NCBI GenBank assembly: GCA_963704995.1
Contig: CAVPIM010000018.1
Span: 238,484-302,483 of the forward strand
DNA length: 64,000 nucleotides
Source of the DNA: an uncultured Actinomycetes bacterium
GTDB lineage: Bacteria > Actinomycetota > Actinomycetes > Streptosporangiales > Streptosporangiaceae
Direction of reading: 5' to 3'
A program made the translations under genes and the position numbers. The notes beneath the pieces were generated by a model that made no database searches, was not told the origin of the DNA, and saw only the letters and a program-made list of their open reading frames with translations. Shown in pieces: positions 1 through 64,000 of this stretch; position 1 is the first letter of the stretch, and each line of letters begins with the position of its first letter.

Positions 1-173
1 ACGACCGGCGCTACTCACTGGACGACAGCGCGATCCGCGCGCTCGGCTACGCGCCGCGTACCCGGTTCGCCGACGGCCTGGCCGCGACCGTGCGCTGGTA
101 CGCCGAGCACCGAGACTGGTGGGAGCCGCTGAAGCGGTCCAGCGTGGCGATCGTCACCCCGCCGAGCGGGTGA
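1..173 (+). CDS. rfbB: dTDP-glucose 4,6-dehydratase, C-terminal fragment (gene begins upstream of the window)
   Basis: The frame starting at nt 3 is open to TGA at 171-173. The translation ..YSLDDSAIRALGYAPRTRFADGLAATVRWYAEHRDWWEPLKRS.. matches the conserved RmlB/RfbB C-terminus (W-Y...WW-PLK). It is absent from the ORF track because there is no start in the window. Confidence 0.6.
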   Translation, partial: DRRYSLDDSAIRALGYAPRTRFADGLAATVRWYAEHRDWWEPLKRSSVAIVTPPSG

Positions 174-447
174 GCGCGACGGTCACCGGATAGCGGGACC
201 AGGAAACCACGGTTCTCGGCGTACCCTGCCTCACTCTCAGAGACAACAAGGACCCCCCGGCTCCGCGCCGGCCTGCACTGTGGGACGGCCGCGCTGCCCA
301 GCGCATAGCTGCGGCGCTGATCACTAACGGGAGGGCGCCGGGGCGGTTGCGGCCTACTGGGATCCCGGCCGGGCAGGTCCGGGCGTGCTTATCTCTGCCC
401 GGCCAGGCAGCAAGGTTGCCAGACCAGGGTGGGTGAGATCCCGCCTG

Positions 448-1125
448 CTATCCGGTGGTGATGGACACCTCGTCAAGCTTGCCCTGGTACCAGTCCGATC
501 CCGGGTAGGCGCCGATTTCCAGGGCGGAGGTGTTGGTGATGGCCCCCACGTTGGCGGTCGTGGTCGCCACCACCGTGCCGTTGACCACGGTCTGGATCTG
601 CGTGCTCGTCTTTACGCACTGGATATGGTGCCATGCGCCATTGTTCAGGCCTGAGCCGCCGATAGCGTTGTGGTTGCTGGTCGTCCCCCGGAAGGTGCAC
701 TGGATCTGACCCGACTGCAGCAGTTCGATCTTGTACTCGGGAGCCGTGAACACTCCCTTGCGCACCAGGTCGAAATCACCGGACTTGGGCAGGGAGAGGG
801 TCCTCAGCCAGAAGGAGACAGTGATGTTAGCCGAACCTGGATTCAGCGAGGCGGAGTTGGGCACCTCCACGTAGGACTTCGTCTTGGACCCGCCGAAGGT
901 GTAGGACTTGCCGTACTTCCCAGCGGCCCCCAGCGTCACGTTGTGCAGGGTGCCGTTGTTACCTTGCCCCGATGCGTCGGCCATTGTCGTTCCCGACGTC
1001 TCGTCCATGTGCCACAAGGCAACCACCGCGGACGCCGATGCCACCCCACCCGGGAGCAACGCGCTACCAGCCATCACCGTTGACAAGACAGCGCCCCCTG
1101 CTACGAGGCGTGACAACCTCAACAT
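448..1125 (-). CDS. secreted LamG / concanavalin-A-like lectin-fold protein
   Basis: 225-aa ORF with an N-terminal signal peptide (MLRLSRLVAGGAVLSTVMAGSALL..ASA). The body, WHMDETSGTTMADASG..NGTL....FDLVRKG..YKIELL..WHHIQCV..WYQGKLDEVSI, is typical of Laminin_G_3-type domains. It is a paralog of the C-terminal domain of 23553-24704. Confidence 0.7.
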   Translation of the reverse strand: MLRLSRLVAGGAVLSTVMAGSALLPGGVASASAVVALWHMDETSGTTMADASGQGNNGTLHNVTLGAAGKYGKSYTFGGSKTKSYVEVPNSASLNPGSANITVSFWLRTLSLPKSGDFDLVRKGVFTAPEYKIELLQSGQIQCTFRGTTSNHNAIGGSGLNNGAWHHIQCVKTSTQIQTVVNGTVVATTTANVGAITNTSALEIGAYPGSDWYQGKLDEVSITTG

Positions 1126-1436
1126 GCAACCACCCTCCCTAGACTTGCGGCACTATGCCTGCTCCCCCACCGCCAGGCCATGAGCTCCCGGCGCTGAGGG
1201 TCCCGCATCGGGGATCCCCGCTCTGGAGGGGTAGGCCCGCTCTACGACCACGCGCCGCGGGCATGATCGCACGAGAGTGGCACAACGGCCTTTTGGGCGC
1301 AAGTTGAACACGGGAATACCACCTCAATACTCGCGTGACGGCTGGCCGCTGGTCAGCGGGGCGGGCGCCCTTTCCCCGCCGCGGGGAGCCAGGGCACGTG
1401 CCGTCACGCCCACATCCAGGAGGCCTGCCGACCTGC

Positions 1437-2880
1437 TCACTTCCTGCTGAATCGCCGGTAGGCGAGCAGCGCGCCGGCGATCACCACGGCGATAGCAGCG
1501 GCGATCGCGGCCCAGCTGAGCGCGGACGGGCCTGCGGCCGGTGCACTCAGGTGCGAGGTGTGACTGGGACTGGCGGACGGGGCTGGGCTTGGTGAGCTCG
1601 GGCTCGGGCTCGGGCTGGGACTGTGACTCGGTTTGGCCCGGTGGTGGGCGCGATGGTGGCAGGCCCCGGCCAGGCTGTCCAGATAGCAACTGTGCGCTAC
1701 GTCCCTGGCTGCCGCCAGCGCGGCGGCGCCGCTGTCTCCGGGGGCTGCCCCGGACGCGTCGTACCGCCAGTCGTAAGCGGTATCCGAGTCGAAGTACTCG
1801 ATGGCCTTGACGTTGGTGATGCTGTGCCGCAGCTCGCTCATGGCATCCGCCCACCAGGTCGCGCGGGTCGGTGCGCCACTTCCGTAGGCGCTGGCAGGCA
1901 AAATGCCCACTTCTCCAAACATGAGCGGCTTGCCGTATGCGCTGAATGTCTGATACCAGTTAAAGCCGCTGTTGCCACCACTGGTGGTGGCAAGCTGCTG
2001 GAGAGTCAGCCACTGGTTTTTCGGGTAGGCGTCAAGCCCAATCCAGTCGAACGTAAGCGCTGCCGGGATAATAGGGTACTGGATCCTGGGCCTGGTTCCC
2101 GCCAATACGTATTGGGTTCCACAGCCACTTGACATTCGCTACATGCTGGGCACGAAAGATATTGACAAAGTGGCGCCATGCGGCAATGAACACCGCAGGG
2201 TTGTTTCCGTAATGAATGTCGTTCCACTCACTTCCGGTGAAATTGAACTCCCAGAAGGGCCGGATCAAGATGTGCCCGTACGGGGAAAGCTGCGATTTTA
2301 CTGCAGCGGCGAAGCTGGCGATCTGGCTGTCATACTTGCCGGCGGCGATGCCAGGAATAATAGTGTTCGGGTTATTCCCGGTGGACCACGACAGAATGAC
2401 GAAGGGAACGTGGTCGGTCGCCAGAGACCAGTGGGGGCCGGCGAGATCGGTCCTACTCACGGACGTAGGAAGGTAATACATGTGGCCGTCGAACTTCCTG
2501 CCGAACTGGGCTTCGCGGCTGGCGAAGTCGCTGGGTGCGCTGGGTCTCGGGGCAGAGCGATCGAAAAAGTATGCCCCGGCGCCGTCTGGGGCCCAGGTGG
2601 CGGCGTTGATGGCAGGAGCCGTGCGCTCACGCGTTACAGCGGAGTGACCCCCCAGGCTGGTGCTGGCGAGGACAACCAGCAACCCCACCGCTAGTTGCCG
2701 ACGAGCAATCCGCACTCCGAAACCCCCCGCACGGTCCGGCGCTGAACGAGCGCGCGTAAAGAAAAGCCGGGCCGCCGGGCCTTCCTTAGCACGCCCTGGC
2801 GGCGGGCCCATACCGGTAGCCGCCTGCCCACCAGGTGCCGTCGGCGGCTGGCGCCGCAAGAGACTACCAGCCGAATTCAC
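1437..2880 (-). pseudogene. GH26-like glycoside hydrolase with Ser/Pro linker and C-terminal TM anchor, frameshifted near 2049
   Basis: ORFs 2032-2880 and 1437-2135 are two halves of one GH26-like domain: ..IRPFWEFNFTGSEW.. / ..YYPGSAYV|DWIGLDAYP..KPLMFGEVG.. The join needs removal of 1 nt at about 2049 (total length 1444, which is 1 mod 3). The tail is SPSPSPSPSSPSPAPSASPS followed by a hydrophobic helix and RRFSRK. The start is uncertain; GTG at 2715 gives a signal peptide. Confidence 0.65.
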
Positions 2881-3208
2881 CGGCTACCACGGACTATCCC
2901 GGCTTGCCCTGGCCCGGCTGGCCCCGGCGGCAGAGTCACCGTAGACGTGCAGCGCCGTCCCCGGCCATCAGACCCCCGGCCGCCCGGAGGGGCCGGCGGG
3001 CCGGAATTCCAAAAGTCTATTAAAACGATCGGATACATCCACTAAGGGTCTCTGACTGGAGTATTCCGTGTTCACCGGGCATGCCGCAGGAGTCTGCCTA
3101 TACTCAGGCAAACATCGCGTAAACCACCGTCGAACCTTGGGCGTCCTGTTCCCAGAAGGCCGGTGCGCGCGGGTTGGGCCGCGAGCACCGCAGCGGGGAG
3201 GGGGTCGG

Positions 3209-4699
3209 ATGACTAGTGATGCAGCCCTTCAAAGGGTGAGTGATGACGCTGCCGCGCGGAGAGGACCGGCTCCCTGGGCCGTCAGCCGGGGCGAGGACCG
3301 GGACCGCTTCCGGTGGGCTCGGTCGTATCTCTGGGCCGCCGGTGCGGCTGACGCTAGTTGCGCTCTCGCCGCCGGGCTCATCGCTCTGGAAGCCCGGTTC
3401 GCCGGCTGGCCCAGCCGGCCCCGCGAGTACCTGCTCTTCACGGCGCTGATGCCGGCCATCTGGGTGGCGTCCGTGGCGCTAGCGGGGGGTTACGACGTGC
3501 GCTTCGTCGGCCTTGGCCCCGATGAGTTCCGTAAGGTGCTGAACGTTGGTGCGAGCCTCACCGCCGGGGTCGCCATCATCTCCTTCGTAACCAAGAGCGA
3601 CATAGCTCGCGGGTACATCGTCATTGCCCTGCCTTGCGCGACCGCGCTTGATCTCCTGGCCAGGTACGGCTTGCGTAAGGGTCTGCACAGGCGCAGACGC
3701 GGCGGGGCGTGCATGCGGCGGGTGATCGCCGTTGGCCATGCTGCGCGGGTGGCCGACCTGATCGGCGAGTTGCGCAGAGAAAAGCATCACGGCCTGTCAA
3801 TTGTGGGTGCGTGCCTGACCCAGGGAACCATGCTCACCCAGATAGCCGGTATCCCGGTGATCGGGGGCATGGATTCTGTCTCCGCTGCTATCGCCGAGCT
3901 GGACGCAGATACGGTGGCTGTCGCCGCCGACCGCGACCTGACCAGAACGCGGCTTCGCGAACTCGCCTGGGAACTCGAGGCCACCGAAACCGATCTTTAC
4001 GTGGCGCCGGCCTTGCTGGACGTGGCCGGGCCCCGCACGACTATCCGCCCGGTGGCGGGCCTGCCACTGCTGCATGTGGACCATCCCGAGTTTTCCGGGA
4101 CCCGCTGGGTTATCAAGGGGCTGTTCGACAAGCTGGCCGCGGGTGCTGCATTAATGATTGCCGCTCCGTTCCTGGTGGTGATCGCGTTCGTTATCGCACT
4201 GCGCGACGGCAGGCCCGTGCTGTTCCGGCAATCGCGCGTCGGCAAGGACGGGCGCACGTTCACTCTCTACAAGTTCCGGACCATGGTGGTGGACGCGGAG
4301 CAGCGGAAGGCGCAGCTCGCCGAGCACGACGAGGGGGCCGGTGCGCTGTTCAAAATGCGCAACGATCCCCGGGTTACGCATACCGGCAGGTGGCTTCGCC
4401 GGTACTCGCTGGATGAGCTGCCCCAGCTCTTCAACGTGCTAAAGGGCGACATGTCCCTCGTCGGCCCGCGGCCTCCCTTGCAGGATGAAGTCGAGCGCTA
4501 TACCGACTACGTGCGCCGCCGGCTGGCGGTAAAGCCGGGTCTCACCGGGCTTTGGCAGATCAGTGGGCGCTCGGATCTTTCCTGGGAAGAAGCGGTCCGG
4601 CTGGACCTGCGCTATGTGGAGAACTGGTCTCTCATACTCGATATGCAGATCCTGTGGAAGAGCTGCCCGGCGGTCTTTCACGGCTCCGGCGCCTACTAG
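3209..4699 (+). CDS. polyprenyl-phosphate glycosyl-1-phosphate transferase (WbaP/CpsE-type initiating sugar transferase)
   Basis: The C-terminal bacterial sugar transferase domain reads RPVLFRQSRVGKDGRTFTLYKFRTM...LFKMRNDPRVT..G..LRRYSLDELPQLFNVLKGDMSLVGPRP...KPGLTGLWQISGRS. ATG 3209 follows ggggaggggg. The track start at 3068 (GTG) is a less likely alternative. The length matches the paralog at 21180. Confidence 0.85.
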   Translation: MTSDAALQRVSDDAAARRGPAPWAVSRGEDRDRFRWARSYLWAAGAADASCALAAGLIALEARFAGWPSRPREYLLFTALMPAIWVASVALAGGYDVRFVGLGPDEFRKVLNVGASLTAGVAIISFVTKSDIARGYIVIALPCATALDLLARYGLRKGLHRRRRGGACMRRVIAVGHAARVADLIGELRREKHHGLSIVGACLTQGTMLTQIAGIPVIGGMDSVSAAIAELDADTVAVAADRDLTRTRLRELAWELEATETDLYVAPALLDVAGPRTTIRPVAGLPLLHVDHPEFSGTRWVIKGLFDKLAAGAALMIAAPFLVVIAFVIALRDGRPVLFRQSRVGKDGRTFTLYKFRTMVVDAEQRKAQLAEHDEGAGALFKMRNDPRVTHTGRWLRRYSLDELPQLFNVLKGDMSLVGPRPPLQDEVERYTDYVRRRLAVKPGLTGLWQISGRSDLSWEEAVRLDLRYVENWSLILDMQILWKSCPAVFHGSGAY

Positions 4700-4710
4700 A
4701 AAAGGTTCTC

Positions 4711-5634
4711 ATGCTTCGCGAACCCCCTTCCTCGCTGAACGACGGCGTAAACCGTCCGGGCAGCCGGGCTTTGCTGGCGGGCCTGCCCTTCCATAGCTTC
4801 ACGGAAGAGCAGGTCGTGGAGCATATCGTCACAGCCAGCCGGGACGGCCGCGGCGGCTGGGTGGCCACCCCGAACGTCGACATCTGCCGGCAGACCCAGC
4901 ATGACGAAACGCTGCTGCGCCTGGTGTCCAGCGCCTCGCTGATCGTGCCCGATGGCATGCCGCTGATCTGGGCCGCAAGGCTGGTGCGTGACCCGTTGCC
5001 GGAGCGGGTAACCGGCGCATCGCTCATTTTTTCGCTGACCCAGGCTGCGGCCCGCCAGCAGCGCTCGATCTACCTGCTGGGCGGCGCGCCCGGAGTACCG
5101 GAGCGAGCCGGGGAGGAACTGCGGGGCCGCTACCCCGGCCTCGTGGTAGCCGGAACAGACGCTCCGCCTACCGGATTCGACGCCGACCCCCAGGCCGTCG
5201 CCGCAGTGCACGCCCGCCTGGAGGCGGCGGCGCCCGACATTGTCTACGTGGGGCTCGGATTCCCCAAGCAGGAACGCCTCATCGCGCGCCTGGCCCCGTC
5301 TTTCCCGGCCACCTGGTTCATTAGTTGTGGCGCAGCGATCCCGTTCGCGGCGAATGCGCTGCCACGGGCCCCGCAGTGGATGCAGTCCGCAGGTCTCGAA
5401 TGGACGTTCCGGCTCATCAGTGAGCCGCGCCGGCTGTACCGGCGGTATCTGCTCCAGGATCTGCCATTCGCAGTCAAGCTGCTGGCCGGATCCGCGATGG
5501 TACGGCTCCGGCCAGTCCGGGGGAGTCAGGCACATGGATCAAAGGAACCACAAATACCATCCGCTCCGGACGGAGAGCCTGGCCCCGGAAATGGGCAGGA
5601 GACCTCTCGCGGACGGATCGGCCGGGTCTTATGA
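4711..5634 (+). CDS. WecB/TagA/CpsF family glycosyltransferase (GT26)
   Basis: Motifs ..PDGMPLIWAARL.., LLGGAPGV.ERA, VGLGFPKQERLI, ..CGAAIPF.A...PRAPQWMQ..GLEWTFRL..EPRRL..RYL. ATG 4711 lies 12 nt after the upstream stop. The upstream part of track ORF 4552-5634 overlaps the preceding gene. Confidence 0.8.
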   Translation: MLREPPSSLNDGVNRPGSRALLAGLPFHSFTEEQVVEHIVTASRDGRGGWVATPNVDICRQTQHDETLLRLVSSASLIVPDGMPLIWAARLVRDPLPERVTGASLIFSLTQAAARQQRSIYLLGGAPGVPERAGEELRGRYPGLVVAGTDAPPTGFDADPQAVAAVHARLEAAAPDIVYVGLGFPKQERLIARLAPSFPATWFISCGAAIPFAANALPRAPQWMQSAGLEWTFRLISEPRRLYRRYLLQDLPFAVKLLAGSAMVRLRPVRGSQAHGSKEPQIPSAPDGEPGPGNGQETSRGRIGRVL

Positions 5635-5916
5635 GCTTCTGCTCACGCCCCCTCGTCTGCCAGCCGGGTCCCTCCCGGTATCACCGTCACCGATTGCACA
5701 GGGGCTTTCAGTCACTGACTGAACACGGCGCTCAGCCGCGCAGGTATGGCGCATCAGGCCGAGGGCCCACGGGAGCGATAGCCGCACGGCCGGTCAGGCG
5801 GGAAACCGCTCAAGGCCCAGGAATCGGACAGACGACCTGATGAAGGTAAAAAGAGGACAAGGTTTACCTAATCGCCGGAACGGCCTTCGGTCGAATGTTA
5901 CGCTGATTTCTCACCA

Positions 5917-7596
5917 ATGCAGCCGGAAGCAAGGCAACTCATGACTAACACGCAACCCACGATCGATCTGCATCAGTACTGGGACGTTTTCCGCTCCCGG
6001 AAACTTACAGTTATCATCCCTGTACTCGCAGTTATCGCGCTGGCGGCCGTGTATATTGTGATGCAGACGCCGCAATATACGGCACAGGCCAAGGTGCTCG
6101 TCAATCCATTGCTGAGCCCGGTCGCTGCGGGGACCACGGCCAAGTCGAATGCCCCGGACATGAATACCGAGCAGGCCACGGCAGCTTCCGCCCCTGTCGC
6201 GAATCTGGCCCGGATCTCGCTGAAGGCTTCAAATAGCGGGGATAGGCTGCTGAATCACCTAAGCGTTTCGGCGGCCAGTACCGGCAATGTTCTTCAATTC
6301 CAGTACACCTCAACTGACGCGCAGCAGGCCGCCCAGTATGCGAACGCGTTCGCCCAGGCTTACATCACCTACCGGAACGACAGCGTGCTGAAGCTTCTTA
6401 CCGCAGGCGTAGCGGAAAGAAAGCACACGATCGCGCTGCTGCAACAACAGCTCCAGCATTCTGGGACGGCGCAACGGGCGGTCCTGCTCTCCCAGCTTCG
6501 TGACGACGAGATCCAGCTGGCGACGTTCCAGAGCGATCAGTCACTGGTGGACGGGGGCCAGGTGATAGGGATCGCCGTGCCTCCCTCCGCGCCGTCCTCG
6601 CCCAAGATCGCCACCACCCTGATCATCGCCGCGGTGATCGGACTGCTCCTGGGCGTCATCCTGGCCCTGCTCAGGGAGGCCCAGGACCGCCGGATCAAGA
6701 GCCCGGGCGAGATGGAGAGCGCGCTTTACGCCCCTGTCCTGAGCGTCGTCCCCAAGTTCAAGGGGCGGTCCCCGGACGCGTCCCTGGTGGCGATCAGTGA
6801 GCCTCGCAGTCCCGCGAGCGAGGCCTACCAGATGGCGGCCATCGCCCTGGAAAACATGCTTCCCCACCCCGGCACGCGGATGGTGATGATCGTCTCGCCC
6901 AAGCCCGGTGGCGGGGCGTCAACCGCGACGGCGAACCTGGGCGCGATACTGGCCCAGGCCGGGCGTCAGGTCATCCTGGTCTCAGCCGACCTGCGGAACC
7001 CGACGCTGCACCTCATCCTCGGGCTTTCCAACGGGCGCGGGGTCTCTACGGCTGTGCGTGAGGGGAAGAGCGCCGAGCGACTGCTGAAAGCTACCCGCGT
7101 TCCCAACCTGTTCCTGCTGAACGCCGGCCCGGAGCCGGAAGATCCGGCGGCGCTCCTGTCCAGCCCGGAAACGGCGCAGGTCTTCCAGGATCTGCAGGCC
7201 CTGAAACCGCACTTCATCCTGGTGGACGCACCGGCCGCGCTCTCGGCGCCCGACGCGATGATCCTCTCCCGTTACGTCAACGGGACCGTTGTCACCTGGA
7301 ACTCCGAGGCCTTCCGGGCCCCCGATCTCCTCGCCGCGCGGCAGCGGCTGAGCAGGGCCGGCGCGAACATCCTGGGTGGGATCTACTCGTTCGCTTCGGG
7401 CAAGGCGAGGGAGCGCGCGAGTTCTCCCGGTGCGGAGCCGCCGCCGCCGCCCCGGGCCCCGGGCCCGCGCGAAACGCGCGCGACACCACTCAACGGCGTT
7501 GACGAGGATGCGCTTGACCCGGCCGACGCTGCGCTGCGGGAACGGTCGGCGGCCTGGTCGCCCCGGTACGGCGCGCAGGGAAGGGTGCAATCGTGA
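5917..7596 (+). CDS. polysaccharide co-polymerase (Wzz domain) fused to a degenerate BY-kinase-like P-loop domain
   Basis: The N-terminus has a Wzz-type TM plus periplasmic coiled region (IDLHQYWDVFRSRKLTVIIPVLAV..), then a second TM (IATTLIIAAVIGLLLGVILALL). The C-terminal CpsD/CapB-like domain has Walker A' (ILVSADLRNP) and Walker B (FILVDAPA). Walker A reads SPKPGGGAST, with Ala where the GK[ST] lysine is expected, and there is no C-terminal Tyr cluster. Confidence 0.75.
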   Translation: MQPEARQLMTNTQPTIDLHQYWDVFRSRKLTVIIPVLAVIALAAVYIVMQTPQYTAQAKVLVNPLLSPVAAGTTAKSNAPDMNTEQATAASAPVANLARISLKASNSGDRLLNHLSVSAASTGNVLQFQYTSTDAQQAAQYANAFAQAYITYRNDSVLKLLTAGVAERKHTIALLQQQLQHSGTAQRAVLLSQLRDDEIQLATFQSDQSLVDGGQVIGIAVPPSAPSSPKIATTLIIAAVIGLLLGVILALLREAQDRRIKSPGEMESALYAPVLSVVPKFKGRSPDASLVAISEPRSPASEAYQMAAIALENMLPHPGTRMVMIVSPKPGGGASTATANLGAILAQAGRQVILVSADLRNPTLHLILGLSNGRGVSTAVREGKSAERLLKATRVPNLFLLNAGPEPEDPAALLSSPETAQVFQDLQALKPHFILVDAPAALSAPDAMILSRYVNGTVVTWNSEAFRAPDLLAARQRLSRAGANILGGIYSFASGKARERASSPGAEPPPPPRAPGPRETRATPLNGVDEDALDPADAALRERSAAWSPRYGAQGRVQS

Positions 7597-8702
7597 TCGG
7601 AGGGTTCGGCACCTCCGGCTCGGTTCCTCCGGCCAGTGAGGCCGGCCACGCACCTGGGCCAGCAGGCGGGGCCGGCTCTGCTGGCCCGGCCAACCTAAGC
7701 GCGGCAGCCGCCCCGGCGCGGCCTCAGCCGTCGGGCGGCGCAGCCCCGTCTCAGGCCACGGTGCAGGTCCGGTACATCGGGGGCTTTGGCCGCAGCGGCA
7801 GCACCATGCTCGACCTCATGCTGGGCCAGGCGCCCGGGGTCTTCTCGGCGGGCGAGGTCCGGGAGATCTGGCAGAGCGGCCTGGTGGAAAACCGCCTGTG
7901 CGGATGTGGTCAGCCCTTCCATGACTGCTCCTTCTGGCTGGCCGTGGGGGAAGCGGGGTTCGGCGGGTGGGACCGGCTCCCTCTTCCTGAGATCCTCCGG
8001 CTGCGATACTCGCTGGACCGGCCCTGGTCATTCCCGGCGTTGCCGGTGAGCGGCATGGTGGGTGCCTTGCAGGCCCGGGTCCAGGAATACACGGGCACGC
8101 TGGAGCGCCTGTACCGGGCCATAGCCGAGGTATCCGGGGCGAAGGTGATCGTGGACTCGTCCAACCTGCCATCGCATGCGTTCCTGCTCCGGGCGATGCC
8201 CGCCATCGACCTGCGCCTGATCCACCTCGTCCGGGACGCCCGGGCCGTGGCCTGGTCGTGGCAGAAGAGGGTGGAGAAAGTGCGGTCGGGCGGTCCTTCC
8301 GAATACCTTCCTCAGTACAGCTCGGCTGGCTCGTCGCTCCGGTGGATGTACTACAACGGGCTCACCCAGTCGCTGCGGCGGCTCGGCGTTCCTTATCATC
8401 TCGTGCGGTACGAGGATCTCGTGAGCAACCCGTACCAGGTGACCGCGGACCTGCTCCGCCACGCCGGGCTCACCGGGGACGCCGCCGAACCCAGCTACAT
8501 CGAAGGTCACCGGGTCAAGCTGAAGCCAAATCACACCGTGGAGGGCAACCCGATGCGGTTTGTGACCGGCGACCTTGATCTTCGGGCTGATCAGGCATGG
8601 CAGCGCCAGATGCCGAGGCGGGAGCGGCGTGTGGTAACCGCGCTCACGCTCCCGATGCTAGGGGCGTACGGCTATCCGGTCACGGGGCCAGCCAGCTCAT
8701 GA
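7593..8702 (+). CDS. sulfotransferase family protein
   Basis: PAPS-binding motifs are present: 5'-PSB IGGFGRSGSTMLD and 3'-PB HLVRDARAVAWSW. There is also a conserved CGCG..F..C.FW block. GTG 7593 overlaps the upstream stop (GTGA). GTG 7761 is an alternative start that would remove a low-complexity N-terminus. Confidence 0.75.
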   Translation: MIGGFGTSGSVPPASEAGHAPGPAGGAGSAGPANLSAAAAPARPQPSGGAAPSQATVQVRYIGGFGRSGSTMLDLMLGQAPGVFSAGEVREIWQSGLVENRLCGCGQPFHDCSFWLAVGEAGFGGWDRLPLPEILRLRYSLDRPWSFPALPVSGMVGALQARVQEYTGTLERLYRAIAEVSGAKVIVDSSNLPSHAFLLRAMPAIDLRLIHLVRDARAVAWSWQKRVEKVRSGGPSEYLPQYSSAGSSLRWMYYNGLTQSLRRLGVPYHLVRYEDLVSNPYQVTADLLRHAGLTGDAAEPSYIEGHRVKLKPNHTVEGNPMRFVTGDLDLRADQAWQRQMPRRERRVVTALTLPMLGAYGYPVTGPASS

Positions 8703-9691
8703 GCGCAACCGGGCGTCCGACCATCCTCCTCATCGGTGGTACGGGAAGAAGCGGCAGCACACTACTTGACCGGCTACTGGGTGAGCTCCCCGGTTTCGTG
8801 GCCGTCGGGGAACTCCGCTACATCTGGAGCGAAGCCCTGGGTGAGAACCGCTACTGCGGTTGCGGTGCCCGTTTCCTTGACTGTCCCTTTTGGTCACAAG
8901 TGGGCAGCCAGGCCTTCGGCGGCTGGGATCAGGTCGACGCCAGCCAGGTCATGGCGCAGGAGCGGTCGATCGGCCGGCACCGTCACATCCCGCTGCTGGC
9001 CATGGGCCGGGCCGCCCCGGCCCGGTACACTGGGCGGCTCGATGACTACCTCCGCTCACTAGGCCCCATGTATGACGCGATCCGTGATGTGAGCGGAGCG
9101 GAGGTCATCGTCGATTCGACTAAGGACGCCGCTTATGCGCACGTCCTCCGGCGGATGCCCGGAGCCGATTTCCGGGTCGTGCATCTGGTCCGCGACAGCC
9201 GCGGGGTGGCCTGGTCCTGGGCCAAGGTTGTCCAGTCGGACCCGGAGCACTACATGCGCCGGTTTTCCCCTCCGGTGACTGCGCTGCGCTGGGTGGGCTA
9301 CAACCTGATGGTGGAATCACTCGGAAGGTTTGGTATCCCGCGGCTGTTGCTGCGCTATGAGTCCCTGGTGGAGAATCCCCAGGCCGCCCTCAGCCTGGTC
9401 GCGTCGTTCGCGGGGAAGCCGCTCGATCCCGGGTCCCTCGCCTTCTTGGACGGGAAGAGCGCATCGCTGCGCACCCACCACACAGTGGCCGGTAATCCTA
9501 TGCGGATGAGGGCGGGCCAGATCGGCCTGACCCTCGACGAAGCGTGGCGTACCAACATGCCCTTTGCGCAAAGAGCCCAGGTTACGGCGCTGACCTGGCC
9601 TCTCTTGCGCCACTACGCGCAGTCAGGCCGCAGCCGCACGGAGAACGGTGAGAACCTTCCGGCGGCGTTGGAAGGGGCGGACGGAAGATGA
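8699..9691 (+). CDS. sulfotransferase family protein (paralog of 7593-8702)
   Basis: It carries the same motifs (IGGTGRSGSTLLD; HLVRDSRGVAWSW; CGCG..FLDCPFW). The ATG at 8699 overlaps the upstream TGA (ATGA). The track ORF start at 8597 is upstream, out of the expected context. Confidence 0.8.
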   Translation: MSATGRPTILLIGGTGRSGSTLLDRLLGELPGFVAVGELRYIWSEALGENRYCGCGARFLDCPFWSQVGSQAFGGWDQVDASQVMAQERSIGRHRHIPLLAMGRAAPARYTGRLDDYLRSLGPMYDAIRDVSGAEVIVDSTKDAAYAHVLRRMPGADFRVVHLVRDSRGVAWSWAKVVQSDPEHYMRRFSPPVTALRWVGYNLMVESLGRFGIPRLLLRYESLVENPQAALSLVASFAGKPLDPGSLAFLDGKSASLRTHHTVAGNPMRMRAGQIGLTLDEAWRTNMPFAQRAQVTALTWPLLRHYAQSGRSRTENGENLPAALEGADGR

Positions 9692-10611
9692 CCCAGGTGA
9701 ACTGGCCGTCGATCAGCGCGGTTATCCCCACCCGGGATAGGCCCGAATTGCTGGCCCGGGCCGTGCAGAGCGTTCTGAATCAGTCCTACCCTGGCCCCCT
9801 TGAGTGTGTCGTGGTCTTTGATCAGCAGGAACCGCGCATGCCCGACGTCGCCGTGCCGGAAGGCAGGCCGGTCAGGCTCATCCAGAACGACCGGACTCCC
9901 GGTCTCGCGGGGGCCAGGAACACGGGGGCCGCGGCATGCACCAGCGACCTGCTGGCCTGGTGTGATGATGACGACGAGTGGCTGCCTGACAAGCTGCGCC
10001 GGCAGGTCGAGGCGATGCGGGAGACCCCCGGGGCCGCCGTGGCCACCTGCGGTATCTGCTTGTGTGTGGGAAACCGCCGCTACCTCAAGACTCCTTCCGC
10101 GCAAGCTGTCGTGCCGCGCGCAGCCCTGCTCCGGTCTCGCCAGGCGTGGATCCACTCCACGACGCTGCTGATCCAGCGGGAGAGGTTCTTCGGCGACATC
10201 GGGCCGGTCGATGAAGCGGTGCCCGGCAGCTATGGGGAAGACTACGAATGGGTTCTGCGGGCCTCCAAAGTCGCGGCCATCGTCGCGGTTCCCGAGGCGC
10301 TCGTCCGGGTGTACTGGCAGACCTCGTACTACTCGGATCGGTGGGACGTCATGATCTCCGCGATCCGGTACCACCTGGATAAGCATCCGGAACTCGCCGA
10401 TGATGCACGGAACGCGGCCCGCATGTATGGGCGGCTCGCGTTCGCATACGGCGCATCTGGCCTGCCCGGACAGGCCCGCCGGTGGGCTCACCGTTCCATC
10501 CGGCGCAACTGGCGCCAGCCCCGGGGTTATCTGGCGATGCTGGTCGCCGCGCGTGTGCTGTCGCCACGCCGCGTGATATCCGCAGCCCACGCGATCGGAA
10601 AGGGCCTGTAA
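9688..10611 (+). CDS. family 2 glycosyltransferase
   Basis: GT2 signature ISAVIPTRDRPELLARAVQSVLNQSY...VVVFDQ...ARN.G......WCDDDDEW. ATGA overlap with the upstream gene at 9688-9691. Confidence 0.85.
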   Translation: MTQVNWPSISAVIPTRDRPELLARAVQSVLNQSYPGPLECVVVFDQQEPRMPDVAVPEGRPVRLIQNDRTPGLAGARNTGAAACTSDLLAWCDDDDEWLPDKLRRQVEAMRETPGAAVATCGICLCVGNRRYLKTPSAQAVVPRAALLRSRQAWIHSTTLLIQRERFFGDIGPVDEAVPGSYGEDYEWVLRASKVAAIVAVPEALVRVYWQTSYYSDRWDVMISAIRYHLDKHPELADDARNAARMYGRLAFAYGASGLPGQARRWAHRSIRRNWRQPRGYLAMLVAARVLSPRRVISAAHAIGKGL

Positions 10612-10613
10612 GG

Positions 10614-11987
10614 GTGGCCATTTACAGCGTCGAGTCAACGGCGGCAGTGGCTGCGGAGGCGGCGAAGCCTGCGGAGCTTGCGGCGCCGCCCAGGAAGCGG
10701 CACCTTCCGGCCGGATGGCCACTGCTGGCCATCCTGGTGCTCTCTCCCCTGTGGTACGTCCTCGGCCTGGGGGGCTTCATCTACGTCATCCTGGCCGCCC
10801 CCATGCTGGCCCACCTGATCATGGCGAGAACCTGGCGGGTCCCGCGCGGATTCATCATCTGGCTGTTCTTCCTCGGCTGGATATGCCTTTCCGCGATCAT
10901 GATCTCGAAAGGCTCGAACTGGTTCACCTTTGCCTACCGGCTCGCCTCCTACCTGGCGGCGACCGTGGTCTTCATCTATGTGATCAACGTCAACGAAAAG
11001 GTTCTGCCGACCAGGCGGATCCTCAACGCACTCACCATCTTCTGGGCCGTCATCGTCGTCGGGGGCTTCGCCGCCATGGCCGCTCCCCACCTGTCGTTCT
11101 CCACCCCCACCCAGAAGCTCCTTGGCCATCTCGGATCCAACAAGCTTCTCGTCGCCCTGATCCATCCCACCCTGGCCCAGGCCCAGGCCCTGGGCGGCGT
11201 GGCGGCGATCGGCCATGCCATTCCCCGCCCGGCCGCGCCCTTCGCTTATACCAACTGGTGGGGAGCCAACTTCGCCTTCCTGCTGCCCTTCGTCATCCTG
11301 GCCCTGCGCCAGGCTCACTCGCGCCTGGCGCGGGTGACATTGATGGGCCTGCTGGTGGTCTCCCTGGTACCGTTCATTTACTCGATCAACCGTGGCGCCT
11401 GGATCAGCATCATCGTCGGCGGGCTGTACGCGTGGGTACGGTTCGCGGCCCGGGGCCGCGGCCGGGCCGCGCTCGGCGGGCTGGTAGTGCTCGTCGTCGT
11501 GGCGCTGGCGGTCCTCGTTACGCCGCTGGGTGGTGTAGTCCACGACCGGATCGGGCATCAGGGAAGTGCGTCGCTTCGTCTTACGCTCATCGATCAGTCC
11601 GCGCAGGGTGCCATGCAATCCCCGCTGGTGGGCTACGGGGTTCCGCTCCCCCAGCCCGTCAGCAAGTATTCGCTCCCCAACGTAGGAACCCAAGGACAAC
11701 TGTGGCTCGTCCTCGTGTCGGTTGGTATCCCCGGGCTGATCTTCTTCCTGCTCTGGCTGCTGTACGTGTTCTGGAAGTCACGATCGCCGGACGATCCGGT
11801 CTCGTTCGCCGTCCATATTGCGGTCCTGGCCGGCTTCATTCAGCTACCGTTCTACGGCTGGATGCCTGCGGAGATGTTCCTGGTGATGGCCGTAGCGGGA
11901 TTGGTCTGGCGCAATCGCGACCGCCCGGTAACCGCCGACCGCCCGCTGGAGGCAGCGCATCCAGGGCTGGCCACCTGGCCAGGTTGA
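10614..11987 (+). CDS. O-antigen ligase/polymerase-like (Wzy-type) integral membrane protein
   Basis: Polytopic membrane protein with about 10 or more hydrophobic segments. It has a Wzy_C-like block INRGAWISIIVGGLYAWV and a large loop. GTG 10614 lies 3 nt after the GT2 stop, and the track start at 10482 overlaps the GT2 gene. Confidence 0.7.
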   Translation: MAIYSVESTAAVAAEAAKPAELAAPPRKRHLPAGWPLLAILVLSPLWYVLGLGGFIYVILAAPMLAHLIMARTWRVPRGFIIWLFFLGWICLSAIMISKGSNWFTFAYRLASYLAATVVFIYVINVNEKVLPTRRILNALTIFWAVIVVGGFAAMAAPHLSFSTPTQKLLGHLGSNKLLVALIHPTLAQAQALGGVAAIGHAIPRPAAPFAYTNWWGANFAFLLPFVILALRQAHSRLARVTLMGLLVVSLVPFIYSINRGAWISIIVGGLYAWVRFAARGRGRAALGGLVVLVVVALAVLVTPLGGVVHDRIGHQGSASLRLTLIDQSAQGAMQSPLVGYGVPLPQPVSKYSLPNVGTQGQLWLVLVSVGIPGLIFFLLWLLYVFWKSRSPDDPVSFAVHIAVLAGFIQLPFYGWMPAEMFLVMAVAGLVWRNRDRPVTADRPLEAAHPGLATWPG

Positions 11988-12120
11988 CCTGGTGACCCGC
12001 CAGGTACCCGGCACGTCACAGTCGCGGCTTCCCGCGGCTGATGACGAGCGACAGCCCTCCCCACCCGGTCCCGAGGGGGAGCCGGAGCCGCCGCGGCGCC
12101 CTGGCCCCGACGCAATCTGG

Positions 12121-13172
12121 CGGCCCCGCCAGCCTGACCCGGCGGAGTACGACCAGCCCCGCCAGCCCGACCCGGTCGGGAATGGCCAGCCCGGCCAGCC
12201 CGACCCTGCGGGCTACGACCGGCCCCGCCAGCCCCGTCGGCCTGACCCGGCGGCCTACGGCCAGCCCCGCCAGCCTGACCCGGCGGGCAACGGCGACCCG
12301 CGCCAGCGCCGCCGGCCTGACCCCGCGGGCTACGATCAGCCCCGCCAGCCCCGTCGGCCTGACCCCGGCGGCCTACGACCAGCCCCGCCAGCCTGACCCG
12401 GCGGGCAATGGCGACCCGCGCCAGCGCCGCCGGCCTGATCCCGCGGGCTACGATCAGCCTCGCCGGCCTGACCCGGCGGGCAACGGCGAGCACCGCCGGC
12501 CTGACCCGGCGGGCTACGATGCGCCAGCCCCGCCAGCCCCGCCAGCCTGACCCGGCGGGCTACGGTCAGCTCCGCCAGCCTGACCCCGCCGGCTACGACC
12601 AGCCTCGCCAGCCTGACCCGGCGGGCAACGGCGACCCGCGCCAGCACCGCCGGCCTGACCCCGCGGGCTACGACCAGCCTCGCCAGCCTGACCCGGCGGG
12701 CAACGGCGACCCGCGCCAGCCCGCCGGCCTGACCCCGCGGGCTACGACCAGCCCCGCCAGCCTGACCCGGCGGGCTACGGCGAGCGCCGCCGGCCTGACC
12801 CCGCGGGCTACGACCAGCCCCGCCAGCCTGACCCGGCGGGCAACGGCGACCGCGCCAGCACCGGCGGCCTGACCCCGCGGGCTACGATCAGCCTCGCCGG
12901 CCTGACCCGGCGGGCAACGGCGAGCGCCGCCGGCCTGACCCCGCGGGCTACGGCGAGCCGCCGGCCTGACCCGGCGGGCTACGGTCAGCCTCGCCAGCCC
13001 CGCCGGCCTGACCCCGCGGGCTACGGCCAGCCTCGCCGGCCTGACCCGGCGGGCAACGGCGAGCGCCGCCGCCCTGACCCGGCGGGCTACGGCCAGCCCG
13101 GCCAGCCTGATCCCGCGGGCTATGGCCAGCCCCGCCAGCCTGACCCGGCCGGCTACGACCAGCCCCGCCGAC
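12121..13172 (+). repeat. 29-copy tandem coding-type repeat (33/42-nt units, reads PRQPDPAGY(D/G)Q / PDPAGNGDPRQRRR) with five phase switches
   Basis: The anchor CCTGA(C/T)CC(C/G)GCGGGC recurs at 12133, 12166, 12199, 12241 ... 13139. Of 28 spacings, 23 are 33 or 42 nt and five are 34, 46, 41, 41 and 31 nt. The last block is in frame with the wzx ATG at 13310. Confidence 0.85.
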
Positions 13173-13309
13173 CCGGCCCGGACAGGGACGGGCGGCCGCG
13201 CCGGTCCGGCCCCGCCCGGCAGCCGCCGCCTCGTGCTCCGGGACGCTGGGTACCGCGCCCCGATCCGGATGAAAACCTCACGAGCATCGCGGCGATCGTT
13301 GCCAGGAAC

Positions 13310-14929
13310 ATGGACACCGCGGAGCTGGAACCCGTGCGTGTCCCGCTGCTGCGGCAATCCGAAACTCCGGCCGGGCCAGCGGATGCCAACGCGCGTCATC
13401 GCCGGGGGGCCGGACACTTTCAGGCGCTGGCCCGTGGCGGGGCGCTCAACCTTCTCGGGGTGGTAGTCAGCGGGTCCATGCAGCTGGTGCTGACCGTCGT
13501 GGTGGCCCGCGGCGTTGGAGCGTCAGGCACCGGGGCGTTCTTCGAAGCAGTCGCGCTGTTCACCATCCTGTCCAACGTTGGTGAACTCGGTGCCGACACC
13601 GGCCTCGTCAAGATCCTTCCTCGCTACCGGGCACTCAACCGCAACCAGGATCTGGGAACAGTCGTTCAGATCGCCCTGTGGCCGGTCATCCTCTTCGGCA
13701 TCGGCATGGGGGCGGCGACATGGCTGCTCGCTCCGGAGCTCACGTCGCTCCTGTCTCATGCCCAGCACGGCGCCCAGGTCGAGTCTTACCTGCGGACTTT
13801 TGCGCCGTTCATACCGCTCGGGGCCATTACCACCGTCGTGCTGGCCGGGACCCGGGGCATGGGAACCATGGCGCCTTTCGTCATGGTCCAGAACGTGTTC
13901 CTACCCGCGATCCGGCCGGTTCTGATCGCCGCGGCCCTGTACCTCGGGCTCGGCACGCTGGCGGTAGCCCTCGGCTGGGCGGCCCCGGTGGGCGCCGCTT
14001 TCCTGCTCGGTATGTTGTTCCTGCTCAGGCTGGTCATCCGGGCCCGCAAGGCTGACCCGGGCCTCAGCCCCGGCAATACGCGGGACATCACCCGGGAATT
14101 CTGGAGCTTTGCTGGGCCGCGCGCGCTCGCCGCCGTCTTCGGCATCACGATCACCTGGCTCGACGTCCTGCTGGTTGGCGCCTTTATGCATTCCACCCAG
14201 CAGGCAGGCATCTACGCGGCGGCGAGCCGGCTCTCGGTGCTCGGTGCCAGCATGCTCAGCGCGGTGGGGATGGCTATCGCACCGCAGGTGAGCGAGCTGG
14301 CCACGCTGGGAAAGATGCGTGAGGCTGAGAAGCTGTTCCAGGTCGGGACATGGTGGCTGATGGCGCTCACCTGGCCGGTGTACATCACACTCGCGATCTT
14401 CGCACCGTTCCTGCTCGAGGTGTACGGTCACCGATTCGCAGCCGGGACCGCGGCGCTGATGATCCTCTGCCTGGCCCAGCTGTTCAACCTGGGAACCGGG
14501 AACGTGACCATCGTGCTCTTGATGGTGGGTAAGAGCTCATGGAACATGTACAACGCCGCCGGATCGCTGGCCGTTAATATCGGCCTCAACATCGTTCTCA
14601 TCCCCCGGCTCGGCATCACCGGGGCAGCGATCGCCTGGGCTGCTTCCATCGTCTGCAACAACCTGGCCGCGCTACTGCAAGTCAACTACCTGCTCAGGAT
14701 CCGTCCCTTCGGGCGAGGGTACTGGGTGGTAGTCGCAGCATCCGTGTTCTTCTTCGGCGTGGGCGGGGTGATAGTTCGCCAGATCGTCGGGCTCAACCTG
14801 GCTGGATTTGCCCTCTTCATGCTCCTCTCGCTGCCCGTTTACGCGCTGGTGCTGTGGCGGCTGCGGGGGATGCTAGGACTTTCTTCCTTGCGCCAGAGCG
14901 CCGTCAAGCGCAAGCGATTGTCTCAGTAG
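13310..14929 (+). CDS. Wzx-type oligosaccharide flippase (MOP-superfamily polysaccharide biosynthesis protein)
   Basis: 539 aa with about 12-14 TM segments. The N-terminal pattern (..LARGGALNLLG.VVS...QLVLTVVVARGVGASGTGAFF..) is typical of Polysacc_synt/Wzx proteins. This is a conservative start: the same frame is open upstream to 12692 through the repeat. Confidence 0.8.
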   Translation: MDTAELEPVRVPLLRQSETPAGPADANARHRRGAGHFQALARGGALNLLGVVVSGSMQLVLTVVVARGVGASGTGAFFEAVALFTILSNVGELGADTGLVKILPRYRALNRNQDLGTVVQIALWPVILFGIGMGAATWLLAPELTSLLSHAQHGAQVESYLRTFAPFIPLGAITTVVLAGTRGMGTMAPFVMVQNVFLPAIRPVLIAAALYLGLGTLAVALGWAAPVGAAFLLGMLFLLRLVIRARKADPGLSPGNTRDITREFWSFAGPRALAAVFGITITWLDVLLVGAFMHSTQQAGIYAAASRLSVLGASMLSAVGMAIAPQVSELATLGKMREAEKLFQVGTWWLMALTWPVYITLAIFAPFLLEVYGHRFAAGTAALMILCLAQLFNLGTGNVTIVLLMVGKSSWNMYNAAGSLAVNIGLNIVLIPRLGITGAAIAWAASIVCNNLAALLQVNYLLRIRPFGRGYWVVVAASVFFFGVGGVIVRQIVGLNLAGFALFMLLSLPVYALVLWRLRGMLGLSSLRQSAVKRKRLSQ

Positions 14930-16162
14930 GCTGCTGAGGGCCCGGTAGACACGGTCAGGCACCGGCGCGCCAGCCGCCACGCCTTCGAGTTGCCGGAGCG
15001 CGACCTCAAGCAGCACGAGCCGGAGCGTCAGGGCTCCGGCCTCTGGTGAAGCGCCCGAAGCGGCCATGGTCTCGGCCAGCGCACGCTGACTCCGCCAGAG
15101 CGCTTGCTCCGCCGGCAGGCCCCGGATCCAGAGATCGACCTGGAAACGGAAGAACACACTGTCGAAGCCGACCGGGCCACGGATCCGGGATCGTTCCCAG
15201 TCCCACACGGCGAGGCAGTGCCCGAGACTGGCCATATTCCACGGCGCCCAGTCGCCGTGCATCAGGCCAAAGTCGAGTTCGGTGGTGGCGGACCCGGACT
15301 CTAGGGCGTCCATCGCGGCCGCGAGGTCCGCCGAGATACTCGCGTCCACAGCCGCGTGGTTGACCAGGCGTTTCGCCCGCGTGAGGAGATCGGACCAGAA
15401 GTCGGATGCTCCCAGGGCCACTCGGTCGACACCGAGCGCCCGGCCCGCCTGGCGTGTCGCCGACGCAGGCAAGCTGGTGCGGCGGCGGCGGTACCACGGG
15501 CTGCCCCCGACGTCCGACACGGCTAGGACGTCGCGCCCGTACCACTCTCCATGGTGCAGCACTCGCGGGACGCGCAGTGCCGCCACGTCCGGCACGCGCC
15601 CGGCCCCGGCCGCGTCGTCCGGCGGCCCGGCCAGCCCGGTCAAGGCCAGGAGGATGGCAGCCTCATGCCGGACCAGTGAGCGTGTGACCTCATTCCAGCC
15701 AACCTTGATGTGCCCCAGGGGTTGGCCCGTCTTGGTGGACACGTGCAGGATGGGCTTGATCTGCGGGCGCAGCTGCCCTACCGAGATGGCCACCGCCAGG
15801 TCAGGCCGCCCGAATACCTCGGTTATGAGGTCCGTCCAGGGGAGAGACCCAGTCCGCAGGCCCACCGCCGAATCCGGTACCGGAGGCGAGAAGATCACCC
15901 CGGCCAGACCCGTGCGGCACGCCCATGCCCACAGTTCCCTGGCTACCCGCACCTTCAGCGGGGCGGCATCGCTGTGCTTGTGCAGCGCCGCCCAGCCTGC
16001 CCCACGCTCGCCCAGCGAAAGCACCATCTGAGGGCGCGACCGCGAGGGCATCAGGACGTAGCGGTGCTGTCCATCACCCGAATGGTCAGCTGACACCGCG
16101 CCGAGCGCCTGGCCTAGCCATGCGATGCCTGGCTGGGATGGCTGGCCCTGGCCGTCCGGCAT
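14873..16162 (-). CDS. APH/choline-kinase-fold phosphotransferase family protein
   Basis: The catalytic-loop and metal-binding pattern ..LMHGDWAPWNM....LAVWDWERS.. (HGDxxxxN ... DWE) matches aminoglycoside/choline/anomeric-sugar kinase family enzymes. Its 3' end overlaps the wzx 3' end by 57 nt (convergent genes). Confidence 0.65.
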   Translation of the reverse strand: MPDGQGQPSQPGIAWLGQALGAVSADHSGDGQHRYVLMPSRSRPQMVLSLGERGAGWAALHKHSDAAPLKVRVARELWAWACRTGLAGVIFSPPVPDSAVGLRTGSLPWTDLITEVFGRPDLAVAISVGQLRPQIKPILHVSTKTGQPLGHIKVGWNEVTRSLVRHEAAILLALTGLAGPPDDAAGAGRVPDVAALRVPRVLHHGEWYGRDVLAVSDVGGSPWYRRRRTSLPASATRQAGRALGVDRVALGASDFWSDLLTRAKRLVNHAAVDASISADLAAAMDALESGSATTELDFGLMHGDWAPWNMASLGHCLAVWDWERSRIRGPVGFDSVFFRFQVDLWIRGLPAEQALWRSQRALAETMAASGASPEAGALTLRLVLLEVALRQLEGVAAGAPVPDRVYRALSSLLRQSLALDGALAQGRKS

Positions 16163-16205
16163 CTCTACCCCCGGCCCAGTGACGCGGTGTGCCTGAGGAT
16201 GACGG

Positions 16206-17561
16206 TCACCGCTTCATCTGCTCCCAGACTTCGGTGGCGATGTATTCAGACAGCTCGGCCATGGGACGGGTGCCGTCCAGGCGGGTGACCCCGAGGCGCT
16301 CGGCCTCCTCATGGAGCAGGCTCTCCTGTTCCTTCAGCTGGCTGAGGTTGTACTGCTCCTGTTTACGGGCGAGAGCTACTTCTCCGGGGACTTCAAGCAG
16401 CCAGGCGGCGATGGGTGTCGGGCACACGATGCGGATCAGCGCCCGCTGCAAGCCGAACTCCAGCTCAGGGCCATAGAAGAACCGCAACTGCGCGGTGGTG
16501 TCCAGAGCGAAGCGGTCGAACACGATGAGCCGCCCGGATCCACCGTGCCGCAGGGCAACCATCCGGTAATGGCTTGCGCTGACCAGGCATACGAGGGTGG
16601 CCCAGGCGTGCGTCACCAGACGGTTCTGCCGTCCTCCCAGCATGGCCGGATTGGTGCCCGCCACCAGGGACCGGCCCGGCTGCTTGGAGCGGTCTAGCTG
16701 CTGCGCGTCCCAGCCGCGCATGGCCGCGTAGCCCCGCTTGACGACCCGGCGGATGGTACGGACCGACGCATTGTGCCCGAGTGGCTTCCAGTGGGCGATG
16801 ACCGCCACATCCAGTTGTTCCAGCGTGGACAGCAACGCCTGGACCTGTGAACTCTTACCCGAACCATCCAGCCCGGAGAACCCGACCACCAGGGGACGTA
16901 CCGGCGTGGCCGCGGACAGCCTGTGAGTGGCCTTAGACACCGTCCCAGCGAATCCGGCGGACCTGGTTACTTCCAGCACTGCTTTGGCCCGCTCCGCGCG
17001 GGTGGGCCAGGCGCCACCTTCGTAGAGCCTGCGCAGCGGGGGCAGAGCCGCCTCTACGCCCCAGGCCCGGGCCAGCTGCCCGGCCCGCTGCCAGGCCTGC
17101 GGGTCCTGTCCAACTGCGGCCCGGAGCTTCTCGAGCCGACGCGCGGACAAGGTGCCCGCGGCCAGGCGCCGGGCCAGGATGAGGATGACGTGGTGAGCCG
17201 CCGGGCGGGCGAGATGCGCGAAGCCCTCGATCGGCACCGCTTCCGCCACCAGGGCATCCTGCTCTGAGCGGGGAAGCTGCCAGCGCTGCATGGGATTCAG
17301 GTTGACGGCCAGGGCGGAGGATCCCTCGATCCTGACCCACTGCTGACTCGCCAGCCGGCGGGGAGCAACCTTCCGCCCTCGGGCCAGGAACCCCTGCGCG
17401 GCCAGTATCTCCGGTAGCCGCCGCGCCTGCTCGTCGCTGACCAGCAGGTCCAGGTCCCGGCCCAGGGGCGGGAGAGCCCCGGTGACAATCACCGTGCCAC
17501 TGAGCGCCTCATCGATGGCCGACACGACGGAGCCGGCGTTCAGCAATCCTTCTGAAAGCAC
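16206..17561 (-). CDS. two-domain protein: N-terminal minimal nucleotidyltransferase-like region plus C-terminal thymidylate-kinase-like P-loop kinase
   Basis: The N-terminus has ..TGALPPLGRDLDLLV.., resembling an hG[GS]..D.D NTase signature. The C-terminal half has the P-loop VVGFSGLDGSGKSSQ and VFDRFALDTTAQ, which is like the DR[YF]..S..A motif of the dTMP kinase family. The function call is tentative. Confidence 0.5.
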   Translation of the reverse strand: MLSEGLLNAGSVVSAIDEALSGTVIVTGALPPLGRDLDLLVSDEQARRLPEILAAQGFLARGRKVAPRRLASQQWVRIEGSSALAVNLNPMQRWQLPRSEQDALVAEAVPIEGFAHLARPAAHHVILILARRLAAGTLSARRLEKLRAAVGQDPQAWQRAGQLARAWGVEAALPPLRRLYEGGAWPTRAERAKAVLEVTRSAGFAGTVSKATHRLSAATPVRPLVVGFSGLDGSGKSSQVQALLSTLEQLDVAVIAHWKPLGHNASVRTIRRVVKRGYAAMRGWDAQQLDRSKQPGRSLVAGTNPAMLGGRQNRLVTHAWATLVCLVSASHYRMVALRHGGSGRLIVFDRFALDTTAQLRFFYGPELEFGLQRALIRIVCPTPIAAWLLEVPGEVALARKQEQYNLSQLKEQESLLHEEAERLGVTRLDGTRPMAELSEYIATEVWEQMKR

Positions 17562-17765
17562 GTAGTCCTCACTACCTCGGCAGAATGAATATGCCCGGCA
17601 AGATGTGAAACACCCGGGTAAGACGTGAGAAGCTATCCTAGCGGCAATTTAAGCCCGCCGAAGGGCTTTGCGCACAGTAGCCGGGGCCGGGCCCGCCCAG
17701 GCCGCAGGCCAGATTGCGCGCTGCAAGTACCGCAACACGTAGTGTGCTATTGAACTGCCTAATCA

Positions 17766-18779
17766 TCAGGGCTGACCCGCCGGGTTGAAATAGGGAAAGT
17801 GGGCGATACGGCGGAACGCTTCCAGTGCGGGAGAGCCGGGGCCCAGAGAATAGCTCCTCTTGGCATTCGCATCGAAGTACACAAGTGCCTTGACTTGCGG
17901 GTTGTCGCGTACCGTGCGAGCTGCGTTCAGCAGCCATTGGGCCCGCTGCTGAGCCCCGTAGGTATTCGGCGCGCCATACTCGCCAATCATGACTGGCTTG
18001 CGGTGGTGTGACGCCCAGGACAGGAACGGCGCGACGACATTCGCGAACGAGCGGTATGACCCGTACCCTGGGTAAGCGTCGGCGCAGACCCAGTCAACTT
18101 CGTTATTGCCTGGGTAGTATGCAGGCGCCTTGCCGGTAGCGAACCCGTCGGCTGTCGGGCACCATACCCAGCCTACGTTGGTTACGTGTTCCTGGGCGAA
18201 GATGGACCTGATGTGATCCCAGGCGGCAATGTAGTCCGCCGGGGAGTGGATCTGCGCCTGCAGTCCGGGACGGTCCATTTCCCAGCGCCATTCGAGGAAG
18301 ATCTGCTTGCCCAGGGCTTTGATGGCGCGCGCCCGCTGCCGGATCATGCTGTCGTATCTGCCTGCGGCTATCTGCCGGGTGTCGGTGCCGGACCAGGACA
18401 GCAGCAGGGTGCTCCCCTGGCGCAGGAAGGCCAGGTCACTGGGGCCCGGGAAGGGGTCCTGCCACAGGTGGTAGACGTGCACGATGGCGAGCCGCCGTCC
18501 GATGTTCTGCTGCAGGCGGGTAACCGCCGCGATGTCGGCGCTGTCCGTGTAGGTGGCGCCCTTCACCCGGGCGCCGAAGAAGGCACCATGTGCGGGCGGC
18601 ATTGGCCCCTGGGTTGGGTTATCCGCGCTGGCCGGTCGTCGTGCGGCATCAGGTTGCTGCCCGCTGGCGGCCACCGTCACCAGGCCGCCCACTGCCGCCA
18701 GGGCGAGAACGATGACAGCGGCCAGGACAGCTATGCGCCCGCGCTGGATTGCCATGCTGACAGAGATCCTTCCGATCAC
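17766..18779 (-). CDS. secreted GH26-like glycoside hydrolase
   Basis: It has a signal/TM segment (IAVLAAVIVLALAAVGGLV) and GH26-like blocks ..IFLEWRWEMDRPG.., YYPGNNEVDWVCADAYP and KPVMIGEYGAP (candidate acid/base and nucleophile Glu). Confidence 0.7.
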   Translation of the reverse strand: MIGRISVSMAIQRGRIAVLAAVIVLALAAVGGLVTVAASGQQPDAARRPASADNPTQGPMPPAHGAFFGARVKGATYTDSADIAAVTRLQQNIGRRLAIVHVYHLWQDPFPGPSDLAFLRQGSTLLLSWSGTDTRQIAAGRYDSMIRQRARAIKALGKQIFLEWRWEMDRPGLQAQIHSPADYIAAWDHIRSIFAQEHVTNVGWVWCPTADGFATGKAPAYYPGNNEVDWVCADAYPGYGSYRSFANVVAPFLSWASHHRKPVMIGEYGAPNTYGAQQRAQWLLNAARTVRDNPQVKALVYFDANAKRSYSLGPGSPALEAFRRIAHFPYFNPAGQP

Positions 18780-18824
18780 GCAGCCGTCTTTGAGTGCCCC
18801 CTGGCACGGGGAAGGATAAGCCAG

Positions 18825-20237
18825 CTACGGGATATTCATGGGATTGCGGAAGAGCGGATCGTTCGCGAGAGTCCGGAATGCGGCCAGGGATTGCGGCGAG
18901 GTGTCTATCCACCACGGCCACTGGACAGTCGTGTTGAAGTAAATAAAGGCCTTGATATTTGGGTGTGTATGCAGCCAGCCTTGCGCTCCCTGCAACCATG
19001 CTGCCTTACGCCCTGGGTTAGTAGGATCCTCCAGGGTTCCTGCTTCGGTTATCATCGCGGGCAGGTGCTTCTCGAGGGAATAGAAGTAAAACGAGGTAAA
19101 AATGTCGGCAAAGGACCGCCAGCGGGCCTGGTGGTGAGCCCACCTCCAATTGTAGCCGTCCGCGCCCAGGAAATTAACGTACGAACGTCCAGGATAGTAC
19201 AGGTCCGCTACCCCTGCGTCGTACGTCGAGGCCGTCAGGATCAGGACCCAGAAGACATTAGTGGCCCCGATGGCGCGGAATCTGTCCACGACGTGCCGCC
19301 ACGCCGCCACGAACTGCGCGGGTTTGCCAGGCACATACGTGCCGTAGAGAGGTTCGTGGTCGAAGGACAGAAGAATAGGATGACCGTAGGCCTTGGCCGC
19401 GCGGGCCGTCGCGTTAATGATACTGTCCGCCTGTCCGGCCGCGATCTGACTCCAGTCGTCGGCCGGCTGCGACAGATCCCAGTCTACGAGCGGCACTCGC
19501 CCATTGGCGCGATCCCAGGCGAAGCGCGAATACGGAAGCGGCGTCCCGAAGTGCACGTAGATATGGTCGATCGCCACCTTCCTGCCGATCTCGGATTCCA
19601 GGTGCAGCAGCGCATCCTTGTCCGGGTCACCGGTGACGACCGGATCGGTGGCCCGAGGTTCGGCGCGCGCGCCAAGGAGCATGCCCGTCCCGGGTCGGTA
19701 GAAGATCCCGGTGACCCACACCCGGCCGCCGGACCGGGCGACGGCCGTGGCGCCCTGGGTTACACACCGGCACAGCACGTTGGCCCACGGCGTGCGACCG
19801 TGCATCAGGTCCTGATACGCGGCCTGCACCGTGTGGCCAGAGCCCACGTTCTCCTCGACGTTTCCCCACAGCATGCTCCAGTTCATGCAGTCAACGCAGC
19901 GGTCCTGGAAGACCCGCCCCTTGCGCGCCATGTCCTGGCTGTGCGCGAGGGCCAAGCGTGCCGCCGCCGAGGAGGAAGCAAGTGCCGGCTGGTGCTTTTC
20001 CGCCCTGGTCCGGTTGATGACGAGGAGCCCGGGGTCGGCCGGTGCGGCGGGGTGGCGCTGACTGGTTACCTCCCCGGACTGACCGGCCGCCGCGTTCTTC
20101 TTCAGCACGGCGTGGACCGCCGACGCGGCCGCCGTGACGAAGGCCAGATACACCGGCACGAGCATGAGCACGAGCAGTCGCGTCCGCCGCGAAGACGGCT
20201 TGCGCCGCTCCGCTGCTGACCCGCGCCACCCGCGCAC
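18825..20237 (-). CDS. membrane-anchored/secreted CAP (SCP/PR1-like) domain fused to a GH26-like hydrolase domain
   Basis: N-terminal TM (LLVLMLVPVYLAFVTAAASA). The CAP-like segment reads INRTRAEKHQPAL..SSAAARLALAHSQDMA...NVG.G..VQAAYQDLM......VWVTGIFYRP. The GH26-like blocks are ILLSFDHEP, YYPGRSYVNFLGADGYN and LPAMITEAGT. Confidence 0.65.
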   Translation of the reverse strand: MRGWRGSAAERRKPSSRRTRLLVLMLVPVYLAFVTAAASAVHAVLKKNAAAGQSGEVTSQRHPAAPADPGLLVINRTRAEKHQPALASSSAAARLALAHSQDMARKGRVFQDRCVDCMNWSMLWGNVEENVGSGHTVQAAYQDLMHGRTPWANVLCRCVTQGATAVARSGGRVWVTGIFYRPGTGMLLGARAEPRATDPVVTGDPDKDALLHLESEIGRKVAIDHIYVHFGTPLPYSRFAWDRANGRVPLVDWDLSQPADDWSQIAAGQADSIINATARAAKAYGHPILLSFDHEPLYGTYVPGKPAQFVAAWRHVVDRFRAIGATNVFWVLILTASTYDAGVADLYYPGRSYVNFLGADGYNWRWAHHQARWRSFADIFTSFYFYSLEKHLPAMITEAGTLEDPTNPGRKAAWLQGAQGWLHTHPNIKAFIYFNTTVQWPWWIDTSPQSLAAFRTLANDPLFRNPMNIP

Positions 20238-20308
20238 AGCACCTCCATGAAAGCCTCAAAGACCGCTTACGGGCGCATCATGCTAGCCCGCTGGGACAGG
20301 GCCTGTAG

Positions 20309-20755
20309 TCAGGCCGCGTATTTCTGAACTAGGTCACCGACGCGCGGGAGCGCGGCCTGAATGTGCTTGGCGGCACCGCCGCGGACCGTCCCGTAGGCCC
20401 TGGTCACCGTGGGCCGGTCAGAGGACGCCGCCTTGGCGTCGGTCACTGACAGCAGGGCGCCGGCCACCTCATCGCCGTTCTTGGCCAGGTAGTCGCCGAA
20501 CTCGCTGCCACCAGCGATGTTGAAGTCCGCCCAGTAGGGTTCGAGCTGGCTGACGAAGTCGGGCAGCAGCTTCCCGGCCATGTGGTAAGCGTGACCGGGC
20601 ATGAACGTGTTCACCGCCTTGAAGGCCAGCTTGACCGCGGCCCCGGACACGCCCGACATCTCCGAGATCTGCTGGTCGATCAGCTTGTAGCAGTCGTCGA
20701 CCACCTGCGGCTTGATCTCCGGCGCGAGCAGGATCTCAGTAAGCGTGGCTGCCAT
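20309..20755 (-). CDS. conserved hypothetical protein (no function assignable)
   Basis: 148 aa from ATG 20755 (MAATLTEILLAPEIK...). It is soluble, has coding-like composition and has no recognisable motif. The upstream 31 codons of track ORF 20309-20848 are Arg-rich and probably untranslated. Confidence 0.5.
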   Translation of the reverse strand: MAATLTEILLAPEIKPQVVDDCYKLIDQQISEMSGVSGAAVKLAFKAVNTFMPGHAYHMAGKLLPDFVSQLEPYWADFNIAGGSEFGDYLAKNGDEVAGALLSVTDAKAASSDRPTVTRAYGTVRGGAAKHIQAALPRVGDLVQKYAA

Positions 20756-21179
20756 GGGTGTGTTCCTCTCAGTTGCTGGGCGCTGCCCCTTGGATTCCGC
20801 ACGCATACTGCGATGCGCCGTTCGTCCGGTAGACGGTGAACGCCCCATTATGGTTTACCGGCCCGCCCGGCCGTGGCAGGGTTGGCAGACGCGCGAAGAT
20901 CGTCTTAGCGGTGCCGATAGCGGGCAGGCGCCCGGCTGAACATGACCGGCCGGGGAGGGCCGGCGGGGCTGGGCAGCGAGAGCAGCCGCACCCGGTCGCA
21001 CCGCAGCGGGGCAGATCAGCACGTGTGCGAACGCAGAACTAGCGGGCCCCGCAGAGCGTTCCCTGCCAGGATATTCCTTACCTAATTATGACGTAGCTGG
21101 ACAACCCTGGGGCCGGGCCGGGCGTCTCTTCTATACGCCCGGAGTGATCGGCGGGGTAGCGGAAGAAGGACGGTGATCG

Positions 21180-22640
21180 GTGTCATCTGGCAGCACAGCG
21201 GTTACGGGTGCCCACCGCACCTCGGCCCGGCAGGCCACCGCCACCCCGGCCTCGTGGACCAGCGCCTACCTGCGCCGGACGCTGCTCGCGGACTGCCTGT
21301 GCGTGCTCGCTGCGGGTGCCCTCGCCTACGAGGTGCGGTTCGATGCTAAGAGCTACCGGCCGGGCGTGTATCTCGCGTTCACCATCCTGCTCCCGCTGTT
21401 CTGGATCGGCGCGCTGGCCCTGGTGGGCGGGTATGACCCTCGGCTCATCGGGGTCGGCTCGGATGAGTTCCGGCGGGTGATCAATGCGGCGGTGATGCTG
21501 ACCGCCACGATCGCGATCGCCTCTTATGCGGTGAAGTTCGACACCGCCCGCGGCTATATGGTCATCGCGCTGCCCTGCGCAACCGTCTTCGACCTCGTCG
21601 TGCGGTACCGGCTGCGCCGGCGGTTGCACCGCCAGCGCAGCCGCGGCGCATGCATGCGCCGCGTAGTGGCGGTGGGGGACGCCCCGGCGGTCGCCGAGCT
21701 AGTCGCCGAGCTTCGCCGCGGCACCTACCATGGCCTCTCGGTGGTGGGCGCGTGCCTGGCGGGCGGGACCATGTTGCACGAGATCGCAGGCGTTCCGGTT
21801 TACGGGGGCCTGGGCAGCGTGCCCTCAGCGGTCGGCGACCTCGGCGCCGACACGGTGGCCGTGCTGGCTTGCCAGGAGATGAACGGAGTGCGGCTCCGCC
21901 GCCTCGCCTGGGACCTGGAGAAGGTCGGGACCGAGATGTGCGTCGCGCCAGCCCTGCTCGACGTGGCCGGCCCGCGCACTACGATCCGCCCGGTCGCGGG
22001 GCTGACTCTGCTGCATGTGGACCACCCGCAGCTGGATGGCGGCAAGCAGCTGCTCAAGCTGGCCTTCGACAAGACCGTGGCGCTGACCGCGATCATTCTG
22101 CTCGCGCCGCTGTTCGCGCTCGTCATGCTGGCCATCAAGCTGGATGACCACGGGCCGGTGTTCTTCAGGCAGACCAGGGTGGGTAAAGGCGGCCACACGT
22201 TCTCGGTATGGAAGTTCCGCACGATGGTGGCGGACGCCGAGCAGCGCAAGGCGGAGCTGGCGGCCCACAACGAGGCGGCTGGAGCGCTGTTCAAGATGCG
22301 CAAGGATCCCCGGGTGACCAAGACGGGTACCTTGCTGCGCCGTTACTCCGTGGACGAGCTGCCCCAGCTGTTCAATGTGCTGTTCGGCGACATGTCCCTG
22401 GTTGGGCCGCGGCCCGCGCTACCGGACGAGGCGGCCAAGTACGGCGGCCACATGCGACGCCGGCTGGTGGTCAAGCCGGGGATCACTGGGCTGTGGCAGG
22501 TGAATGGCCGCTCTGACCTGGCTTGGGAAGAAGCAGTCAGGCTCGACGTCCGGTACGTGGAGAACTGGTCGCTCGCCCTCGACTTGCAGATCCTGTGGAA
22601 GACCTGGTCTGCAGTCGTCGGGGGCCACGGCGCCTACTAG
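21180..22640 (+). CDS. second polyprenyl-phosphate glycosyl-1-phosphate transferase (WbaP/CpsE-type), paralog of 3209-4699
   Basis: It is alignable by eye along the full length to 3209-4699, with the same TM layout. Shared blocks include GACMRRV.AVG, VAPALLDVAGPRTTIRPVAGL.LLHVDHP, F.FRQ.RVGK.G.TF...KFRTMV.DAEQRKA.L, DELPQLFNVL.GDMSLVGPRP and YVENWSL.LD.QILWK. Confidence 0.85.
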   Translation: MSSGSTAVTGAHRTSARQATATPASWTSAYLRRTLLADCLCVLAAGALAYEVRFDAKSYRPGVYLAFTILLPLFWIGALALVGGYDPRLIGVGSDEFRRVINAAVMLTATIAIASYAVKFDTARGYMVIALPCATVFDLVVRYRLRRRLHRQRSRGACMRRVVAVGDAPAVAELVAELRRGTYHGLSVVGACLAGGTMLHEIAGVPVYGGLGSVPSAVGDLGADTVAVLACQEMNGVRLRRLAWDLEKVGTEMCVAPALLDVAGPRTTIRPVAGLTLLHVDHPQLDGGKQLLKLAFDKTVALTAIILLAPLFALVMLAIKLDDHGPVFFRQTRVGKGGHTFSVWKFRTMVADAEQRKAELAAHNEAAGALFKMRKDPRVTKTGTLLRRYSVDELPQLFNVLFGDMSLVGPRPALPDEAAKYGGHMRRRLVVKPGITGLWQVNGRSDLAWEEAVRLDVRYVENWSLALDLQILWKTWSAVVGGHGAY

Positions 22641-22820
22641 GTCGTTGACCGGGAAGTGCGCGCAGCTCACACGTGGCCGTAGGCGATCAGGGACCGTTGC
22701 ACCGGTGCGCCGGTGCGCCAGTTGTGCCAGCTGCAGGCCGGGTGGCGGGCCACTCGGCGCGTGCCGCCTCGCGTCTTCCCCGCCAGCCACGAGTACAACT
22801 CCCCGAGGGTTCTGCCCGTT

Positions 22821-22854
22821 GCCTAGGGGGCCCTCGTACGAGGGCCCCCTAGGC
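22821..22854. terminator. perfect 15-bp-stem hairpin between convergent genes (bidirectional terminator candidate)
   Basis: The sequence gcctagggggccctc-gtac-gagggccccctaggc is a perfect palindrome. It lies between the 3' ends of 21180-22640 (+) and 22924-23538 (-). There is no U-tract, as is common in high-GC actinomycetes. Confidence 0.5.
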
Positions 22855-22923
22855 AACACTCCTGGATGCGCTGGCGGACGGCGTCAGCGCAGAGGAGAGA
22901 TCCTGCGCGCGCCGGGACGTCTC

Positions 22924-23538
22924 CTACTGGCTGAGCATGGACTGGAGCGTGCCGGGAATCGTGGAGTTATCGGCCACCATGCAGTTATGGTTGCTGCCGC
23001 CTACCGCCTGGGCCGCTGCCATACTGCTGGCCGCCGCCATTGTCTGCAGGCAGCTGATGTCGGCCGGGAAGTTGGCCGCGGTCATCGCGTTGATGCGGGT
23101 CCGCACGCTGGCTGGCCAGCGGATGCCCCGGAATTCGGCTACCTCGGCGCGTAGTTCGCTGGCATAGGCCAGGGCGTCGGCGCGGAACTCGCTGAAGGGC
23201 GCCGAACCGGTGGAGGCGCTCGCGAGCTTGTTGGACAGCGCGTTCCCCCGGCCCACGATTCGCACGTAGGCCAGTTGCGCCTGCTTCATCGTCAGTCGCC
23301 CGGTAGGCAGGGGACCGCCGGTGGGCGCTGCCGACGGGGAACTCGCCGTCCCGTGGGCCGACGGGGAACTCGCCGCCCCCCGGGCCGAGGGGGAACTCGC
23401 CGCCACCGATGCCCCGGACGCAGCGGACGCCGAGGACGCCGCCGGTGCACTAAGCGGCCCGGCGCCACATGCGGCGACGAGCACGGCCGCTGCTGCCGCC
23501 GCGGCCACGGCGGCGGTGTTCCTGGTGCTGCTGATCAT
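22924..23538 (-). CDS. putative lipoprotein with Ala/Ser-rich linker
   Basis: The signal peptide ends in a lipobox (AAVLVAAC-G). It is followed by the reiterated ASSPSA(R/H)G(A/T) linker and a roughly 130-aa globular C-terminal part with two Cys. It lies 14 nt downstream of 23553-24704 on the same strand. Confidence 0.55.
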   Translation of the reverse strand: MISSTRNTAAVAAAAAAAVLVAACGAGPLSAPAASSASAASGASVAASSPSARGAASSPSAHGTASSPSAAPTGGPLPTGRLTMKQAQLAYVRIVGRGNALSNKLASASTGSAPFSEFRADALAYASELRAEVAEFRGIRWPASVRTRINAMTAANFPADISCLQTMAAASSMAAAQAVGGSNHNCMVADNSTIPGTLQSMLSQ

Positions 23539-23552
23539 GCCTGCCCTGCCCG

Positions 23553-24704
23553 TCAGCCGAAGGAAATAGAGACGTCGTCCAGTTCGCCCTGGTACCAGTC
23601 GTAGCCAGTGGCGGAGCCAGGGTTGCCGTGGGCCCCCACGTTCACGTCAGAGGGCGGCGAGACGGACCCGATGACCGCGGACGTGCTGTGCACCAGCACG
23701 CCGTCGATCCACAGCTGGATGGCGGAAGCGGTCTTGATGCACTGCACATAGTGCCACTGCCCGTTGTTCAGGCTGGCCCCGCCAGTGGCGTTGTTACTGC
23801 TGGACGAGCCGTGGTAAGTACACGCGATCTGGTTCGACTTCAGCAGCTCGACCTTGTACTCCTGGGCGGGGTAGTCCCCCATGCGCACCAGGTCATAGTC
23901 ACCCGAGCTAGGCAGGTTCGTGGTGTTGAGCCAGAACGAGATGTCGATGTTGGCCGAGCCCGCGACCAGCGTGGACGAGTAAGGCACGTCAGCGTCGGAC
24001 TGCCCGCTGAAGCTGTAGGCGGTGCCATGGCCGGCAGGCCCGGGCACACCGACCTGGACAGGGCCGTTCAGCGTGCCGTTGTTGTGGTGGCCAGAGGAGT
24101 CGATCATGGTCGTCCCGGATGTCTCGTCCATGTTCCACTGCCCGGCGAGCGCAGGCGAGGACGACGCCCCGGTGAGCGACAGGCTGTCCGCCTCGAAGCT
24201 GTTGCCGGCCACCGCGCCAGTCTGGCGGATCTGGAAGCCCACCGTGTCGCCGGCGTTCTTGTCAGTCAGGGTCGCCGGGCCGATGGCCTGCCAGCTCCCA
24301 TTGGCCGTCACGCACTGCTTGACCGTCTGCGCCAGCGAGCCGCCCGGTGTGTACTCCTGCAAGAGCAGGCACAGGCTCTTTCCTGAGACGCCCAGCACTT
24401 CGCCGGTGCCCTGCAACTGGCTGCCCTGCGCCACGTTCGTGGCCGGCTTGGGGGCTGCGTAGATCGAGTAAGACGTGCCCGTGGACAACGTCACCTTGGC
24501 GGCAGAGCCACTGCCGCCAAAGCCGGGGCTGACCACGCTCAGCTTGGCGTTGGTGCCTTTCCACCCGGAGGTGGTTCCGCCGTCGAAAGTACCGTTGGGA
24601 AGCAGATTCGTGGCCGCAGCCACGGCCACGGCCGGGGTGAGAGCCATGGCTGTCCCCACCGAAAGCACAGCCGCGCCTGCCGCGCAGCGCATCAACCACG
24701 ACAC
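23553..24704 (-). CDS. secreted protein: carbohydrate-binding-module-like N-domain plus LamG lectin-fold C-domain
   Basis: Signal peptide present. The N-domain (NLLPNGTFDGGTTSGWKGTNAKL...) resembles the CBM_4_9 family. The C-domain QWNMDETSGTTMIDSSGHHNNGTL...YDLVRMG..YKVELL..WHYVQCI..WYQGELDDVSI is paralogous to 448-1125. Confidence 0.7.
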   Translation of the reverse strand: MSWLMRCAAGAAVLSVGTAMALTPAVAVAAATNLLPNGTFDGGTTSGWKGTNAKLSVVSPGFGGSGSAAKVTLSTGTSYSIYAAPKPATNVAQGSQLQGTGEVLGVSGKSLCLLLQEYTPGGSLAQTVKQCVTANGSWQAIGPATLTDKNAGDTVGFQIRQTGAVAGNSFEADSLSLTGASSSPALAGQWNMDETSGTTMIDSSGHHNNGTLNGPVQVGVPGPAGHGTAYSFSGQSDADVPYSSTLVAGSANIDISFWLNTTNLPSSGDYDLVRMGDYPAQEYKVELLKSNQIACTYHGSSSSNNATGGASLNNGQWHYVQCIKTASAIQLWIDGVLVHSTSAVIGSVSPPSDVNVGAHGNPGSATGYDWYQGELDDVSISFG

Positions 24705-25042
24705 GTAAACCCCTGTTCTCGCCGCCGGCCCTCATCGGCCGGCGCGCCGTAACTCGAGCTGAGTAGAACCCCCGCCTTGGTCATCCCAGCCATGACGTGC
24801 GCTAGAGATCCCAAATCCGCGGAATATCCGCTAGTGACCAGACGTCCCACGCCTGTATTAGGTTCACGCGTTTTCGCCTGGGCTCGCGGGCGTGGTGCGG
24901 CCCCCGAAGCGGGGAGCGGATCTGCGGCCGGCGCTTGCCCGCCCGCCTGCAGCAGGGCGAGTGGCCCGGGACGGCTGGGTCCCGGCCGGGGAAGTCATAA
25001 CCGGCAAGCCAGGAGCGTGTCCTGAGCTAGCTAGGTCTGCTA

Positions 25043-25064
25043 TCTTCTACAAACTTGTAGAAGA
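25043..25064. promoter_or_regulatory. 22-bp perfect palindrome (candidate operator) 33 nt upstream of the PAP2 gene
   Basis: The sequence is tcttctacaa-ac-ttgtagaaga. It sits in the only AT-rich patch of the divergent intergenic region 24705-25096. Confidence 0.4.
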
Positions 25065-25096
25065 TGAATGGCGACCTAACGGAAGGTTAACTATTC

Positions 25097-25849
25097 ATGT
25101 CTCGTTCGCCAGCGCCCGGTTACGCCCAGCGCCCTGCCGCGGCCGGCCGCGGAAAGCAGGCGCCAGCCCCGGGCGGGACACGGGAACCCCGGTACGGGCT
25201 GGCCAGGCTGCTCGTCGGTGTCGCGCTCAGCGTCCTGGTCCTGCTGCTCGGCCTACTGGCGAAGACAGGCCCGGTTTCCCGCCTTGACCTGCGCGTCGAC
25301 CGGCACATCGCCATGCAAGACCGCACCAGCATGCTGACCACGCTGGCTAGGGCCGTCAGCACAATCGCCACACCGGAGATCGTGGGTGTCGGCCTGATGA
25401 TCGTGATGCCGCTCGTCCTGGTGCTGGCCAGCCGCCGGCTCGATGCCCTGAAGGTGTTCTGCATGTTCGGCGGGGCACTGGTCCTGGCCGAGATCGGGAA
25501 GAAGGTCATCAACGAGCACCGGCCGCCGACGTCGCTGTGGGCCATGACCGCCGACAGCGGATCCTCCTACCCCAGCGGGCACACCACCACCGCGGCCGTG
25601 TTCGCGGTCGCGCTCGTCGTTATTGCCGCCACCCTGGCCGGCCGGAGTGCCGCCCTGGTGCTGGGCGGCATGTACGTGGTCGCCGTCGCCGTCAGCCGTG
25701 TCTACCTGGCCGACCACTACCCACCTGACGTGATCGGCGGCCTGCTGTGCGCCCTGGCCGCGGCGTTCATCGTCACCGGCCTCGCTGCCCTGCCCGCCGT
25801 GCAACCGTACCTGCAGCGACTCGGCACGGGCAGCGGCCGCCACCGGTAG
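25097..25849 (+). CDS. PAP2-family (type 2 phosphatidic acid / undecaprenyl-diphosphate) phosphatase
   Basis: All three acid-phosphatase motifs are present: KKVINEHRPP (KxxxxxxRP), YPSGHT (PSGH) and SRVYLADHYPPD (SRxxxxxHxxxD). There are several TM segments. Confidence 0.85.
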   Translation: MSRSPAPGYAQRPAAAGRGKQAPAPGGTREPRYGLARLLVGVALSVLVLLLGLLAKTGPVSRLDLRVDRHIAMQDRTSMLTTLARAVSTIATPEIVGVGLMIVMPLVLVLASRRLDALKVFCMFGGALVLAEIGKKVINEHRPPTSLWAMTADSGSSYPSGHTTTAAVFAVALVVIAATLAGRSAALVLGGMYVVAVAVSRVYLADHYPPDVIGGLLCALAAAFIVTGLAALPAVQPYLQRLGTGSGRHR

Positions 25850-26036
25850 ATCACGCAGAGCGCGGCCCGCGCATCGTAGGCCGGACTTTCGCCGGCCGCC
25901 TGGCCACAGGGCGATAGCCCGGCTGCACCGGCAACTGCCAGCCCGGCCAGGCGGACTTCCGGTCCTCAAGCCGACAGGACATACCGTGATGCCCTAGCCT
26001 TTACGAGCCGGCGACCTCGTCGGCGAGGGGAGCTGC

Positions 26037-26798
26037 ATGATGACCACCGACGACAGCCGCCTGGCTCGTGACCTGGCGGCCGCCGCGGGCCAGCGCCTAC
26101 TCGGCCTGCGGGCCGAGGGGGGCGATCCGGCGGAGCTACGCTCGGCGGGGGACCGGAGTTCACACGAGTTCCTCACCGCGGAACTGGGCCGGCTTCGCCC
26201 GGCCGACGCGGTGCTGTCTGAGGAAGGCAAGGACGACCACGCGCGGCTGGCCGCCGACCGGGTATGGATCATCGACCCGCTGGATGGCACCAGGGAATTC
26301 GGCGAGGCTGGCCGGGACGACTGGGCGGTGCACGTCGCGCTGTGGGAGCGGGGTGAACTGGCCGCGGGCGCCGTCGCGCTGCCCGCCCAGGACGCCGTGC
26401 TGAGCACGGCGCAGCCGCAGCCCAGGCCGCCTGCCCCGCCGGCGGGGCCGCTGCGCGTGCTGGTCAGCCGGACCAGGCCCCCCGCGCTGCTGGCCCGGCT
26501 GGCTGAGCAGGTCGAGCTCACGCTGATCCCGATGGGCTCGGCCGGGGCGAAGGCGGCCGAGGTGATCCGCGGGACCGCCGATGCCTACGTGCACAGCGGC
26601 GGCCAGTACGAGTGGGATTCGGCGGCCCCGGTCGCGGTGGCCCAGGCGGCGGGGCTGCACGCGTCGCGGCTGGACGGGTCAAAGCTGGCCTACAACCAGG
26701 CGGATCCTTCCCTGCCCGATATCCTTATCTGCTCAGCGGGGCTTGCCCCCGTGCTGCTGGATGGTCTGCGCGTGGCTGGTTGTTCAGCTACGCAGTAA
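26037..26798 (+). CDS. cysQ: 3'(2'),5'-bisphosphate nucleotidase (PAP phosphatase)
   Basis: Inositol-monophosphatase-fold motifs are present: DRSSHEFL, LSEE, WIIDPLDGTREF, WAVHVAL and WDSAAPVAV. It lies directly upstream of cysDN. Confidence 0.8.
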   Translation: MMTTDDSRLARDLAAAAGQRLLGLRAEGGDPAELRSAGDRSSHEFLTAELGRLRPADAVLSEEGKDDHARLAADRVWIIDPLDGTREFGEAGRDDWAVHVALWERGELAAGAVALPAQDAVLSTAQPQPRPPAPPAGPLRVLVSRTRPPALLARLAEQVELTLIPMGSAGAKAAEVIRGTADAYVHSGGQYEWDSAAPVAVAQAAGLHASRLDGSKLAYNQADPSLPDILICSAGLAPVLLDGLRVAGCSATQ

Positions 26799-26856
26799 CG
26801 CTCTCCCCGGGGAGAGTGACCTATCCCGTCCATGCCCGACGACCGGAGTCTGCTTG

Positions 26857-27777
26857 ATGGCCGTGCCACGTTCTGACTATTCGCTCTCGCAACTAGAAGT
26901 GCTCGAGGCGGAGTCCATCCACATCATGCGTGAGGTAGCCGCCGAATTCGAGCGGCCGGTCCTGCTGTTCTCGGGCGGTAAGGATTCCATCGTCATGCTG
27001 GCCCTCGCCGAGCGGGCGTTCTGGCCGGCCAGGGTCCCGTTCCCGGTCATGCACGTGGACACGGGGCACAATTTCCCCGAGGTGATCGATTACCGGGACC
27101 GCCGGGTCGCCGACGCCGGGGTACAGCTGGTCGTGGCGTCCGTCCAGGACTCCATCGACGCCGGCCGGGTGGCTGAGGAGACCGGCCGCCGGGCCAGCCG
27201 GAACCGGCTGCAGACGACCACGCTGCTGGATGCCATCGAGGAAAACCGCTTCGACGCGGTGTTCGGCGGCGGCCGCCGGGACGAGGAAAAGGCCCGGGCC
27301 AAGGAGCGGGTGTTCTCGTTCCGGGACGAGTTCGGCCAGTGGGATCCGAAGAACCAGCGTCCGGAGCTGTGGAGCATCTACAACACGCGGATCCGGATGG
27401 GCGAGCATATCCGGGTGTTTCCCCTGTCCAACTGGACCGAGCTGGATGTCTGGCAGTACATCGCCCGGGAGAAGCTGGAGATCCCGTCCATCTACTACGC
27501 CCACCAGCGGCGGGTGTTCGAGCGGGACGGCATCCTGCTCGCCGAGAACGAATTCACCCCCCGGGGCGACGACGAGCCGGTCTTCGAGACCACCGTGCGC
27601 TACCGCACGGTGGGCGACATGACCTGCACCGGCGCGGTGGAATCGACCGCGACGACCGTGGCCGACGTGATCGCCGAGGTGGCGGCCACCCGGGTCACCG
27701 AGCGCGGCCAGACACGCGCGGACGACAGGGCCAGCGAGGCAGCTATGGAAGACCGCAAGCGGGAGGGTTACTTTTAA
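26857..27777 (+). CDS. cysD: sulfate adenylyltransferase subunit 2
   Basis: PAPS-reductase-fold PP-loop FSGGKDS, then HVDTGHNFPE, RRDEEKARAKERVFSFRD..GQWDPKNQRPELW, PLSNWTELDVWQYI and the C-terminal MEDRKREGYF. ATG 26857; the track ORF starts further upstream at 26581. Confidence 0.95.
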   Translation: MAVPRSDYSLSQLEVLEAESIHIMREVAAEFERPVLLFSGGKDSIVMLALAERAFWPARVPFPVMHVDTGHNFPEVIDYRDRRVADAGVQLVVASVQDSIDAGRVAEETGRRASRNRLQTTTLLDAIEENRFDAVFGGGRRDEEKARAKERVFSFRDEFGQWDPKNQRPELWSIYNTRIRMGEHIRVFPLSNWTELDVWQYIAREKLEIPSIYYAHQRRVFERDGILLAENEFTPRGDDEPVFETTVRYRTVGDMTCTGAVESTATTVADVIAEVAATRVTERGQTRADDRASEAAMEDRKREGYF

Positions 27778-29087
27778 TGACGGCCACGGCGCACGACGTC
27801 CTGTCCCCGGAAGGGAGCAGGCCGATGGACATCCTGCGGCTGGCCACGGCGGGCTCGGTCAACGACGGCAAGAGCACCCTGATCGGGCGCCTGCTGTTCG
27901 ACTCGAAAGCCATCTTCGAGGACCAGCTCGCGGCGGTCGAGCAGACCAGCAAGGCCCGCGGCGAGGAGTACACGAACCTGGCCCTGCTCACCGACGGCCT
28001 GCGCGCGGAGCGGGAGCAGGGCATCACGATCGACGTGGCCTACCGCTATTTCGCCACGCCGCGCCGGAAGTTCATCATTGCCGACACCCCGGGGCACATC
28101 CAGTACACCCGCAACATGGTGACCGGCGCCTCCACCGCCGACCTGGCCATCGTGCTGGTGGACGCGCGCAACGGGCTGACCGAGCAGAGCCGGCGGCACG
28201 CGTTCCTCACCACCCTGCTCCGGGTGCCCCACCTGGTGCTCGCGGTGAACAAGATGGACCTGGTCGATTACGACCAGCGTGTCTTCGAGCGGATCAGCGA
28301 GGAGTTCGCGGCGTTCGCGGCCAAGCTGGAGATCGGCGACCTGAGCTTCATCCCCATCTCCGCCCTGCACGGGGACAACGTGGTGACCCGGTCGGAGAAG
28401 ATGCCGTGGCACGACGGGCCCTCGCTGCTGCACCACCTGGAGCACGTGCACATCGCCTCGGACCGCAACCTGATCGATGTGCGCTTCCCGGTCCAGTACG
28501 TGATCCGGCCGCACCAGGCCACCGACCCCGCGCTGCACGACTACCGCGGGTACGCCGGCCAGGTCGCGGGCGGGGTGCTCAAGCCCGGTGACGAGGTGAT
28601 GCACCTGCCATCCGGGCTGACCACGAAGATCTCGCGGATCGACACCGCGCGCGGCCCGGTCCCGGAGGCCTACTCGCCGATGTCGGTGACCCTGGTGCTC
28701 GAGGACGATCTGGACATCTCCCGCGGCGACATGATCTGCCGCCCGCACAACCAGCCGATGGTCTCCCAGGACGTGGAGGGCATGGTCTGCTGGATGTCGG
28801 AGAGCAAGCAGCTGGGGGCGCGGGACCGGCTGGTGGTCAAGCACACCTCCCGCACCGTGAAGGCCATCGTCCGTGACCTGCAGTACCGGCTCGACGTGAA
28901 CACCCTGCACCGGGACGAGAACGCGGAGCGGCTCGGGCTGAACGAGGTGGGCCGGGTGAGCCTGCGGCTGACCCAGCCGCTGTTCTTCGACCCGTACACC
29001 CGCAACCGGCAGACCGGGGGGCTTATCCTCATCGACGAGTCCACCAACGCCACAGTCGGGTCGGTCATGATCACTGAAGGGCACTGA
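27777..29087 (+). CDS. cysN: sulfate adenylyltransferase subunit 1 (GTPase), no fused APS-kinase domain
   Basis: G1 GSVNDGKSTL, G3 DTPGH and G4 NKMD. The TAATG overlap with cysD is at 27775-27779. The protein ends after the EF-Tu-like beta-barrel domains (about 436 aa), so no CysC module is attached. Confidence 0.95.
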   Translation: MTATAHDVLSPEGSRPMDILRLATAGSVNDGKSTLIGRLLFDSKAIFEDQLAAVEQTSKARGEEYTNLALLTDGLRAEREQGITIDVAYRYFATPRRKFIIADTPGHIQYTRNMVTGASTADLAIVLVDARNGLTEQSRRHAFLTTLLRVPHLVLAVNKMDLVDYDQRVFERISEEFAAFAAKLEIGDLSFIPISALHGDNVVTRSEKMPWHDGPSLLHHLEHVHIASDRNLIDVRFPVQYVIRPHQATDPALHDYRGYAGQVAGGVLKPGDEVMHLPSGLTTKISRIDTARGPVPEAYSPMSVTLVLEDDLDISRGDMICRPHNQPMVSQDVEGMVCWMSESKQLGARDRLVVKHTSRTVKAIVRDLQYRLDVNTLHRDENAERLGLNEVGRVSLRLTQPLFFDPYTRNRQTGGLILIDESTNATVGSVMITEGH

Positions 29088-29222
29088 GCGGCCCGGTCGC
29101 GCGGCTGTCAGCTGGCCGCTGTCAGCTGGCCGGGCATCAGGGGGCAGAGCACCAGGGGGAGCTCATCCGCGGAGGGCGCCGCAACCGGGCGGACTGTCCC
29201 CCAGCCGAGGCGGGAAGGCGCA

Positions 29223-31400
29223 GTGACCCCATTCCACGACCTGCAGGACTACCAGGCCCTGCCGCGTCTCGGCGGCCTGCGGCTCGCCCCGGACGGCAGC
29301 TGGCTGGCCGTGACCGTGTCGGCCCTGGCTCCCGACGGGCGGACGTTCAAGCCCAGTATCTGGCGGGTCGATACCGCCGCGGGCCGGCCCGCGGTGCGGC
29401 TGACCCGGTCCGTGGAAGGGGAGGACAGCCCGGCCTTCCTGCCCGACGGGTCGCTGGTCTTCCTGTCCGCCCGGGCCGCCCCGCCCGGCACCCGTCCGGC
29501 CGCTCCCCCGGAGGCCGGCGCCCCGGGCGCGCCACCCGGCCGGGATGACCCGGCGGCCGGCCCGCAGGACGGGCCGGCCGGGGACCTGCCCGGCCAGCGG
29601 GCCCTGTGGCTGCTCCCGGCCACCGGCGGTGAGGCCCGCCGGGTGATCGCCCCGCCGGGCGGCATCAGCCAGGTGGCCACCGCGGCCGGCTCGGGGCTGG
29701 CCGCGTTCGCCGCGGCCGTACTGCCCGGCGCCAGCGGGCCCGACGGCGATGCGCGGCAGCGCCGGGCCCGCGCCGACGCCGGCGTGACGGCGATCCTGCA
29801 CGAATCAGCCCTGGTCCGGTACTGGGACCACGATCTCGGCCCGGACCAGCAGCGGCTCGGCGTCCTCGACGTGCTGGCGGCCGAGGACGCCTGGAGCACG
29901 CCCGCCGCCCCCGGCGGGGCCGCGGCCGCGGCGTCGCCACGTGACCTGACCCCGGAGCCGGGCCGGGCCCTGGATGAGCACGTTTTCGAGCTGACCCCCG
30001 ACGGGCGCCTGGCCGTCACCGGATGGTCCGCCGACGATGGCGGCGGCGCGCTGCGCAAGGACGTGGTGGTCATCGACACCGGCAGCGGGGAGCGCCGGAC
30101 CCTGCTGTCCGCCCCGGGATTCGACTTCACCGCGCCGCGGGTCTGCCCGGACGGCAAGCGGGTCGTGGCCATCCGCGAGCGGCACGAGAGCCAGGACCAG
30201 GCCAGCGCGCTCACCGTGGTCATGGTGGCGCTGGACGATCTTGCCCCGCCCGATGGGGCATCCGGTGGCCGCGCCGACCCCCTGGACCTGCTCCCCGGCC
30301 TGGAGCACTGGCCGGCGGAGCTGGCCTGGGCGCCGGACGGCTCGGGCGTGTTCATCACCACCGCGGACCATGGCCGCGGCCCGGTGCTGCGCGCCGACCT
30401 GGACACCGGAGCCGTAACCCGGCTCAGCACCGACCACGGTGCCTACTCCTGCCTGTGCCCCTCGCCGGACGGGCAGTTCCTCTACGCGCTGCGCTCAGCG
30501 ATGGACAGCCCGCCGCTGGTGGTGCGGCTCGACGCGACCCGGCCCGGCGAGCCCGAATTCCTCCCGGGCCCGGCCGCCCAGTCGCCGCAGCCCGGCCGCC
30601 TGGAGGAGATCGAGGCCGGCGCGGCCGACGGCACCCCGCTGCGGGCCTGGCTCGTGCTGCCCGACTCGGCCAGCCCGCAGACGCCCGCCCCGCTGCTGCT
30701 GTGGGTGCACGGCGGCCCGTATTCGAGCTGGAACTCCTGGTCCTGGCGGTGGAACCCGTGGCTGATGGCGGCCAGGGGCTACGCCGTGCTGCTGCCTGAC
30801 CCGGGCCTGTCCACCGGCTACGGGCACGAGTTCATCGCCCGCGGGCACGGGGACTGGGGCGGCCTCCCGTTCACCGACCTGATGGACATCACGGACGCGG
30901 CCCTGGCCCGCGCGGACCTGGATGCCGGCCGGACCGCGGTGATGGGTGGCTCTTTCGGCGGCTACATGGCGAACTGGATCGCCGGGCACACCACCCGGTT
31001 CCGGGCCATCGTCAGCCACGCCAGCCTCTGGGCCCTGGAGCAGATGTTCGGCACTACGGACTGCCCCGCGGAGTGGCGCCGCCAGCTCGGCACGCCCGCC
31101 ACCCAGCCGGGGCGGTACGCGGACAACTCCCCGGACCGGCACGTGTCCGCCATCAGCACGCCGATGCTGGTCATTCACGGGGACAAGGATTACCGGGTCC
31201 CGGTCGGTGAGGCGCTGCGGCTGTGGACCGACCTGGCGGGCAGGCCCGGCCACCTGGCCGGATCCAAGTTCCTCTACTACCCGGACGAGAACCACTGGGT
31301 CCTCGGCCCGGGCAACTCGCGGATCTGGTACGAGACCGTGTTCGCGTTCCTCGCCCAGCACGTGCTGGGCGAGCCCTGGCAGCGCCCCGGCCTGCTCTGA
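29223..31400 (+). CDS. S9-family serine peptidase (prolyl oligopeptidase / acylaminoacyl-peptidase type)
   Basis: N-terminal beta-propeller-like region. The C-terminal alpha/beta hydrolase has nucleophile elbow GGSFGGYM, Asp in HGDKDYRVP and His in DENHW. Confidence 0.85.
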   Translation: MTPFHDLQDYQALPRLGGLRLAPDGSWLAVTVSALAPDGRTFKPSIWRVDTAAGRPAVRLTRSVEGEDSPAFLPDGSLVFLSARAAPPGTRPAAPPEAGAPGAPPGRDDPAAGPQDGPAGDLPGQRALWLLPATGGEARRVIAPPGGISQVATAAGSGLAAFAAAVLPGASGPDGDARQRRARADAGVTAILHESALVRYWDHDLGPDQQRLGVLDVLAAEDAWSTPAAPGGAAAAASPRDLTPEPGRALDEHVFELTPDGRLAVTGWSADDGGGALRKDVVVIDTGSGERRTLLSAPGFDFTAPRVCPDGKRVVAIRERHESQDQASALTVVMVALDDLAPPDGASGGRADPLDLLPGLEHWPAELAWAPDGSGVFITTADHGRGPVLRADLDTGAVTRLSTDHGAYSCLCPSPDGQFLYALRSAMDSPPLVVRLDATRPGEPEFLPGPAAQSPQPGRLEEIEAGAADGTPLRAWLVLPDSASPQTPAPLLLWVHGGPYSSWNSWSWRWNPWLMAARGYAVLLPDPGLSTGYGHEFIARGHGDWGGLPFTDLMDITDAALARADLDAGRTAVMGGSFGGYMANWIAGHTTRFRAIVSHASLWALEQMFGTTDCPAEWRRQLGTPATQPGRYADNSPDRHVSAISTPMLVIHGDKDYRVPVGEALRLWTDLAGRPGHLAGSKFLYYPDENHWVLGPGNSRIWYETVFAFLAQHVLGEPWQRPGLL

Positions 31401-31457
31401 GCGACGCGCTGTGAGCCCGCCCCCGGGAAGTCCGGGCCGCTGTGCCAGGCTGGGCCC

Positions 31458-32192
31458 ATGACGCGCGCGAACCTGGACAAGCGGCCCGGTGAGGTCTCGG
31501 CGATGTTCGACAAGGTCGCCGACCGCTACGACCTGATGAACGATGTGCTCTCGCTGGGCCAGGATCGCTGGTGGCGCCGCATCGTGGCCCGGGCGGTCGG
31601 GGCCCGGCCTGGTGAGCTCGTCCTCGATCTCGCGGCCGGCACCGGCACCTCGTCCCGGACCTTCACCGCTGGCGGGGCCGCCTGCGTGGCCTGCGACTTT
31701 TCCCTCGGCATGCTCCAGGTCGGGGCGCGCAGGACGCCACCGGCCCCCGGGGGGCCGGCCGCCACCGGGCGGGCCGGGCAGGTGCGCTTCGTGGCGGGCG
31801 ACGCCCTCGACCTGCCCTTCCGCGACCAGGCCTTCGACGCGGTGACGATCTCGTTCGGGCTGCGCAACGTGGCCGACCCCGGCGCCGCGCTCGCCGAGAT
31901 GCTCCGGGTCACCCGGCCCGGTGGCCGGCTGGTCATCTGCGAGTTCGGCCATCTGCCCTGGCCGCGGCTGAACACTGTCTACGAGTCGTACCTGGCCACC
32001 GCGCTGCCCGCGGTCGCGCGCCGGCTGTCGGGCAGCCCGGAGGCCTACGACTACCTGTCCGAGTCCATCAGGGACTGGCCGCCCCAGGCCGAGCTGGCGC
32101 GCAAGATGGCCGCGGCCGGGTGGTCGGCAGTACGCTGGCGGAATCTGACCCTGGGCGTGGTGGCCGTGCACCTCGCGCGCCGTCCGGGCTGA
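31458..32192 (+). CDS. menG: demethylmenaquinone methyltransferase (UbiE/MenG family)
   Basis: [29 protein letters not shown] followed by SAM motif [10 protein letters not shown] and the FGLRNV block. Confidence 0.9.
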
Positions 32193-32249
32193 CGGCCGCC
32201 GGCCAGGCCAGCCGGACCCGGCCCACCGGGCAGCGCCAGCCGGCCGGCC

Positions 32250-32283
32250 CCCCATCCGGCCGGGCAGGCCCGGCCGGATGGGG
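32250..32283. terminator. 15-bp perfect stem-loop downstream of menG
   Basis: The sequence is ccccatccggccggg-cagg-cccggccggatgggg, 58 nt after the menG stop. No U-tract. Confidence 0.45.
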
Positions 32284-32389
32284 CCGCCCCAGCCACTGCG
32301 GGGCGGGTTCGCCGGCCCGGCAAGACAAGGTCTAGACTCCGGAAAGAGCACTTGTGAAGCGGTTCACAAGATAGTCAGGACAACCTTCC

Positions 32390-33736
32390 GTGACCCACGA
32401 AGTCCCCCCCAGTCGCCCGCCCGCTGACGCGGCCCCGCCGCACGGTGGCGCCCCGCGCACGCCTGGAACCCGCCCGGCCGCCGAGGAGGCCGACGTCATC
32501 GTCGTCGGTTCCGGGCCGGCCGGCTCCGCCACCGCCTCCTACCTGGCCCGGGCCGGGGTGGATGTGCTGGTGCTGGAGAAGGCTCACTTCCCGCGGGAAA
32601 AGGTCTGCGGCGATGGCCTCACCCCCCGCGCGGTCAAGGCCCTGGTCGGCATGGGGGTGCCGGTCGGTGAGCAGGACGGCTGGGTCCGGAACAAGGGCCT
32701 GCGGATCATCGGCGGCGGGGTCCGGCTCGAGCTGCCCTGGCCCGAGCTGTCCAGCTATCCGGGCTACGGGCTGGTCCGGACCCGGCTCGACTTCGACGAG
32801 ATCCTCGCCCGCACGGCGCAGAAGGCGGGTGCGCGGCTCCTCGAGGGCATGACCGTGACCGGGCCCGTGCTGGACGCTAACGGCCGCATAGCCGGGGTCA
32901 CCGCCCGGTCCACCGCTGACGCCGGCGAGCCGGAACGCAGCTACCGCGCCCGGGTTGTCGTTGCGGCGGATGGTAATTCTTCCCGGCTGTCGCTGGCGAT
33001 GGGACTGCGCAAGCGCGACGACCGGCCCCTCGGCGTGGCCGTCCGCACCTACTACACGAGCCCGCGGCACGACGACGACTACCTCGAGTCGTGGCTGGAC
33101 CTGTGGGACGGGCCGCGGCAGCTGCCGGGCTACGGCTGGATCTTCGGCATGGGCGACGGGACCAGCAACGTGGGGCTCGGCATGCTCAACACGTCCGAGT
33201 CGTTCGGCCACGTCAACTACCGGGACCTGCTGCGCCGGTGGCTGGCCGGGATGCCGGCCGAATGGGGCTACGTCGAGGAGAACCGCACCCAGCCCATCCG
33301 GGGGGCCGCGCTGCCGATGGGCTTCAACCGGACCCCGCACTACACCCGGGGGCTGCTCCTCGCCGGGGACGCGGGCGGCATGGTGAACCCCTTCAACGGC
33401 GAGGGCATCCCCTACGCCCTGGAGTCAGGGGAACTCGCCGCCCAGTTCATCGCCCAGGCGCTGGCCCGGCCCGACGCCGCCGGGGCGGAGCGGGTGCTGA
33501 TGGCCTACCCGCAGGCACTCAAGGCCGCCTACGGCGGCTACTACACTCTCGGGCGCAGGTTCGTTCAGGCGATCGGCAACCCGAGGGTCATGCAGTTCGC
33601 GACCAAGTACGGGATGCCGCGCCCGGCGCTGATGAGGATCACCCTGAAGCTGCTGGCCAACCTCACCGAGCCGCGTGGGGGCCATGCGACGGACCGGGTG
33701 ATTCACGCACTGTCTAAGATGACGCCGGCGGCGTAG
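32390..33736 (+). CDS. geranylgeranyl reductase family FAD-dependent oxidoreductase (MenJ-like)
   Basis: FAD-binding DVIVVGSGPAGSATASYLARAGVDVLVLEK, then FPREKVCGDGLTPRA and LAGDAGGMVNPFNGEGI. It sits between menG and nuoA, as in many actinomycetes. Confidence 0.85.
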   Translation: MTHEVPPSRPPADAAPPHGGAPRTPGTRPAAEEADVIVVGSGPAGSATASYLARAGVDVLVLEKAHFPREKVCGDGLTPRAVKALVGMGVPVGEQDGWVRNKGLRIIGGGVRLELPWPELSSYPGYGLVRTRLDFDEILARTAQKAGARLLEGMTVTGPVLDANGRIAGVTARSTADAGEPERSYRARVVVAADGNSSRLSLAMGLRKRDDRPLGVAVRTYYTSPRHDDDYLESWLDLWDGPRQLPGYGWIFGMGDGTSNVGLGMLNTSESFGHVNYRDLLRRWLAGMPAEWGYVEENRTQPIRGAALPMGFNRTPHYTRGLLLAGDAGGMVNPFNGEGIPYALESGELAAQFIAQALARPDAAGAERVLMAYPQALKAAYGGYYTLGRRFVQAIGNPRVMQFATKYGMPRPALMRITLKLLANLTEPRGGHATDRVIHALSKMTPAA

Positions 33737-33784
33737 GCATTCAGCCTCGTAGCCGAAATAGGAGAAGGGGAAAGGAGGCGCCTC

Positions 33785-34144
33785 ATGCTGAGCCTGTACA
33801 TCCCGATCCTGGTGCTCGCCGGGCTGGCCGCCGTCTTCGCGATCTTCTCGCTCGGAATGGGGGCGTTCACCGGCCCGAAGCGCTGGAACCGCGCGAAACT
33901 CGAGGCCTACGAGTGCGGGATCGAGCCGACCCAGCAGCCGAGCGGCAGCCGGTTCCCGGTGAAGTATTACCTGACGGCGATGCTGTTCATCCTCTTCGAC
34001 ATCGAGATCGTGTTTCTCTACCCGTGGGCCGTGGCGTACGACAACCTCGGCGCCTTCGGGCTCGTCGAGATGGTGCTCTTCATCGTCACCGTTCTGGTCG
34101 CGTACGCCTATGTGTGGCGGCGCGGCGGTCTGGAGTGGGACTAG
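33785..34144 (+). CDS. nuoA: NADH-quinone oxidoreductase subunit A
   Basis: 119 aa with 3 TM segments. Motifs LEAYECGIEP and FDIEIVFLYPWA. RBS aaggagg upstream. Confidence 0.95.
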   Translation: MLSLYIPILVLAGLAAVFAIFSLGMGAFTGPKRWNRAKLEAYECGIEPTQQPSGSRFPVKYYLTAMLFILFDIEIVFLYPWAVAYDNLGAFGLVEMVLFIVTVLVAYAYVWRRGGLEWD

Positions 34145-34147
34145 CCG

Positions 34148-34777
34148 ATGGGTGTCGAGGAAAAGCTGCCGAGCGGGATTCTGCTCACCACAGTCGAGAA
34201 GGTGGCTGGTTACGCGCGGAAGAGTTCGGTCTGGCCGGCCACTTTCGGCCTGGCCTGCTGCGCGATCGAGCTGATGCAGACCGGCGGGGCGCGGCATGAC
34301 CTGGCCCGGTTCGGCATGGAGCGGGCCTCCAACACGCCGCGCCAGGCCGACCTGATGATCGTGGCCGGCCGGGTCAGCCAGAAGATGGCGCCCGTGCTGC
34401 GGCAGATCTACGACCAGATGGCCGACCCCAAGTGGGTCATCTCGATGGGCGTGTGCGCCTCCAGCGGCGGCATGTTCAACAACTACGCGATCGTGCAGGG
34501 CGTGGACCACGTCGTGCCGGTGGACATCTACCTGCCCGGCTGCCCGCCGCGCCCGGAGATGCTGCTGGATGCCATCGTGAAGCTGCACGACAAGATCCAG
34601 AACATGAAGCTGGGCGTGAACCGGGAGCGCGAGGTGACCGAGCTGGAGCAGGCCCGGCTGCGCCGCCTGCCGCTGGCCGCGGACCTGGCCGGCCCCCGCA
34701 CCGCGGCCGTCGGCCCCACCCTGCTGGGTACCCCATCCGCGGGGACCCCGGGCCAGGCGGGAGCGGCCGGTGAGTAA
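34148..34777 (+). CDS. nuoB: NADH-quinone oxidoreductase subunit B
   Basis: N2-cluster cysteines in [17 protein letters not shown] and LPGCPPRPE. It has a Pro/Ala-rich C-terminal extension. Confidence 0.95.
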
Positions 34778-35498
34778 GAACACCCCGCCTAACGGCGATA
34801 CCGGGCCGGACGAGGCGGCGCTGGCGGGCCAGCAGCGGCTGAATGAGCGGGTGGTCCGGACCGGAATGTTCGGCACCCAGACGACCGGCGACACATCGGG
34901 CTACGGCGGCCTGCAGGTCCGGCGGGCACCGCAGCCGTCCACACTGCGACCGTACGGCTCGTACTTTGACGAGATCGCCGACGCGCTGAGCGCCCGGCTG
35001 GAGGCCGACGGCTCCGGCTTCGGCGAGGCTGTCGAGCGGGTCGTCGTCGACCGCGGCGAACTCACCCTGCATGTCCGCCGGGAGCACCTGCTCGCGGTGG
35101 CCCAGGTGCTGCGCGACGAGCCGGCGCTCGCCTTCGAGCTGTGCGGCGGCGTGTCCGGCGTGCACTATCTGGCCGACGTGGGCCGGGAACTGCATGCCGT
35201 GTACCACCTGGTCTCCATCACCCACAACCGCCGTCTGCGGCTGGAGGTGAGCGCGCCCGATGCTGACCCGCACGTGCCCTCCGTGGTGAGCGTCTACCCG
35301 ACCTGTGACTGGCACGAGCGCGAGACCTGGGACTTCTTCGGCATCATCTTCGACGGCCATCCCTCGCTGACCAGGATCGAGATGCCGGACGACTGGAAGG
35401 GCCACCCCCAGCGGAAGGACTACCCGCTGGGCGGGATCCCGGTCGAGTACCGCGGCGCCACCGTGCCGCCACCAGACGAGCGGAGGTCGTACACGTGA
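34770..35498 (+). CDS. nuoC: NADH-quinone oxidoreductase subunit C
   Basis: Motifs [18 protein letters not shown] and DYPLGG. Its 8-nt overlap with nuoB and GTGA overlap with nuoD fit operon coupling. Confidence 0.9.
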
Positions 35499-36869
35499 CC
35501 ACCCAGGCCGGCGGGGCGGGAGCGCCCGCCGCCGACAGCACCTCCGAGGGCACCGAGGGCCGCGTCTACAACGTCGCCGGCGGGGACTGGGAGGAGGTCG
35601 TCCAGGCCCTGCAGGAGAGGACCGACCAGGACGACACCGGGCGCCTCGTCGTCAACATGGGCCCGCAGCACCCGTCTACGCACGGCGTGCTGCGCCTCGT
35701 GCTGACGCTGGACGGGGAGACCGTCACCGAGCTCCGGCCGGTCATCGGGTACCTGCACACCGGTATCGAGAAGAGCATGGAGTTCCGCACCTGGACGCAG
35801 GGCGTCACGTTCTGCACCCGCGCGGACTATCTCTCACCTTTCTTCAACGAGACGGTGTACTGCCTCGCGGTCGAAAAGCTGCTCGGGGTGGAAGCGGAGG
35901 TGCCTGAGCGGGCCAGCATCCTCCGGGTCCTGATGATGGAGCTGAACCGGATCGCCTCGCACATGACGGCGATCGGCACATTCGGCCTGGAGCTCGGGGC
36001 CACCACCGTGTTCCTCTACGCGGTGCGCGAGCGCGAGCGGATCCTGGACCTGTTCGAGCTGATCACCGGGCTGCGGATGAACCACGCCTACGTCCGGCCC
36101 GGCGGGGTGTCACAGGACCTGCCGCGCGGCGCTCTCGACGCGATCCGCGAATTCCTCGGGCGGATGCCGCACCAGCTTGCTGAGCTGCGCTCGCTGATGG
36201 ACGCGAACCCGCTCTACCTGGCCCGGACCAAGAACGTCGCGTACCTGGACCTGGCCGGGCTGCATGGCGCTCGGCGTGACCGGCCCGCTGCTGCGCGGCA
36301 CCGGGCTGCCCTGGGATCTGCGGAAGAGCCAGCCGTATTGCGGTTATGAGAGCTACGAGTTCGACGTGCCGACGCAGGGCACCTGTGATGCCTACGGCCG
36401 GTATCTGGTCCGGGTCGACGAGTGCGATGAGTCGCTGAAAATCATCGAGCAGGCCGCCGACCGGCTGGCCGGACCGCGGCCGGATCACGACCCGGTCATG
36501 ATCGGTGACCCCAAGATCGGCTGGCCGGCCAAGCTGGCGCTGGGCGGGGACGGTCTCGGTAACTCACCGGATCACATCGCGCACATCATGGGCCAGTCGA
36601 TGGAAGCGCTGATCCATCACTTCAAGCTGGTCACCGAGGGCTTCCGGGTCCCTGTGGGGCAGGTCTACACGGCGGTGGAGTCGCCGCGCGGCGAGCTGGG
36701 CTGTCATGCGGTCAGCGACGGCGGCACCCGGCCGTACCGGGTCCACTTCCGCGACCCGTCGTTCACCAACTTGCAGGCCGTCGCGGCCATGGCCGAGGGC
36801 GGCATGGTCGCCGACGTGATCCCGGCCGTGGCAAGTATTGATCCAGTTATGGGAGGCGTGGACCGGTAA
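35495..36869 (+). pseudogene. nuoD: NADH-quinone oxidoreductase subunit D, frameshifted (extra G in GGG at 36257-36259)
   Basis: The N-part (track ORF 35495-36349) carries [13 protein letters not shown]. The C-part (36264-36869) carries [18 protein letters not shown]...[12 protein letters not shown]...[10 protein letters not shown]. The sequence ..LDLAG|CMALGVTG.. is restored by deleting one G. Length is 1375, which is 1 mod 3. Confidence 0.9.
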
Positions 36870-37578
36870 TGGCGCTGTCGCAGGAGGCGCGCGCCCGGCT
36901 GGAGCCGGACGCCGCACAGATCATCGGCCGCTACCCGGTGCCGCGCTCGGCGCTGCTGCCGCTGCTGCACCTGATGCAGGCCGAGCAGGGCTACCTCACC
37001 GAGGACGGCATCGAGTTCTGCGCTGAGCAGCTGGAGCTGACCAAGGCGGAGGTCACCGCGGTGGCCTCCTTCTACACCATGTACAAGCACCATCCGGTGG
37101 GTGAGTACCACGTCGGCGTCTGCACCAACTCCCTGTGCGCGGTGATGGGCGGCGATGCCATCCTCGCTGACCTGCACGAGCACCTCGGAGTTGGCGACGA
37201 CGAGATGACCCCCGACGGCAAGGTCAGCCTGGAGCACCTGGAATGCAACGCCGCCTGCGACTACGCGCCGGTGGTCATGGTCAACTGGGAGTTCTTCGAC
37301 AACATGACCCCGCAGTCGGCCCGGGACCTGGTGGATGGCCTGCGGTCCGGGGCCGAGCGCATCGCGCCCACCCGCGGCGCGCCGCGGCTGTGCACGTGGA
37401 AGCAGGCGTCCCGGATCCTGGCCGGGTTCCCCGACGGCCAGGCCGCCGGGGGGAACACCGCGGGCGAACCCTCCCTGGCGGGGCTGCGGACCGCCCGGGA
37501 GCAGGGCTGGACGCCGGATCAGGGGGGCTCCGGAGAGCCGGCCCCCCGGGCCGATACAGGGACCGGGAAGGCGGCCAA

Positions 37579-37582
<4 letters not shown>
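36869..37582 (+). CDS. nuoE: NADH-quinone oxidoreductase subunit E
   Basis: Thioredoxin-like 2Fe-2S subunit with VCTNSLC and LECNAACDYAPVVMVN. TAATG overlap with nuoD. Confidence 0.9.
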
Positions 37583-38883
<1,301 letters not shown>

Positions 38884-38976
38884 TGCCCGTGCCGCCGAAC
38901 CAGCCAGTGCCGCCGAACCAGCCCGTGCCGAACCAGCCCGTGCCGGCGGCCCTCGCCGGCCCCCGCCTCGGGCGCC

Positions 38977-41409
38977 GTGGCCAGGCCGGCGGACGGGGTC
39001 ACTGTCACCATCGACGGGTTCGAGATCACCGTGCCCAAGGGCACGCTGGTGATCCGCGCCGCGGAGCAGCTCGGCATCCAGATCCCCCGGTTCTGCGATC
39101 ACCCGCTGCTCGACCCGGTCGGCGCCTGCCGGCAGTGCCTGGTGCACATTGAGGGCCAGCCCAAGCCGCCGGCCTCCTGCACCACCACCTGCACCGACGG
39201 CATGGTGGTGCACACCCAGCTCACCTCGCCTGTGGCGGAGAAGGCGCAGCGCGGCATGATGGAGCTGCTGCTGATGAACCACCCGCTCGACTGCCCCATG
39301 TGCGACAAGGGCGGCGAGTGCCCGCTGCAGAACCAGGCCATGTCCACCGGGCAGGGTGAAACCAGGTTCGGCGGCATGAAGCGGACCTTCCCCAAGCCCA
39401 TCGCGCTGTCCACCGAGGTGCTGCTCGACCGCGAGCGGTGCATCCAGTGCGCCCGGTGCACCAGGTTCGCCGAGCAGATCGCCGGCGACCCGCTGATCGA
39501 GCTGCTCGAGCGCGGCCCGCAGGAGCAGGTGGGCGTGGCCGAGGGTGCGCCGTTCGACTCCTACTTCTCCGGGAACACGGTCCAGATCTGCCCGGTCGGC
39601 GCGCTGACCGGCGCCGCCTACCGGTTCCGGGCCCGGCCGTTCGACCTGGTGTCGGTGCCCAGTGTGTGCGAGCACTGCTCGGCGGGCTGCCGGCAGCGCA
39701 CCGACTACCGGCGCGGCGCGATCACCCGGCGGCTGGCCGGCAGCGACCCGCAGGTCAACGAGGAATGGAACTGCGACAAGGGCCGCTGGGCCTTCACCTA
39801 CGCCACCCAGCCGGACCGGCTGGCCGGCCCGCTGGTGCGCGGCGCCGACGGGGTCCTGACCCCGGCCTCCTGGCCCGAGGCCTTCGCCGCCGCCGCCCGC
39901 GGGCTGACCGCCGCGCACGGCCGGGCCGGTGTGCTGACCGGCGGCCGGCTGACCGCCGAGGATGCCTACGCTTACGCCAAGTTCGCGCGGGTGGCGCTGG
40001 GCACTAACGACATCGACATGCGGGCCCGCCCGCACTCGGCCGAGGAAGCGGAGTTCCTCGCGGCCAACGTGGCCGGCCGCGACATCGAGGTCAGCTACGC
40101 CGACCTGGAACGCGCTCCGGTGGTGCTGCTCGCCGGGTTCGAGCCCGACGACGAGTCACCCATCGTCTTCCTCCGGCTGCGTAAGGCGGCCCGGGCGGGC
40201 ACCCTGAGCGTGTACTCCATCGCCCCGCTGGCCAGCCGCGGGCTGACCCGGATGTCCGGGGTCCTGCTGCCCACCGTCCCGGGGGGCGAGGCCACCGCGC
40301 TGGGCAGCCTGATCAGCGGCACCGGACTGGATGAGAGTGGCCGGGCGGCCAAGGAAGCCCTGGCCGCCGACGGCGCCATTATCCTGGTCGGCGAGCGGCT
40401 GGCCGAAGTACCAGGGGCGCTCAGCGCCGCCGATCGGCTGGCCCGGGCGACCGGGGCCCGGCTGGCCTGGATTCCCCGCCGCGCGGGTGAGCGGGGGGCC
40501 ATCGAGGTCGGCGCGCTGCCGAACCTGCTGCCTGGCGGCCGCCTGGCCGCCAGCTCGCAGGCGCGGGTGGAGATGGCGCGGGCCTGGGGCGTGGCGTCGC
40601 TGCCCCCGCTGCCCGGCCGGGACACCACGCAGATCCTGGCCGCCGCGGCCGCGGGCGACATCGACGCGCTCGTGATCGCGGGCGTGGAACTGGACGACCT
40701 GCCCGACCCCGCGGCGGCCCGCGCGGCCCTGGAGGCCACCCCGTTCGTGGTCAGCCTGGAACTGCGGCCGAGCGCGGTCACCGACCGCGCCGACGTGGTC
40801 CTCCCGGTGGCGGCGGTCGCCGAGAAGCCGGGCACGTTCGTGAACTGGGAAGGCCGGCCAGGCACCTTCGGGGCGGTTATGGACGTCCCCGGCGTCGAAT
40901 CCGACCTGCACGTGCTGCGCCGGATCGCCGACGAGATGGACGTGCACCTGGGCCTGCCGGACGCCGCCGCGGCCCGCCAGGAACTCGCCGCGCTGGGCGT
41001 GGTGGGTGGTTCTTCGGCGGAGGCCGATCCGGCCGAGACCGGGCACGGGGCAGCGCTCGCCGCATCCCCCGACCCGGGCCCCGCGGAGCCTGCCGAGGGC
41101 GAGGCTCTCCTCGCCACCTGGCACCAGCTGCTGGACGCGGGCCGCATGCAGGACGGGGAGCCGTTCCTGGCCGGCACGGCCCGGCCGGTGGTGGCCCGGA
41201 TGTCAGCCGCGACCGCAGCGGAGGCCGGGACCTCGGACGGCGGTAAGGTCACTGTGGCCACCGAGCACGGGTCGCTGACCCTTCCGGTCGAGGTGGCCGT
41301 CATGCCGGACCGGGTGGTGTGGCTGCCGACCCGGTCGGCGGGATCGGAGATCCGGCGCGAGCTCGCGGCCGGGCACGGCAGCCTGGTGACCCTGAGGAGT
41401 GCGGAATGA
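38977..41409 (+). CDS. nuoG: NADH-quinone oxidoreductase subunit G
   Basis: Motifs ..[44 protein letters not shown] and [17 protein letters not shown], plus a molybdopterin-like domain. GTG 38977 is the first in-frame start. An ATG at 38883 (ATGA overlap with nuoF) is one frame off, so the N-terminus may be truncated by a frameshift. Confidence 0.9.
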
Positions 41410-42884
41410 ACGGCCTGGCCAGCGTGGCGGACCGGGGCCTGGCGGCGGCCGCCGCCGGCCATGCCCCCGGGCTCGCGGCGGCTGATCCGACCCTGGCCAG
41501 CTTCTATCACCAGCCCTGGTGGCTGGTGGTCATCAAGGTGCTGTTCGTCTTCCTCTTCCTGATGATCATGACGCTGTTCGCGATCTGGGCGGAGCGGCGG
41601 ATCATCGGCCGGATGCAGCAGCGGCCGGGGCCGAACCGGGCCGGCCCGTTCGGCCTGCTCCAGTCGCTCATGGACGGCATCAAGCTGCCGCTGAAGGAAG
41701 ACATCATCCCGACTCACGTGGACAAGCTGCTGTTCTGGCTGGCCCCCGCGATCGCGGTGATCCCCGCGTTCGTCAGCTTCGCGATCATCCCGTTCGGCCC
41801 CGAGGTCTCGATCTTCGGCGTGCAGACCCCGCTGCAGCTCGCCGACCTGCCCGTGGCCGTCCTGCTGGTGCTGGCCATGAGCTCGATGGCGGTCTACGGG
41901 ATCGTGCTGGCCGGGATGGGCGTCGGAGTCCCCGTACCCGCTGCTGGGCGGGCTGCGCTCGTCGGCCCAGGTGATCAGCTACGAGATCGCGATGGGGCTG
42001 TCGTTCGTCGCGGTCTTCCTGTACTCGGGCTCGCTGTCCACCACGGCCATCGTGGCCAAGCAGTCCGGGGCCAATACCGCGTTCCACCTGTTCGGCGCGG
42101 TCCTGCACTGGCCGTCCTGGTACGCGGTGCTGCTGTTCCCGTCGTTCGTGATCTACGTGATCACCATGGTCGGCGAGACCAACCGGCTGCCGTTCGACCT
42201 GCCCGAAGGCGAGGGCGAGCTGGTCGGCGGGTTCCACACCGAGTACTCCTCGCTCAAGTTCGCCCTGTTCTACCTGGGCGAGTACATCAACATGACCACG
42301 GTCGCGGGGCTGGCCACCACGCTGTTCCTGGGTGGCTGGCGGGCTCCCTGGCCGATCAGCGTGTGGCCCGACGCGAACACCGGCTGGTAGCCGCTGATCT
42401 GGTTCCTGGTCAAGGTACTGATCGTGCTGTTCTTCTTCGTGTGGCTGCGCGGCACGCTGCCCCGGATCCGCTACGACCAGCTGATGCGGTTCGGCTGGAA
42501 GGTGCTCATCCCGGTCTCGCTGGTCTGGATCCTGGTCATCGCGACCATCCGGGTCTGGCGCACGCACGGCGGCAGCCCGGCCGTCTACACCGTGGCCGGC
42601 CTGCTCGTCGTCGCGCTGCTGACGCTGCTGTTCATGGGCGACGCGGCCGCGCAGCGGCGTGGCCCAGGCCGCCGAGGAGGCGGCCGCCCAGGCGGGCCTG
42701 CCCCTGGAGGCGGAAGCAGCCGCGGGCGAGCCGGGTCCCGCCGACTGGCGGGCCGGGCTTCCCGGTTCCGCCCATGGACCTGCCGCACTACCACGGGGTC
42801 GGGGTGAACGTGTCCCCCTCGGAGGTCACCCCGGCGGAGTCCGGCGAGTCCCGGGCCACGACGAAGGAGGTGACCGGTGCCTGA
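41406..42884 (+). pseudogene. nuoH: NADH-quinone oxidoreductase subunit H, three frameshifts plus an in-frame TAG
   Basis: Recognisable NuoH sequence runs frame 0 (41406 to about 41915: ..[20 protein letters not shown]...DGIKL..KED), then frame 1 (..[25 protein letters not shown]...[15 protein letters not shown]..). It hits TAG at 42388-42390 where W is conserved (GW*PLIWF), continues in frame 1 ([15 protein letters not shown]), then frame 2 from about 42658 and frame 0 from about 42749 ([14 protein letters not shown]..). It ends at the TGA overlapping the nuoI start. Confidence 0.9.
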
Positions 42885-43650
42885 GTTCCTGGGCCCCATC
42901 AAAGGATTCGGGACCACCTTCCGGACGATGTTCGAGAAGGTGGACACCGTCCAGTACCCGGAGGAGAAGAACCCGACCGCGCCCCGCTTCCACGGCCGCC
43001 ACCAGCTCAACCGCTGGCCGGACGGGCTGGAGAAGTGCATCGGCTGCGAGCTGTGCGCCTGGGCCTGCCCGGCGGACGCGATCTACGTGGAAGGCGGCGA
43101 CAACACGCCGGAGGAGCGGTATTCCCCCGGCGAGCGGTACGGCGCCGTCTACCAGATCAACTACCTGCGCTGCATCCTCTGCGGGCTGTGCGTGGAAGCG
43201 TGCCCGACCCGGGCGCTGACCATGACCAACGAGTACGAGCTCGCGGACGACAGCCGGGAGAGCCTGATCTGGACCAAGGAGCAGCTGCTCGCCCCGCTGC
43301 TGCCCGGCATGGAGCAGCCCCCGCACGACATGCGCCTCGGCAAGACCGAGCGGGACTACTACAACCTCCGCTCGGCCGGCGTCGTCGCGGAACCCGACCT
43401 GGCCCCGGGGTCGGAAGGGGAGGCCGGGGTGCCAGCCGGGGAGGCCCGGCGGAAGCGAGCCCGGGCGAGACCGGGCCCGCCGCCGGCGTGGACGACCGGC
43501 CGGGCGAGACCGGCGTCGGCGATGAGCCAGGAGACGTGCAGCAGTGATGCACGGCGGCGTCCTGGCCATCAGCGACGTGGCCTCCACCACCCAGCAGATC
43601 ACCTTCTGGCTGCTGGCCGTGGTGTCGGTCGACCGCGGCGCTCGGCATGA
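42877..43650 (+). CDS. nuoI: NADH-quinone oxidoreductase subunit I (3' end uncertain)
   Basis: It carries two 4Fe-4S ferredoxin motifs, [12 protein letters not shown] and [12 protein letters not shown]. After about residue 185 the frame-1 tail becomes Arg-rich and overlaps nuoJ by 107 nt. An alternative frame ends at TGA 43545-43547, overlapping the nuoJ GTG at 43544 by 4 nt (GTGA). Confidence 0.85.
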
Positions 43651-44357
43651 TCCTGGTCCCCAAGGCCGTGTACTGCGCGGTGCTGCTGGCCGTCGTGATG
43701 CTCTCGCTGGCCGCCCTGTACGCCCTGCAGAACGCGCCGTTCCTGGCCTTCGTCCAGGTCATCGTCTACACCGGCGCGGTGCTCATGCTGTTCCTGTTCG
43801 TCCTGATGATCGTGGGTATCCGGGCGAAGGACTCCATCGTGGAGACCATCAAGGGCCAGCGGGTCGCCGCCGGGCTGGCCGGCATCGGCCTGCTGGTGCT
43901 GCTCTCCCTGACCGTGGGGCACGCCGTCCTGGGGAGCGCCGCGCCGGCCGGGCCGTCGTTCGGCGCGAACAACCTGTACGCGATCGCCAGGCTGATCTTC
44001 ACCACGTACGTGTTCCCGTTCGAGGTGACCAGCGCCCTGCTGATCACCGCCGCGCTCGGGGCCATGGTGCTGGCGCACCGCGAGCGCATCACGCCCAAGC
44101 TGACCCAGCGTGACCTGTCCCGGCTCCGGGTGGCCAGCGGGCGGCCGGCCCCGCTGTCCGGCCCCGGGACGTACGCGCGGCACAACGCCGTGGACATGCC
44201 CGCCCTGCTGCCGGACGGCACCCCGGCCGAGTCCTCGGTCCCGTCCGCGATCAGGGGGGTGCCCGAGACACCTGACCAGCGGCGCACGCTGCTGGGCAGC
44301 AGCGCCGCGGTGCGTGGTGACTCCGGCGCCGAGCCCGGCCAGGAAGGTGACGCCTGA
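43544..44357 (+). pseudogene. nuoJ: NADH-quinone oxidoreductase subunit J, frameshifted near 43631
   Basis: Frame 2 reads ..[13 protein letters not shown]. From 43632, frame 0 reads [58 protein letters not shown]. One stray nt (g at 43631) separates them. Length is 814, which is 1 mod 3. Confidence 0.85.
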
Positions 44358-44656
44358 TGAGCCCGGGGAATTTCGTGGCGCTCGCCGTGATCCTGTTCGT
44401 GATCGGCGCGGTGGGCGTCCTGGTGCGGCGCAACGCGATGGTGATCTTCATGTGCGTCGAGCTCATGCTCAACGCGGTCAACCTCGCGTTCGTGGCCTTC
44501 GCCAGGATGCACGGCAACCTGAGCGGCCAGGTCATCGCGTTCTTCGTGATGGTGGTCGCGGCCGCTGAGGTCGTGGTCGGCCTCGCGATCCTGATGGCGA
44601 TCTTCCGCACCCGCAGGTCCGCGTCGGTGGACGACGCGAACCTGCTGAAGTACTAG
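44357..44656 (+). CDS. nuoK: NADH-quinone oxidoreductase subunit K
   Basis: 99 aa with 3 TM segments. Motifs [17 protein letters not shown] and [18 protein letters not shown] overlap with nuoJ. Confidence 0.95.
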
Positions 44657-44724
44657 CTCGGACCGGCTGACGTAGCAGGCTCGCTGACCCGATCAGGGCC
44701 TGCTGAAGCACGAGGAGTAGCGCA

Positions 44725-46687
44725 GTGACAGGCTCACTTGCGGTTGTGACACGGCCGCGACCACGGCCGCGGCCCACGCCGAGACCACCTTGCCTGCCGT
44801 CGGCGTGCAGCGGGCGGCGTGGCTGCTGCTCGTGTTCCCGCTGATCGGCGCGGTGGTGCTGCTGCTCGGCGGGAAGCGGACCGACCGCTGGGGGCACCTG
44901 CTGGGCGTGGCCATGCCGCTGGCCGCGTTCGTCTACGCGCTGATCGCGTTCGCCGCAGATGCTCGGCTACCCGGGTGATCAGCGCAGCCGGGACCTGCAG
45001 CTGTACTCCTGGATCACGGCCGGGACGTTCAAGGTGAACGTGGGCCTGCAGCTGGACCAGCTGTCGATCTGCTTCGTGCTGCTGATCACCGGGGTCGGCT
45101 CGCTGATCCACATCTTCTCGGTCGGCTACATGGCCCACGACCCCGGGCGGCGCCGGTTCTTCGGCTACATGAACCTGTTCCTGGCCGCCATGCTGCTGCT
45201 CGTCCTGGCCGACAACTACCTGGTGCTGTACGCCGGCTGGGAGGGCGTCGGCCTGGCCTCCTACCTGCTGATCGGGTTCTGGCAGTACAAGCCGACCGCG
45301 GCCGTGGCGGCCAAGAAGGCGTTCATCGCCAACCGGGTCGGTGACGCCGGGCTGTCCCTGGCCATCATGCTGATGTTCACCACGTTCGGCACGGTGACGT
45401 TCACCGGGGTGTTCTCCCACGCCGGGCAGGCCAGCTCCGGCGTGCTCACCGCCATCGGGCCTGCTGCTGCTGCTCGGCGCCTGCGGCAAGTCGGCCCAGC
45501 TGCCGCTGCAGTCCTGGCTGCTGGACGCGATGGAGGGCCCGACCCCCGTGTCGGCGCTCATCCACGCGGCCACCATGGTCACCGCGGGCGTCTACCTGAT
45601 CGTCCGGTCCGGCCCGATCTTCGACCTGAGCGCGGACGCCCGGCTGGCCGTGACCATCGTCGGCGCGGCCACGCTGCTGTTCGGCGCGATCATCAGCTGC
45701 GCCAAGGACGACATCAAGAAGGCGCTGGCCGGGTCGACCATGAGCCAGATCGGCTACATGATGCTGGCCGCCGGGATCGGGCCCGCCGGCTACCCGTTCG
45801 CGATCGCGCTGCTCCTCGCGCACGGGTTCTACAAGGCCGGCCTGTTCCTCGACGCCGGGTCGATCATGCACGGGATGAACGACGAGGTGGACATGCGCCG
45901 CTACGGCGGCCTGTCCGCGGTCATGCGGATCACCTTCATCACGTTCGCGGCCTGCTACCTGGCCATCATCGGCATCCCCCCGTTCTCCGGGTTCTTCGCC
46001 AAGGACACGGTGATCGACGCCGCGTATCCACGAGGGCGGCACCACGGGCTGGATCGTGGGCATCTGCGCGGTGATCGGCGCGGGCCTCACCGCGTTCTAC
46101 ATGACCCGGGTCATGTTCATGACCTTCGTCGGGAAGCGCCGCTGGGCGGAGGACGCCCACCCGCACGAGGCGCCCCGGTGATGACCTGGCCGGTGATCCT
46201 GCTGGCCATCGGGGCCGTGGGGTTCGGTGCCTTCGAGATCCTCGGCGACCGGCTGGCGAAGTTCCTCGGCCCGGTGACGCGGTTACATCCCGCCCGAGCC
46301 GGCCGATCTTCAGTACCTGCCGGCATCGTGGCGCTGGTCCTGATCGTGATCGGGATCGGGGTGCTGGCGTGGGCGCTGTACGGCCGCCGGCCGGTGCCGG
46401 ACACCGCCCCGGCCGCCGGGTTCCCGGTCACCGCCGCGCGCAAGGACCTGTACGGGGACGCGATCAACGAGTCCCTGCTGATGCGGCCCGGGCAGTGGCT
46501 GACCCGGCTGTCGGTGTACTTCGACAACCGCGGCGTGGACGGCCTGGTCAACACGGTGGCCGCGGTCATCGGCGGCACGTCGGGACGGCTGCGGCGGATC
46601 CAGACCGGCTTCGTCCGCTCCTACGCCCTGTCCATGTTCCTCGGCGGGGTGCTGCTGGTCGGCGCCCTCCTGCTGGCGAGAATCTAG
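44725..46687 (+). pseudogene. nuoL: NADH-quinone oxidoreductase subunit L, at least four (probably five) frameshifts
   Basis: NuoL-like sequence hops frames at about 44955, 45457-45459 (extra G; restores ..TAIG|[40 protein letters not shown]), 46025 and 46176. The last two compensate each other and hide about 50 aa ([34 protein letters not shown]) inside track ORF 45530-46687. GTG 44725 has a GAGGAG SD 7 nt upstream but is one frame off the TTG at 44790, giving a putative fifth lesion near 44750. Confidence 0.85.
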
Positions 46688-46700
46688 GAGACCACGGCTC

Positions 46701-48338
46701 ATGAGCACGTTTCCCTGGCTGACCGTGATCGGCGCGGTGCCCTTGGCCGGCGCGCTGGTGATCGCCGTGACGCCGGGTGTCTCCGCGCCGGGCAGCGAGG
46801 CGGACCGGGCGGCCCGGCGCCTGCTCGTCAAGCGGCTGGCGCTGGTGTTCTCGGTGATCACGCTGGGGCTGACCATCGCCATGATGGTCGCCTTCTCGCC
46901 GCACGGGAACGAGTTCCAGTTCACCCAGACCTACCAGTGGATCCCGCAGTTCGGCGTGCACTACGCGGTCGGCGTGGACGGGATCGCGCTGGTGCTGATC
47001 GCCATGACCGCGGTGCTGATGCCCGTGGTCATCCTGGCCTCGTGGAACGACGCGGACCCGCCAGAGGGCCAGGAGGCGGCCCCGGCCGCCGGTGAGGGCC
47101 CCGCGCCCCGGCCCCGGCGCAGCGCGAAGACCTACTTCGCGCTGCTGCTGGTGCTGGAAACCATGATGATCGGCGTGTTCGCGGCCACCGACGTCTTCCT
47201 GTTCTACGTGTTCTTCGAGGCCATGCTGATCCCGATGTACTTCCTGATCGGCAGCTTCGGGACCGGCCAGCGCCAGTACGCCGCGGTCAAGTTCCTGCTC
47301 TACAGCCTGTTCGGCGGCCTGCTCATGCTGGTCGCGGTCATCGCGCTGTACGTCTACTCCGGCCACGGCGGCCACCCCGGCACGTTCCTGTTCACCCAGC
47401 TCACCCACGTGACGTTCAGCCCCACCGTGCAGAAGTGGCTGTTCCTGGGCTTCTTCATCGCGTTCGCCATCAAGGCCCCGCTGTGGCCGTTCCACACCTG
47501 GCTGCCGGACGCCGCCACCGCGTCCCAGCCCGGCACGGCGGTGCTGCTGGTCGGCGTGATGGACAAGGTCGGCACGTTCGGGATGATCCGGTACTGCCTG
47601 CAGCTGTTCCCGGCCGCCTCCCGCTACTTCACGCCGCTGATCCTGGTGCTCGCGGTGATCGGGATCCTGTACGGGGCGATCGTGGCCATCGGCCAGCGGG
47701 ACCTCAAACGCCTCATCGCGTACACCTCGATCTCGCACTTCGGCTTCATCGTGCTCGGCATCTTCGCGCTCACCACGCAGGCCCAGACCGGCGCCACGCT
47801 CTACATGGTCAATCACGCGTTCGCCACCGGGGCGCTGTTCCTGGTCGCCGGCTTCATGATCGCCCGCCGCCGGTCGCAGCGGATCGCCGACTACGGCGGC
47901 GTGTACCAGGTGGCCCCGGTCATGGCCGGCCTGTTCCTGGTCGCCGGCCTGGCCGGGCTGTCCCTGCCCGGGCTGTCCACCTTCGTCAGCGAGTTCCTCG
48001 TCCTCATCGGCACGTTCAGCCGGTACAAGGTGGCCGCCTCGTTCGCCACCGCGGGCATCATCCTGGCCGCGATCTACATCCTGTGGATGTACCAGCGCAC
48101 GATGACCGGGCCGGTCCGCCAGGAGGTCGCGGACATGCCCGACCTGCGGCCCCGCGAGCTGTGGGCCGTCGGGCCGCTGATCGCGGTGCTCATCGTCTTC
48201 GGCGTGTACCCGAAGCCCCTGCTCGACGTCATCAACCCGGCGGTGCACGACACGCTGTCCCAGGTGCACGTGACCGACCCGCGGCCCCAGCATCCCGGCC
48301 CCCCGACTGAGATCGTCTATCGCGGCTGGCGGCGGTAA
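46701..48338 (+). CDS. nuoM: NADH-quinone oxidoreductase subunit M
   Basis: 545 aa, apparently intact. Motifs FYVFFEAMLIPMYFLIG, FAIKAPLWPFHTWLPDA and KRLIAYTSISHFGF. Confidence 0.95.
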   Translation: MSTFPWLTVIGAVPLAGALVIAVTPGVSAPGSEADRAARRLLVKRLALVFSVITLGLTIAMMVAFSPHGNEFQFTQTYQWIPQFGVHYAVGVDGIALVLIAMTAVLMPVVILASWNDADPPEGQEAAPAAGEGPAPRPRRSAKTYFALLLVLETMMIGVFAATDVFLFYVFFEAMLIPMYFLIGSFGTGQRQYAAVKFLLYSLFGGLLMLVAVIALYVYSGHGGHPGTFLFTQLTHVTFSPTVQKWLFLGFFIAFAIKAPLWPFHTWLPDAATASQPGTAVLLVGVMDKVGTFGMIRYCLQLFPAASRYFTPLILVLAVIGILYGAIVAIGQRDLKRLIAYTSISHFGFIVLGIFALTTQAQTGATLYMVNHAFATGALFLVAGFMIARRRSQRIADYGGVYQVAPVMAGLFLVAGLAGLSLPGLSTFVSEFLVLIGTFSRYKVAASFATAGIILAAIYILWMYQRTMTGPVRQEVADMPDLRPRELWAVGPLIAVLIVFGVYPKPLLDVINPAVHDTLSQVHVTDPRPQHPGPPTEIVYRGWRR

Positions 48339-48348
48339 AACCGTTGTC

Positions 48349-49982
48349 ATGAGCGACCGGCGCGCAGCAGATCCAGAAGGGAAGCACCCCGTGACCGGGT
48401 CCCTCGCGGTGGCGACGATCACCCCGCCGCACATCGAGTACGGCCAGCTCTCGCCGCTGCTGCTGGTCTTCGGCCTGGGCGTGGTCGGCGTCCTGATCGA
48501 GGCCTTCGTGCCCCGCGAGCTGCGCCGCCCCGCCCACCTGATCATCACGCTGGGCGGCCTGGCCGTGGCCTTCGTGCTCACGATCGTGGTCGCCGCCACC
48601 TCGTCGCTGTTCGCCCACGGCGGGCACGGGAATGTCCGCGGCGATGGGTGCGGTCGGCGTGGACGGCCCGACGCTGTTCGTCTGGGGCACGATCCTCGTG
48701 CTGGCGTTCGTCAGCGTGCTGCTGATCGCGGACTCCTCCCGCGACGACCAGACGTTCGTGGCGCAGGCGGCCACCACCCCCGGCAGCGCCGAGGAGCGGG
48801 CCGCCCAGCTGGCCGGCGTGGTGCACACCGAGATCTACCCGCTGACGCTGTTCGCGGTGGCGGGCATGCTGCTGTTCCCGGCGTCCAACGACCTGCTCAC
48901 GATGTTCGTCGCGCTGGAAGTGCTCTCCCTGCCGCTGTACCTGCTGTGCGGGCTCTCCCGGCGGCGCCGCCTGCTGTCGCAGGAAGCCTCCATGAAGTAC
49001 TTCCTGCTCGGGGCGTTCTCCTCGGCGTTCTTCCTGTTCGGCGTGGCCATGCTGTACGGCTACGCCGGCTCGGTGTCGCTGTCGGCCATCGCGACGGCGG
49101 CGGCCAGCAACGTGGGCAGCCTGACCCTGCTCTACGCGGGCATGGCCCTGCTCGGCATCGGCCTGCTGTTCAAGATCGGGGCGGTCCCGTTCCAGAGCTG
49201 GAAGCCCGACGTCTACCAGGGCGCCCCGACCCCGGTCACCGCGCTGATGGCCTCGTGCACCCTGGTCTCCGCGTTCGGCGCGCTGCTGCGGGTCTTCTAC
49301 GTGGCGTTCGGCCAGCTCACCTGGGACTGGCGGCCGGCGATGTGGGGCGTGGCCATCCTGACCATGGTGGTCGGTGCGATCATCGCGATCACCCAGACCG
49401 ACGTGAAGCGGCTGCTCGCCTACTCGTCCATCGCGCACGGCGGCTTCGTCCTGACCGGCGTGATCGCCGCGAGCGTGGCCGGCCTGTCCAGCAGCCTCTT
49501 CTATCTGGCGGTGTACGGGTTCACCACGATCGGTGCGTTTGCGGTCGTCACGCTCGTCCGTGACCAGGCGGGCGAGGCCGGGCACCTGTCCAGCTGGGCC
49601 GGCCTCGGGCGGCGCTCGCCGCTGGTGGCCGGCGTGTTCGCCTTCTTCCTGCTGGCGTTCGCCGGTATCCCGCTGACCAGCGGGTTCACCGGGAAGTTCG
49701 CGGTGTTCCAGGCGGCCATCGCCGGTGGTGCGACCCCGCTGGTGATCGTGGGCGTGATCGCCAGTGCCGTCGCCGCGTTCTTCTACGTCCGGGTGATCGT
49801 GCTCATGTTCTTCAGCGACCCGGCCCCGGCCGGTCCCGCGGTGGTGACGGTGGTCGACCCCCGGGGTGTTCACCGGGGCGGCCGTGGCCATCGGGGTGAT
49901 CACCACGCTGGTGTTCGGTATCTACCCCCAGCCCCTGCTCAACCTGGCGAACCATGCGGCCGCGCACCTGTTCGTCCGCTGA
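48349..49982 (+). pseudogene. nuoN: NADH-quinone oxidoreductase subunit N, two frameshifts (about 48631 and C-run 49859-49862)
   Basis: The N-terminus is in frame 1 (..ITPPHIEYGQLSPLLLVFG..). The body is in frame 2 (..GAVGVDGPTLF...LEVLSLPLYLLCG...FKIGAVPFQSWKPDVYQGAPTP..KRLLAYSSIAHGGF). The last about 40 aa (PGVFTGAAVAIGVITTLVFGIYPQPLLNLANHAAAHLFVR*) are in frame 0, ending at TGA 49980-49982. Confidence 0.85.
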
Positions 49983-50159
49983 CCTGCCCGGGGCGCGTGC
50001 GCGTTCCGGGCCGGCCGGCGGGGTGTCCGGATACCTCGCAGGGGGCATATTCGGGACGGCGGTAGCTTGGGCCTGGCGCGAGGATGGCCTCGCCCGCCCG
50101 GGTCACGTCCGACCGAGGCGGTCCGTGACCGCCGCGATGACCGATGACCAGGAGCCCGA

Positions 50160-51155
50160 TTGATCGCCGCCGTCCCTGTGGAGCTGACCGACGCCGCGCT
50201 GGCCGCGGAGGTCGTTGACGGGCTTGCCCTGGTCGAGAAGCAGCTGGCCGACGCCACCCAGTCCGAGGAGGAACTGCTGGCCGAGGCGTCCACCCACCTG
50301 CTGGAGGCCGGCGGGAAACGGTTCCGGGCCACCCTGGTCCTGCTCGCCTCGCAGTTCGGCAATCCCCGCGATCCGCGCGTGATCTCGGCCGCGACCGCGG
50401 TCGAGCTGACCCATCTGGCCACCCTGTACCACGACGACGTGATGGACGAGGCGGCCATCCGCCGCGGCCACCAGAGCGCCAACTCCCGGTGGACCAACAC
50501 GATCGCGATCCTGACCGGCGACTTCCTGTTCGCCCGGGCCTCGCAGATCCTGGCCTCGCTCGGCCCGGAGGCGGTCGGCATCCAGGCGGACACGTTCACC
50601 CGGCTGGTGAGCGGGCAGATCGCGGAGACCATCGGGCCCCGGCCCGGCCAGGACCCGCTGCAGCACTACCTGCGCGTGGTGAAGGACAAGACCGCGTCGC
50701 TGGTGGCCACGGCCGGCCAGTTCGGGGCCATGTACTCCGATGCCCCGGCCGAGGTGGTGGCCCGGATCCAGCCGGCCTGCGAGGCGATCGGCGTCGCCTG
50801 GCAGCTGTCCGACGACATCCTCGACGTGGCCAGCGAGTCCGAGCAGTCCGGCAAGACACCCGGCACGGACCTGCGGGAAGGCGTGCGCAGCCTGCCCGTG
50901 CTGCACGCGCTGGGCGCCAGCCGCCCGGCCGACGCGCGGCTGCTGGACCTGCTGGCCTCCGCCGACCTGACCGACCCGGGCCTGCACGCGGAAGCGCTGG
51001 GCCTGCTGCGGGCCAACCCGGCGATGGCGCAGGCCCGGGCGGACCTGCGGCACTGGTCGGCTGTGGCCCGTGAGCAGATCGCCGGCCTGCCCGACGTCCC
51101 GGCCCGCGCCGCGTTCGAGGGCCTGTGCGAGTACGTCGTCGAGCGCACCGGTTAG
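50160..51155 (+). CDS. polyprenyl diphosphate synthase (trans-isoprenyl, menaquinone side-chain type)
   Basis: First and second Asp-rich motifs are LYHDDVMDEA and QLSDDILD, plus GGKRFRA. The TTG start at 50160 is tentative. The position downstream of nuoN matches the menaquinone context. Confidence 0.85.
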   Translation: MIAAVPVELTDAALAAEVVDGLALVEKQLADATQSEEELLAEASTHLLEAGGKRFRATLVLLASQFGNPRDPRVISAATAVELTHLATLYHDDVMDEAAIRRGHQSANSRWTNTIAILTGDFLFARASQILASLGPEAVGIQADTFTRLVSGQIAETIGPRPGQDPLQHYLRVVKDKTASLVATAGQFGAMYSDAPAEVVARIQPACEAIGVAWQLSDDILDVASESEQSGKTPGTDLREGVRSLPVLHALGASRPADARLLDLLASADLTDPGLHAEALGLLRANPAMAQARADLRHWSAVAREQIAGLPDVPARAAFEGLCEYVVERTG

Positions 51156-52348
51156 CTGCTAGCGTAGCCCGGGGGGGCGACCCCCGGAACCCCCCGCGAT
51201 CGCTGACTCGGAGGGGACACGGCTTCGCCGCGCCCCGCCTCGCCAGCCAATGCCCGGGGGGCGACCCCCCGGTCCCCCCGCGACGCTGGCTCGCGGGCTC
51301 GGCGAGGACCCGGCTCCGCCGCGCCTCCCCTCGCCGTGCGAAGCCGAAGCCAGTACCCGACGGGGAACAGCCGCACGTTCAGGTGCTCGTCCACCAGCCC
51401 CCACAGCCCGCGGCGGGCGAACAGGGCGATGAGGATCGCGACCAGGCCCAGGATGATCAGGTACCACGCGTTGTACGAGGCCAGCGTCTGCTGCAGCACC
51501 AGGTACACGATGGTGCCGATGATCGGCCCCTCGATCGTGCCCAGCCCGCCGATGATGGTCGCGAACGCCATCTCCGCGGTCCACTGCACGCTGAACACCG
51601 CGCTCGGCTGCACCTGGAGCTGGCTGATCGCCAGCAGCGCGCCCGCGGCGCCGCAGCCGGCCCCCGCCACCACGAACACCAGCAGCCGGGCCAGGCCGAC
51701 CCGCGCGCCGGAGCTGCGCGCGGCCACCTCGTCGTCGCGGATGGCGGTGAGCACCAGGCCGAGCCTGCCGCGCAGCAGCAGGTAGATGGCGGCCAGCGTC
51801 AGCACCGTGACGGCCAGCCCGGCCCAGTAGGTGTAGGCGGTGAGCAGCGTCGGGCTGAACCCGCCCAGGCCGGGCAGCGGCATGCCGGTCCCGCCGCCGA
51901 TCGAGGAGAACTTCTCGATGATGAGCATGATGGTCGCGGCGAGCACCCAGGTGGCGATCGCGAAGTACCCGCTGCGCAGCCGGGAGACCAGCCACCACAG
52001 CGGCAGCGCCGCCACGCCGCAGCCGATCGCGGCGACCGGCAGCGCGGCGAACGGCGAGGTGCCGTGGATGGCGAGGATCAGCACGAAGTAGGCGCCGAGC
52101 CCCACGAACGCCTGCTGCCCCACCGACACCAGGCCGGCGTAGCCCGCCAGCAGGTTCCACATGCTCGCCATCGTGAGCACGATGAACCCCTGCACCAGGA
52201 TGGCGGTGGTGCCCGAGTACACGATGTAGGGGAGCATCGCGAGCACCACGACGACGATCAGCGCGCCCGCCGCGGTCCAGGCCACGTTCCTGCGCGACCG
52301 GGTGACCCGGAATCCTTCGGCCGGGCGGGCGGTGGTTTCCGTGACCAT
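51152..52348 (-). CDS. HAAT-family ABC transporter permease (LivM-like); 3' end doubtful
   Basis: It starts at ATG 52348, 3 nt after the LivH-like stop. The sequence reads ..NLLAGYAGLVSVGQQAFVGLGAY...LVLTAIRDDEVAARSSG...FARRGLWGLVDEHLNVRLFPVGYWL. The last about 64 codons read through the GC-rich repeat 51167-51335 with Arg/Gly/Pro-rich composition and are probably not genuine. Confidence 0.75.
   Translation of the reverse strand: MVTETTARPAEGFRVTRSRRNVAWTAAGALIVVVVLAMLPYIVYSGTTAILVQGFIVLTMASMWNLLAGYAGLVSVGQQAFVGLGAYFVLILAIHGTSPFAALPVAAIGCGVAALPLWWLVSRLRSGYFAIATWVLAATIMLIIEKFSSIGGGTGMPLPGLGGFSPTLLTAYTYWAGLAVTVLTLAAIYLLLRGRLGLVLTAIRDDEVAARSSGARVGLARLLVFVVAGAGCGAAGALLAISQLQVQPSAVFSVQWTAEMAFATIIGGLGTIEGPIIGTIVYLVLQQTLASYNAWYLIILGLVAILIALFARRGLWGLVDEHLNVRLFPVGYWLRLRTARGGAAEPGPRRAREPASRGDRGVAPRALAGEAGRGEAVSPPSQRSRGVPGVAPPGYASS
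51167..51335. repeat. two tandem copies of a roughly 80-nt GC-rich element, each with a G-run/C-run hairpin
   Basis: Copy 1 is 51167-51245 (gcccgggggggcgacccccggaaccccccgcgatcgctg...ccgcgccccgcctcgcc). Copy 2 is 51252-51335 (gcccggggggcgaccccccggtccccccgcgacgctgg...ccgcgcctcccctcgcc). They lie between the convergent 3' ends of the polyprenyl synthase and the LivM-like gene. Confidence 0.55.
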
Positions 52349-52350
52349 GC

Positions 52351-53227
52351 TCACGACTGTGCCCTCCGGGTGATCAGGCCCTGCGGGCGCAGCACGAGCA
52401 CGGCGAGGAAGACGATGAACCCGGCGAGGAGCTCGTCGGAGATGTTGATCTGGGCGCCGATCTGCTGGGCCACGCCCAGCACCACGCCGCCGAGCAGGGT
52501 GCCCCACAGGGAGCCGAGCCCGCCGATCACCACCGCCGCGAACGCGAACAGCAGGATCGTGTCGGTGCCCGTGGTCGGCGAGAGCTGGGAGTACATGCCG
52601 TAGGCGATGCCGCCCAGGGCCACGGTGCCGAAGGCCAGCGCCGCCGCGATGCCGAACACGTGCCGGTAGTCCGCCCCGGCCAGCTGCGCCGCCTCCCGGT
52701 CGTCGGCGACCGCGCGGATCAGGCGGCCGTACCTGGACGCGGACAGGAAGTACTGCAGCCCGAGCAGCACGACCACGGCGACCGCGAAGACGACCACGAG
52801 CAGGTAGCCGATCTGGATCTGCGAGCCGATCGTGAAGGAGCCGCTCACCAGGGGCAGCCCGGTGCCGATCGCGCGGCTGTTGGCGCGTGAAGAACTGGAG
52901 CAGGCCGTTCTCGATCACCACCGACAGGCCGAAGGTGACCATCAGCGTGGTGAGCACGCTGCGGTCGAGCGCGCCCTGGATGACCGTGCGCTGCAGCACG
53001 TAGCCGAGCAGCGCCATCACCGGGACCACGATGAGGAAGGACCAGAGCACCGGGATGTGGGTGACGGTGATGACGCCGATCGCGATGTAGCCCGCGACCA
53101 CCGCGAGGTCGCCGTGCGCGAGGTTCACGACCTTCATCACCCCGAACATCAGCGACAGCCCGCAGGCGAACAGCGCATACAGCCCGCCGGTCAGCACCCC
53201 TTGGATGATGGCGTTGACCCAGGCCAT
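52351..53227 (-). pseudogene. HAAT-family ABC transporter permease (LivH-like), frameshifted near 52880
   Basis: The N-part, MAWVNAIIQGVLTGGLYALFACGLSLMFGVMKVVNLAHGD...VIENGLLQFF, is the first 115 aa of track ORF 51152-53227. The C-part, ANSRAIGTGLPLVSGSFTIG...LRPQGLITRRAQS, is track ORF 52351-52848. Length is 877, which is 1 mod 3. Confidence 0.8.
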
Positions 53228-54019
53228 TACGGCTCGCTCCCTTCGCCGGGCTGGCTGGCGGGACGAGGCGGCGGGCGGCCAGGCCGAAGTAGGCCGCCTC
53301 GACCTGGTCCGCGGTGACGTCGGCGGGCCTGCCTTCCAGGGTGGTCCGGCCCTCCAGCAGGCACTGGATGTGCGAGGCCACCCGCAGGGCCTGGCTCACG
53401 TCCTGCTCGACGAGCAGCACGGTGAGGCCGGTGGCCAGGATCTGCGGCAGCATGCCGTAGATGCGCTGGACGACCACGGGGGCCAGGCCGAGCGACAGCT
53501 CGTCGAGCAGCAGCACGCGGGGGTTGGCGACCAGGGCCCGGCCGATGGCGACCGTCTGCTGCTCACCGCCGGACAGCTGGGCGGTGAGCTGGTTGCGGCG
53601 CTCCCGCATCCAGCCGAACATCTGGTACACCCGCTCGATGGTCCACGGGCCCGGCCGCGCGTAGCGGCGCCGACCTGCAGATTCTCCTCGACGGACAGCG
53701 ACCCGAACAGCCGCCTGCCCTCCGGCACCATGACGATCCCCTGCCTGGCCCGGCGCTCGGGCCGCAGCCCGGTCACGTCCTTGCCGTCGAACCGGATCGA
53801 GCCCGTCGTCGGGTGGTGCAGGCCGGCGATCGTGCGCAGCAGCGTCGACTTGCCCGCGCCGTTCGCGCCGATGATCGCGTAGACCTCGCCGGGGAACACC
53901 CGCAGCGAGATCGCGTCCAGGGCCCGGAGCTGCCCGTGGTGCACGACCAGGTCGCTGACCTCCAGCAGCGGAGTGCCGGTTTCCGCTCGTTCCCCGGCCA
54001 CCTCCCCGTCCCCCTTCAC
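53227..54019 (-). pseudogene. HAAT-family ABC transporter ATPase (LivF-like), frameshifted near 53650 and probably in the tail
   Basis: Sequence LLEVSDLVVHHGQLRALDAISLRVFPGEVYAIIGANGAGKSTLLRTIAGL..., then a frame change, then ..ERVYQMFGWMRERRNQLTAQLSGGEQQTVAIGRAL...LLLDELSLGLAP. The GTG at 54019 overlaps a TGA (GTGA). A TAA overlapping the LivH-like ATG (TAATG at 53225-53229) is reachable only after one more shift. Confidence 0.7.
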
Positions 54020-54845
54020 TCCGGTCCGGTCACGGCTCGCCTCCGTTCCCGGCCCGCCGTCCCGTCCCCCTCGGCGCGTCGGGGGTGCCTCCAGGGACCC
54101 GCCGGCCAGCGCCGCGGTGACCTCGGTGCCGAGGAAGACCTCGCGGACCGCGGGGTCGGCCAGCACCGTGGCCGGCGTCGCCGTCGCCGACGAACTTGCC
54201 GCCGGTCAGGCAGATCAGCCGGCTCACCACGGGGGTGAGCGCGCGCACCACGTGCTCGATCCAGATCACCGCGGTGCCCTCGGCGTTGACCTCGCGGACG
54301 ATCTCGACCAGCTGGGCGACCTCGGGGTCGGTGAGGCCGCCGGCCACCTCGTCGAGCAGCAGCAGCGTGGGCTGCGTGGCCAGGGCGCGGGCCAGTTCCA
54401 GCCGCTTGCGCTGCAGCAGGCCGAGCCGCTCGGCGGGCACGTTCGCCTGGCCGGACATGCCGGTCCGCTCCAGCGCCGCGACCGCGGCCGCGTAGCTGGC
54501 CCGCCGCCGCAGCCCGCCGCCCTGCTGGGCGGCGACGAGCAGGTTCTCGAACACGGTCATGTCCCCGAACGGCCGCGGCACCTGGTAGGTGCGGCCGACG
54601 CCCAGCCTGCACCGCGCGGCCGCGTCCAGCCTGGTGACCGTGCGCCCGGCGAAGCGGATCTCGCCCCCGCCGGGGGCGAGATCCCCGGAGATGAGGCCGA
54701 ACAGGCTGGTCTTGCCAGCGCCGTTCGGCCCCACGATCCCGCCACCGTGTCGCCGGGCCCGACGGCCAGCGACAGGTCCTCCGCGATGACGACCCGGCCG
54801 AACCGTTTCGTCACGTGGTCGAGCTCAAGCAGCGGGCTCGGTCAT
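54016..54845 (-). pseudogene. HAAT-family ABC transporter ATPase (LivG-like), multiple frameshifts
   Basis: ATG 54845 gives MTEP, then a shift near 54830 to LLELDHVTKRFGRVVIAEDLSLAVGPGDTVAG. A lost G near 54743 leads to IVGPNGAGKTSLFGLISG...LLLDEVAGGL...VIWIEHVV. A shift near 54170 leads to LADPAVREVFLG. The stop at 54016-54018 is in yet another frame. Confidence 0.7.
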
Positions 54846-54849
54846 CCGG

Positions 54850-56208
54850 TCACTGGTTAGTCGGCTTCAGGTCGGCGGTGATCTTCGCGTCCGGCTGCAG
54901 CGTGTTGTCCACGACCTGCATCTCCAGCGGGTACTTGGTGCCCTTCTGCCACTGCACGCCGACCGGCGGGGTGATCGCCACGCCCGGCGCGGGGCCGCCC
55001 GAGGCGAAGTTCAGCGGCCCGGCCAGCGCCTGGATGTTCACCTTGTGGATGGCGTCGGCGACCTCGGTCTTGTCGTGCGGGTCGCTCACCAGGTGAGGGC
55101 CGCGTGGGCGGCCTCGAAGAGGCTGTAGTTGCTGATGTTGGAGTTCCACTGCCCGCCCGTGGCTGGCCTCGAACTCGTTGGCCATCTGCTGGCAGGTCTC
55201 CCCGGTGAACGAGGACTTCCACGGCAGCGACGGCGCCCACCAGGCGTCGGTGGCCACGTTGTACGCCAGGGGGCCGAGCGCGTAGGCGTCGGGCGGGAAC
55301 AGCAGCACCTTGGCCACGGTGGCCAGCTTCGGCTTGAAGCCCTGCTGCACCGACTGCTTCCACATGGTGGCGAAGTCGGGCGGCAGCGGCACGTTGGTGA
55401 AGAAGTCGGCGCCGGCCGACTTGAACTGGGAGATCATCGAGGAGTAGTTCGTGGTCCCGTCGGGGTAGGGCGAGGACATGACGAACTTGTAGCCCGCGGC
55501 CTCGGCGATCGGCGGGAACACCGCGCGGAACGCGTTGCCGTCCGAGTCGTTGGGGAACGCGGCGGCGACCACCTTGTTGGTGTGCAGCTGGGCGTGGATC
55601 CGGTCCCACATCGGGATGAAGGCCTTGACCAGGTGCTCGGCGCCGAGGAAGTACATCACCACGTACTTGGGCTTGAGCGTCGGCTTCTGCGGGTTGCCCC
55701 CGAGGTTGACGTACCAGGACTCCCACGGGATGTTCGCGCAGATCAGCGGCGTGTGCAGCGATTCGGCCTGGCTGGCTACCGCGTTGACGGTCTCCGGCGT
55801 GGACGACGCCAGCAGCAGGTCCACGCCGTCGTTCAGGATGGCCGTCTTGGCCAGGTCCCCGGCCCGGGTGGGGCTGGACTGGGTGTCGTAGGACTTGATC
55901 GTGACCGGGTAGGTCTTGCCGCCGATCTTGAACCCGCTCTTGTACGGGGTGGTCTGCTTGATCTTGGAGATCACCCAGTTGTCCGGCGCGCCGAACCCGG
56001 CCAGGGAGCCGGTCAGCGGGTGGATCCAGCCGATGGTGATGCCCTTGGTGCCGCCCGAGCTGGCACCCTTGATGCCGGAGCTGCACGCCTCCAGCAGCCC
56101 GCCGCCCCCCACGACCACCGCGCCCGTGCCTGCCGCGCGCAGCAGGCCGCGCCGGCTGATGCCGCCGGCCTGGCTGGTTCTACCGGATTGCCCAGTCTGG
56201 TCACTCAT
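54850..56208 (-). CDS. HAAT-family ABC transporter substrate-binding lipoprotein (Tat signal); ORF intact but with an internal out-of-frame segment
   Basis: Twin-arginine signal plus lipobox (ISRRGLLRAAG...LLEAC-SS), type-I periplasmic binding fold. Residues HGRAVELQHQQLQPLRGRPRGPH (nt 55092-55161) are out of frame. The alternative frame reads TGGQWNSNISNYSLFEAAHAALT, flanked by a +1 and a -1 lesion. Confidence 0.8.
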   Translation of the reverse strand: MSDQTGQSGRTSQAGGISRRGLLRAAGTGAVVVGGGGLLEACSSGIKGASSGGTKGITIGWIHPLTGSLAGFGAPDNWVISKIKQTTPYKSGFKIGGKTYPVTIKSYDTQSSPTRAGDLAKTAILNDGVDLLLASSTPETVNAVASQAESLHTPLICANIPWESWYVNLGGNPQKPTLKPKYVVMYFLGAEHLVKAFIPMWDRIHAQLHTNKVVAAAFPNDSDGNAFRAVFPPIAEAAGYKFVMSSPYPDGTTNYSSMISQFKSAGADFFTNVPLPPDFATMWKQSVQQGFKPKLATVAKVLLFPPDAYALGPLAYNVATDAWWAPSLPWKSSFTGETCQQMANEFEASHGRAVELQHQQLQPLRGRPRGPHLVSDPHDKTEVADAIHKVNIQALAGPLNFASGGPAPGVAITPPVGVQWQKGTKYPLEMQVVDNTLQPDAKITADLKPTNQ

Positions 56209-56476
56209 CTGTCATCGATCTCCTTGTGAGGTCGTATCGCAGAGGCGGGACCGTGCGGCGGCGGGGACCGTGCCGCAGCCGGTCCCCTTCAGGAAGGGGC
56301 GTCTGGTGATCTGCAGATGCTCAGGGCCACGCCGCTCGTTTCCTGACGCGCCATTCCGTCTCCTCGACGTCAGCGCCCGTCGCACACGGCGTCCGAGACA
56401 CCGGCGTCCGAGGCCCACCTTCAAACCACGCCCAGCCCAGGGAAGGGCATTGCGGGATCCTAGTGTGCGCTTGGCG

Positions 56477-56506
56477 TACGGCTATGCGCAATACGGATAT
56501 ACGCAA
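56477..56506. promoter_or_regulatory. directly adjacent 15-nt tandem repeat in an AT-rich patch (candidate regulator binding site)
   Basis: tacggctatgcgcaa / tacggatatacgcaa (13 of 15 identical). It lies about 270 nt upstream of the SBP gene start, in the 690-nt intergenic region. Confidence 0.3.
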
Positions 56507-56897
56507 TGGAGAAATTTCCTCTTCCTCGACCACCGCGTCCGCAGTGAGTCCCGGCGCGGTGAACGCTAGCATCTGCCCGGTGCGGCTGGCCAAGGTCTGT
56601 AACAAGGTCATTACAGATGCTTTGCGGCCCCGGGCGGGGCGCCGCGGACGGCGTGAACCGGCGCCGGCGCCTGCGCCGCCGCGGCAGCCGGCCCGCAGGC
56701 CACAGCACTCATGGGTCCAGGTCAGGACCTATGTCCCTGGCGGGGACCGTCCGGGCGCGGGTTTCATGGCCGGAAAGAGGCCTCGGGCGGGGCGGGCACG
56801 GCGGGACGGCGGCATGGCGGCACGGAAAGCCTGCGCCGCACCACACCGCGCCGCGCCGCGCCGGGGCGTAATCACGAGATCTGGGGGGACCGGCGAC

Positions 56898-57173
56898 ATG
56901 GCACTTGGTTTCTACTTCGCACCTAGCTCGTTCACGCCGTCACGGTATGACGAGACGATCAAGCGACTCGAAGAGGCTGGTGCCGGGGCACCTCGCGGCC
57001 GGCTCTACCACGTGGCTCTCGAATCGGACGGCCTGATCCAGGTGTTCGACGTCTGGGAGTCTGAGGAGTCATTCCAGGCCTTCGGGGCGACGCTGCTGCC
57101 GATCATGGCCGAGCTGGGCGCCGATCCTGGCCAGCCGCAGGTCTCGCCCGTCCGCAACATCATCAAGGGCTGA
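56898..57173 (+). CDS. small conserved hypothetical protein (91 aa)
   Basis: ATG 56898 (MALGFYFAPSSFTPSRYDETIKRLEEAG...VFDVWESEESFQAFG...) has coding-like composition. The upstream 145 codons of track ORF 56463-57173 are Arg/Pro/Gly-rich and are probably non-coding. Confidence 0.45.
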   Translation: MALGFYFAPSSFTPSRYDETIKRLEEAGAGAPRGRLYHVALESDGLIQVFDVWESEESFQAFGATLLPIMAELGADPGQPQVSPVRNIIKG

Positions 57174-57278
57174 GGCCCGCAGGCCCGGCCGGCGCTGCGG
57201 GGGGCGCGCCGGCCGCGCCGGCGCCGGGCAGGCCCGCTCGGTCCCGGGGACGTTACCCCGATAGCGGATCATGGTGAG

Positions 57279-58154
57279 ATGAGCTTCCCCGCCAGCAACT
57301 CGCCCAGCACGTGGTTCGTCACGGGAGCTTCCCGCGGGTTCGGCCGGGAGCTGGCCGAGCAGCTGCTCGCCCGGGGCGACCGGGTAGCCGCCACGCTGCG
57401 CCAGGCCAGCCAGCTGGACGACCTGGCCGCCCAGTACGGGGACCGGCTGTGGGTGCGCGCCCTCGATGTCACCGACACCGGGCAGATGCGGCGCGTCGTC
57501 CGGCAGGCGTTCGCCGACCTTGGGCGGGTCGACGTGGTGGTCTCCAACGCGGGCTACGGCGTGTTCGGCGCCGCCGAGGACCTCACCGACGCCCAGGTGG
57601 AGGCGGTGATCTCCACCAACCTGACCGCCTCGATCCAGCTCGCCCGGGCGGTCCTGCCCTACCTGCGGTCCCAGGGCGGCGGCCTGCTGATGCAGATGTC
57701 GAGCATGGGCGGCCACATCGCGTTCCCCGCGTTCTCGATGTACCACGCGACCAAATGGGGCATCGAGGGGTTCTACGAGGCGCTGGCCGCGGAGGTCGAG
57801 CCATTCGGGATCCGCACCATGCTGGTCGAGCCCGGGATGATCCGCACCAGCTTCTACCAGGCGGCCACCCGGGTCCCGGCCAGCCCGGCGTACCAGGGCA
57901 CGCCGGTCGACCGGGATGCGCTTCCGGTCGAGGAGATGCCCGGTGACCAGGCCAAGGTGGTCGCGGTCATGATCGATGCCGCCCTGTCGCCGGATCCGCC
58001 CCGCCGGCTACTGCTCGGGTCGGACGCGTACCGCCTGGTCCATGAGGCGCTCGCCGCCCGGCTGGCCGACGTCGAGGCCCAGCGGGATCTGGCGCCCTCC
58101 ACGGACGTGGACGGCTGGCTGCCCGCCCCCCCTGACCTCGGGCCGCGCCGCTAG
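57279..58154 (+). CDS. short-chain dehydrogenase/reductase (classical SDR)
   Basis: Motifs TGASRGFG (TGxxxGxG), NAGYG and the catalytic SSMGG...YHATK (S...YxxxK). Confidence 0.85.
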   Translation: MSFPASNSPSTWFVTGASRGFGRELAEQLLARGDRVAATLRQASQLDDLAAQYGDRLWVRALDVTDTGQMRRVVRQAFADLGRVDVVVSNAGYGVFGAAEDLTDAQVEAVISTNLTASIQLARAVLPYLRSQGGGLLMQMSSMGGHIAFPAFSMYHATKWGIEGFYEALAAEVEPFGIRTMLVEPGMIRTSFYQAATRVPASPAYQGTPVDRDALPVEEMPGDQAKVVAVMIDAALSPDPPRRLLLGSDAYRLVHEALAARLADVEAQRDLAPSTDVDGWLPAPPDLGPRR

Positions 58155-58377
58155 CCGCGACGGCGGCCGAACACGAAGTAGGCCAGCGGCGCGAGCCCGG
58201 CCGAGTTCACGATCGTCACCGCCGGGATCCACATCCATTTCGAGCCCGGATCTCGCTGGCCGGGCGGCGCTTGATATCCACGAGGGCGGCGGCCTTGAGG
58301 CTGGTTTCCACGGCCGCCCCGACGATGATCAGCCGCCGGGTGCCCGGGCTGAGCTCGCTCCACTTTTTTCCGGCCAC
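58151..58377 (-). pseudogene. PLDc_N-type small membrane protein, frameshifted (one G lost near 58247)
   Basis: ..KKWSELSPGTRRLIIVGAAVETSLKAAALVDIKRRPASEIRG|SKWMWIPAVTIVNSAGLAPLAYFVFGRRRG is obtained by joining track ORFs 58216-58467 and 58151-58612. The pattern matches small proteins of the PLD-nuclease-N-terminal-domain family. The GTG 58377 start is tentative. Confidence 0.6.
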
Positions 58378-58476
58378 GACACCCTCGCTTCCCTGGCACC
58401 GACCTGCCGGGCTGACCCAGGCGGGCTGCCCCGTGCTGGGTGACCGCTGCTGGGATGAACTGTACATCGGGGCGGG

Positions 58477-58770
58477 CTACTGCTCCCGGTCGCGGCGGAG
58501 CCGCTCCAGCACCCCGTCTGGGCTCTCCGTGGTGACCCGGATCATGGCGCGGACCGCGTCCGCCAGCGCGATGCGGGGGACATCCAGCTCGATCGCGGCC
58601 GAGTGCGCCCACAAGGTGAGCTCCCGGTAGAGCTCCGGGCTCAGGTCGAGCGTGATCCGGACGGGCTTCGACCGGATCGCCGTCTTGCCGGCCGGGGCGG
58701 CCCCGGGTTCCGTGCGCCTGGTGGCGGCGGCCGCCATCTGCGCTTTGCGTCGCTCCCGCTCCGTTGTCAT
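58477..58770 (-). CDS. putative ribbon-helix-helix DNA-binding protein, translationally coupled to the ParA-like gene
   Basis: ATG 58770 overlaps the ParA-like TGA (ATGA). A basic disordered N-terminus is followed by KPVRITLDLSPELYRELTLWA, a beta-strand-plus-helix pattern typical of RHH/ParG-like proteins. Confidence 0.5.
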   Translation of the reverse strand: MTTERERRKAQMAAAATRRTEPGAAPAGKTAIRSKPVRITLDLSPELYRELTLWAHSAAIELDVPRIALADAVRAMIRVTTESPDGVLERLRRDREQ

Positions 58771-59438
58771 GACTGCACCTTCCCGAGGGGGACGCAACGC
58801 TCGATGAGGTCGTGGGCCACGCCGCGCCACACGTCGCGGCCTAGCTCGGGAATCGGGACGCCAAAACTCTGGGCGTAGACCTCACGCCGCGGCACCGCCG
58901 TCCGCAGCACGTCATAGCCCAGGCTCTCCAGCACCTCCCGGGCGCTGGTGGTGGAGTGCGCCCGGGTGATGCAGCGGTTCAGCAGCACGGCGGCCCGCGC
59001 GGGCCGCTCGCGGAACGCCTCGACCTCGGTGATCTCCTCCCGCACCGGCGTGGTGCGGTTGATCTCGATCGGGCTCGGTGCGCAGGGGATGAGGATCTCG
59101 TCGACGTACCGCATGGCCGACCGGGCAATGCCCGCGTGGTCTTCCAGCTGCGGGGCGTCGATGATCACCACGTCGTCGGGGTGCGCGATCTCGGCGACCC
59201 GCTGGTGCAGGCTGCGGGACGGCAGGGCCACCATCCGGAACGGGAAGGCCATCCGCGGCGGCAGCCCCGGGTCCATGGCGGCGAGGTCGGACCACTCCAG
59301 GGCGCTGCCCGACGGGTCCGCGTCCACGAGCAGGACGGTCCTCCCCGCCTGGGCGAAAATGTGTGCCAGCCAGACCGCCGAGGTGGTCTTGCCCGTGCCC
59401 GGCTTGAGGTTGAGCAGGGCGACACTGAGAGCCGGCAT
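58767..59438 (-). CDS. ParA/Soj-family (deviant Walker A) ATPase
   Basis: Motifs LLNLKPGTGKTTSA (deviant Walker A, KGG -> KPG), LLVDADPSGS and VIIDAPQ. 223 aa. Confidence 0.8.
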   Translation of the reverse strand: MPALSVALLNLKPGTGKTTSAVWLAHIFAQAGRTVLLVDADPSGSALEWSDLAAMDPGLPPRMAFPFRMVALPSRSLHQRVAEIAHPDDVVIIDAPQLEDHAGIARSAMRYVDEILIPCAPSPIEINRTTPVREEITEVEAFRERPARAAVLLNRCITRAHSTTSAREVLESLGYDVLRTAVPRREVYAQSFGVPIPELGRDVWRGVAHDLIERCVPLGKVQS

Positions 59439-59826
59439 GAACGCAGTATTGCAGTGCCTACGGCATTACGGAAGCGGGTCCGCGGCATGTGATCCGCAAG
59501 CGGCGGGGCCGGGCCGGGAAACGGGAGGTTTCCACAAGACTACGGATATTATCCCGCAGTTCGTGTGCTGGCCGCGATGGATTTACCCACAGGCTGTGGA
59601 CCGCGCACGGCCGGCTTTAACCTCTGCAGCGGCGCGGCGCCCCGCCATCGCTGCAGCGTACGGGCCAGGACGCAGCGTTCGCTGGGTCGGCAGGCAGACC
59701 GGGCGGTCCCCTTGATGGGCCTGCGGCGCCGGCCCGGCGGCCGCCGCCGCGGCGCCGTTCAGCGGCCCCGGCCCGCCAGTTCGCGGCAGGCCGGAAACCG
59801 TCCGCACGCCCGGGCATAATGACCCC

Positions 59827-60207
59827 ATGTCTGACTCGATCAAGCTCGGCTCGGTCGCGCTCGACTGCCCCGACGCGGGCCAGCTCGCCTCGTTCTACGC
59901 CGAGATCACGGGCGGGAAGGTCACCCACCTCGACGCGGAGTGGGCCACGGTCCAGGGCCCGGGGGGCCGCATCGACTTCCAGACGGCGCCGGGCTACGTC
60001 CCGCCGCGCTGGCCCGACCCGGCCTCGTCCATGCAGGCGCACCTGGACTTCGACGTCGAGGACGCGGATGCGGCTGAGGTGCGGGTCCTGGCGGCCGGCG
60101 CCACGAAATTCAGCGTCCAGCCGGGCGAGCACTTCCGCGTGTACGCCGACCCGGCCGGCCACCCCTTCTGCCTGTGCACCACGGACGTCGTCCCGGGCCC
60201 GGCCTGA
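59827..60207 (+). CDS. VOC (glyoxalase/bleomycin-resistance fold) family protein
   Basis: 126 aa reading ..LGSVALDCPDAGQLASFYAEITGG....HLDFDVEDADAAE.RVLAAGA......FRVYADPAGHPFCL. Confidence 0.75.
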   Translation: MSDSIKLGSVALDCPDAGQLASFYAEITGGKVTHLDAEWATVQGPGGRIDFQTAPGYVPPRWPDPASSMQAHLDFDVEDADAAEVRVLAAGATKFSVQPGEHFRVYADPAGHPFCLCTTDVVPGPA

Positions 60208-60438
60208 CCCGGGCCCCATCCGGGGAGCCGCGGCAGCCCAGGCGGTGAACCGGGGTTCCCGGCCCAGCTCAGGCTGATGGTGGAACGGATGAATGGCCTG
60301 AGGCCGCCCGGTGGTGGCCCGCCGGGCTGGTCGGCGCGGTCTGCACCTCAGCTGGCGCCGCTTGGCCATCCCGGTCACGGAGGCAGGGGGTGGGAGTGCG
60401 TTCCGCGGCCGCGGACACCCGACTATCCATAACGGTCT

Positions 60439-60978
60439 TCATGGGGCAGCGGGACCGGCTGGCCTGGGCTGGCGTGGCTGGTACACGCCGACCAGCACCC
60501 CGTACCGGGCCGCGCCATCGCCCGCGTCTTCCAGGCCGCCCACGAGGTCGTTCAGCGTGCTGGCCAGCCGCCGGGCCTGATCGGCGGTGAGCCGGATGTT
60601 CCGCAGCACCAGGAGCGGTTCCGCCGCGGCGGTGGCCATCTCGTCGGCCACGGCCTGGAGCATGACGCCGGCCTGCGCGGTCCTCTCGCCGCCGGGGAGC
60701 TCGAGCCGGCGGGCGGTGCGCTGGTAGTACTGCTCGGTCCCGCCGCGTACCTGCCGGGTGTGCGTGACCGCCACCAGGCCGGCCTCGCGCAGCACCTTGA
60801 GGTGGTGCGCGATGTTCCCCTTGTGGCTGCCCAGGGCCGTGGCCAGCTGGCTGATGGTCGCCGGGTGCTGGCCCAGCGCGAACAGCAGCCGGTGCCGTAG
60901 CGGATGCCCGAGGGCCCGGTACTGGTCGGGGGAGGTGATGGTCAGCCGCTCGTCGGGTGGCTCGCCGGATACGCTCAC
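60439..60978 (-). CDS. ArsR-family winged-helix transcriptional regulator
   Basis: ..YRALGHPLRHRLLFALGQHPATISQLATALGSHKGNIAHHLKVLREAGLV.. It is divergent from the S41 peptidase gene, separated by a 99-nt AT-richer spacer. Confidence 0.8.
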   Translation of the reverse strand: MSVSGEPPDERLTITSPDQYRALGHPLRHRLLFALGQHPATISQLATALGSHKGNIAHHLKVLREAGLVAVTHTRQVRGGTEQYYQRTARRLELPGGERTAQAGVMLQAVADEMATAAAEPLLVLRNIRLTADQARRLASTLNDLVGGLEDAGDGAARYGVLVGVYQPRQPRPAGPAAP

Positions 60979-61077
60979 GAAGTTAAGTGTCTAATACTCT
61001 TGACGCTTTTTCAATGGGCGTGCTGTACTGCCTGCAGCCCGGCCACCCTGACCCGGCCGGGCCCAGTGGAGGATTCG

Positions 61078-62101
61078 ATGCAGCAGGCAGACATCACCTC
61101 GATCACCCGTGAGCTGGCCGGGCTGGTCGCGGAGCGCTACGTGTTTCCCGGCCTCGCGGCCGAGATCAGCCGGCTCCTGGGCAGCCGGGACGCGGCGAGC
61201 CGGCTACGCGGCAGCCCCGGATGAGGCATCACTGGCCACGGCGCTCACCCAGGACCTCCAGTCGGTCAACGGCGACAAGCACCTGCGGCTGCAGTACAGC
61301 GCGGCCGAGCTGCCCGAACGCGGCGATGAGGCGGCCGAGGTGGCCGCCATCTCCGGCTACGCGGACCGCACAGCGCGGGGAATCGCCCGGGTCGAGCGGC
61401 TCGATGGCAACGTCGGCTACCTCGACCTCAGCCCGCTGCTGTTCCCCGCAGTCCTGGCCGGCGAAGCCGTGGCCGCCGCGATGACGCTCATCGCCCCGGC
61501 CGACGCCCTCCTCATCGACCTGCGCCGCTGCCTGGGCGGCACGCCGGACATGGTCGCCATGCTGTGCAGCTACCTGTTCGGCGACGAGCCGGTGCATCTC
61601 AACGACCTGATAGACCGGCCGGCTCCGGACGGCACGGCCGGGGTCAGGCAGTTCTGGACGCTGCCCTTCACGCCCGGCCCCCGGTTCGGGCCGGATAAGC
61701 CGGTCTTCGTGCTGACCAGCGGCACCACGTTCTCGGGTGGGGAGGAACTGGCCTACGACCTGCAGCAGCTGGGCCGGGCCACCGTGGTCGGCGAGCGCAC
61801 CCGCGGGGGCGCCCACCCGGTCGAGCGCTTCCGGATCCGCCCGCACCTGCAAGCCAGCATCCCGGTCGGCCGCGCGCTCAGCCCGGTCTCCGGCGGGAAC
61901 TGGGAAGGCAGCGGCGTTGTGCCGGACGTCGCCGTGCCGGCCAGCGAGGCCCTGGGCGCCGCCTACCAGCGGGCCCTGGATCACGTGCTCTCGCTGGGCG
62001 ACGAGGGCCCCCGGGGCGAGACAGCCGCCGAAGCGCGGCAGGCCCTGGCGGCTGGCGGCCCGGGCTTGCGTGCCCGCGAGCAGGGGAATCCGGGCCGGTA
62101 A
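61078..62101 (+). pseudogene. S41-family peptidase (C-terminal processing / IRBP-like), frameshifted near 61197
   Basis: The N-part, MQQADITSITRELAGLVAERYVFPGLAAEISRLL.., is the end of track ORF 60904-61224. The body, ..GYAAAPDEASLATALTQDLQSVNGDKHLRLQY...GYLDL...LIDLRRCLGG...LTSGTTFSGGEELAY, is track ORF 61109-62101. Length is 1024, which is 1 mod 3. Confidence 0.7.
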
Positions 62102-62135
62102 GCCGCACCCGGCTGGCACGCCGCGCCCGGGCCGG

Positions 62136-62246
62136 TCACATGTTGCGCATGCGGACGAAGCGGCGGATGTCATCCTGGCCCGCGAGCAGCGCGGCGCAGA
62201 CGGCCACGGTCGCGCCGGCCGAGGCCAGCAGCAGGAACTTCTTCAT
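62136..62246 (-). CDS. 36-aa small membrane protein (not in the ORF track)
   Basis: MKKFLLLASAGATVAVCAALLAGQDDIRRFVRMRNM* with a GAGGAGG Shine-Dalgarno 7 nt upstream of ATG 62246. It has one TM helix plus a basic tail and lies 70 nt downstream of 62317-62670 on the same strand. Confidence 0.5.
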   Translation of the reverse strand: MKKFLLLASAGATVAVCAALLAGQDDIRRFVRMRNM

Positions 62247-62316
62247 CGTCGTGCCTCCTCATGGGGCTCCCGGCGGGGTATCCGCCGGTGTTTTACGGTG
62301 CCGCCGGCCCAGGTCA

Positions 62317-62670
62317 TCACGCGGGCTGGGCGGCGGTGACCCCGTGCCTGATGTAGGCGGTGAGCCGCTGGCCCAGCATGATCGGCACGCTGTACCCGCC
62401 GTGGGAGACCGCCAGCCCGTGCCAGTCCGCCGTGGGGGTGACCGTCCAGCCGTGCAGGTCAACTTCGCGGGTCGCGCCCTGCATGACCCGGTCCGCCCGC
62501 TCGCCGGCGGAGTGATACCAGGAACTGTCGTCGTTGAGGGCCAGGGCCAGGGCGAACTCGAGGTCCGCTCCGTCGCGCAGCCGGGCCAGGTTGCGCTCGA
62601 TGCCGATCAGGACCGGGGCGAGGGCCAGGTCAGCGGGAGAGTGGGGGTGGGGTGCGGACATCGGGACCAC
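62317..62670 (-). CDS. hypothetical protein
   Basis: 117-aa ORF with balanced, coding-like composition (..LEFALALALNDDSSWYHSAGERADRVMQGATREVDLHGW..). No motif recognised. Confidence 0.4.
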   Translation of the reverse strand: MVPMSAPHPHSPADLALAPVLIGIERNLARLRDGADLEFALALALNDDSSWYHSAGERADRVMQGATREVDLHGWTVTPTADWHGLAVSHGGYSVPIMLGQRLTAYIRHGVTAAQPA

Positions 62671-62846
62671 CGTGCTTCCGGACGGGGAAACTGCGCCACT
62701 TCGATAGTCTCTGGGGTCCGCCTGGCGTGCGAGGGACCATGGTCGGGTCCTGGCCCGGCCAACGTCCCGAGTCGGCCGGCCACTGGCCAGCCGGCGTCCC
62801 GGGCGGGCCAGCCCGGACCGGGCAGTCCTTCCTACTGGAAAGCTTG

Positions 62847-62868
62847 GTTCATCTTCCGTTCATTTATG
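62847..62868 (+). promoter_or_regulatory. PHO-box-like pair of 11-nt direct repeat units upstream of the phosphate transporter
   Basis: GTTCATCTTCC GTTCATTTATG are directly adjacent. They match, at 9/11 and 10/11, the Streptomyces PhoP direct-repeat-unit consensus G(G/T)TCAYYYR(G/C)G as I recall it. They lie about 90 nt upstream of GTG 62956. Confidence 0.45.
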
Positions 62869-62955
62869 TGTCGGTTCTTCGTTGCTTGGATGACGTACTT
62901 TCGTCACGACGAGAGGCTGTGAGCGGGCCATCCTGCGCGCACGAAGGGGTCCTCG

Positions 62956-64000
62956 GTGGCGGAAACCCAATCTCAGGGCTTGACGAATGCCCTGGATGAG
63001 GCGTCGATCAGCCGATTTCATCTCCGGGCGGTCCTGGTCTCCGGCATGGGATTCTTCACCGACGCCTACGACCTGTTCGTCATCGGGATCGCCGCCACGC
63101 TGATCAAGCAGCAGTGGCATCTCGGCTCTGGCCGGCTGGCCCTGCTCAACAGCACCATGCTGCTCGCGGCCTTCCTGGGCGCGTTCGTGTTCGGCCGGGT
63201 GGCCGACATCCTCGGCCGCAAGCGGGTGTACTGGCTGGTCGCGGCGATCATGGTGGTCGGGGCGCTGGGCTCGGCACTGTCCCCGTCGTTCTGGGTGCTG
63301 GTCGTCTTCCGCTTCGTGCTCGGCTTCGGCGTGGGTGGTGACTACCCGGTCAGCGCGGTGCTGATGAGCGAGTACGCCAACCGCCGGGACCGCGGCAAGC
63401 TGGTCGGGATGGTGTTCTCCACCCAGGCGCTCGGCCTCATCGTGGGGCCCCTGATCGCCCTGGCGCTGCTCGGCGGAGGCGTCAGCGACAGCCTGGCGTG
63501 GCGGATCATGCTGGGGCTCGGGGCGATCCCGGCCGCCGCCGTGGTCTACCTGCGCCGCACGATGCCTGAGTCACCCCGCTACCAGGCCCAGGTCCAGGGC
63601 CGCCACACAGAGGCCATCGTCGGCCTCTCCCAGTTCAGCCAGGGCCAGGTGATCGCGAACCCGCTGCCCGCCATCACGCACCGGATGGGCCTGCGGTCGT
63701 TCCTGACCAACCGCCGGTGGCTGGTGACGCTGGCCGGCACGGCCGGCTGCTGGTTCCTGCTGGACTACGCCTACTACGGCAACACGATCTCCACACCGCA
63801 GATCATCGGGCTGATCTCGCCGAACTCCTCGACCATGACCACGATCGCCATCCAGCTGGCCATCTTCGTGGTGGCCGCAGTGCCGGGCTACCTGCTCGGC
63901 ATCGCCCGGATGGACCGGATCGGCCACCGGCGGCTCCAGCTGATCGGCTTCGCCGTGATGGCGCTGTGCTTCGCCGTCATCGGCCTGGTGCCGGGGCTGA
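62956..64000 (+). CDS. MFS inorganic phosphate:H+ symporter (PHS / Pho84-PHT1-like family), 5' part; continues past the window
   Basis: The frame from GTG 62956 is open to the window end (348 codons), so it is absent from the track. Motifs are ..GMGFFTDAYDLFVIGIA.., GRKRVY, FRFVLGFGVGGDYPVSAVLMSEYANRRDRG and PESPRY, which are diagnostic of PHS-family Pi transporters. Confidence 0.85.
   Translation, partial: MAETQSQGLTNALDEASISRFHLRAVLVSGMGFFTDAYDLFVIGIAATLIKQQWHLGSGRLALLNSTMLLAAFLGAFVFGRVADILGRKRVYWLVAAIMVVGALGSALSPSFWVLVVFRFVLGFGVGGDYPVSAVLMSEYANRRDRGKLVGMVFSTQALGLIVGPLIALALLGGGVSDSLAWRIMLGLGAIPAAAVVYLRRTMPESPRYQAQVQGRHTEAIVGLSQFSQGQVIANPLPAITHRMGLRSFLTNRRWLVTLAGTAGCWFLLDYAYYGNTISTPQIIGLISPNSSTMTTIAIQLAIFVVAAVPGYLLGIARMDRIGHRRLQLIGFAVMALCFAVIGLVPGL

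What the first reader, a model, noticed from the sequence alone, without database searches (positions are those of the whole stretch)
448..29087. Wzx/Wzy exopolysaccharide locus with two coupled sulfotransferases beside cysQ-cysDN: candidate sulfated EPS pathway in an actinomycete
From about 0.4 to 25.9 kb nearly every gene with an assignable function is polysaccharide-related: two WbaP-type initiators, GT26, GT2, a PCP/BY-kinase-like protein, Wzy, Wzx, three GH26-like hydrolases, two LamG-fold secreted proteins and PAP2. Two paralogous sulfotransferases are embedded in the core operon and linked by start/stop overlaps (GTGA 7593, ATGA 8699, ATGA 9688). Both carry PAPS-binding motifs (GRSGST 5'-PSB; HLVRDxRxVAWSW 3'-PB). 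Immediately after the locus come cysQ, which removes the sulfotransferase by-product PAP, and cysDN, which activates sulfate. Together this predicts an O-sulfated secreted or capsular heteropolysaccharide. From memory (not a search), sulfated bacterial glycans are known mainly from cyanobacteria, rhizobia and mycobacterial sulfolipids. I know of no characterised Wzx/Wzy sulfated EPS in Actinomycetota.
Basis: partly seen in the sequence, partly recalled or inferred. Interest (0 to 1): 0.75.

Follow-up and report, generated by a model that had tools for sequence, protein, structure and literature searches.

The report
Actinomycete polysaccharide locus with two sulfotransferases
This is a gene cluster from an uncultured soil actinomycete that very probably builds a sulfate-decorated surface or secreted polysaccharide. 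It is a sound candidate, but the same cluster design occurs in cultured actinomycetes and was proposed in print for Actinoplanes in 2026, so it is a new member rather than a new kind.

Summary
Window 0.4-25.9 kb is a Wzx/Wzy polysaccharide locus. Its tightly packed core operon contains two paralogous PAPS-type sulfotransferases (7593-8702 and 8699-9691), and cysQ-cysD-cysN follow at 26037-29087.

Comparative genomics supports the link between sulfate activation and the sulfotransferases:
- Nonomuraea, Streptosporangium and Planobispora carry one operon, WbaP-cysQ-cysD-cysN-ST-GT2-GT26, next to Wzz-Wzy-Wzx. Nonomuraea also has an APS kinase 11 kb away.
- A related MAG has cysDN on the other flank of the cluster.
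- Sinorhizobium meliloti pSymB has nodP2Q2-cysQ beside a homologous sulfotransferase.

The prediction of a sulfated heteropolysaccharide is therefore well founded, but three caveats apply:
- No APS kinase (cysC) lies in the 64 kb window, and CysN lacks the kinase domain, so the PAPS source is unproven here.
- No close homolog has a known acceptor.
- Novelty is limited. Synechan (2021) is a proven Wzx/Wzy sulfated EPS. Marine Vibrio and Cobetia have sulfated capsules with solved structures. The Actinoplanes missouriensis wps-1 cluster (June 2026) has the same component set and the same proposal, still without chemical proof.

Verdict: a real feature, a new member of a known kind, of moderate interest.

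The parts
1..173 (+). 3' end of an NDP-sugar epimerase/dehydratase gene, cut by the window edge; probably the left-most visible gene of the locus
   Evidence: Gene call and Pfam families (Epimerase, GDP_Man_Dehyd, RmlD_sub_bind) on the near-identical contig L008. L008 266-512 matches window 1-247 at 100%.
448..1125 (-). Secreted LamG-fold protein (LamG1)
   Evidence: Laminin_G_3, E 1.4e-20. Signal-peptide-like N-terminus. 86-89% identical in L001/L002.
1437..2481 (-). Third GH26-like glycosidase with a C-terminal membrane anchor; frameshifted in the window by one extra A at about 2050
   Evidence: L008 has an intact 347-aa gene with a weak GH26 hit. tblastn splits it over two frames in the window, and a single-base gap is seen. 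29-34% identical to the other two GH26-like genes.
3209..4699 (+). WbaP-type polyprenyl-phosphate sugar-1-phosphate transferase (initiator 1)
   Evidence: Bac_transf 1.6e-69 plus CoA_binding_3. The start follows the L008 gene call.
4711..5634 (+). GT26 (WecG/TagA/CpsF) glycosyltransferase; probably adds the second sugar
   Evidence: Glyco_tran_WecG 2.8e-54. 54% identical to the GT26 of the Streptosporangiaceae clusters.
5917..7596 (+). Polysaccharide co-polymerase with a degenerate BY-kinase domain (pseudokinase)
   Evidence: Wzz, GNVR, eps_fam TIGR01007 6e-26. Walker A reads PGGGAST with no Lys, and there is no C-terminal Tyr cluster. The same loss is seen in L001-L004, whereas distant loci keep GEGKTT.
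7593..8702 (+). Sulfotransferase ST1 (the core starts at about 7758; the N-terminal 55 aa are low-complexity, so the true start is uncertain)
   Evidence: Sulfotransfer_3 7.5e-14. PSB and 3'-PB motifs present. AF2 pLDDT 91, with best fold matches to PAP-bound TPST1/2 and the OLS/CurM sulfotransferases. GTGA overlap with the PCP stop.
8699..9691 (+). Sulfotransferase ST2, a paralog of ST1
   Evidence: Sulfotransfer_3 1.1e-8. 43% identical to ST1. ATGA overlaps at both ends.
9688..10611 (+). GT2 glycosyltransferase
   Evidence: Glycos_transf_2 1.7e-24. Always follows the ST pair in related loci.
10614..11987 (+). Wzy-type polymerase
   Evidence: Wzy_C 2.2e-9. 457-aa gene call on L008/L009.
11992..13309 (+). 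GC-rich 33-nt tandem repeat (about 29 copies) encoding RQPDPAGY(D/G)QP repeats. It is probably a disordered N-terminal extension of Wzx, with the frame broken several times in this assembly.
   Evidence: TRF. Three-frame translations show the same peptide resuming after each frame switch. In L001-L004 the spacer is one open frame continuous with Wzx.
13310..14929 (+). Wzx flippase core
   Evidence: Polysacc_synt 1e-9 and MatE 1.3e-9. 71-85% identical in L001-L004.
14873..16162 (-). APH/choline-kinase-like kinase (HGDWAPWN catalytic loop); same architecture as WpsI of A. missouriensis
   Evidence: APH 1.3e-6 at residues 196-334. Sequence. Homologs in L006, L011, L019-L021. WpsI kinase-like domain spans 175-329 (PMC13390465).
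16206..17561 (-). Fusion of an NTP_transf_5 nucleotidyltransferase and a thymidylate-kinase-fold domain. It is a rare accessory of Wzx/Wzy clusters of unknown role, and not an APS kinase.
   Evidence: Pfam. Only 69 homologs in 5.8 billion proteins. It also occurs in clusters without sulfotransferases. AF2 pLDDT 86; the top 50 fold hits are all thymidylate or deoxynucleoside kinases.
17766..18779 (-). GH26-like glycosidase a, membrane-anchored or secreted
   Evidence: Glyco_hydro_26 E 1.2e-3. 35-38% identical to strong GH26 genes in L011. Hydrophobic N-terminus.
18825..20237 (-). CAP domain plus GH26-like glycosidase b
   Evidence: CAP 1.5e-5 and Glyco_hydro_26 2.4e-4.
20309..20848 (-). DUF6918 protein
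   Evidence: PF21893 1.9e-48.
21180..22640 (+). WbaP-type initiator 2; ortholog of the WbaP that heads the cysQ-cysDN-ST operon in Streptosporangiaceae
   Evidence: Bac_transf 1.5e-68. 57% identical to L019/L020/L021 WbaP.
22924..23538 (-). Small Ser/Ala-rich lipoprotein-like protein, unknown function
   Evidence: No Pfam hit. Lipobox-like LVAAC. 52% homolog next to CBM-LamG in L003.
23553..24704 (-). Secreted CBM4_9 plus LamG-fold protein (LamG2)
   Evidence: Laminin_G_3 4.9e-12 and a weak CBM_4_9 hit. 49% identical to LamG1.
25097..25849 (+). PAP2-family membrane phosphatase (possible undecaprenyl-diphosphate recycling; inferred)
   Evidence: PAP2 3.4e-15.
26037..26798 (+). CysQ, 3'-phosphoadenosine-5'-phosphate (PAP) phosphatase
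   Evidence: Inositol_P 4e-31. Best NCBIfam match is bisphos_cysQ. E 4.6e-74 to M. tuberculosis CysQ 5DJF. 61-63% identical to the in-operon cysQ of L019-L021.
26857..27777 (+). CysD, ATP sulfurylase small subunit
   Evidence: CysD NF003587 6.9e-142. ATG at 26857 is in frame.
27777..29087 (+). CysN, ATP sulfurylase GTPase subunit, without a fused APS kinase domain
   Evidence: TIGR02034 2.4e-165. It matches only positions 21-432 of the 632-position bifunctional CysNC model. One-base TAATG overlap with cysD.

Best explanation
The locus encodes a Wzx/Wzy-dependent heteropolysaccharide of a monoderm actinomycete, and its repeat unit is O-sulfated.

Proposed mechanism:
1. A WbaP-type transferase (either of two paralogs) primes undecaprenyl phosphate.
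2. GT26 and GT2 extend this to a short repeat unit, probably three sugars.
3. The cytoplasmic paralogs ST1 and ST2 each transfer sulfate from PAPS to a different hydroxyl of the lipid-linked unit.
4. Wzx flips the unit, Wzy polymerises it, and a PCP with a dead kinase domain sets chain length.
5. Outside the cell, three GH26-like glycosidases and two LamG/CBM proteins trim or bind the polymer.
6. CysD and CysN make APS, and CysQ removes the sulfotransferase by-product PAP.
7. An APS kinase encoded elsewhere in the genome must convert APS to PAPS.

Shown: gene identities, fold and motifs, translational coupling, and conserved linkage of cysQDN with the sulfotransferases.

Inferred: the acceptor, the timing of sulfation, the number of sugars and sulfates, and whether the polymer is free, capsular, wall-linked or a developmental matrix.
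For: - Gene identities rest on Pfam and NCBIfam scans.
- Spacing from the PCP to Wzx is 4 nt or less.
- ST1 and ST2 keep an invariant 5'-PSB loop (G-x-G-R-S-G-S-T), the 3'-PB motif (H-L-x-R-D-x-R-x-V-x-x-S) and a Glu at the position that aligns (HMMER alignment) with a Glu of the OLS sulfotransferase domain 4gox. That this Glu is the catalytic base in the OLS/CurM sulfotransferases is from memory.
- The ST1 model (pLDDT 91) matches PAP-bound sulfotransferase structures.
- Neither sulfotransferase has a signal peptide or transmembrane segment, whereas the LamG and GH26 proteins do.
- Homologs are fused to, or overlap, Alg13/Alg14-type glycosyltransferases and always sit in the order ST-ST-GT2-Wzy-Wzx.
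- cysQ-cysD-cysN lie in one operon with WbaP, ST, GT2 and GT26 in Nonomuraea gerenzanensis, Streptosporangium album and Planobispora rosea. Window proteins are 57-82% identical for WbaP and cysQDN, and 37-54% for ST, GT2 and GT26.
- Nonomuraea also has a PUA_2-APS_kinase gene in the cluster.
- cysDN flank the cluster in MAG L004 in a different arrangement.
- S. meliloti pSymB places nodP2-nodQ2-cysQ next to a 36% identical sulfotransferase within a Wzx/Wzy cluster. That cluster is co-regulated and predicted to make a sulfated polysaccharide (PMC5498481).
- In A. missouriensis, deleting wpsH, or the adjacent sulfate-adenylyltransferase/APS-kinase-family gene, severely distorts sporangia, as deleting the whole wps-1 cluster does. 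Deleting wpsB leaves sporangium shape normal but cuts spore release about tenfold (PMC13390465).
- Sulfotransferases plus PAPS genes in a polysaccharide cluster accompany sulfated polymers that have been verified chemically in Synechocystis (PMC8205485) and structurally in Vibrio (PMC11641403).
Against: - There is no canonical APS kinase in the 64 kb window, nor in the +/-10 kb fetched around the four closest MAG loci. This was tested by tblastn with E. coli CysC, whose sequence was validated at 100% identity.
- CysN lacks the kinase domain, unlike NodQ2.
- cysD and cysN have core-genome codon composition (GC3 0.89 and 0.96) rather than that of the polysaccharide genes (0.77-0.83). They could therefore be the organism's only, housekeeping, copy.
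- CysQ also has housekeeping roles, because PAP also arises from phosphopantetheinyl transfer (established knowledge).
- No characterised enzyme is close. The nearest solved structures are 16-19% identical and act on peptides or polyketide intermediates. XssE of synechan is only a remote relative and XssA is not detectable.
- No actinomycete polysaccharide has yet been shown chemically to carry sulfate.
Confidence: 0.65

Rival explanations
1. The locus makes an ordinary, non-sulfated polysaccharide in this organism. cysQ-cysDN are simply the housekeeping sulfate-assimilation genes, feeding an APS reductase, that happen to border the cluster. Without an APS kinase the sulfotransferases are idle, or are relics of an ancestral sulfating cluster.
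For: No cysC lies in the window or in the fetched flanks of the closest relatives, and CysN has no kinase domain. cysD and cysN have core-like GC3. A 187-nt gap and two minus-strand genes separate cysQ from the polysaccharide genes.
Against: Both sulfotransferases keep all PAPS-binding residues. They are conserved at 74-87% identity across four MAG species with intact frames and translational coupling, which argues for purifying selection. cysQ-cysDN is physically tied to the orthologous sulfotransferase in three cultured genera, in L004, and in S. meliloti. In Nonomuraea the kinase lies 11 kb from the sulfotransferase, so absence within the stretches examined is weak evidence.
Confidence: 0.15
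2. The sulfotransferases act on something other than the polysaccharide repeat unit. Candidates are tyrosines of a protein (for instance the DPAGYDQP repeats encoded between Wzy and Wzx), a glycolipid, or a small molecule.
For: The best structural matches of ST1 are tyrosylprotein sulfotransferases (TM 0.55-0.58), followed by polyketide-pathway sulfotransferases. About 29 Tyr-containing acidic repeats lie 2.3 kb downstream in the same operon.
Against: The repeat spacer is lineage-specific, and its Tyr is absent from the equivalent spacers of L001-L004. More distant loci with the same ST pair have no spacer at all. The family is fused or coupled to Alg13/14 glycosyltransferases and is always embedded among GT, Wzy and Wzx genes. 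At 16-19% identity, fold similarity does not indicate the acceptor.
Confidence: 0.07
3. The product is sulfated but is not a free exopolysaccharide. It could be a cell-wall-linked glycopolymer or a developmental (spore or sporangium) matrix polysaccharide, as proposed for wps-1 in Actinoplanes.
For: GT26/TagA-type enzymes typically build wall-polymer linkage units (established knowledge). The orthologous cluster is conserved in sporangium-forming genera: Streptosporangium, Planobispora and Planomonospora. wps-1 mutants have distorted sporangia (PMC13390465).
Against: No LCP-family ligase was found among the locus genes scanned. The window's organism is uncultured, so its morphology is unknown. 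This rival concerns where the polymer ends up, not the chemistry.
Confidence: 0.13

Closest known systems
Actinoplanes missouriensis wps-1 cluster (AMIS_7280-7380, WpsA-K) with adjacent AMIS_7390 (Tezuka and Ohnishi 2026, PMC13390465)
   Same: Same class of organism and the same component list: GT2, GT26, GH26, Wzx, Wzy, Wzz/PCP, a kinase-like protein of matching architecture, two sulfotransferases, and a sulfate-activation gene next door. The hypothesis (a sulfated Wzx/Wzy polysaccharide) is the same, and it is likewise chemically unverified.
   Different: The two wps-1 sulfotransferases belong to different families and are not adjacent; here they are tandem paralogs. wps-1 has a methyltransferase and DUF4262 and lists no WbaP initiator. 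Here there are two WbaP genes, three GH26-like genes, LamG/CBM proteins and an NTP_transf_5-TMK fusion. AMIS_7390 is described as of the sulfate adenylyltransferase/APS kinase family, whereas the window's CysN has no kinase domain. Direct sequence orthology to AMIS genes could not be tested, because the sequences were not retrievable.
Streptosporangiaceae operon WbaP-cysQ-cysD-cysN-ST-GT2-GT26 with divergent Wzz-Wzy-kinase-like-ST-Wzx-ST (Nonomuraea gerenzanensis, Streptosporangium album, Planobispora rosea; annotated only, unstudied)
   Same: Sequence-level orthology: WbaP 57%, CysQ 61-63%, CysD 67-82%, CysN 69-71%, GT26 54%, GT2 40-46%, ST 37-41%, Wzx and Wzy 29%, plus GH26 and the kinase-like gene.
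   Different: In those genomes cysQDN are inside the operon, directly between the initiator and the sulfotransferase, and Nonomuraea adds cysC and a methyltransferase. They have one ST of this subfamily plus two of other subfamilies. In the window, cysQDN sit at the edge, cysC is missing and the ST is duplicated in tandem.
Synechan (xss) cluster of Synechocystis sp. PCC 6803, plasmid pSYSM (Maeda et al. 2021, PMC8205485)
   Same: This is the only Wzx/Wzy system with two sulfotransferases for which a sulfated EPS was shown by composition analysis (sugars to sulfate). It also contains a PGT, GT26, GT2, Wzx, Wzy and PCP.
   Different: It is in a diderm cyanobacterium and uses eight glycosyltransferases and an OPX. 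No cysDN/cysQ was annotated in the stretch of pSYSM examined. XssA shows no detectable similarity to ST1. XssE is only remotely similar (23-27% over motif regions, pairwise E 1e-3 to 3e-7).
Sinorhizobium meliloti pSymB nodP2-smb21248 polysaccharide cluster (PMC5498481)
   Same: It has a sulfotransferase 36% identical to ST1 over 97% of its length, inside a Wzx/Wzy-type cluster flanked by cysD(nodP2)-nodQ2-cysQ. It is predicted to make a sulfated surface polysaccharide.
   Different: It is in a proteobacterium and is about 30 kb with 13 glycosyltransferases. NodQ2 carries the APS kinase domain. The product is still unidentified.
Sulfated capsular polysaccharides of Vibrio sp. KMM 8419 and Cobetia marina KMM 1449 (PMC11641403, PMC11766843)
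   Same: For Vibrio, the structure is solved and the cluster holds sulfotransferases plus extra cysNDC copies. The authors call this combination a hallmark of sulfated polysaccharide synthesis. The Cobetia paper was seen only by title and abstract.
   Different: The Vibrio capsule uses an ABC-transporter (Kps) pathway in Gammaproteobacteria, and cysC is present in its cluster.

Membership tests
Wzx/Wzy-dependent polysaccharide assembly locus | Polyprenyl-phosphate sugar-phosphate transferase (initiator) | tested here: met
   Two Bac_transf proteins, E 1.6e-69 and 1.5e-68.
Wzx/Wzy-dependent polysaccharide assembly locus | Wzx flippase, Wzy polymerase and polysaccharide co-polymerase | tested here: met
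   Polysacc_synt/MatE for Wzx, Wzy_C for Wzy, and Wzz+GNVR+eps_fam for the PCP. All are above or near the Pfam cutoffs and conserved in synteny.
PAPS-dependent sulfotransferase (Pfam Sulfotransfer_3, PF13469) | Profile match above the curated cutoff | tested here: met
   ST1 scores 52.9 bits and ST2 36.0 bits against a 27-bit cutoff.
PAPS-dependent sulfotransferase (Pfam Sulfotransfer_3, PF13469) | 5'-phosphosulfate-binding loop and 3'-phosphate-binding motif | tested here: met
   GxGRSGST and HLxRDxRxVxxS are present in both proteins and invariant in 32 homologs.
PAPS-dependent sulfotransferase (Pfam Sulfotransfer_3, PF13469) | Sulfotransferase fold | tested here: met
   AF2 model with pLDDT 91. 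Foldseek probability 1.00 to TPST1/2, OLS/CurM ST, Stf9 and HS 3-OST, several of them solved with PAP bound.
PAPS-dependent sulfotransferase (Pfam Sulfotransfer_3, PF13469) | Sulfuryl transfer from PAPS to a defined acceptor | not testable with these tools
   This needs an enzyme assay. No close characterised homolog exists.
Sulfated-polysaccharide biosynthetic cluster (sulfotransferases plus PAPS supply within a polysaccharide cluster) | Sulfotransferase genes embedded among GT, Wzx and Wzy genes | tested here: met
   ST1 and ST2 lie between the PCP and GT2 with start/stop overlaps.
Sulfated-polysaccharide biosynthetic cluster (sulfotransferases plus PAPS supply within a polysaccharide cluster) | ATP sulfurylase (cysDN) and PAP phosphatase (cysQ) linked to the cluster | tested here: met
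   They lie at 26037-29087. The linkage recurs in L004, L019-L021 and pSymB.
Sulfated-polysaccharide biosynthetic cluster (sulfotransferases plus PAPS supply within a polysaccharide cluster) | APS kinase (cysC or a CysN-CysC fusion) to make PAPS | tested here: not met
   There is no hit in the 64 kb window beyond a P-loop match (E 0.011). CysN covers only positions 21-432 of the 632-position CysNC model. The rest of the genome is not available, so absence from the organism is not shown.
Sulfated-polysaccharide biosynthetic cluster (sulfotransferases plus PAPS supply within a polysaccharide cluster) | Ester sulfate demonstrated in the polymer | not testable with these tools
   This requires chemistry on purified polymer.
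Actinomycete wps-1-type cluster (A. missouriensis) | Component set: GT2, GT26, GH26, Wzx, Wzy, Wzz, kinase-like protein, two sulfotransferases, neighbouring sulfate-activation gene | tested here: met
   Domain content of the window compared with the published list.
Actinomycete wps-1-type cluster (A. missouriensis) | Sequence orthology to WpsA-K | not tested
   AMIS sequences could not be retrieved and were not among the top 120 hits. Orthology to the similar Streptosporangiaceae clusters was shown instead.
Actinomycete wps-1-type cluster (A. missouriensis) | Methyltransferase (WpsF) and DUF4262 (WpsD) | tested here: not met
   Neither was found among the locus genes. wpsD is dispensable in A. 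missouriensis.
Bacterial tyrosine (BY) autokinase | Walker A GxxxxGK[ST] and a C-terminal tyrosine cluster | tested here: not met
   The motif reads PGGGAST with Ala in place of Lys, and the tail holds a single Tyr. The same loss occurs in L001-L004, while L006, L007 and L013 keep GEGKTT or DGKTT.

The most novel reading that the evidence does not exclude
The ST-ST-GT2-Wzy-Wzx module with its Cys-motif sulfotransferase subfamily (C-x-C-G...C-x-F-W) may mark a widespread class of short-repeat, doubly sulfated heteropolysaccharides that has never been seen chemically. It would occur in soil Actinomycetota, both in uncultured lineages and in sporangium-forming genera where it may form the spore matrix. 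Proof would extend bacterial sulfated polysaccharides well beyond cyanobacteria and marine proteobacteria. It would also supply a large new set of carbohydrate sulfotransferases.
Probability: 0.5. Interest if true: 0.6.

Novelty: new member of a known kind. Interest (0 to 1): 0.4.

Why it matters
Sulfated polysaccharides are valued biomaterials. Apart from the sulfated lipopolysaccharides and capsules of rhizobia (cited in PMC5498481), the bacterial examples with demonstrated sulfation that I found are cyanobacterial, plus a few marine Gammaproteobacteria. This locus, and the many orthologous clusters found here in cultured Nonomuraea, Streptosporangium and Planobispora, suggest that soil actinomycetes commonly make such polymers. 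The cultured strains give a direct experimental route to test this. The finding also points to a large uncharacterised sulfotransferase subfamily: thousands of homologs, some fused to Alg13-type glycosyltransferases. It is not a first, because the same idea was published for Actinoplanes missouriensis in June 2026.

Tried and rejected
1. The NTP_transf_5/thymidylate-kinase-like protein (16206-17561) as a substitute APS kinase: rejected. Its only similarity to CysC is the P-loop. The family also sits in Wzx/Wzy clusters that have no sulfotransferase. All of the top 50 fold matches are thymidylate or deoxynucleoside kinases.
2. Codon composition as a way to tie cysQDN to the polysaccharide island: not supportive. 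GC3 rises gradually from 0.77-0.83 (core) to 0.86 (cysQ), 0.89 (cysD) and 0.96 (cysN), against 0.90-0.95 downstream.
3. Tyrosine sulfation of the DPAGYDQP repeats, prompted by the TPST-like fold: judged unlikely. Tyr is not conserved in the equivalent spacers, and the ST pair is far more widespread than the repeat.
4. NCBIfam gave no family for either sulfotransferase, the kinase-like protein, DUF6918 or GH26a. The PDB sequence search gave only remote hits.
5. Looking for cysC in the Nonomuraea chromosome by searching the plasmid collection with E. coli CysC: the record was not in the listed rows. The gene was then found directly in the fetched locus.
6. An exact-sequence look-up of LamG1, meant to extend the window leftwards, found nothing.
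7. An Rfam scan of the whole window found no RNA family. A promoter/terminator scan of 20.2-29.6 kb gave no promoter-like sites and six terminator-like sites (against about two expected from shuffles), which I did not interpret.
8. ARAGORN called a tRNA-Arg(CCT) at 29531-29600 on the minus strand, inside the S9 peptidase ORF. Rfam did not support it, so I treat it as a false positive.

Full report
**Observation**

The window has high G+C, with a lower-GC stretch from about 0.4 to 26 kb. I chose genes by third-position GC and scanned them against Pfam and NCBIfam. The plus-strand core is:
- WbaP-type initiator, 3209-4699
- GT26, 4711-5634
- polysaccharide co-polymerase, 5917-7596
- sulfotransferase ST1, 7593-8702
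- sulfotransferase ST2, 8699-9691
- GT2, 9688-10611
- Wzy, 10614-11987
- a repeat region followed by Wzx, ending at 14929

The quoted overlaps (GTGA at 7593, ATGA at 8699 and 9688) are present. From the PCP to Wzx, no gap exceeds 4 nt.

On the minus strand follow an APH-like kinase, an NTP_transf_5/thymidylate-kinase-like fusion, two GH26-like proteins (one with a CAP domain) and DUF6918. Then come a second WbaP (62% identical to the first), a small lipoprotein-like gene, a CBM-LamG protein and PAP2. After these lie cysQ (26037-26798), cysD (26857-27777) and cysN (27777-29087).

An epimerase/dehydratase gene is cut by the left edge of the window, so the locus probably starts outside it. To the right of cysN lie an S9 peptidase, a ubiE/menG-type methyltransferase and a geranylgeranyl-reductase-like flavoprotein with core-genome composition.

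**The sulfotransferases**

Both proteins exceed the Pfam Sulfotransfer_3 cutoff and are 43% identical paralogs. In an alignment of 32 homologs, several features are invariant:
- the 5'-phosphosulfate loop GxGRSGST
- the 3'-phosphate motif HLxRDxRxVxxS
- a Glu that aligns with a Glu of the OLS sulfotransferase domain 4gox. That this is the catalytic base in the OLS/CurM enzymes is my recollection, not a tool result.
- a Cys motif, C-x-C-G...C-x-F-W

The AlphaFold model of ST1 is confident (pLDDT 91). Foldseek places it among PAPS-dependent sulfotransferases. The best matches are the tyrosylprotein sulfotransferases (TM 0.55-0.58), followed by the OLS/CurM domains, Stf9, HS 3-OST and Stf0.

All of these are at or below 19% identity. 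NCBIfam has no model for the family, so the acceptor cannot be inferred from characterised relatives. Neither enzyme has a signal peptide or membrane segment, unlike the LamG and GH26 proteins. Sulfation should therefore occur in the cytoplasm, where PAPS is made (the last step is inference).

**Source and close relatives**

The GT2 protein is found exactly on an ENA contig that is 98.9% identical to the window. The closest genome loci are four MAGs titled "uncultured Actinomycetes bacterium" (MFD bins). They are 70-87% identical at the protein level and share the full order WbaP, GT26, PCP, ST1, ST2, GT2, Wzy, Wzx, kinase-like, NTP5/TMK and GH26.

More distant actinobacterial MAGs keep the module ST-ST-GT2-Wzy-Wzx. 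They often carry a third sulfotransferase and GH26 genes, and have an Alg14/Alg13 pair in place of GT26. There the first sulfotransferase overlaps Alg13 or is fused to it. This coupling to a cytoplasmic-face glycosyltransferase is the best available argument that the acceptor is the lipid-linked repeat unit.

**Linkage to sulfate activation**

- A tblastn search of the plasmid collection turned up the chromosome of Nonomuraea gerenzanensis. There the genes run WbaP, cysQ, cysD, cysN, ST, GT2, GT26 on one strand. Wzx, an APH-like gene, Wzy, Wzz, GH26, a PUA_2-APS_kinase gene and a methyltransferase follow.
- Streptosporangium album and Planobispora rosea have the same operon at the same chromosomal site, after glmU-prs-rplY-pth. 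Two further sulfotransferases flank their Wzx.
- Identities to the window proteins are WbaP 57%, CysQ 61-63%, CysD 67-82%, CysN 69-71%, GT26 54%, GT2 40-46% and ST 37-41%.
- In MAG L004, cysDN border the cluster on the opposite side.
- In S. meliloti pSymB, a 36% identical sulfotransferase lies in a Wzx/Wzy-type cluster bordered by nodP2-nodQ2-cysQ. The literature predicts a sulfated surface polysaccharide from that cluster (PMC5498481).

The association of cysQ-cysDN with this sulfotransferase family is therefore recurrent across phyla and arrangements.

**The gap: APS kinase**

CysN matches only the first 432 of 632 positions of the bifunctional CysNC model. I ran tblastn with E. coli CysC. 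I had typed that sequence from memory, and it was then confirmed 100% identical to E. coli records. It finds nothing in the window except a P-loop, and nothing in the fetched flanks of the close relatives.

The P-loop hit belongs to the NTP_transf_5/TMK-like protein, which I tested as a possible surrogate and rejected:
- It is a rare family, with 69 homologs.
- It also occurs in Wzx/Wzy clusters without sulfotransferases.
- Its model matches only thymidylate or deoxynucleoside kinases.

PAPS formation therefore depends on a gene outside the window, which cannot be checked here. In Nonomuraea the kinase lies 11 kb from the sulfotransferase, so its absence from the stretches examined is weak evidence. 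Codon composition does not tie cysDN to the island. They may be the organism's only copy, serving assimilation as well.

**Comparison with known systems**

- Synechan (xss) of Synechocystis is the proven Wzx/Wzy sulfated EPS with two sulfotransferases (PMC8205485). I fetched the cluster. XssA shows no detectable similarity to ST1, and XssE is only remotely similar. The window works like xss but is not orthologous to it.
- Vibrio sp. KMM 8419 has a capsule with a solved sulfated structure, and its cluster contains sulfotransferases and extra cysNDC copies (PMC11641403). A paper on a sulfated capsule of Cobetia marina KMM 1449 (PMC11766843) turned up in the search, but I read only its title and abstract.
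- The closest published case is the A. missouriensis wps-1 cluster (PMC13390465, June 2026). It has GT2, ST, GT26, DUF4262, GH26, a methyltransferase, Wzx, ST, a kinase-like protein, Wzy and Wzz. The adjacent AMIS_7390 is a sulfate-adenylyltransferase/APS-kinase-family gene.
- Deleting wpsH or AMIS_7390 severely disrupts sporangium formation. Deleting wpsB leaves sporangium shape normal but lowers spore release about tenfold.
- The authors propose a sulfated polysaccharide and state that it awaits verification.
- I found no open-access report of a chemically verified sulfated polysaccharide in Actinomycetota.

**Verdict**

I put about 0.65 on a sulfated Wzx/Wzy glycan being the product. The main rivals are:
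- a non-sulfated product for lack of PAPS (0.15)
- a sulfated product with a different cellular destination, wall-linked or a developmental matrix (0.13)
- a non-glycan acceptor (0.07)

It is a new member of a known kind. What distinguishes it is the tandem paralogous sulfotransferases of a large uncharacterised subfamily, the missing kinase, a dead BY-kinase domain and a repeat-extended Wzx. Interest is moderate (0.4). The cultured Streptosporangiaceae identified here make the hypothesis directly testable.

Noticed in passing
window 11992-13310: About 29 copies of a 33-nt, 78% GC tandem repeat lie between Wzy and Wzx, encoding RQPDPAGY(D/G)QP units. The coding reading switches frame at least five times, both here and in the 98.9% identical contig. 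In four related MAGs the equivalent spacer (660-900 nt, with different Pro/Arg/Gly-rich repeats and no Tyr) is one open frame continuous with Wzx. Wzx therefore probably carries a long disordered N-terminal repeat extension in this lineage, and the frame breaks may be assembly errors.
   Followed up: partly
window about 2050 (gene 1437-2481, minus strand): One extra A (GTCGAACG here, GTCGACG in the near-identical contig L008) frameshifts the third GH26-like gene. This is either a sequencing error or a recent pseudogene.
   Followed up: yes
window 5917-7596: The co-polymerase's BY-kinase domain has PGGGAST in place of the Walker A GK[ST] and has no C-terminal tyrosine cluster. The same loss is fixed in four related MAGs, while more distant loci keep GEGKTT. 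This is a lineage-specific pseudokinase PCP.
   Followed up: yes
window 16206-17561 (minus strand): A fusion of an NTP_transf_5 nucleotidyltransferase with a thymidylate-kinase-fold domain. Only 69 homologs were found in 5.8 billion proteins, all from metagenomes or actinobacterial MAGs. Most of the examined contexts are Wzx/Wzy polysaccharide clusters, sometimes next to an APH-like kinase. Its function is unknown.
   Followed up: partly
L011 9636-10945, L013 10001-11512, and many hits: In many homologs the sulfotransferase is fused to, or overlaps, an Alg13-like (Glyco_tran_28_C) domain that follows an Alg14-like gene. I did not come across this sulfotransferase-glycosyltransferase fusion in the papers read for this report.
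   Followed up: partly
L019 9096-17536, L020 3384-12740, L021 3831-12758: In Nonomuraea, Streptosporangium and Planobispora the sulfotransferase cluster sits at the same chromosomal position, directly after glmU-(prs)-rplY-pth. The family is present across Streptosporangiaceae, including the sporangium-forming genera.
   Followed up: partly
window 14873-16162 (minus strand): The APH-like protein keeps the HGDxxxxN catalytic loop (HGDWAPWN) and a following WDWE. It is therefore probably an active kinase and could add phosphate to the glycan or to a sugar precursor. Its architecture matches WpsI, whose deletion distorts sporangia in A. missouriensis.
   Followed up: no
window 29531-29600 (minus strand): ARAGORN calls a tRNA-Arg(CCT) inside the S9 peptidase ORF on the opposite strand. 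Rfam finds no tRNA there, so it is probably a false positive.
   Followed up: partly
window 33.7-50 kb and beyond: By eye, the translations look like a complete nuoA-N NADH dehydrogenase operon. It is followed by a polyprenyl synthase, a branched-chain amino-acid ABC transporter, and ParA-like, ArsR-like and S41 peptidase genes. These were not scanned against profile libraries.
   Followed up: no

Follow-up and report, generated by a model that had tools for sequence, protein, structure and literature searches.

Between the wzy and wzx genes of an uncultured Actinomycetes bacterium lies a proline-rich tandem repeat whose coding phase changes five times before it runs into wzx. Does this repeat belong to the flippase gene, and are its changes of frame a property of the organism or of the assembled sequence? 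We addressed both questions in the surrounding 64,000 nucleotides (GCA_963704995.1, CAVPIM010000018.1:238484-302483), hereafter the window, which has a GC content of 69.7%; positions are counted from its first letter, and the features discussed below are collected in the table.

The array consists of 29 head-to-tail units. A search with the anchor CCTGAYCCSGCGGGC, allowing at most two mismatches, returned 28 matches between 12133 and 13139, and a more diverged unit, at 12166 (CCCGACCCGGTCGGG), is the 29th, with three mismatches to the anchor; the copy number of 29 given in the first-pass annotation therefore holds. Over the whole window, the anchor was matched 36 times, compared with 4.5 ± 2.2 matches expected, and 0 of 100 shuffles reached 36. 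Tandem Repeats Finder (TRF) independently returned a 33-nt period with 29.2 copies (12123 to 13169). Among the 28 spacings between units, 23 are 33 or 42 nt and five are off phase (34, 46, 41, 41, and 31 nt), and the phase blocks along the array comprise 7, 4, 5, 4, 3, and 6 units; both the spacings and the blocks were reproduced as originally described.

Sequence variation among the units follows the codon. In the PDPAG core of the 33-nt units, 16 of 19 variant calls fall at the third codon position and are synonymous, a bias seen in every phase block. A plot of GC by codon position over the array gave no information, with two positions GC saturated in the repeat. Outside the wzx tail, the pattern PDP[AVG][GAE][YN] was absent from all six frames of the window and of the related loci L001 to L026, so that the motif is specific to the wzx tail. 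Comparison of 11900 to 13400 with plasmids by megablast found no match.

Table. Features of the window around the repeat array and the wzx gene
Feature	Position	Strand	Remarks
TIGR03025 EPS sugar transferase (polyprenyl glycosylphosphotransferase)	3068-4699		
WecG/TagA glycosyltransferase	4552-5634		
Wzz and P-loop tyrosine-kinase-like protein	5917-7596		
Sulfotransferase	7593-8702		
GT2	9688-10611		
wzy, O-antigen ligase/polymerase family	10482-11987	+	Pfam Wzy_C, 37.7 bits (cutoff 31.7); synteny with wzy called in L009 and L027; longest ORF, true start may be further downstream
Conserved GTG, putative full-length flippase start	11992-11994	+	Junction TGA-CCTG-GTG; common to relatives
Nonrepeat tail leader (MTRQVPGTSQSRLPAADDERQPSPPGPEGEPEPPRRPGPDAIWRPRQ)	11992-12132	+	Holds first W-R-P-R motif; amino acid identical to L027
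29-unit tandem array	12133-13171	+	Units of 33, 42, or 45 nt; PDPAGY(D/G)(Q/E)PR(Q/R) and PDPAGNG(D/E)(PRQ)RRR
Phase switch 1	12363-12367	+	Extra base, CCCGG read CCCCGG, in 34-nt unit at 12358; compared with intact unit at 12241, CCTGACCCGGCGGCCTAC
Phase switch 2	12521	+	Extra G after GAT in 46-nt unit at 12500, exact position inferred; 9-nt CGCCAGCCC sub-repeat, 2.9 copies
Phase switch 3	12720-12721	+	One base lost in CAGC[G/A]CCGCCGG, 41-nt unit at 12687; compared with intact 42-nt units at 12274, 12392, and 12612
Phase switch 4	12851-12852	+	One C lost from GACCCGCG run, 41-nt unit at 12827
Phase switch 5	12958-12959	+	Two bases lost (GAGC--CGCCGG; dinucleotide in CGCCGC), 31-nt unit at 12934; L007 alignment puts 2-nt gap here
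Post-array linker	13172-13309	+	Contains conserved WVPRPDPDENLTSIAAIVARN (13247-13309), upstream of ATG 13310
Wzx (MOP-superfamily) flippase core	13310-14929	+	Public-annotation call; Pfam Polysacc_synt and MatE

The genes on either side are those first named. The Wzx core matched Polysacc_synt (PF01943) at 39.8 bits (cutoff, 28.2) and MatE at 38 bits (cutoff, 24.9), and the upstream gene matched Wzy_C; the sole NCBIfam match to the Wzx core was a weak one to SpoVB, under its cutoff, and a sequence search of the PDB with the core found no match. The surrounding genes supply the context of a Wzx/Wzy-dependent pathway, with an initiating transferase, glycosyltransferases, Wzy, and a Wzz/tyrosine-kinase protein. 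The wzy stop codon (TGA) occupies 11985 to 11987, and the GTG proposed to open the first repeat block comes 5 nt later, at 11992, as claimed. Translation likewise confirmed that the frame from 12692 to 14929 has no stop codon and that the last block of the array is in phase with the ATG at 13310.

Upstream DNA was complete in 13 relatives, and in 12 of them a single open reading frame (ORF) leads from a conserved GTG 5 nt past the wzy stop, through a Pro/Arg/Gly-rich tail, into Wzx. Five genome loci labeled as uncultured Actinomycetes MAGs of the Microflora Danica project (L001 to L005) encode Wzx proteins 71 to 85% identical to that of the window; in all five, no stop codon interrupts the wzx frame between the wzy stop and wzx, 150 to 290 Pro/Arg/Gly-rich amino acids precede the first membrane helix, and the start peptide reads VDLV(N/D/E)R(R/L)V. 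The same open wzx frame and tail are found in the metagenome loci L011, L013/L023, L014, L017 to L019, and L021. The start junction and a peptide of the form VDLV(T/S/N)R(Q/R)V recur in relatives of 71 to 99% identity, and the window itself has TGA-CCTG-GTG and VDLVTRQV at 11983 to 12006. Tails were absent from L022 (65% identity) and not recognizable in L024 (49% identity), and the homologues at 52% identity or less in our search are mostly 500 to 560 amino acids long and without a tail.

The codon that corresponds to ATG 13310 is GTG in L011 and L013 and CTA or CTG in L001 and L005. The latter two orthologues cannot start at the equivalent of 13310 because of this codon, and ATG 13310, judged by its counterparts in the relatives, is not the ancestral start. 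The public gene calls that we saw all omit the tail and begin at an internal ATG or GTG. A separate repeat ORF ending before 13310 is absent from the intact relatives. The leader of the window has approximately 91% nucleotide identity to that of L011, with 7 synonymous and 5 nonsynonymous codon changes, and the ratio of synonymous to nonsynonymous changes in the unique tail flanks is about 1:1, which amounts to weak constraint. The WVPRPDPDENLTSIAAIVARN segment of the linker is kept at the amino acid level in relatives of 84 to 99% identity. Because the ORFs of the relatives are continuous and the PDPAG core shows third-position bias, the array is judged to be coding in the PDPAGY frame and to be the N-terminal tail of Wzx, a tail that is conserved and translated in this actinobacterial clade. 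The first-pass annotation had suggested an N-terminal flippase extension of roughly 440 amino acids, disordered and Pro/Arg/Asp rich, and it is this extension for which the relatives carry a homologue in one ORF from the GTG after wzy.

Closer relatives carry the PDPAGY repeat itself. A JGI contig of 12,350 nt (L027), whose Wzx core is 98.7% identical to that of the window, has wzy, the array, and wzx, and its sequence from GTG 3047 to the wzx stop is one ORF of 857 amino acids with no phase change. The leader of L027 (VTRQVPGTSQSRLPAADDERQPSPPGPEGEPEPPRRPGPDAIWRPRQPDPAEYDQ...) is identical to that of the window and is followed by about 20 units (at least 18 PDPAG), a number that may be an underestimate since short-read assemblers can collapse arrays. 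A comparison of orthologues, which had been proposed as a check, thus found an N-terminal PDPAGY array in L027, and in the relatives the gene does not begin at the codon matching 13310 behind unrelated DNA. The JGI contigs, L027 among them, represent sister strains at 94 to 96% nucleotide identity to the window, not the genome of the window. Across L027 and 12 further JGI contigs, 107 of 107 units lie in the wzx frame and every spacing is a multiple of 3; the 12 further contigs, from near-identical strains, end inside the array, as is usual for short-read assemblies, and all 13 share array segments, so that they are not independent samples. A Flye-style ENA contig that is 96% identical to the window at the nucleotide level (L009) has more than 31 units and approximately 6 off-phase spacings, at sites that differ from those of the window. 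L009 and the window are the only contigs with a long frame-broken array.

The number of units differs by strain, from 29 in the window and more than 31 in L009 to about 20 in L027 and about 5 in L011, and the order of units differs as well. L011, at 95% identity, has approximately 5 PDPAGNG units and no tyrosine. By this comparison, the PDPAGY units are a lineage-specific expansion, and the turnover of the array is consistent with gain and loss of whole units by slippage or recombination.

All five phase switches in the window are indels of 1 or 2 nt, three of them in C runs or at sites where the units differ from one another. The site of switch 1 is one at which unit variants differ (C or G), and the base lost at switch 3 is G in some units and A in others. 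Without the extra G of switch 2, the unit is 45 nt long and encodes PDPAGYDRQPRQPRQ. Switches 3 and 4 lie in paralogous 41-nt units but at different sites, indicating that the two deletions arose independently. TRF also reported a higher-order period of 140 nt, which could have meant that a frameshifted unit had been duplicated and that the shift was a real mutation; this was rejected since the two 41-nt units carry different deletions and the true period is 141 nt, or 47 codons.

Genes elsewhere in the window are broken as well. Outside the array, nuoD, nuoH, nuoL, and ABC-transporter genes together show a premature stop and no fewer than five frameshifts. nuoD is read in two frames, with the break at GCCGGGCTGC (36258); nuoH has a frameshift at GCCGGGATGG (41915) and an in-frame TAG at 42388; nuoL is broken at ATCGGGCCTG (45455); and the genes for a BPD_transp_2 permease and for an ABC ATPase are likewise split over more than one frame. 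The broken housekeeping genes have coding-type GC3 values of 0.85 to 0.99. These frameshifts and the stop lead us to regard the window as an indel-prone consensus. Related MAGs are Nanopore-only assemblies made with Flye and one round of Medaka (PMC12313526), and indel errors have been documented for such Nanopore metagenome pipelines (PMC9262707; PMC12313526).

The lesions of the window resemble errors of Nanopore-only consensus sequences in that they are 1- to 2-nt indels in G/C runs or low-complexity sequence, split housekeeping genes, and differ in position between two assemblies of related strains. They are unlike the usual errors of this kind in being strongly concentrated in the repeat, at 5 per kb in the array versus roughly 1 per 10 kb in the rest of the window, and this excess requires that repeat-specific mis-polishing or strain mixing be invoked. 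In the process that we envisage, an indel-prone long-read metagenome consensus would err over a GC-only, strain-variable tandem repeat and so introduce the five shifts. Given the intact ORF of L027, the in-frame JGI units, the different sites of the shifts in L009, and the broken housekeeping genes of the window, we infer that the five phase switches are very probably 1- to 2-nt consensus artifacts of such an assembly. The first-pass annotation had left the disruption of the frame to either misassembly or genuine slippage; the in-frame sister strains and the lesions in housekeeping genes favor assembly or consensus error over slippage.

If the frameshifts were instead genuine, the tail would have been pseudogenized in the strain of the window, a tail-less Wzx would be made from ATG 13310, and the array would be a decaying relic. 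We consider this unlikely, but it has several points in its favor. As written, the wzx frame of the window offers no ATG, GTG, or TTG from 12692 up to 13310; ATG 13310 is preceded by CCAGGAAC, with AGGAA just upstream, and is the start chosen by public gene callers; and the tail evolves fast and is missing from L022, such that it may be dispensable. In addition, the coding sequence in the 13 kb around the array has no frameshifting indels relative to L007, L009, and L010. Against genuine frameshifts, the L027 ORF is intact, every one of the 107 JGI units is in frame, the shifts of L009 differ, paralogous 41-nt units have different deletions, third-position bias is equal in every phase block, and the lesions in the nuo and ABC-transporter genes argue for a general problem of the consensus. 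A pseudogene or decayed relic was accordingly set aside as a class for the array, with lesions not confined to this gene (nuoD, nuoH, nuoL, the permease, and the ABC ATPase are also affected) and a PDPAG core that varies mainly at third positions, although this evidence is not fully conclusive.

The array was also proposed to be a phase-variable contingency locus, in which slippage would toggle the flippase tail and act as an on/off switch for EPS export. The variation in copy number and unit order between strains does point to an array that is recombinationally active. However, the units of the window and the JGI contigs are 33, 42, or 45 nt long, all multiples of 3, so that slippage by whole units cannot shift the frame, and the changes of frame are scattered 1- to 2-nt indels in GC-only sequence rather than changes in a homopolymer or short-unit tract. 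Out-of-frame alleles occur in 0 of the 13 JGI contigs and only in the window and L009, at differing positions. We therefore find the proposed switch very improbable. It is equally hard to credit that the array lies outside wzx, whether as noncoding minisatellite DNA between the genes or as a gene of its own that might run on the minus strand: public annotations do leave about 1 kb blank or call a minus-strand ORF (362 amino acids in L009), and phmmer with the repaired 440-amino-acid tail found no match at an E value of 1e-3 or less among 5.8 billion proteins (a search in which composition filters probably suppress all matches and which is no measure of rarity), but relatives with quite different tails share the one ORF that opens at the conserved GTG and closes with wzx, the PDPAG frame is biased toward synonymous variation, the WRPRRPDP and WVPRPDPDENLTSIAAIVARN motifs are kept across relatives, and the ORFs of the minus strand are interrupted at the same sites and are open only because the unit has no stops in that frame.

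Collectively, these data make it highly probable that the array forms the middle of a disordered N-terminal tail of Wzx, expanded specifically in this lineage, and that the phase switches of the window are consensus errors. Translation of the tailed Wzx would be coupled to the wzy stop and begin at GTG 11992, and the full-length protein would consist, in order, of a 47-amino-acid leader, approximately 29 PDPAG(Y/N) repeats, the linker WVPRPDPDENLTSIAAIVARN, and the flippase core. With the five sites repaired, a tail of 440 amino acids and a core of 539 amino acids give a protein of approximately 979 amino acids. The repaired tail is 24.5% P, 17.7% R, 12% G, 12% D, 10% Q, 8.6% A, and 4.5% Y (20 tyrosines), and its net charge is +14; tails of all relatives range from +8 to +26. 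The sequence of the tail is poorly conserved across relatives, while its composition, its charge, and a W-R-x-P motif recur, with the motif reading PLWRDP(S/A)PRP in one of two subclades, the second of which has DWRPRRPDP or RWVPRPDPD.

We modeled the in-frame part of the window (12692 to 14929) with AlphaFold2, using 41 homologues. The pLDDT stays below 50 across the 224 tail residues in the model, whose sole element of secondary structure is an 11-residue helix over NLTSIAAIVARN, and the membrane core has pLDDT values mostly above 90. Foldseek comparison of the core with the PDB returned MurJ (7wax; E value, 3.6e-9; TM score, 0.73) and WzxE (9g9n; TM score, 0.77), with TM scores normalized to the target. 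A Pfam search of the tail found no domain, including no Pkinase domain. The tail is thus predicted to be intrinsically disordered and the core to have the MurJ/WzxE fold. Since the termini of Wzx proteins are cytoplasmic (PMC11706664) and the tails are net positive, we infer that the tail is cytoplasmic.

What might such a tail do? The cluster encodes sulfotransferases, and genes for PAPS supply lie at 26 to 29 kb; the Und-PP-linked substrate of the flippase is for this reason probably anionic and sulfated. In WzxE, a cytoplasmic Arg cluster beside the lumen entrance has been proposed to recruit the substrate pyrophosphate (PMC11706664). We speculate that the tail is a flexible, Arg-rich, multivalent cytoplasmic tether. 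A tether of this kind might bind anionic partners, for instance the lipids of the membrane or the Und-PP-linked repeat unit (probably sulfated), which it could thereby concentrate; alternatively, it might bind other proteins of the EPS machinery through the recurring W-R-x-P motif. Its number of repeats would drift by whole-unit slippage. The gene for the kinase-like protein is four genes upstream of the flippase gene, and the roughly 20 PDPAGY tyrosines are evenly spaced. Phosphorylation of tail tyrosines by this protein, as substrates of a BY-kinase (Wzc type), is possible, but the idea is weakened by the lack of tyrosine conservation in the tails of relatives, which have 0 tyrosines in L011 and 0 to 2 in the other relatives tabulated, versus 20 in the repaired window. 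More broadly, we think it unlikely that the tail is a functional multivalent module whose repeat number tunes EPS export, whether through PDPAGY tyrosines phosphorylated by the kinase or through Arg clusters and W-R-x-P motifs that capture the anionic repeat unit or dock Wzy/Wzz. If it were so, it would be the first example of a Wzx flippase under the control of a disordered repeat tail.

Two points of wider interest follow. A whole clade of soil actinomycetes, uncultured and placed in the Streptosporangiaceae by one public record, carries a Wzx with a disordered, fast-evolving repeat tail of 150 to 440 amino acids, which the public gene calls that we saw leave out. To our knowledge, a long disordered N-terminal repeat tail has not been described for Wzx proteins. 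Furthermore, clusters of 1- to 2-nt consensus indels can arise where a long-read metagenome assembly crosses a GC-only tandem coding repeat, and they can pass for a pseudogene or for phase variation. In the present case, damage to housekeeping genes on the same contig, together with short-read contigs of sister strains, sufficed to tell artifact from biology.

Compared with known systems, the protein resembles Wzx flippases such as Escherichia coli WzxE (PDB code 9G9N) and Pseudomonas aeruginosa Wzx in its Polysacc_synt and MatE signatures, its predicted fold, and its place in a Wzx/Wzy cluster. The Wzx proteins described to date are, as far as we know, bare bundles of 12 transmembrane helices, about 410 to 500 amino acids long. 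The clade of the window is unlike them in adding a disordered tandem-repeat N-terminal tail. A second point of comparison, and the nearest analogue in function, is mycobacterial MviN/MurJ (Rv3910), a lipid II flippase whose phosphorylated pseudokinase extension binds FhaA (Gee et al. 2012, via PMC11898655). Both are actinobacterial MOP flippases with a large extra region, which in MviN serves as a cytoplasmic regulatory docking site. The MviN extension is a C-terminal, folded pseudokinase, whereas that of the window is N-terminal, has no Pfam domain, is modeled at pLDDT values below 50, and is made of short Pro-rich repeats. An MviN-type flippase with a kinase-like extension was thus rejected as a class for the window's protein, its tail being N-terminal, predicted to be disordered, and without a Pkinase domain.

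The tail itself may be compared with a more general feature of actinobacteria. Low-complexity cytoplasmic tails rich in Pro, Gly, and Arg occur on membrane proteins of high-GC actinobacteria. The tail of the window is like these in its composition, its turnover by whole units, its lack of predicted structure, and the retention of composition and charge over sequence. It is unlike low-complexity tails in general in being tied to one orthologous flippase throughout the clade, with a conserved start, a conserved segment before the first transmembrane helix, and a recurring W-R-x-P motif.

Disrupted genes outside the wzx array bear on the reading of its five phase switches as consensus errors. Three Complex I genes of the window (nuoD, nuoH, and nuoL) are broken, and each of the three located frameshifts comes from a single additional base in a CGGG context. 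This shared signature suggests a systematic error of basecalling or polishing, to which methylation may be linked. Two ABC-transporter genes on the minus strand are also split between frames. In the permease gene, Pfam places BPD_transp_2 profile positions 127 to 266 in ORF 52351-52848 and the remainder in a different frame; in the ATPase gene, ABC_tran positions 1 to 80 fall in ORF 53396-54166 and positions 103 to 134 in ORF 52845-53630. The GC3 frame track hints at an additional switch around 44.9 kb. Another apparent one, at 4.0 to 5.1 kb, was not borne out and looks like an ordinary gene boundary, since ORFs 3068-4699 and 4552-5634 yield complete Pfam domains.

Disrupted genes, Trp motif sites, and putative sulfation genes in the window
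Feature	Position	Strand	Remarks
nuoD	35495-36869		split at ~36258, GCCGGGCTGC
nuoH	41319-42807		frameshift at ~41915, GCCGGGATGG; in-frame TAG at 42388-42390
nuoL	44959-46687		split at ~45455, ATCGGGCCTG
Branched-chain-type ABC permease	within 51152-54166	minus	frame-split; Pfam BPD_transp_2
ABC ATPase	within 51152-54166	minus	frame-split; Pfam ABC_tran
Trp motif	12115-12138, 13244-13270		
Sulfotransferase	7593-8702		in EPS cluster; Pfam Sulfotransfer_3
CysQ-like inositol-monophosphatase-family gene	26037-26798		~13 kb downstream
PAPS_reduct-domain gene, looks like cysD	26581-27777		~13 kb downstream
GTPase gene, looks like cysN	27339-29087		~13 kb downstream

The sole sequence feature kept clade-wide in the disordered N-terminal tail of the Wzx flippase is a short Trp-containing motif, present in 2 to 8 copies per tail (related loci L002-L004 and L017-L021; L001, L005, L011, and L014; and the window). 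In one subclade it takes the form (P/A)LWRDP(S/A)PRP; the other subclade has D(A/M)DWRPRRPDP or RWVPRPDPD. We regard it as a candidate interaction motif. Public gene calls start this Wzx clade at an internal ATG or GTG, giving products of 483 to 561 aa and leaving up to ~1 kb of the tail unannotated (loci L007, L009, and L027-L036; proteins P0001-P0021); therefore, the tail is systematically absent from protein databases. In L009, a close relative of the window, the annotation runs a spurious minus-strand ORF of 362 aa across the array (L009 positions 4834-5922). A 95%-identical flippase, HEX9357834.1 (P0136), is recorded at NCBI as "MAG TPA: flippase [Streptosporangiaceae bacterium]" and lies on the same contig as L011, WNGB01002986.1; this record gives a pointer, at the level of family, to the taxonomy of the window's lineage.

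Solely by synteny with L009, a putative second sulfotransferase gene, ending at ~9691, can be placed downstream of the one in the EPS cluster. Sulfotransferase gene(s) in the cluster, together with the CysQ-like, cysD-like, and cysN-like genes downstream, point to a sulfated exopolysaccharide. Related clusters carry a flippase extension of another kind than the repeat tail: a sulfotransferase domain (PF13469/PF00685) is fused to the more distant Wzx homologues P0058, P0061, P0062, P0064, P0073, P0077, and P0112 (46 to 49% identity, 824 to 853 aa).
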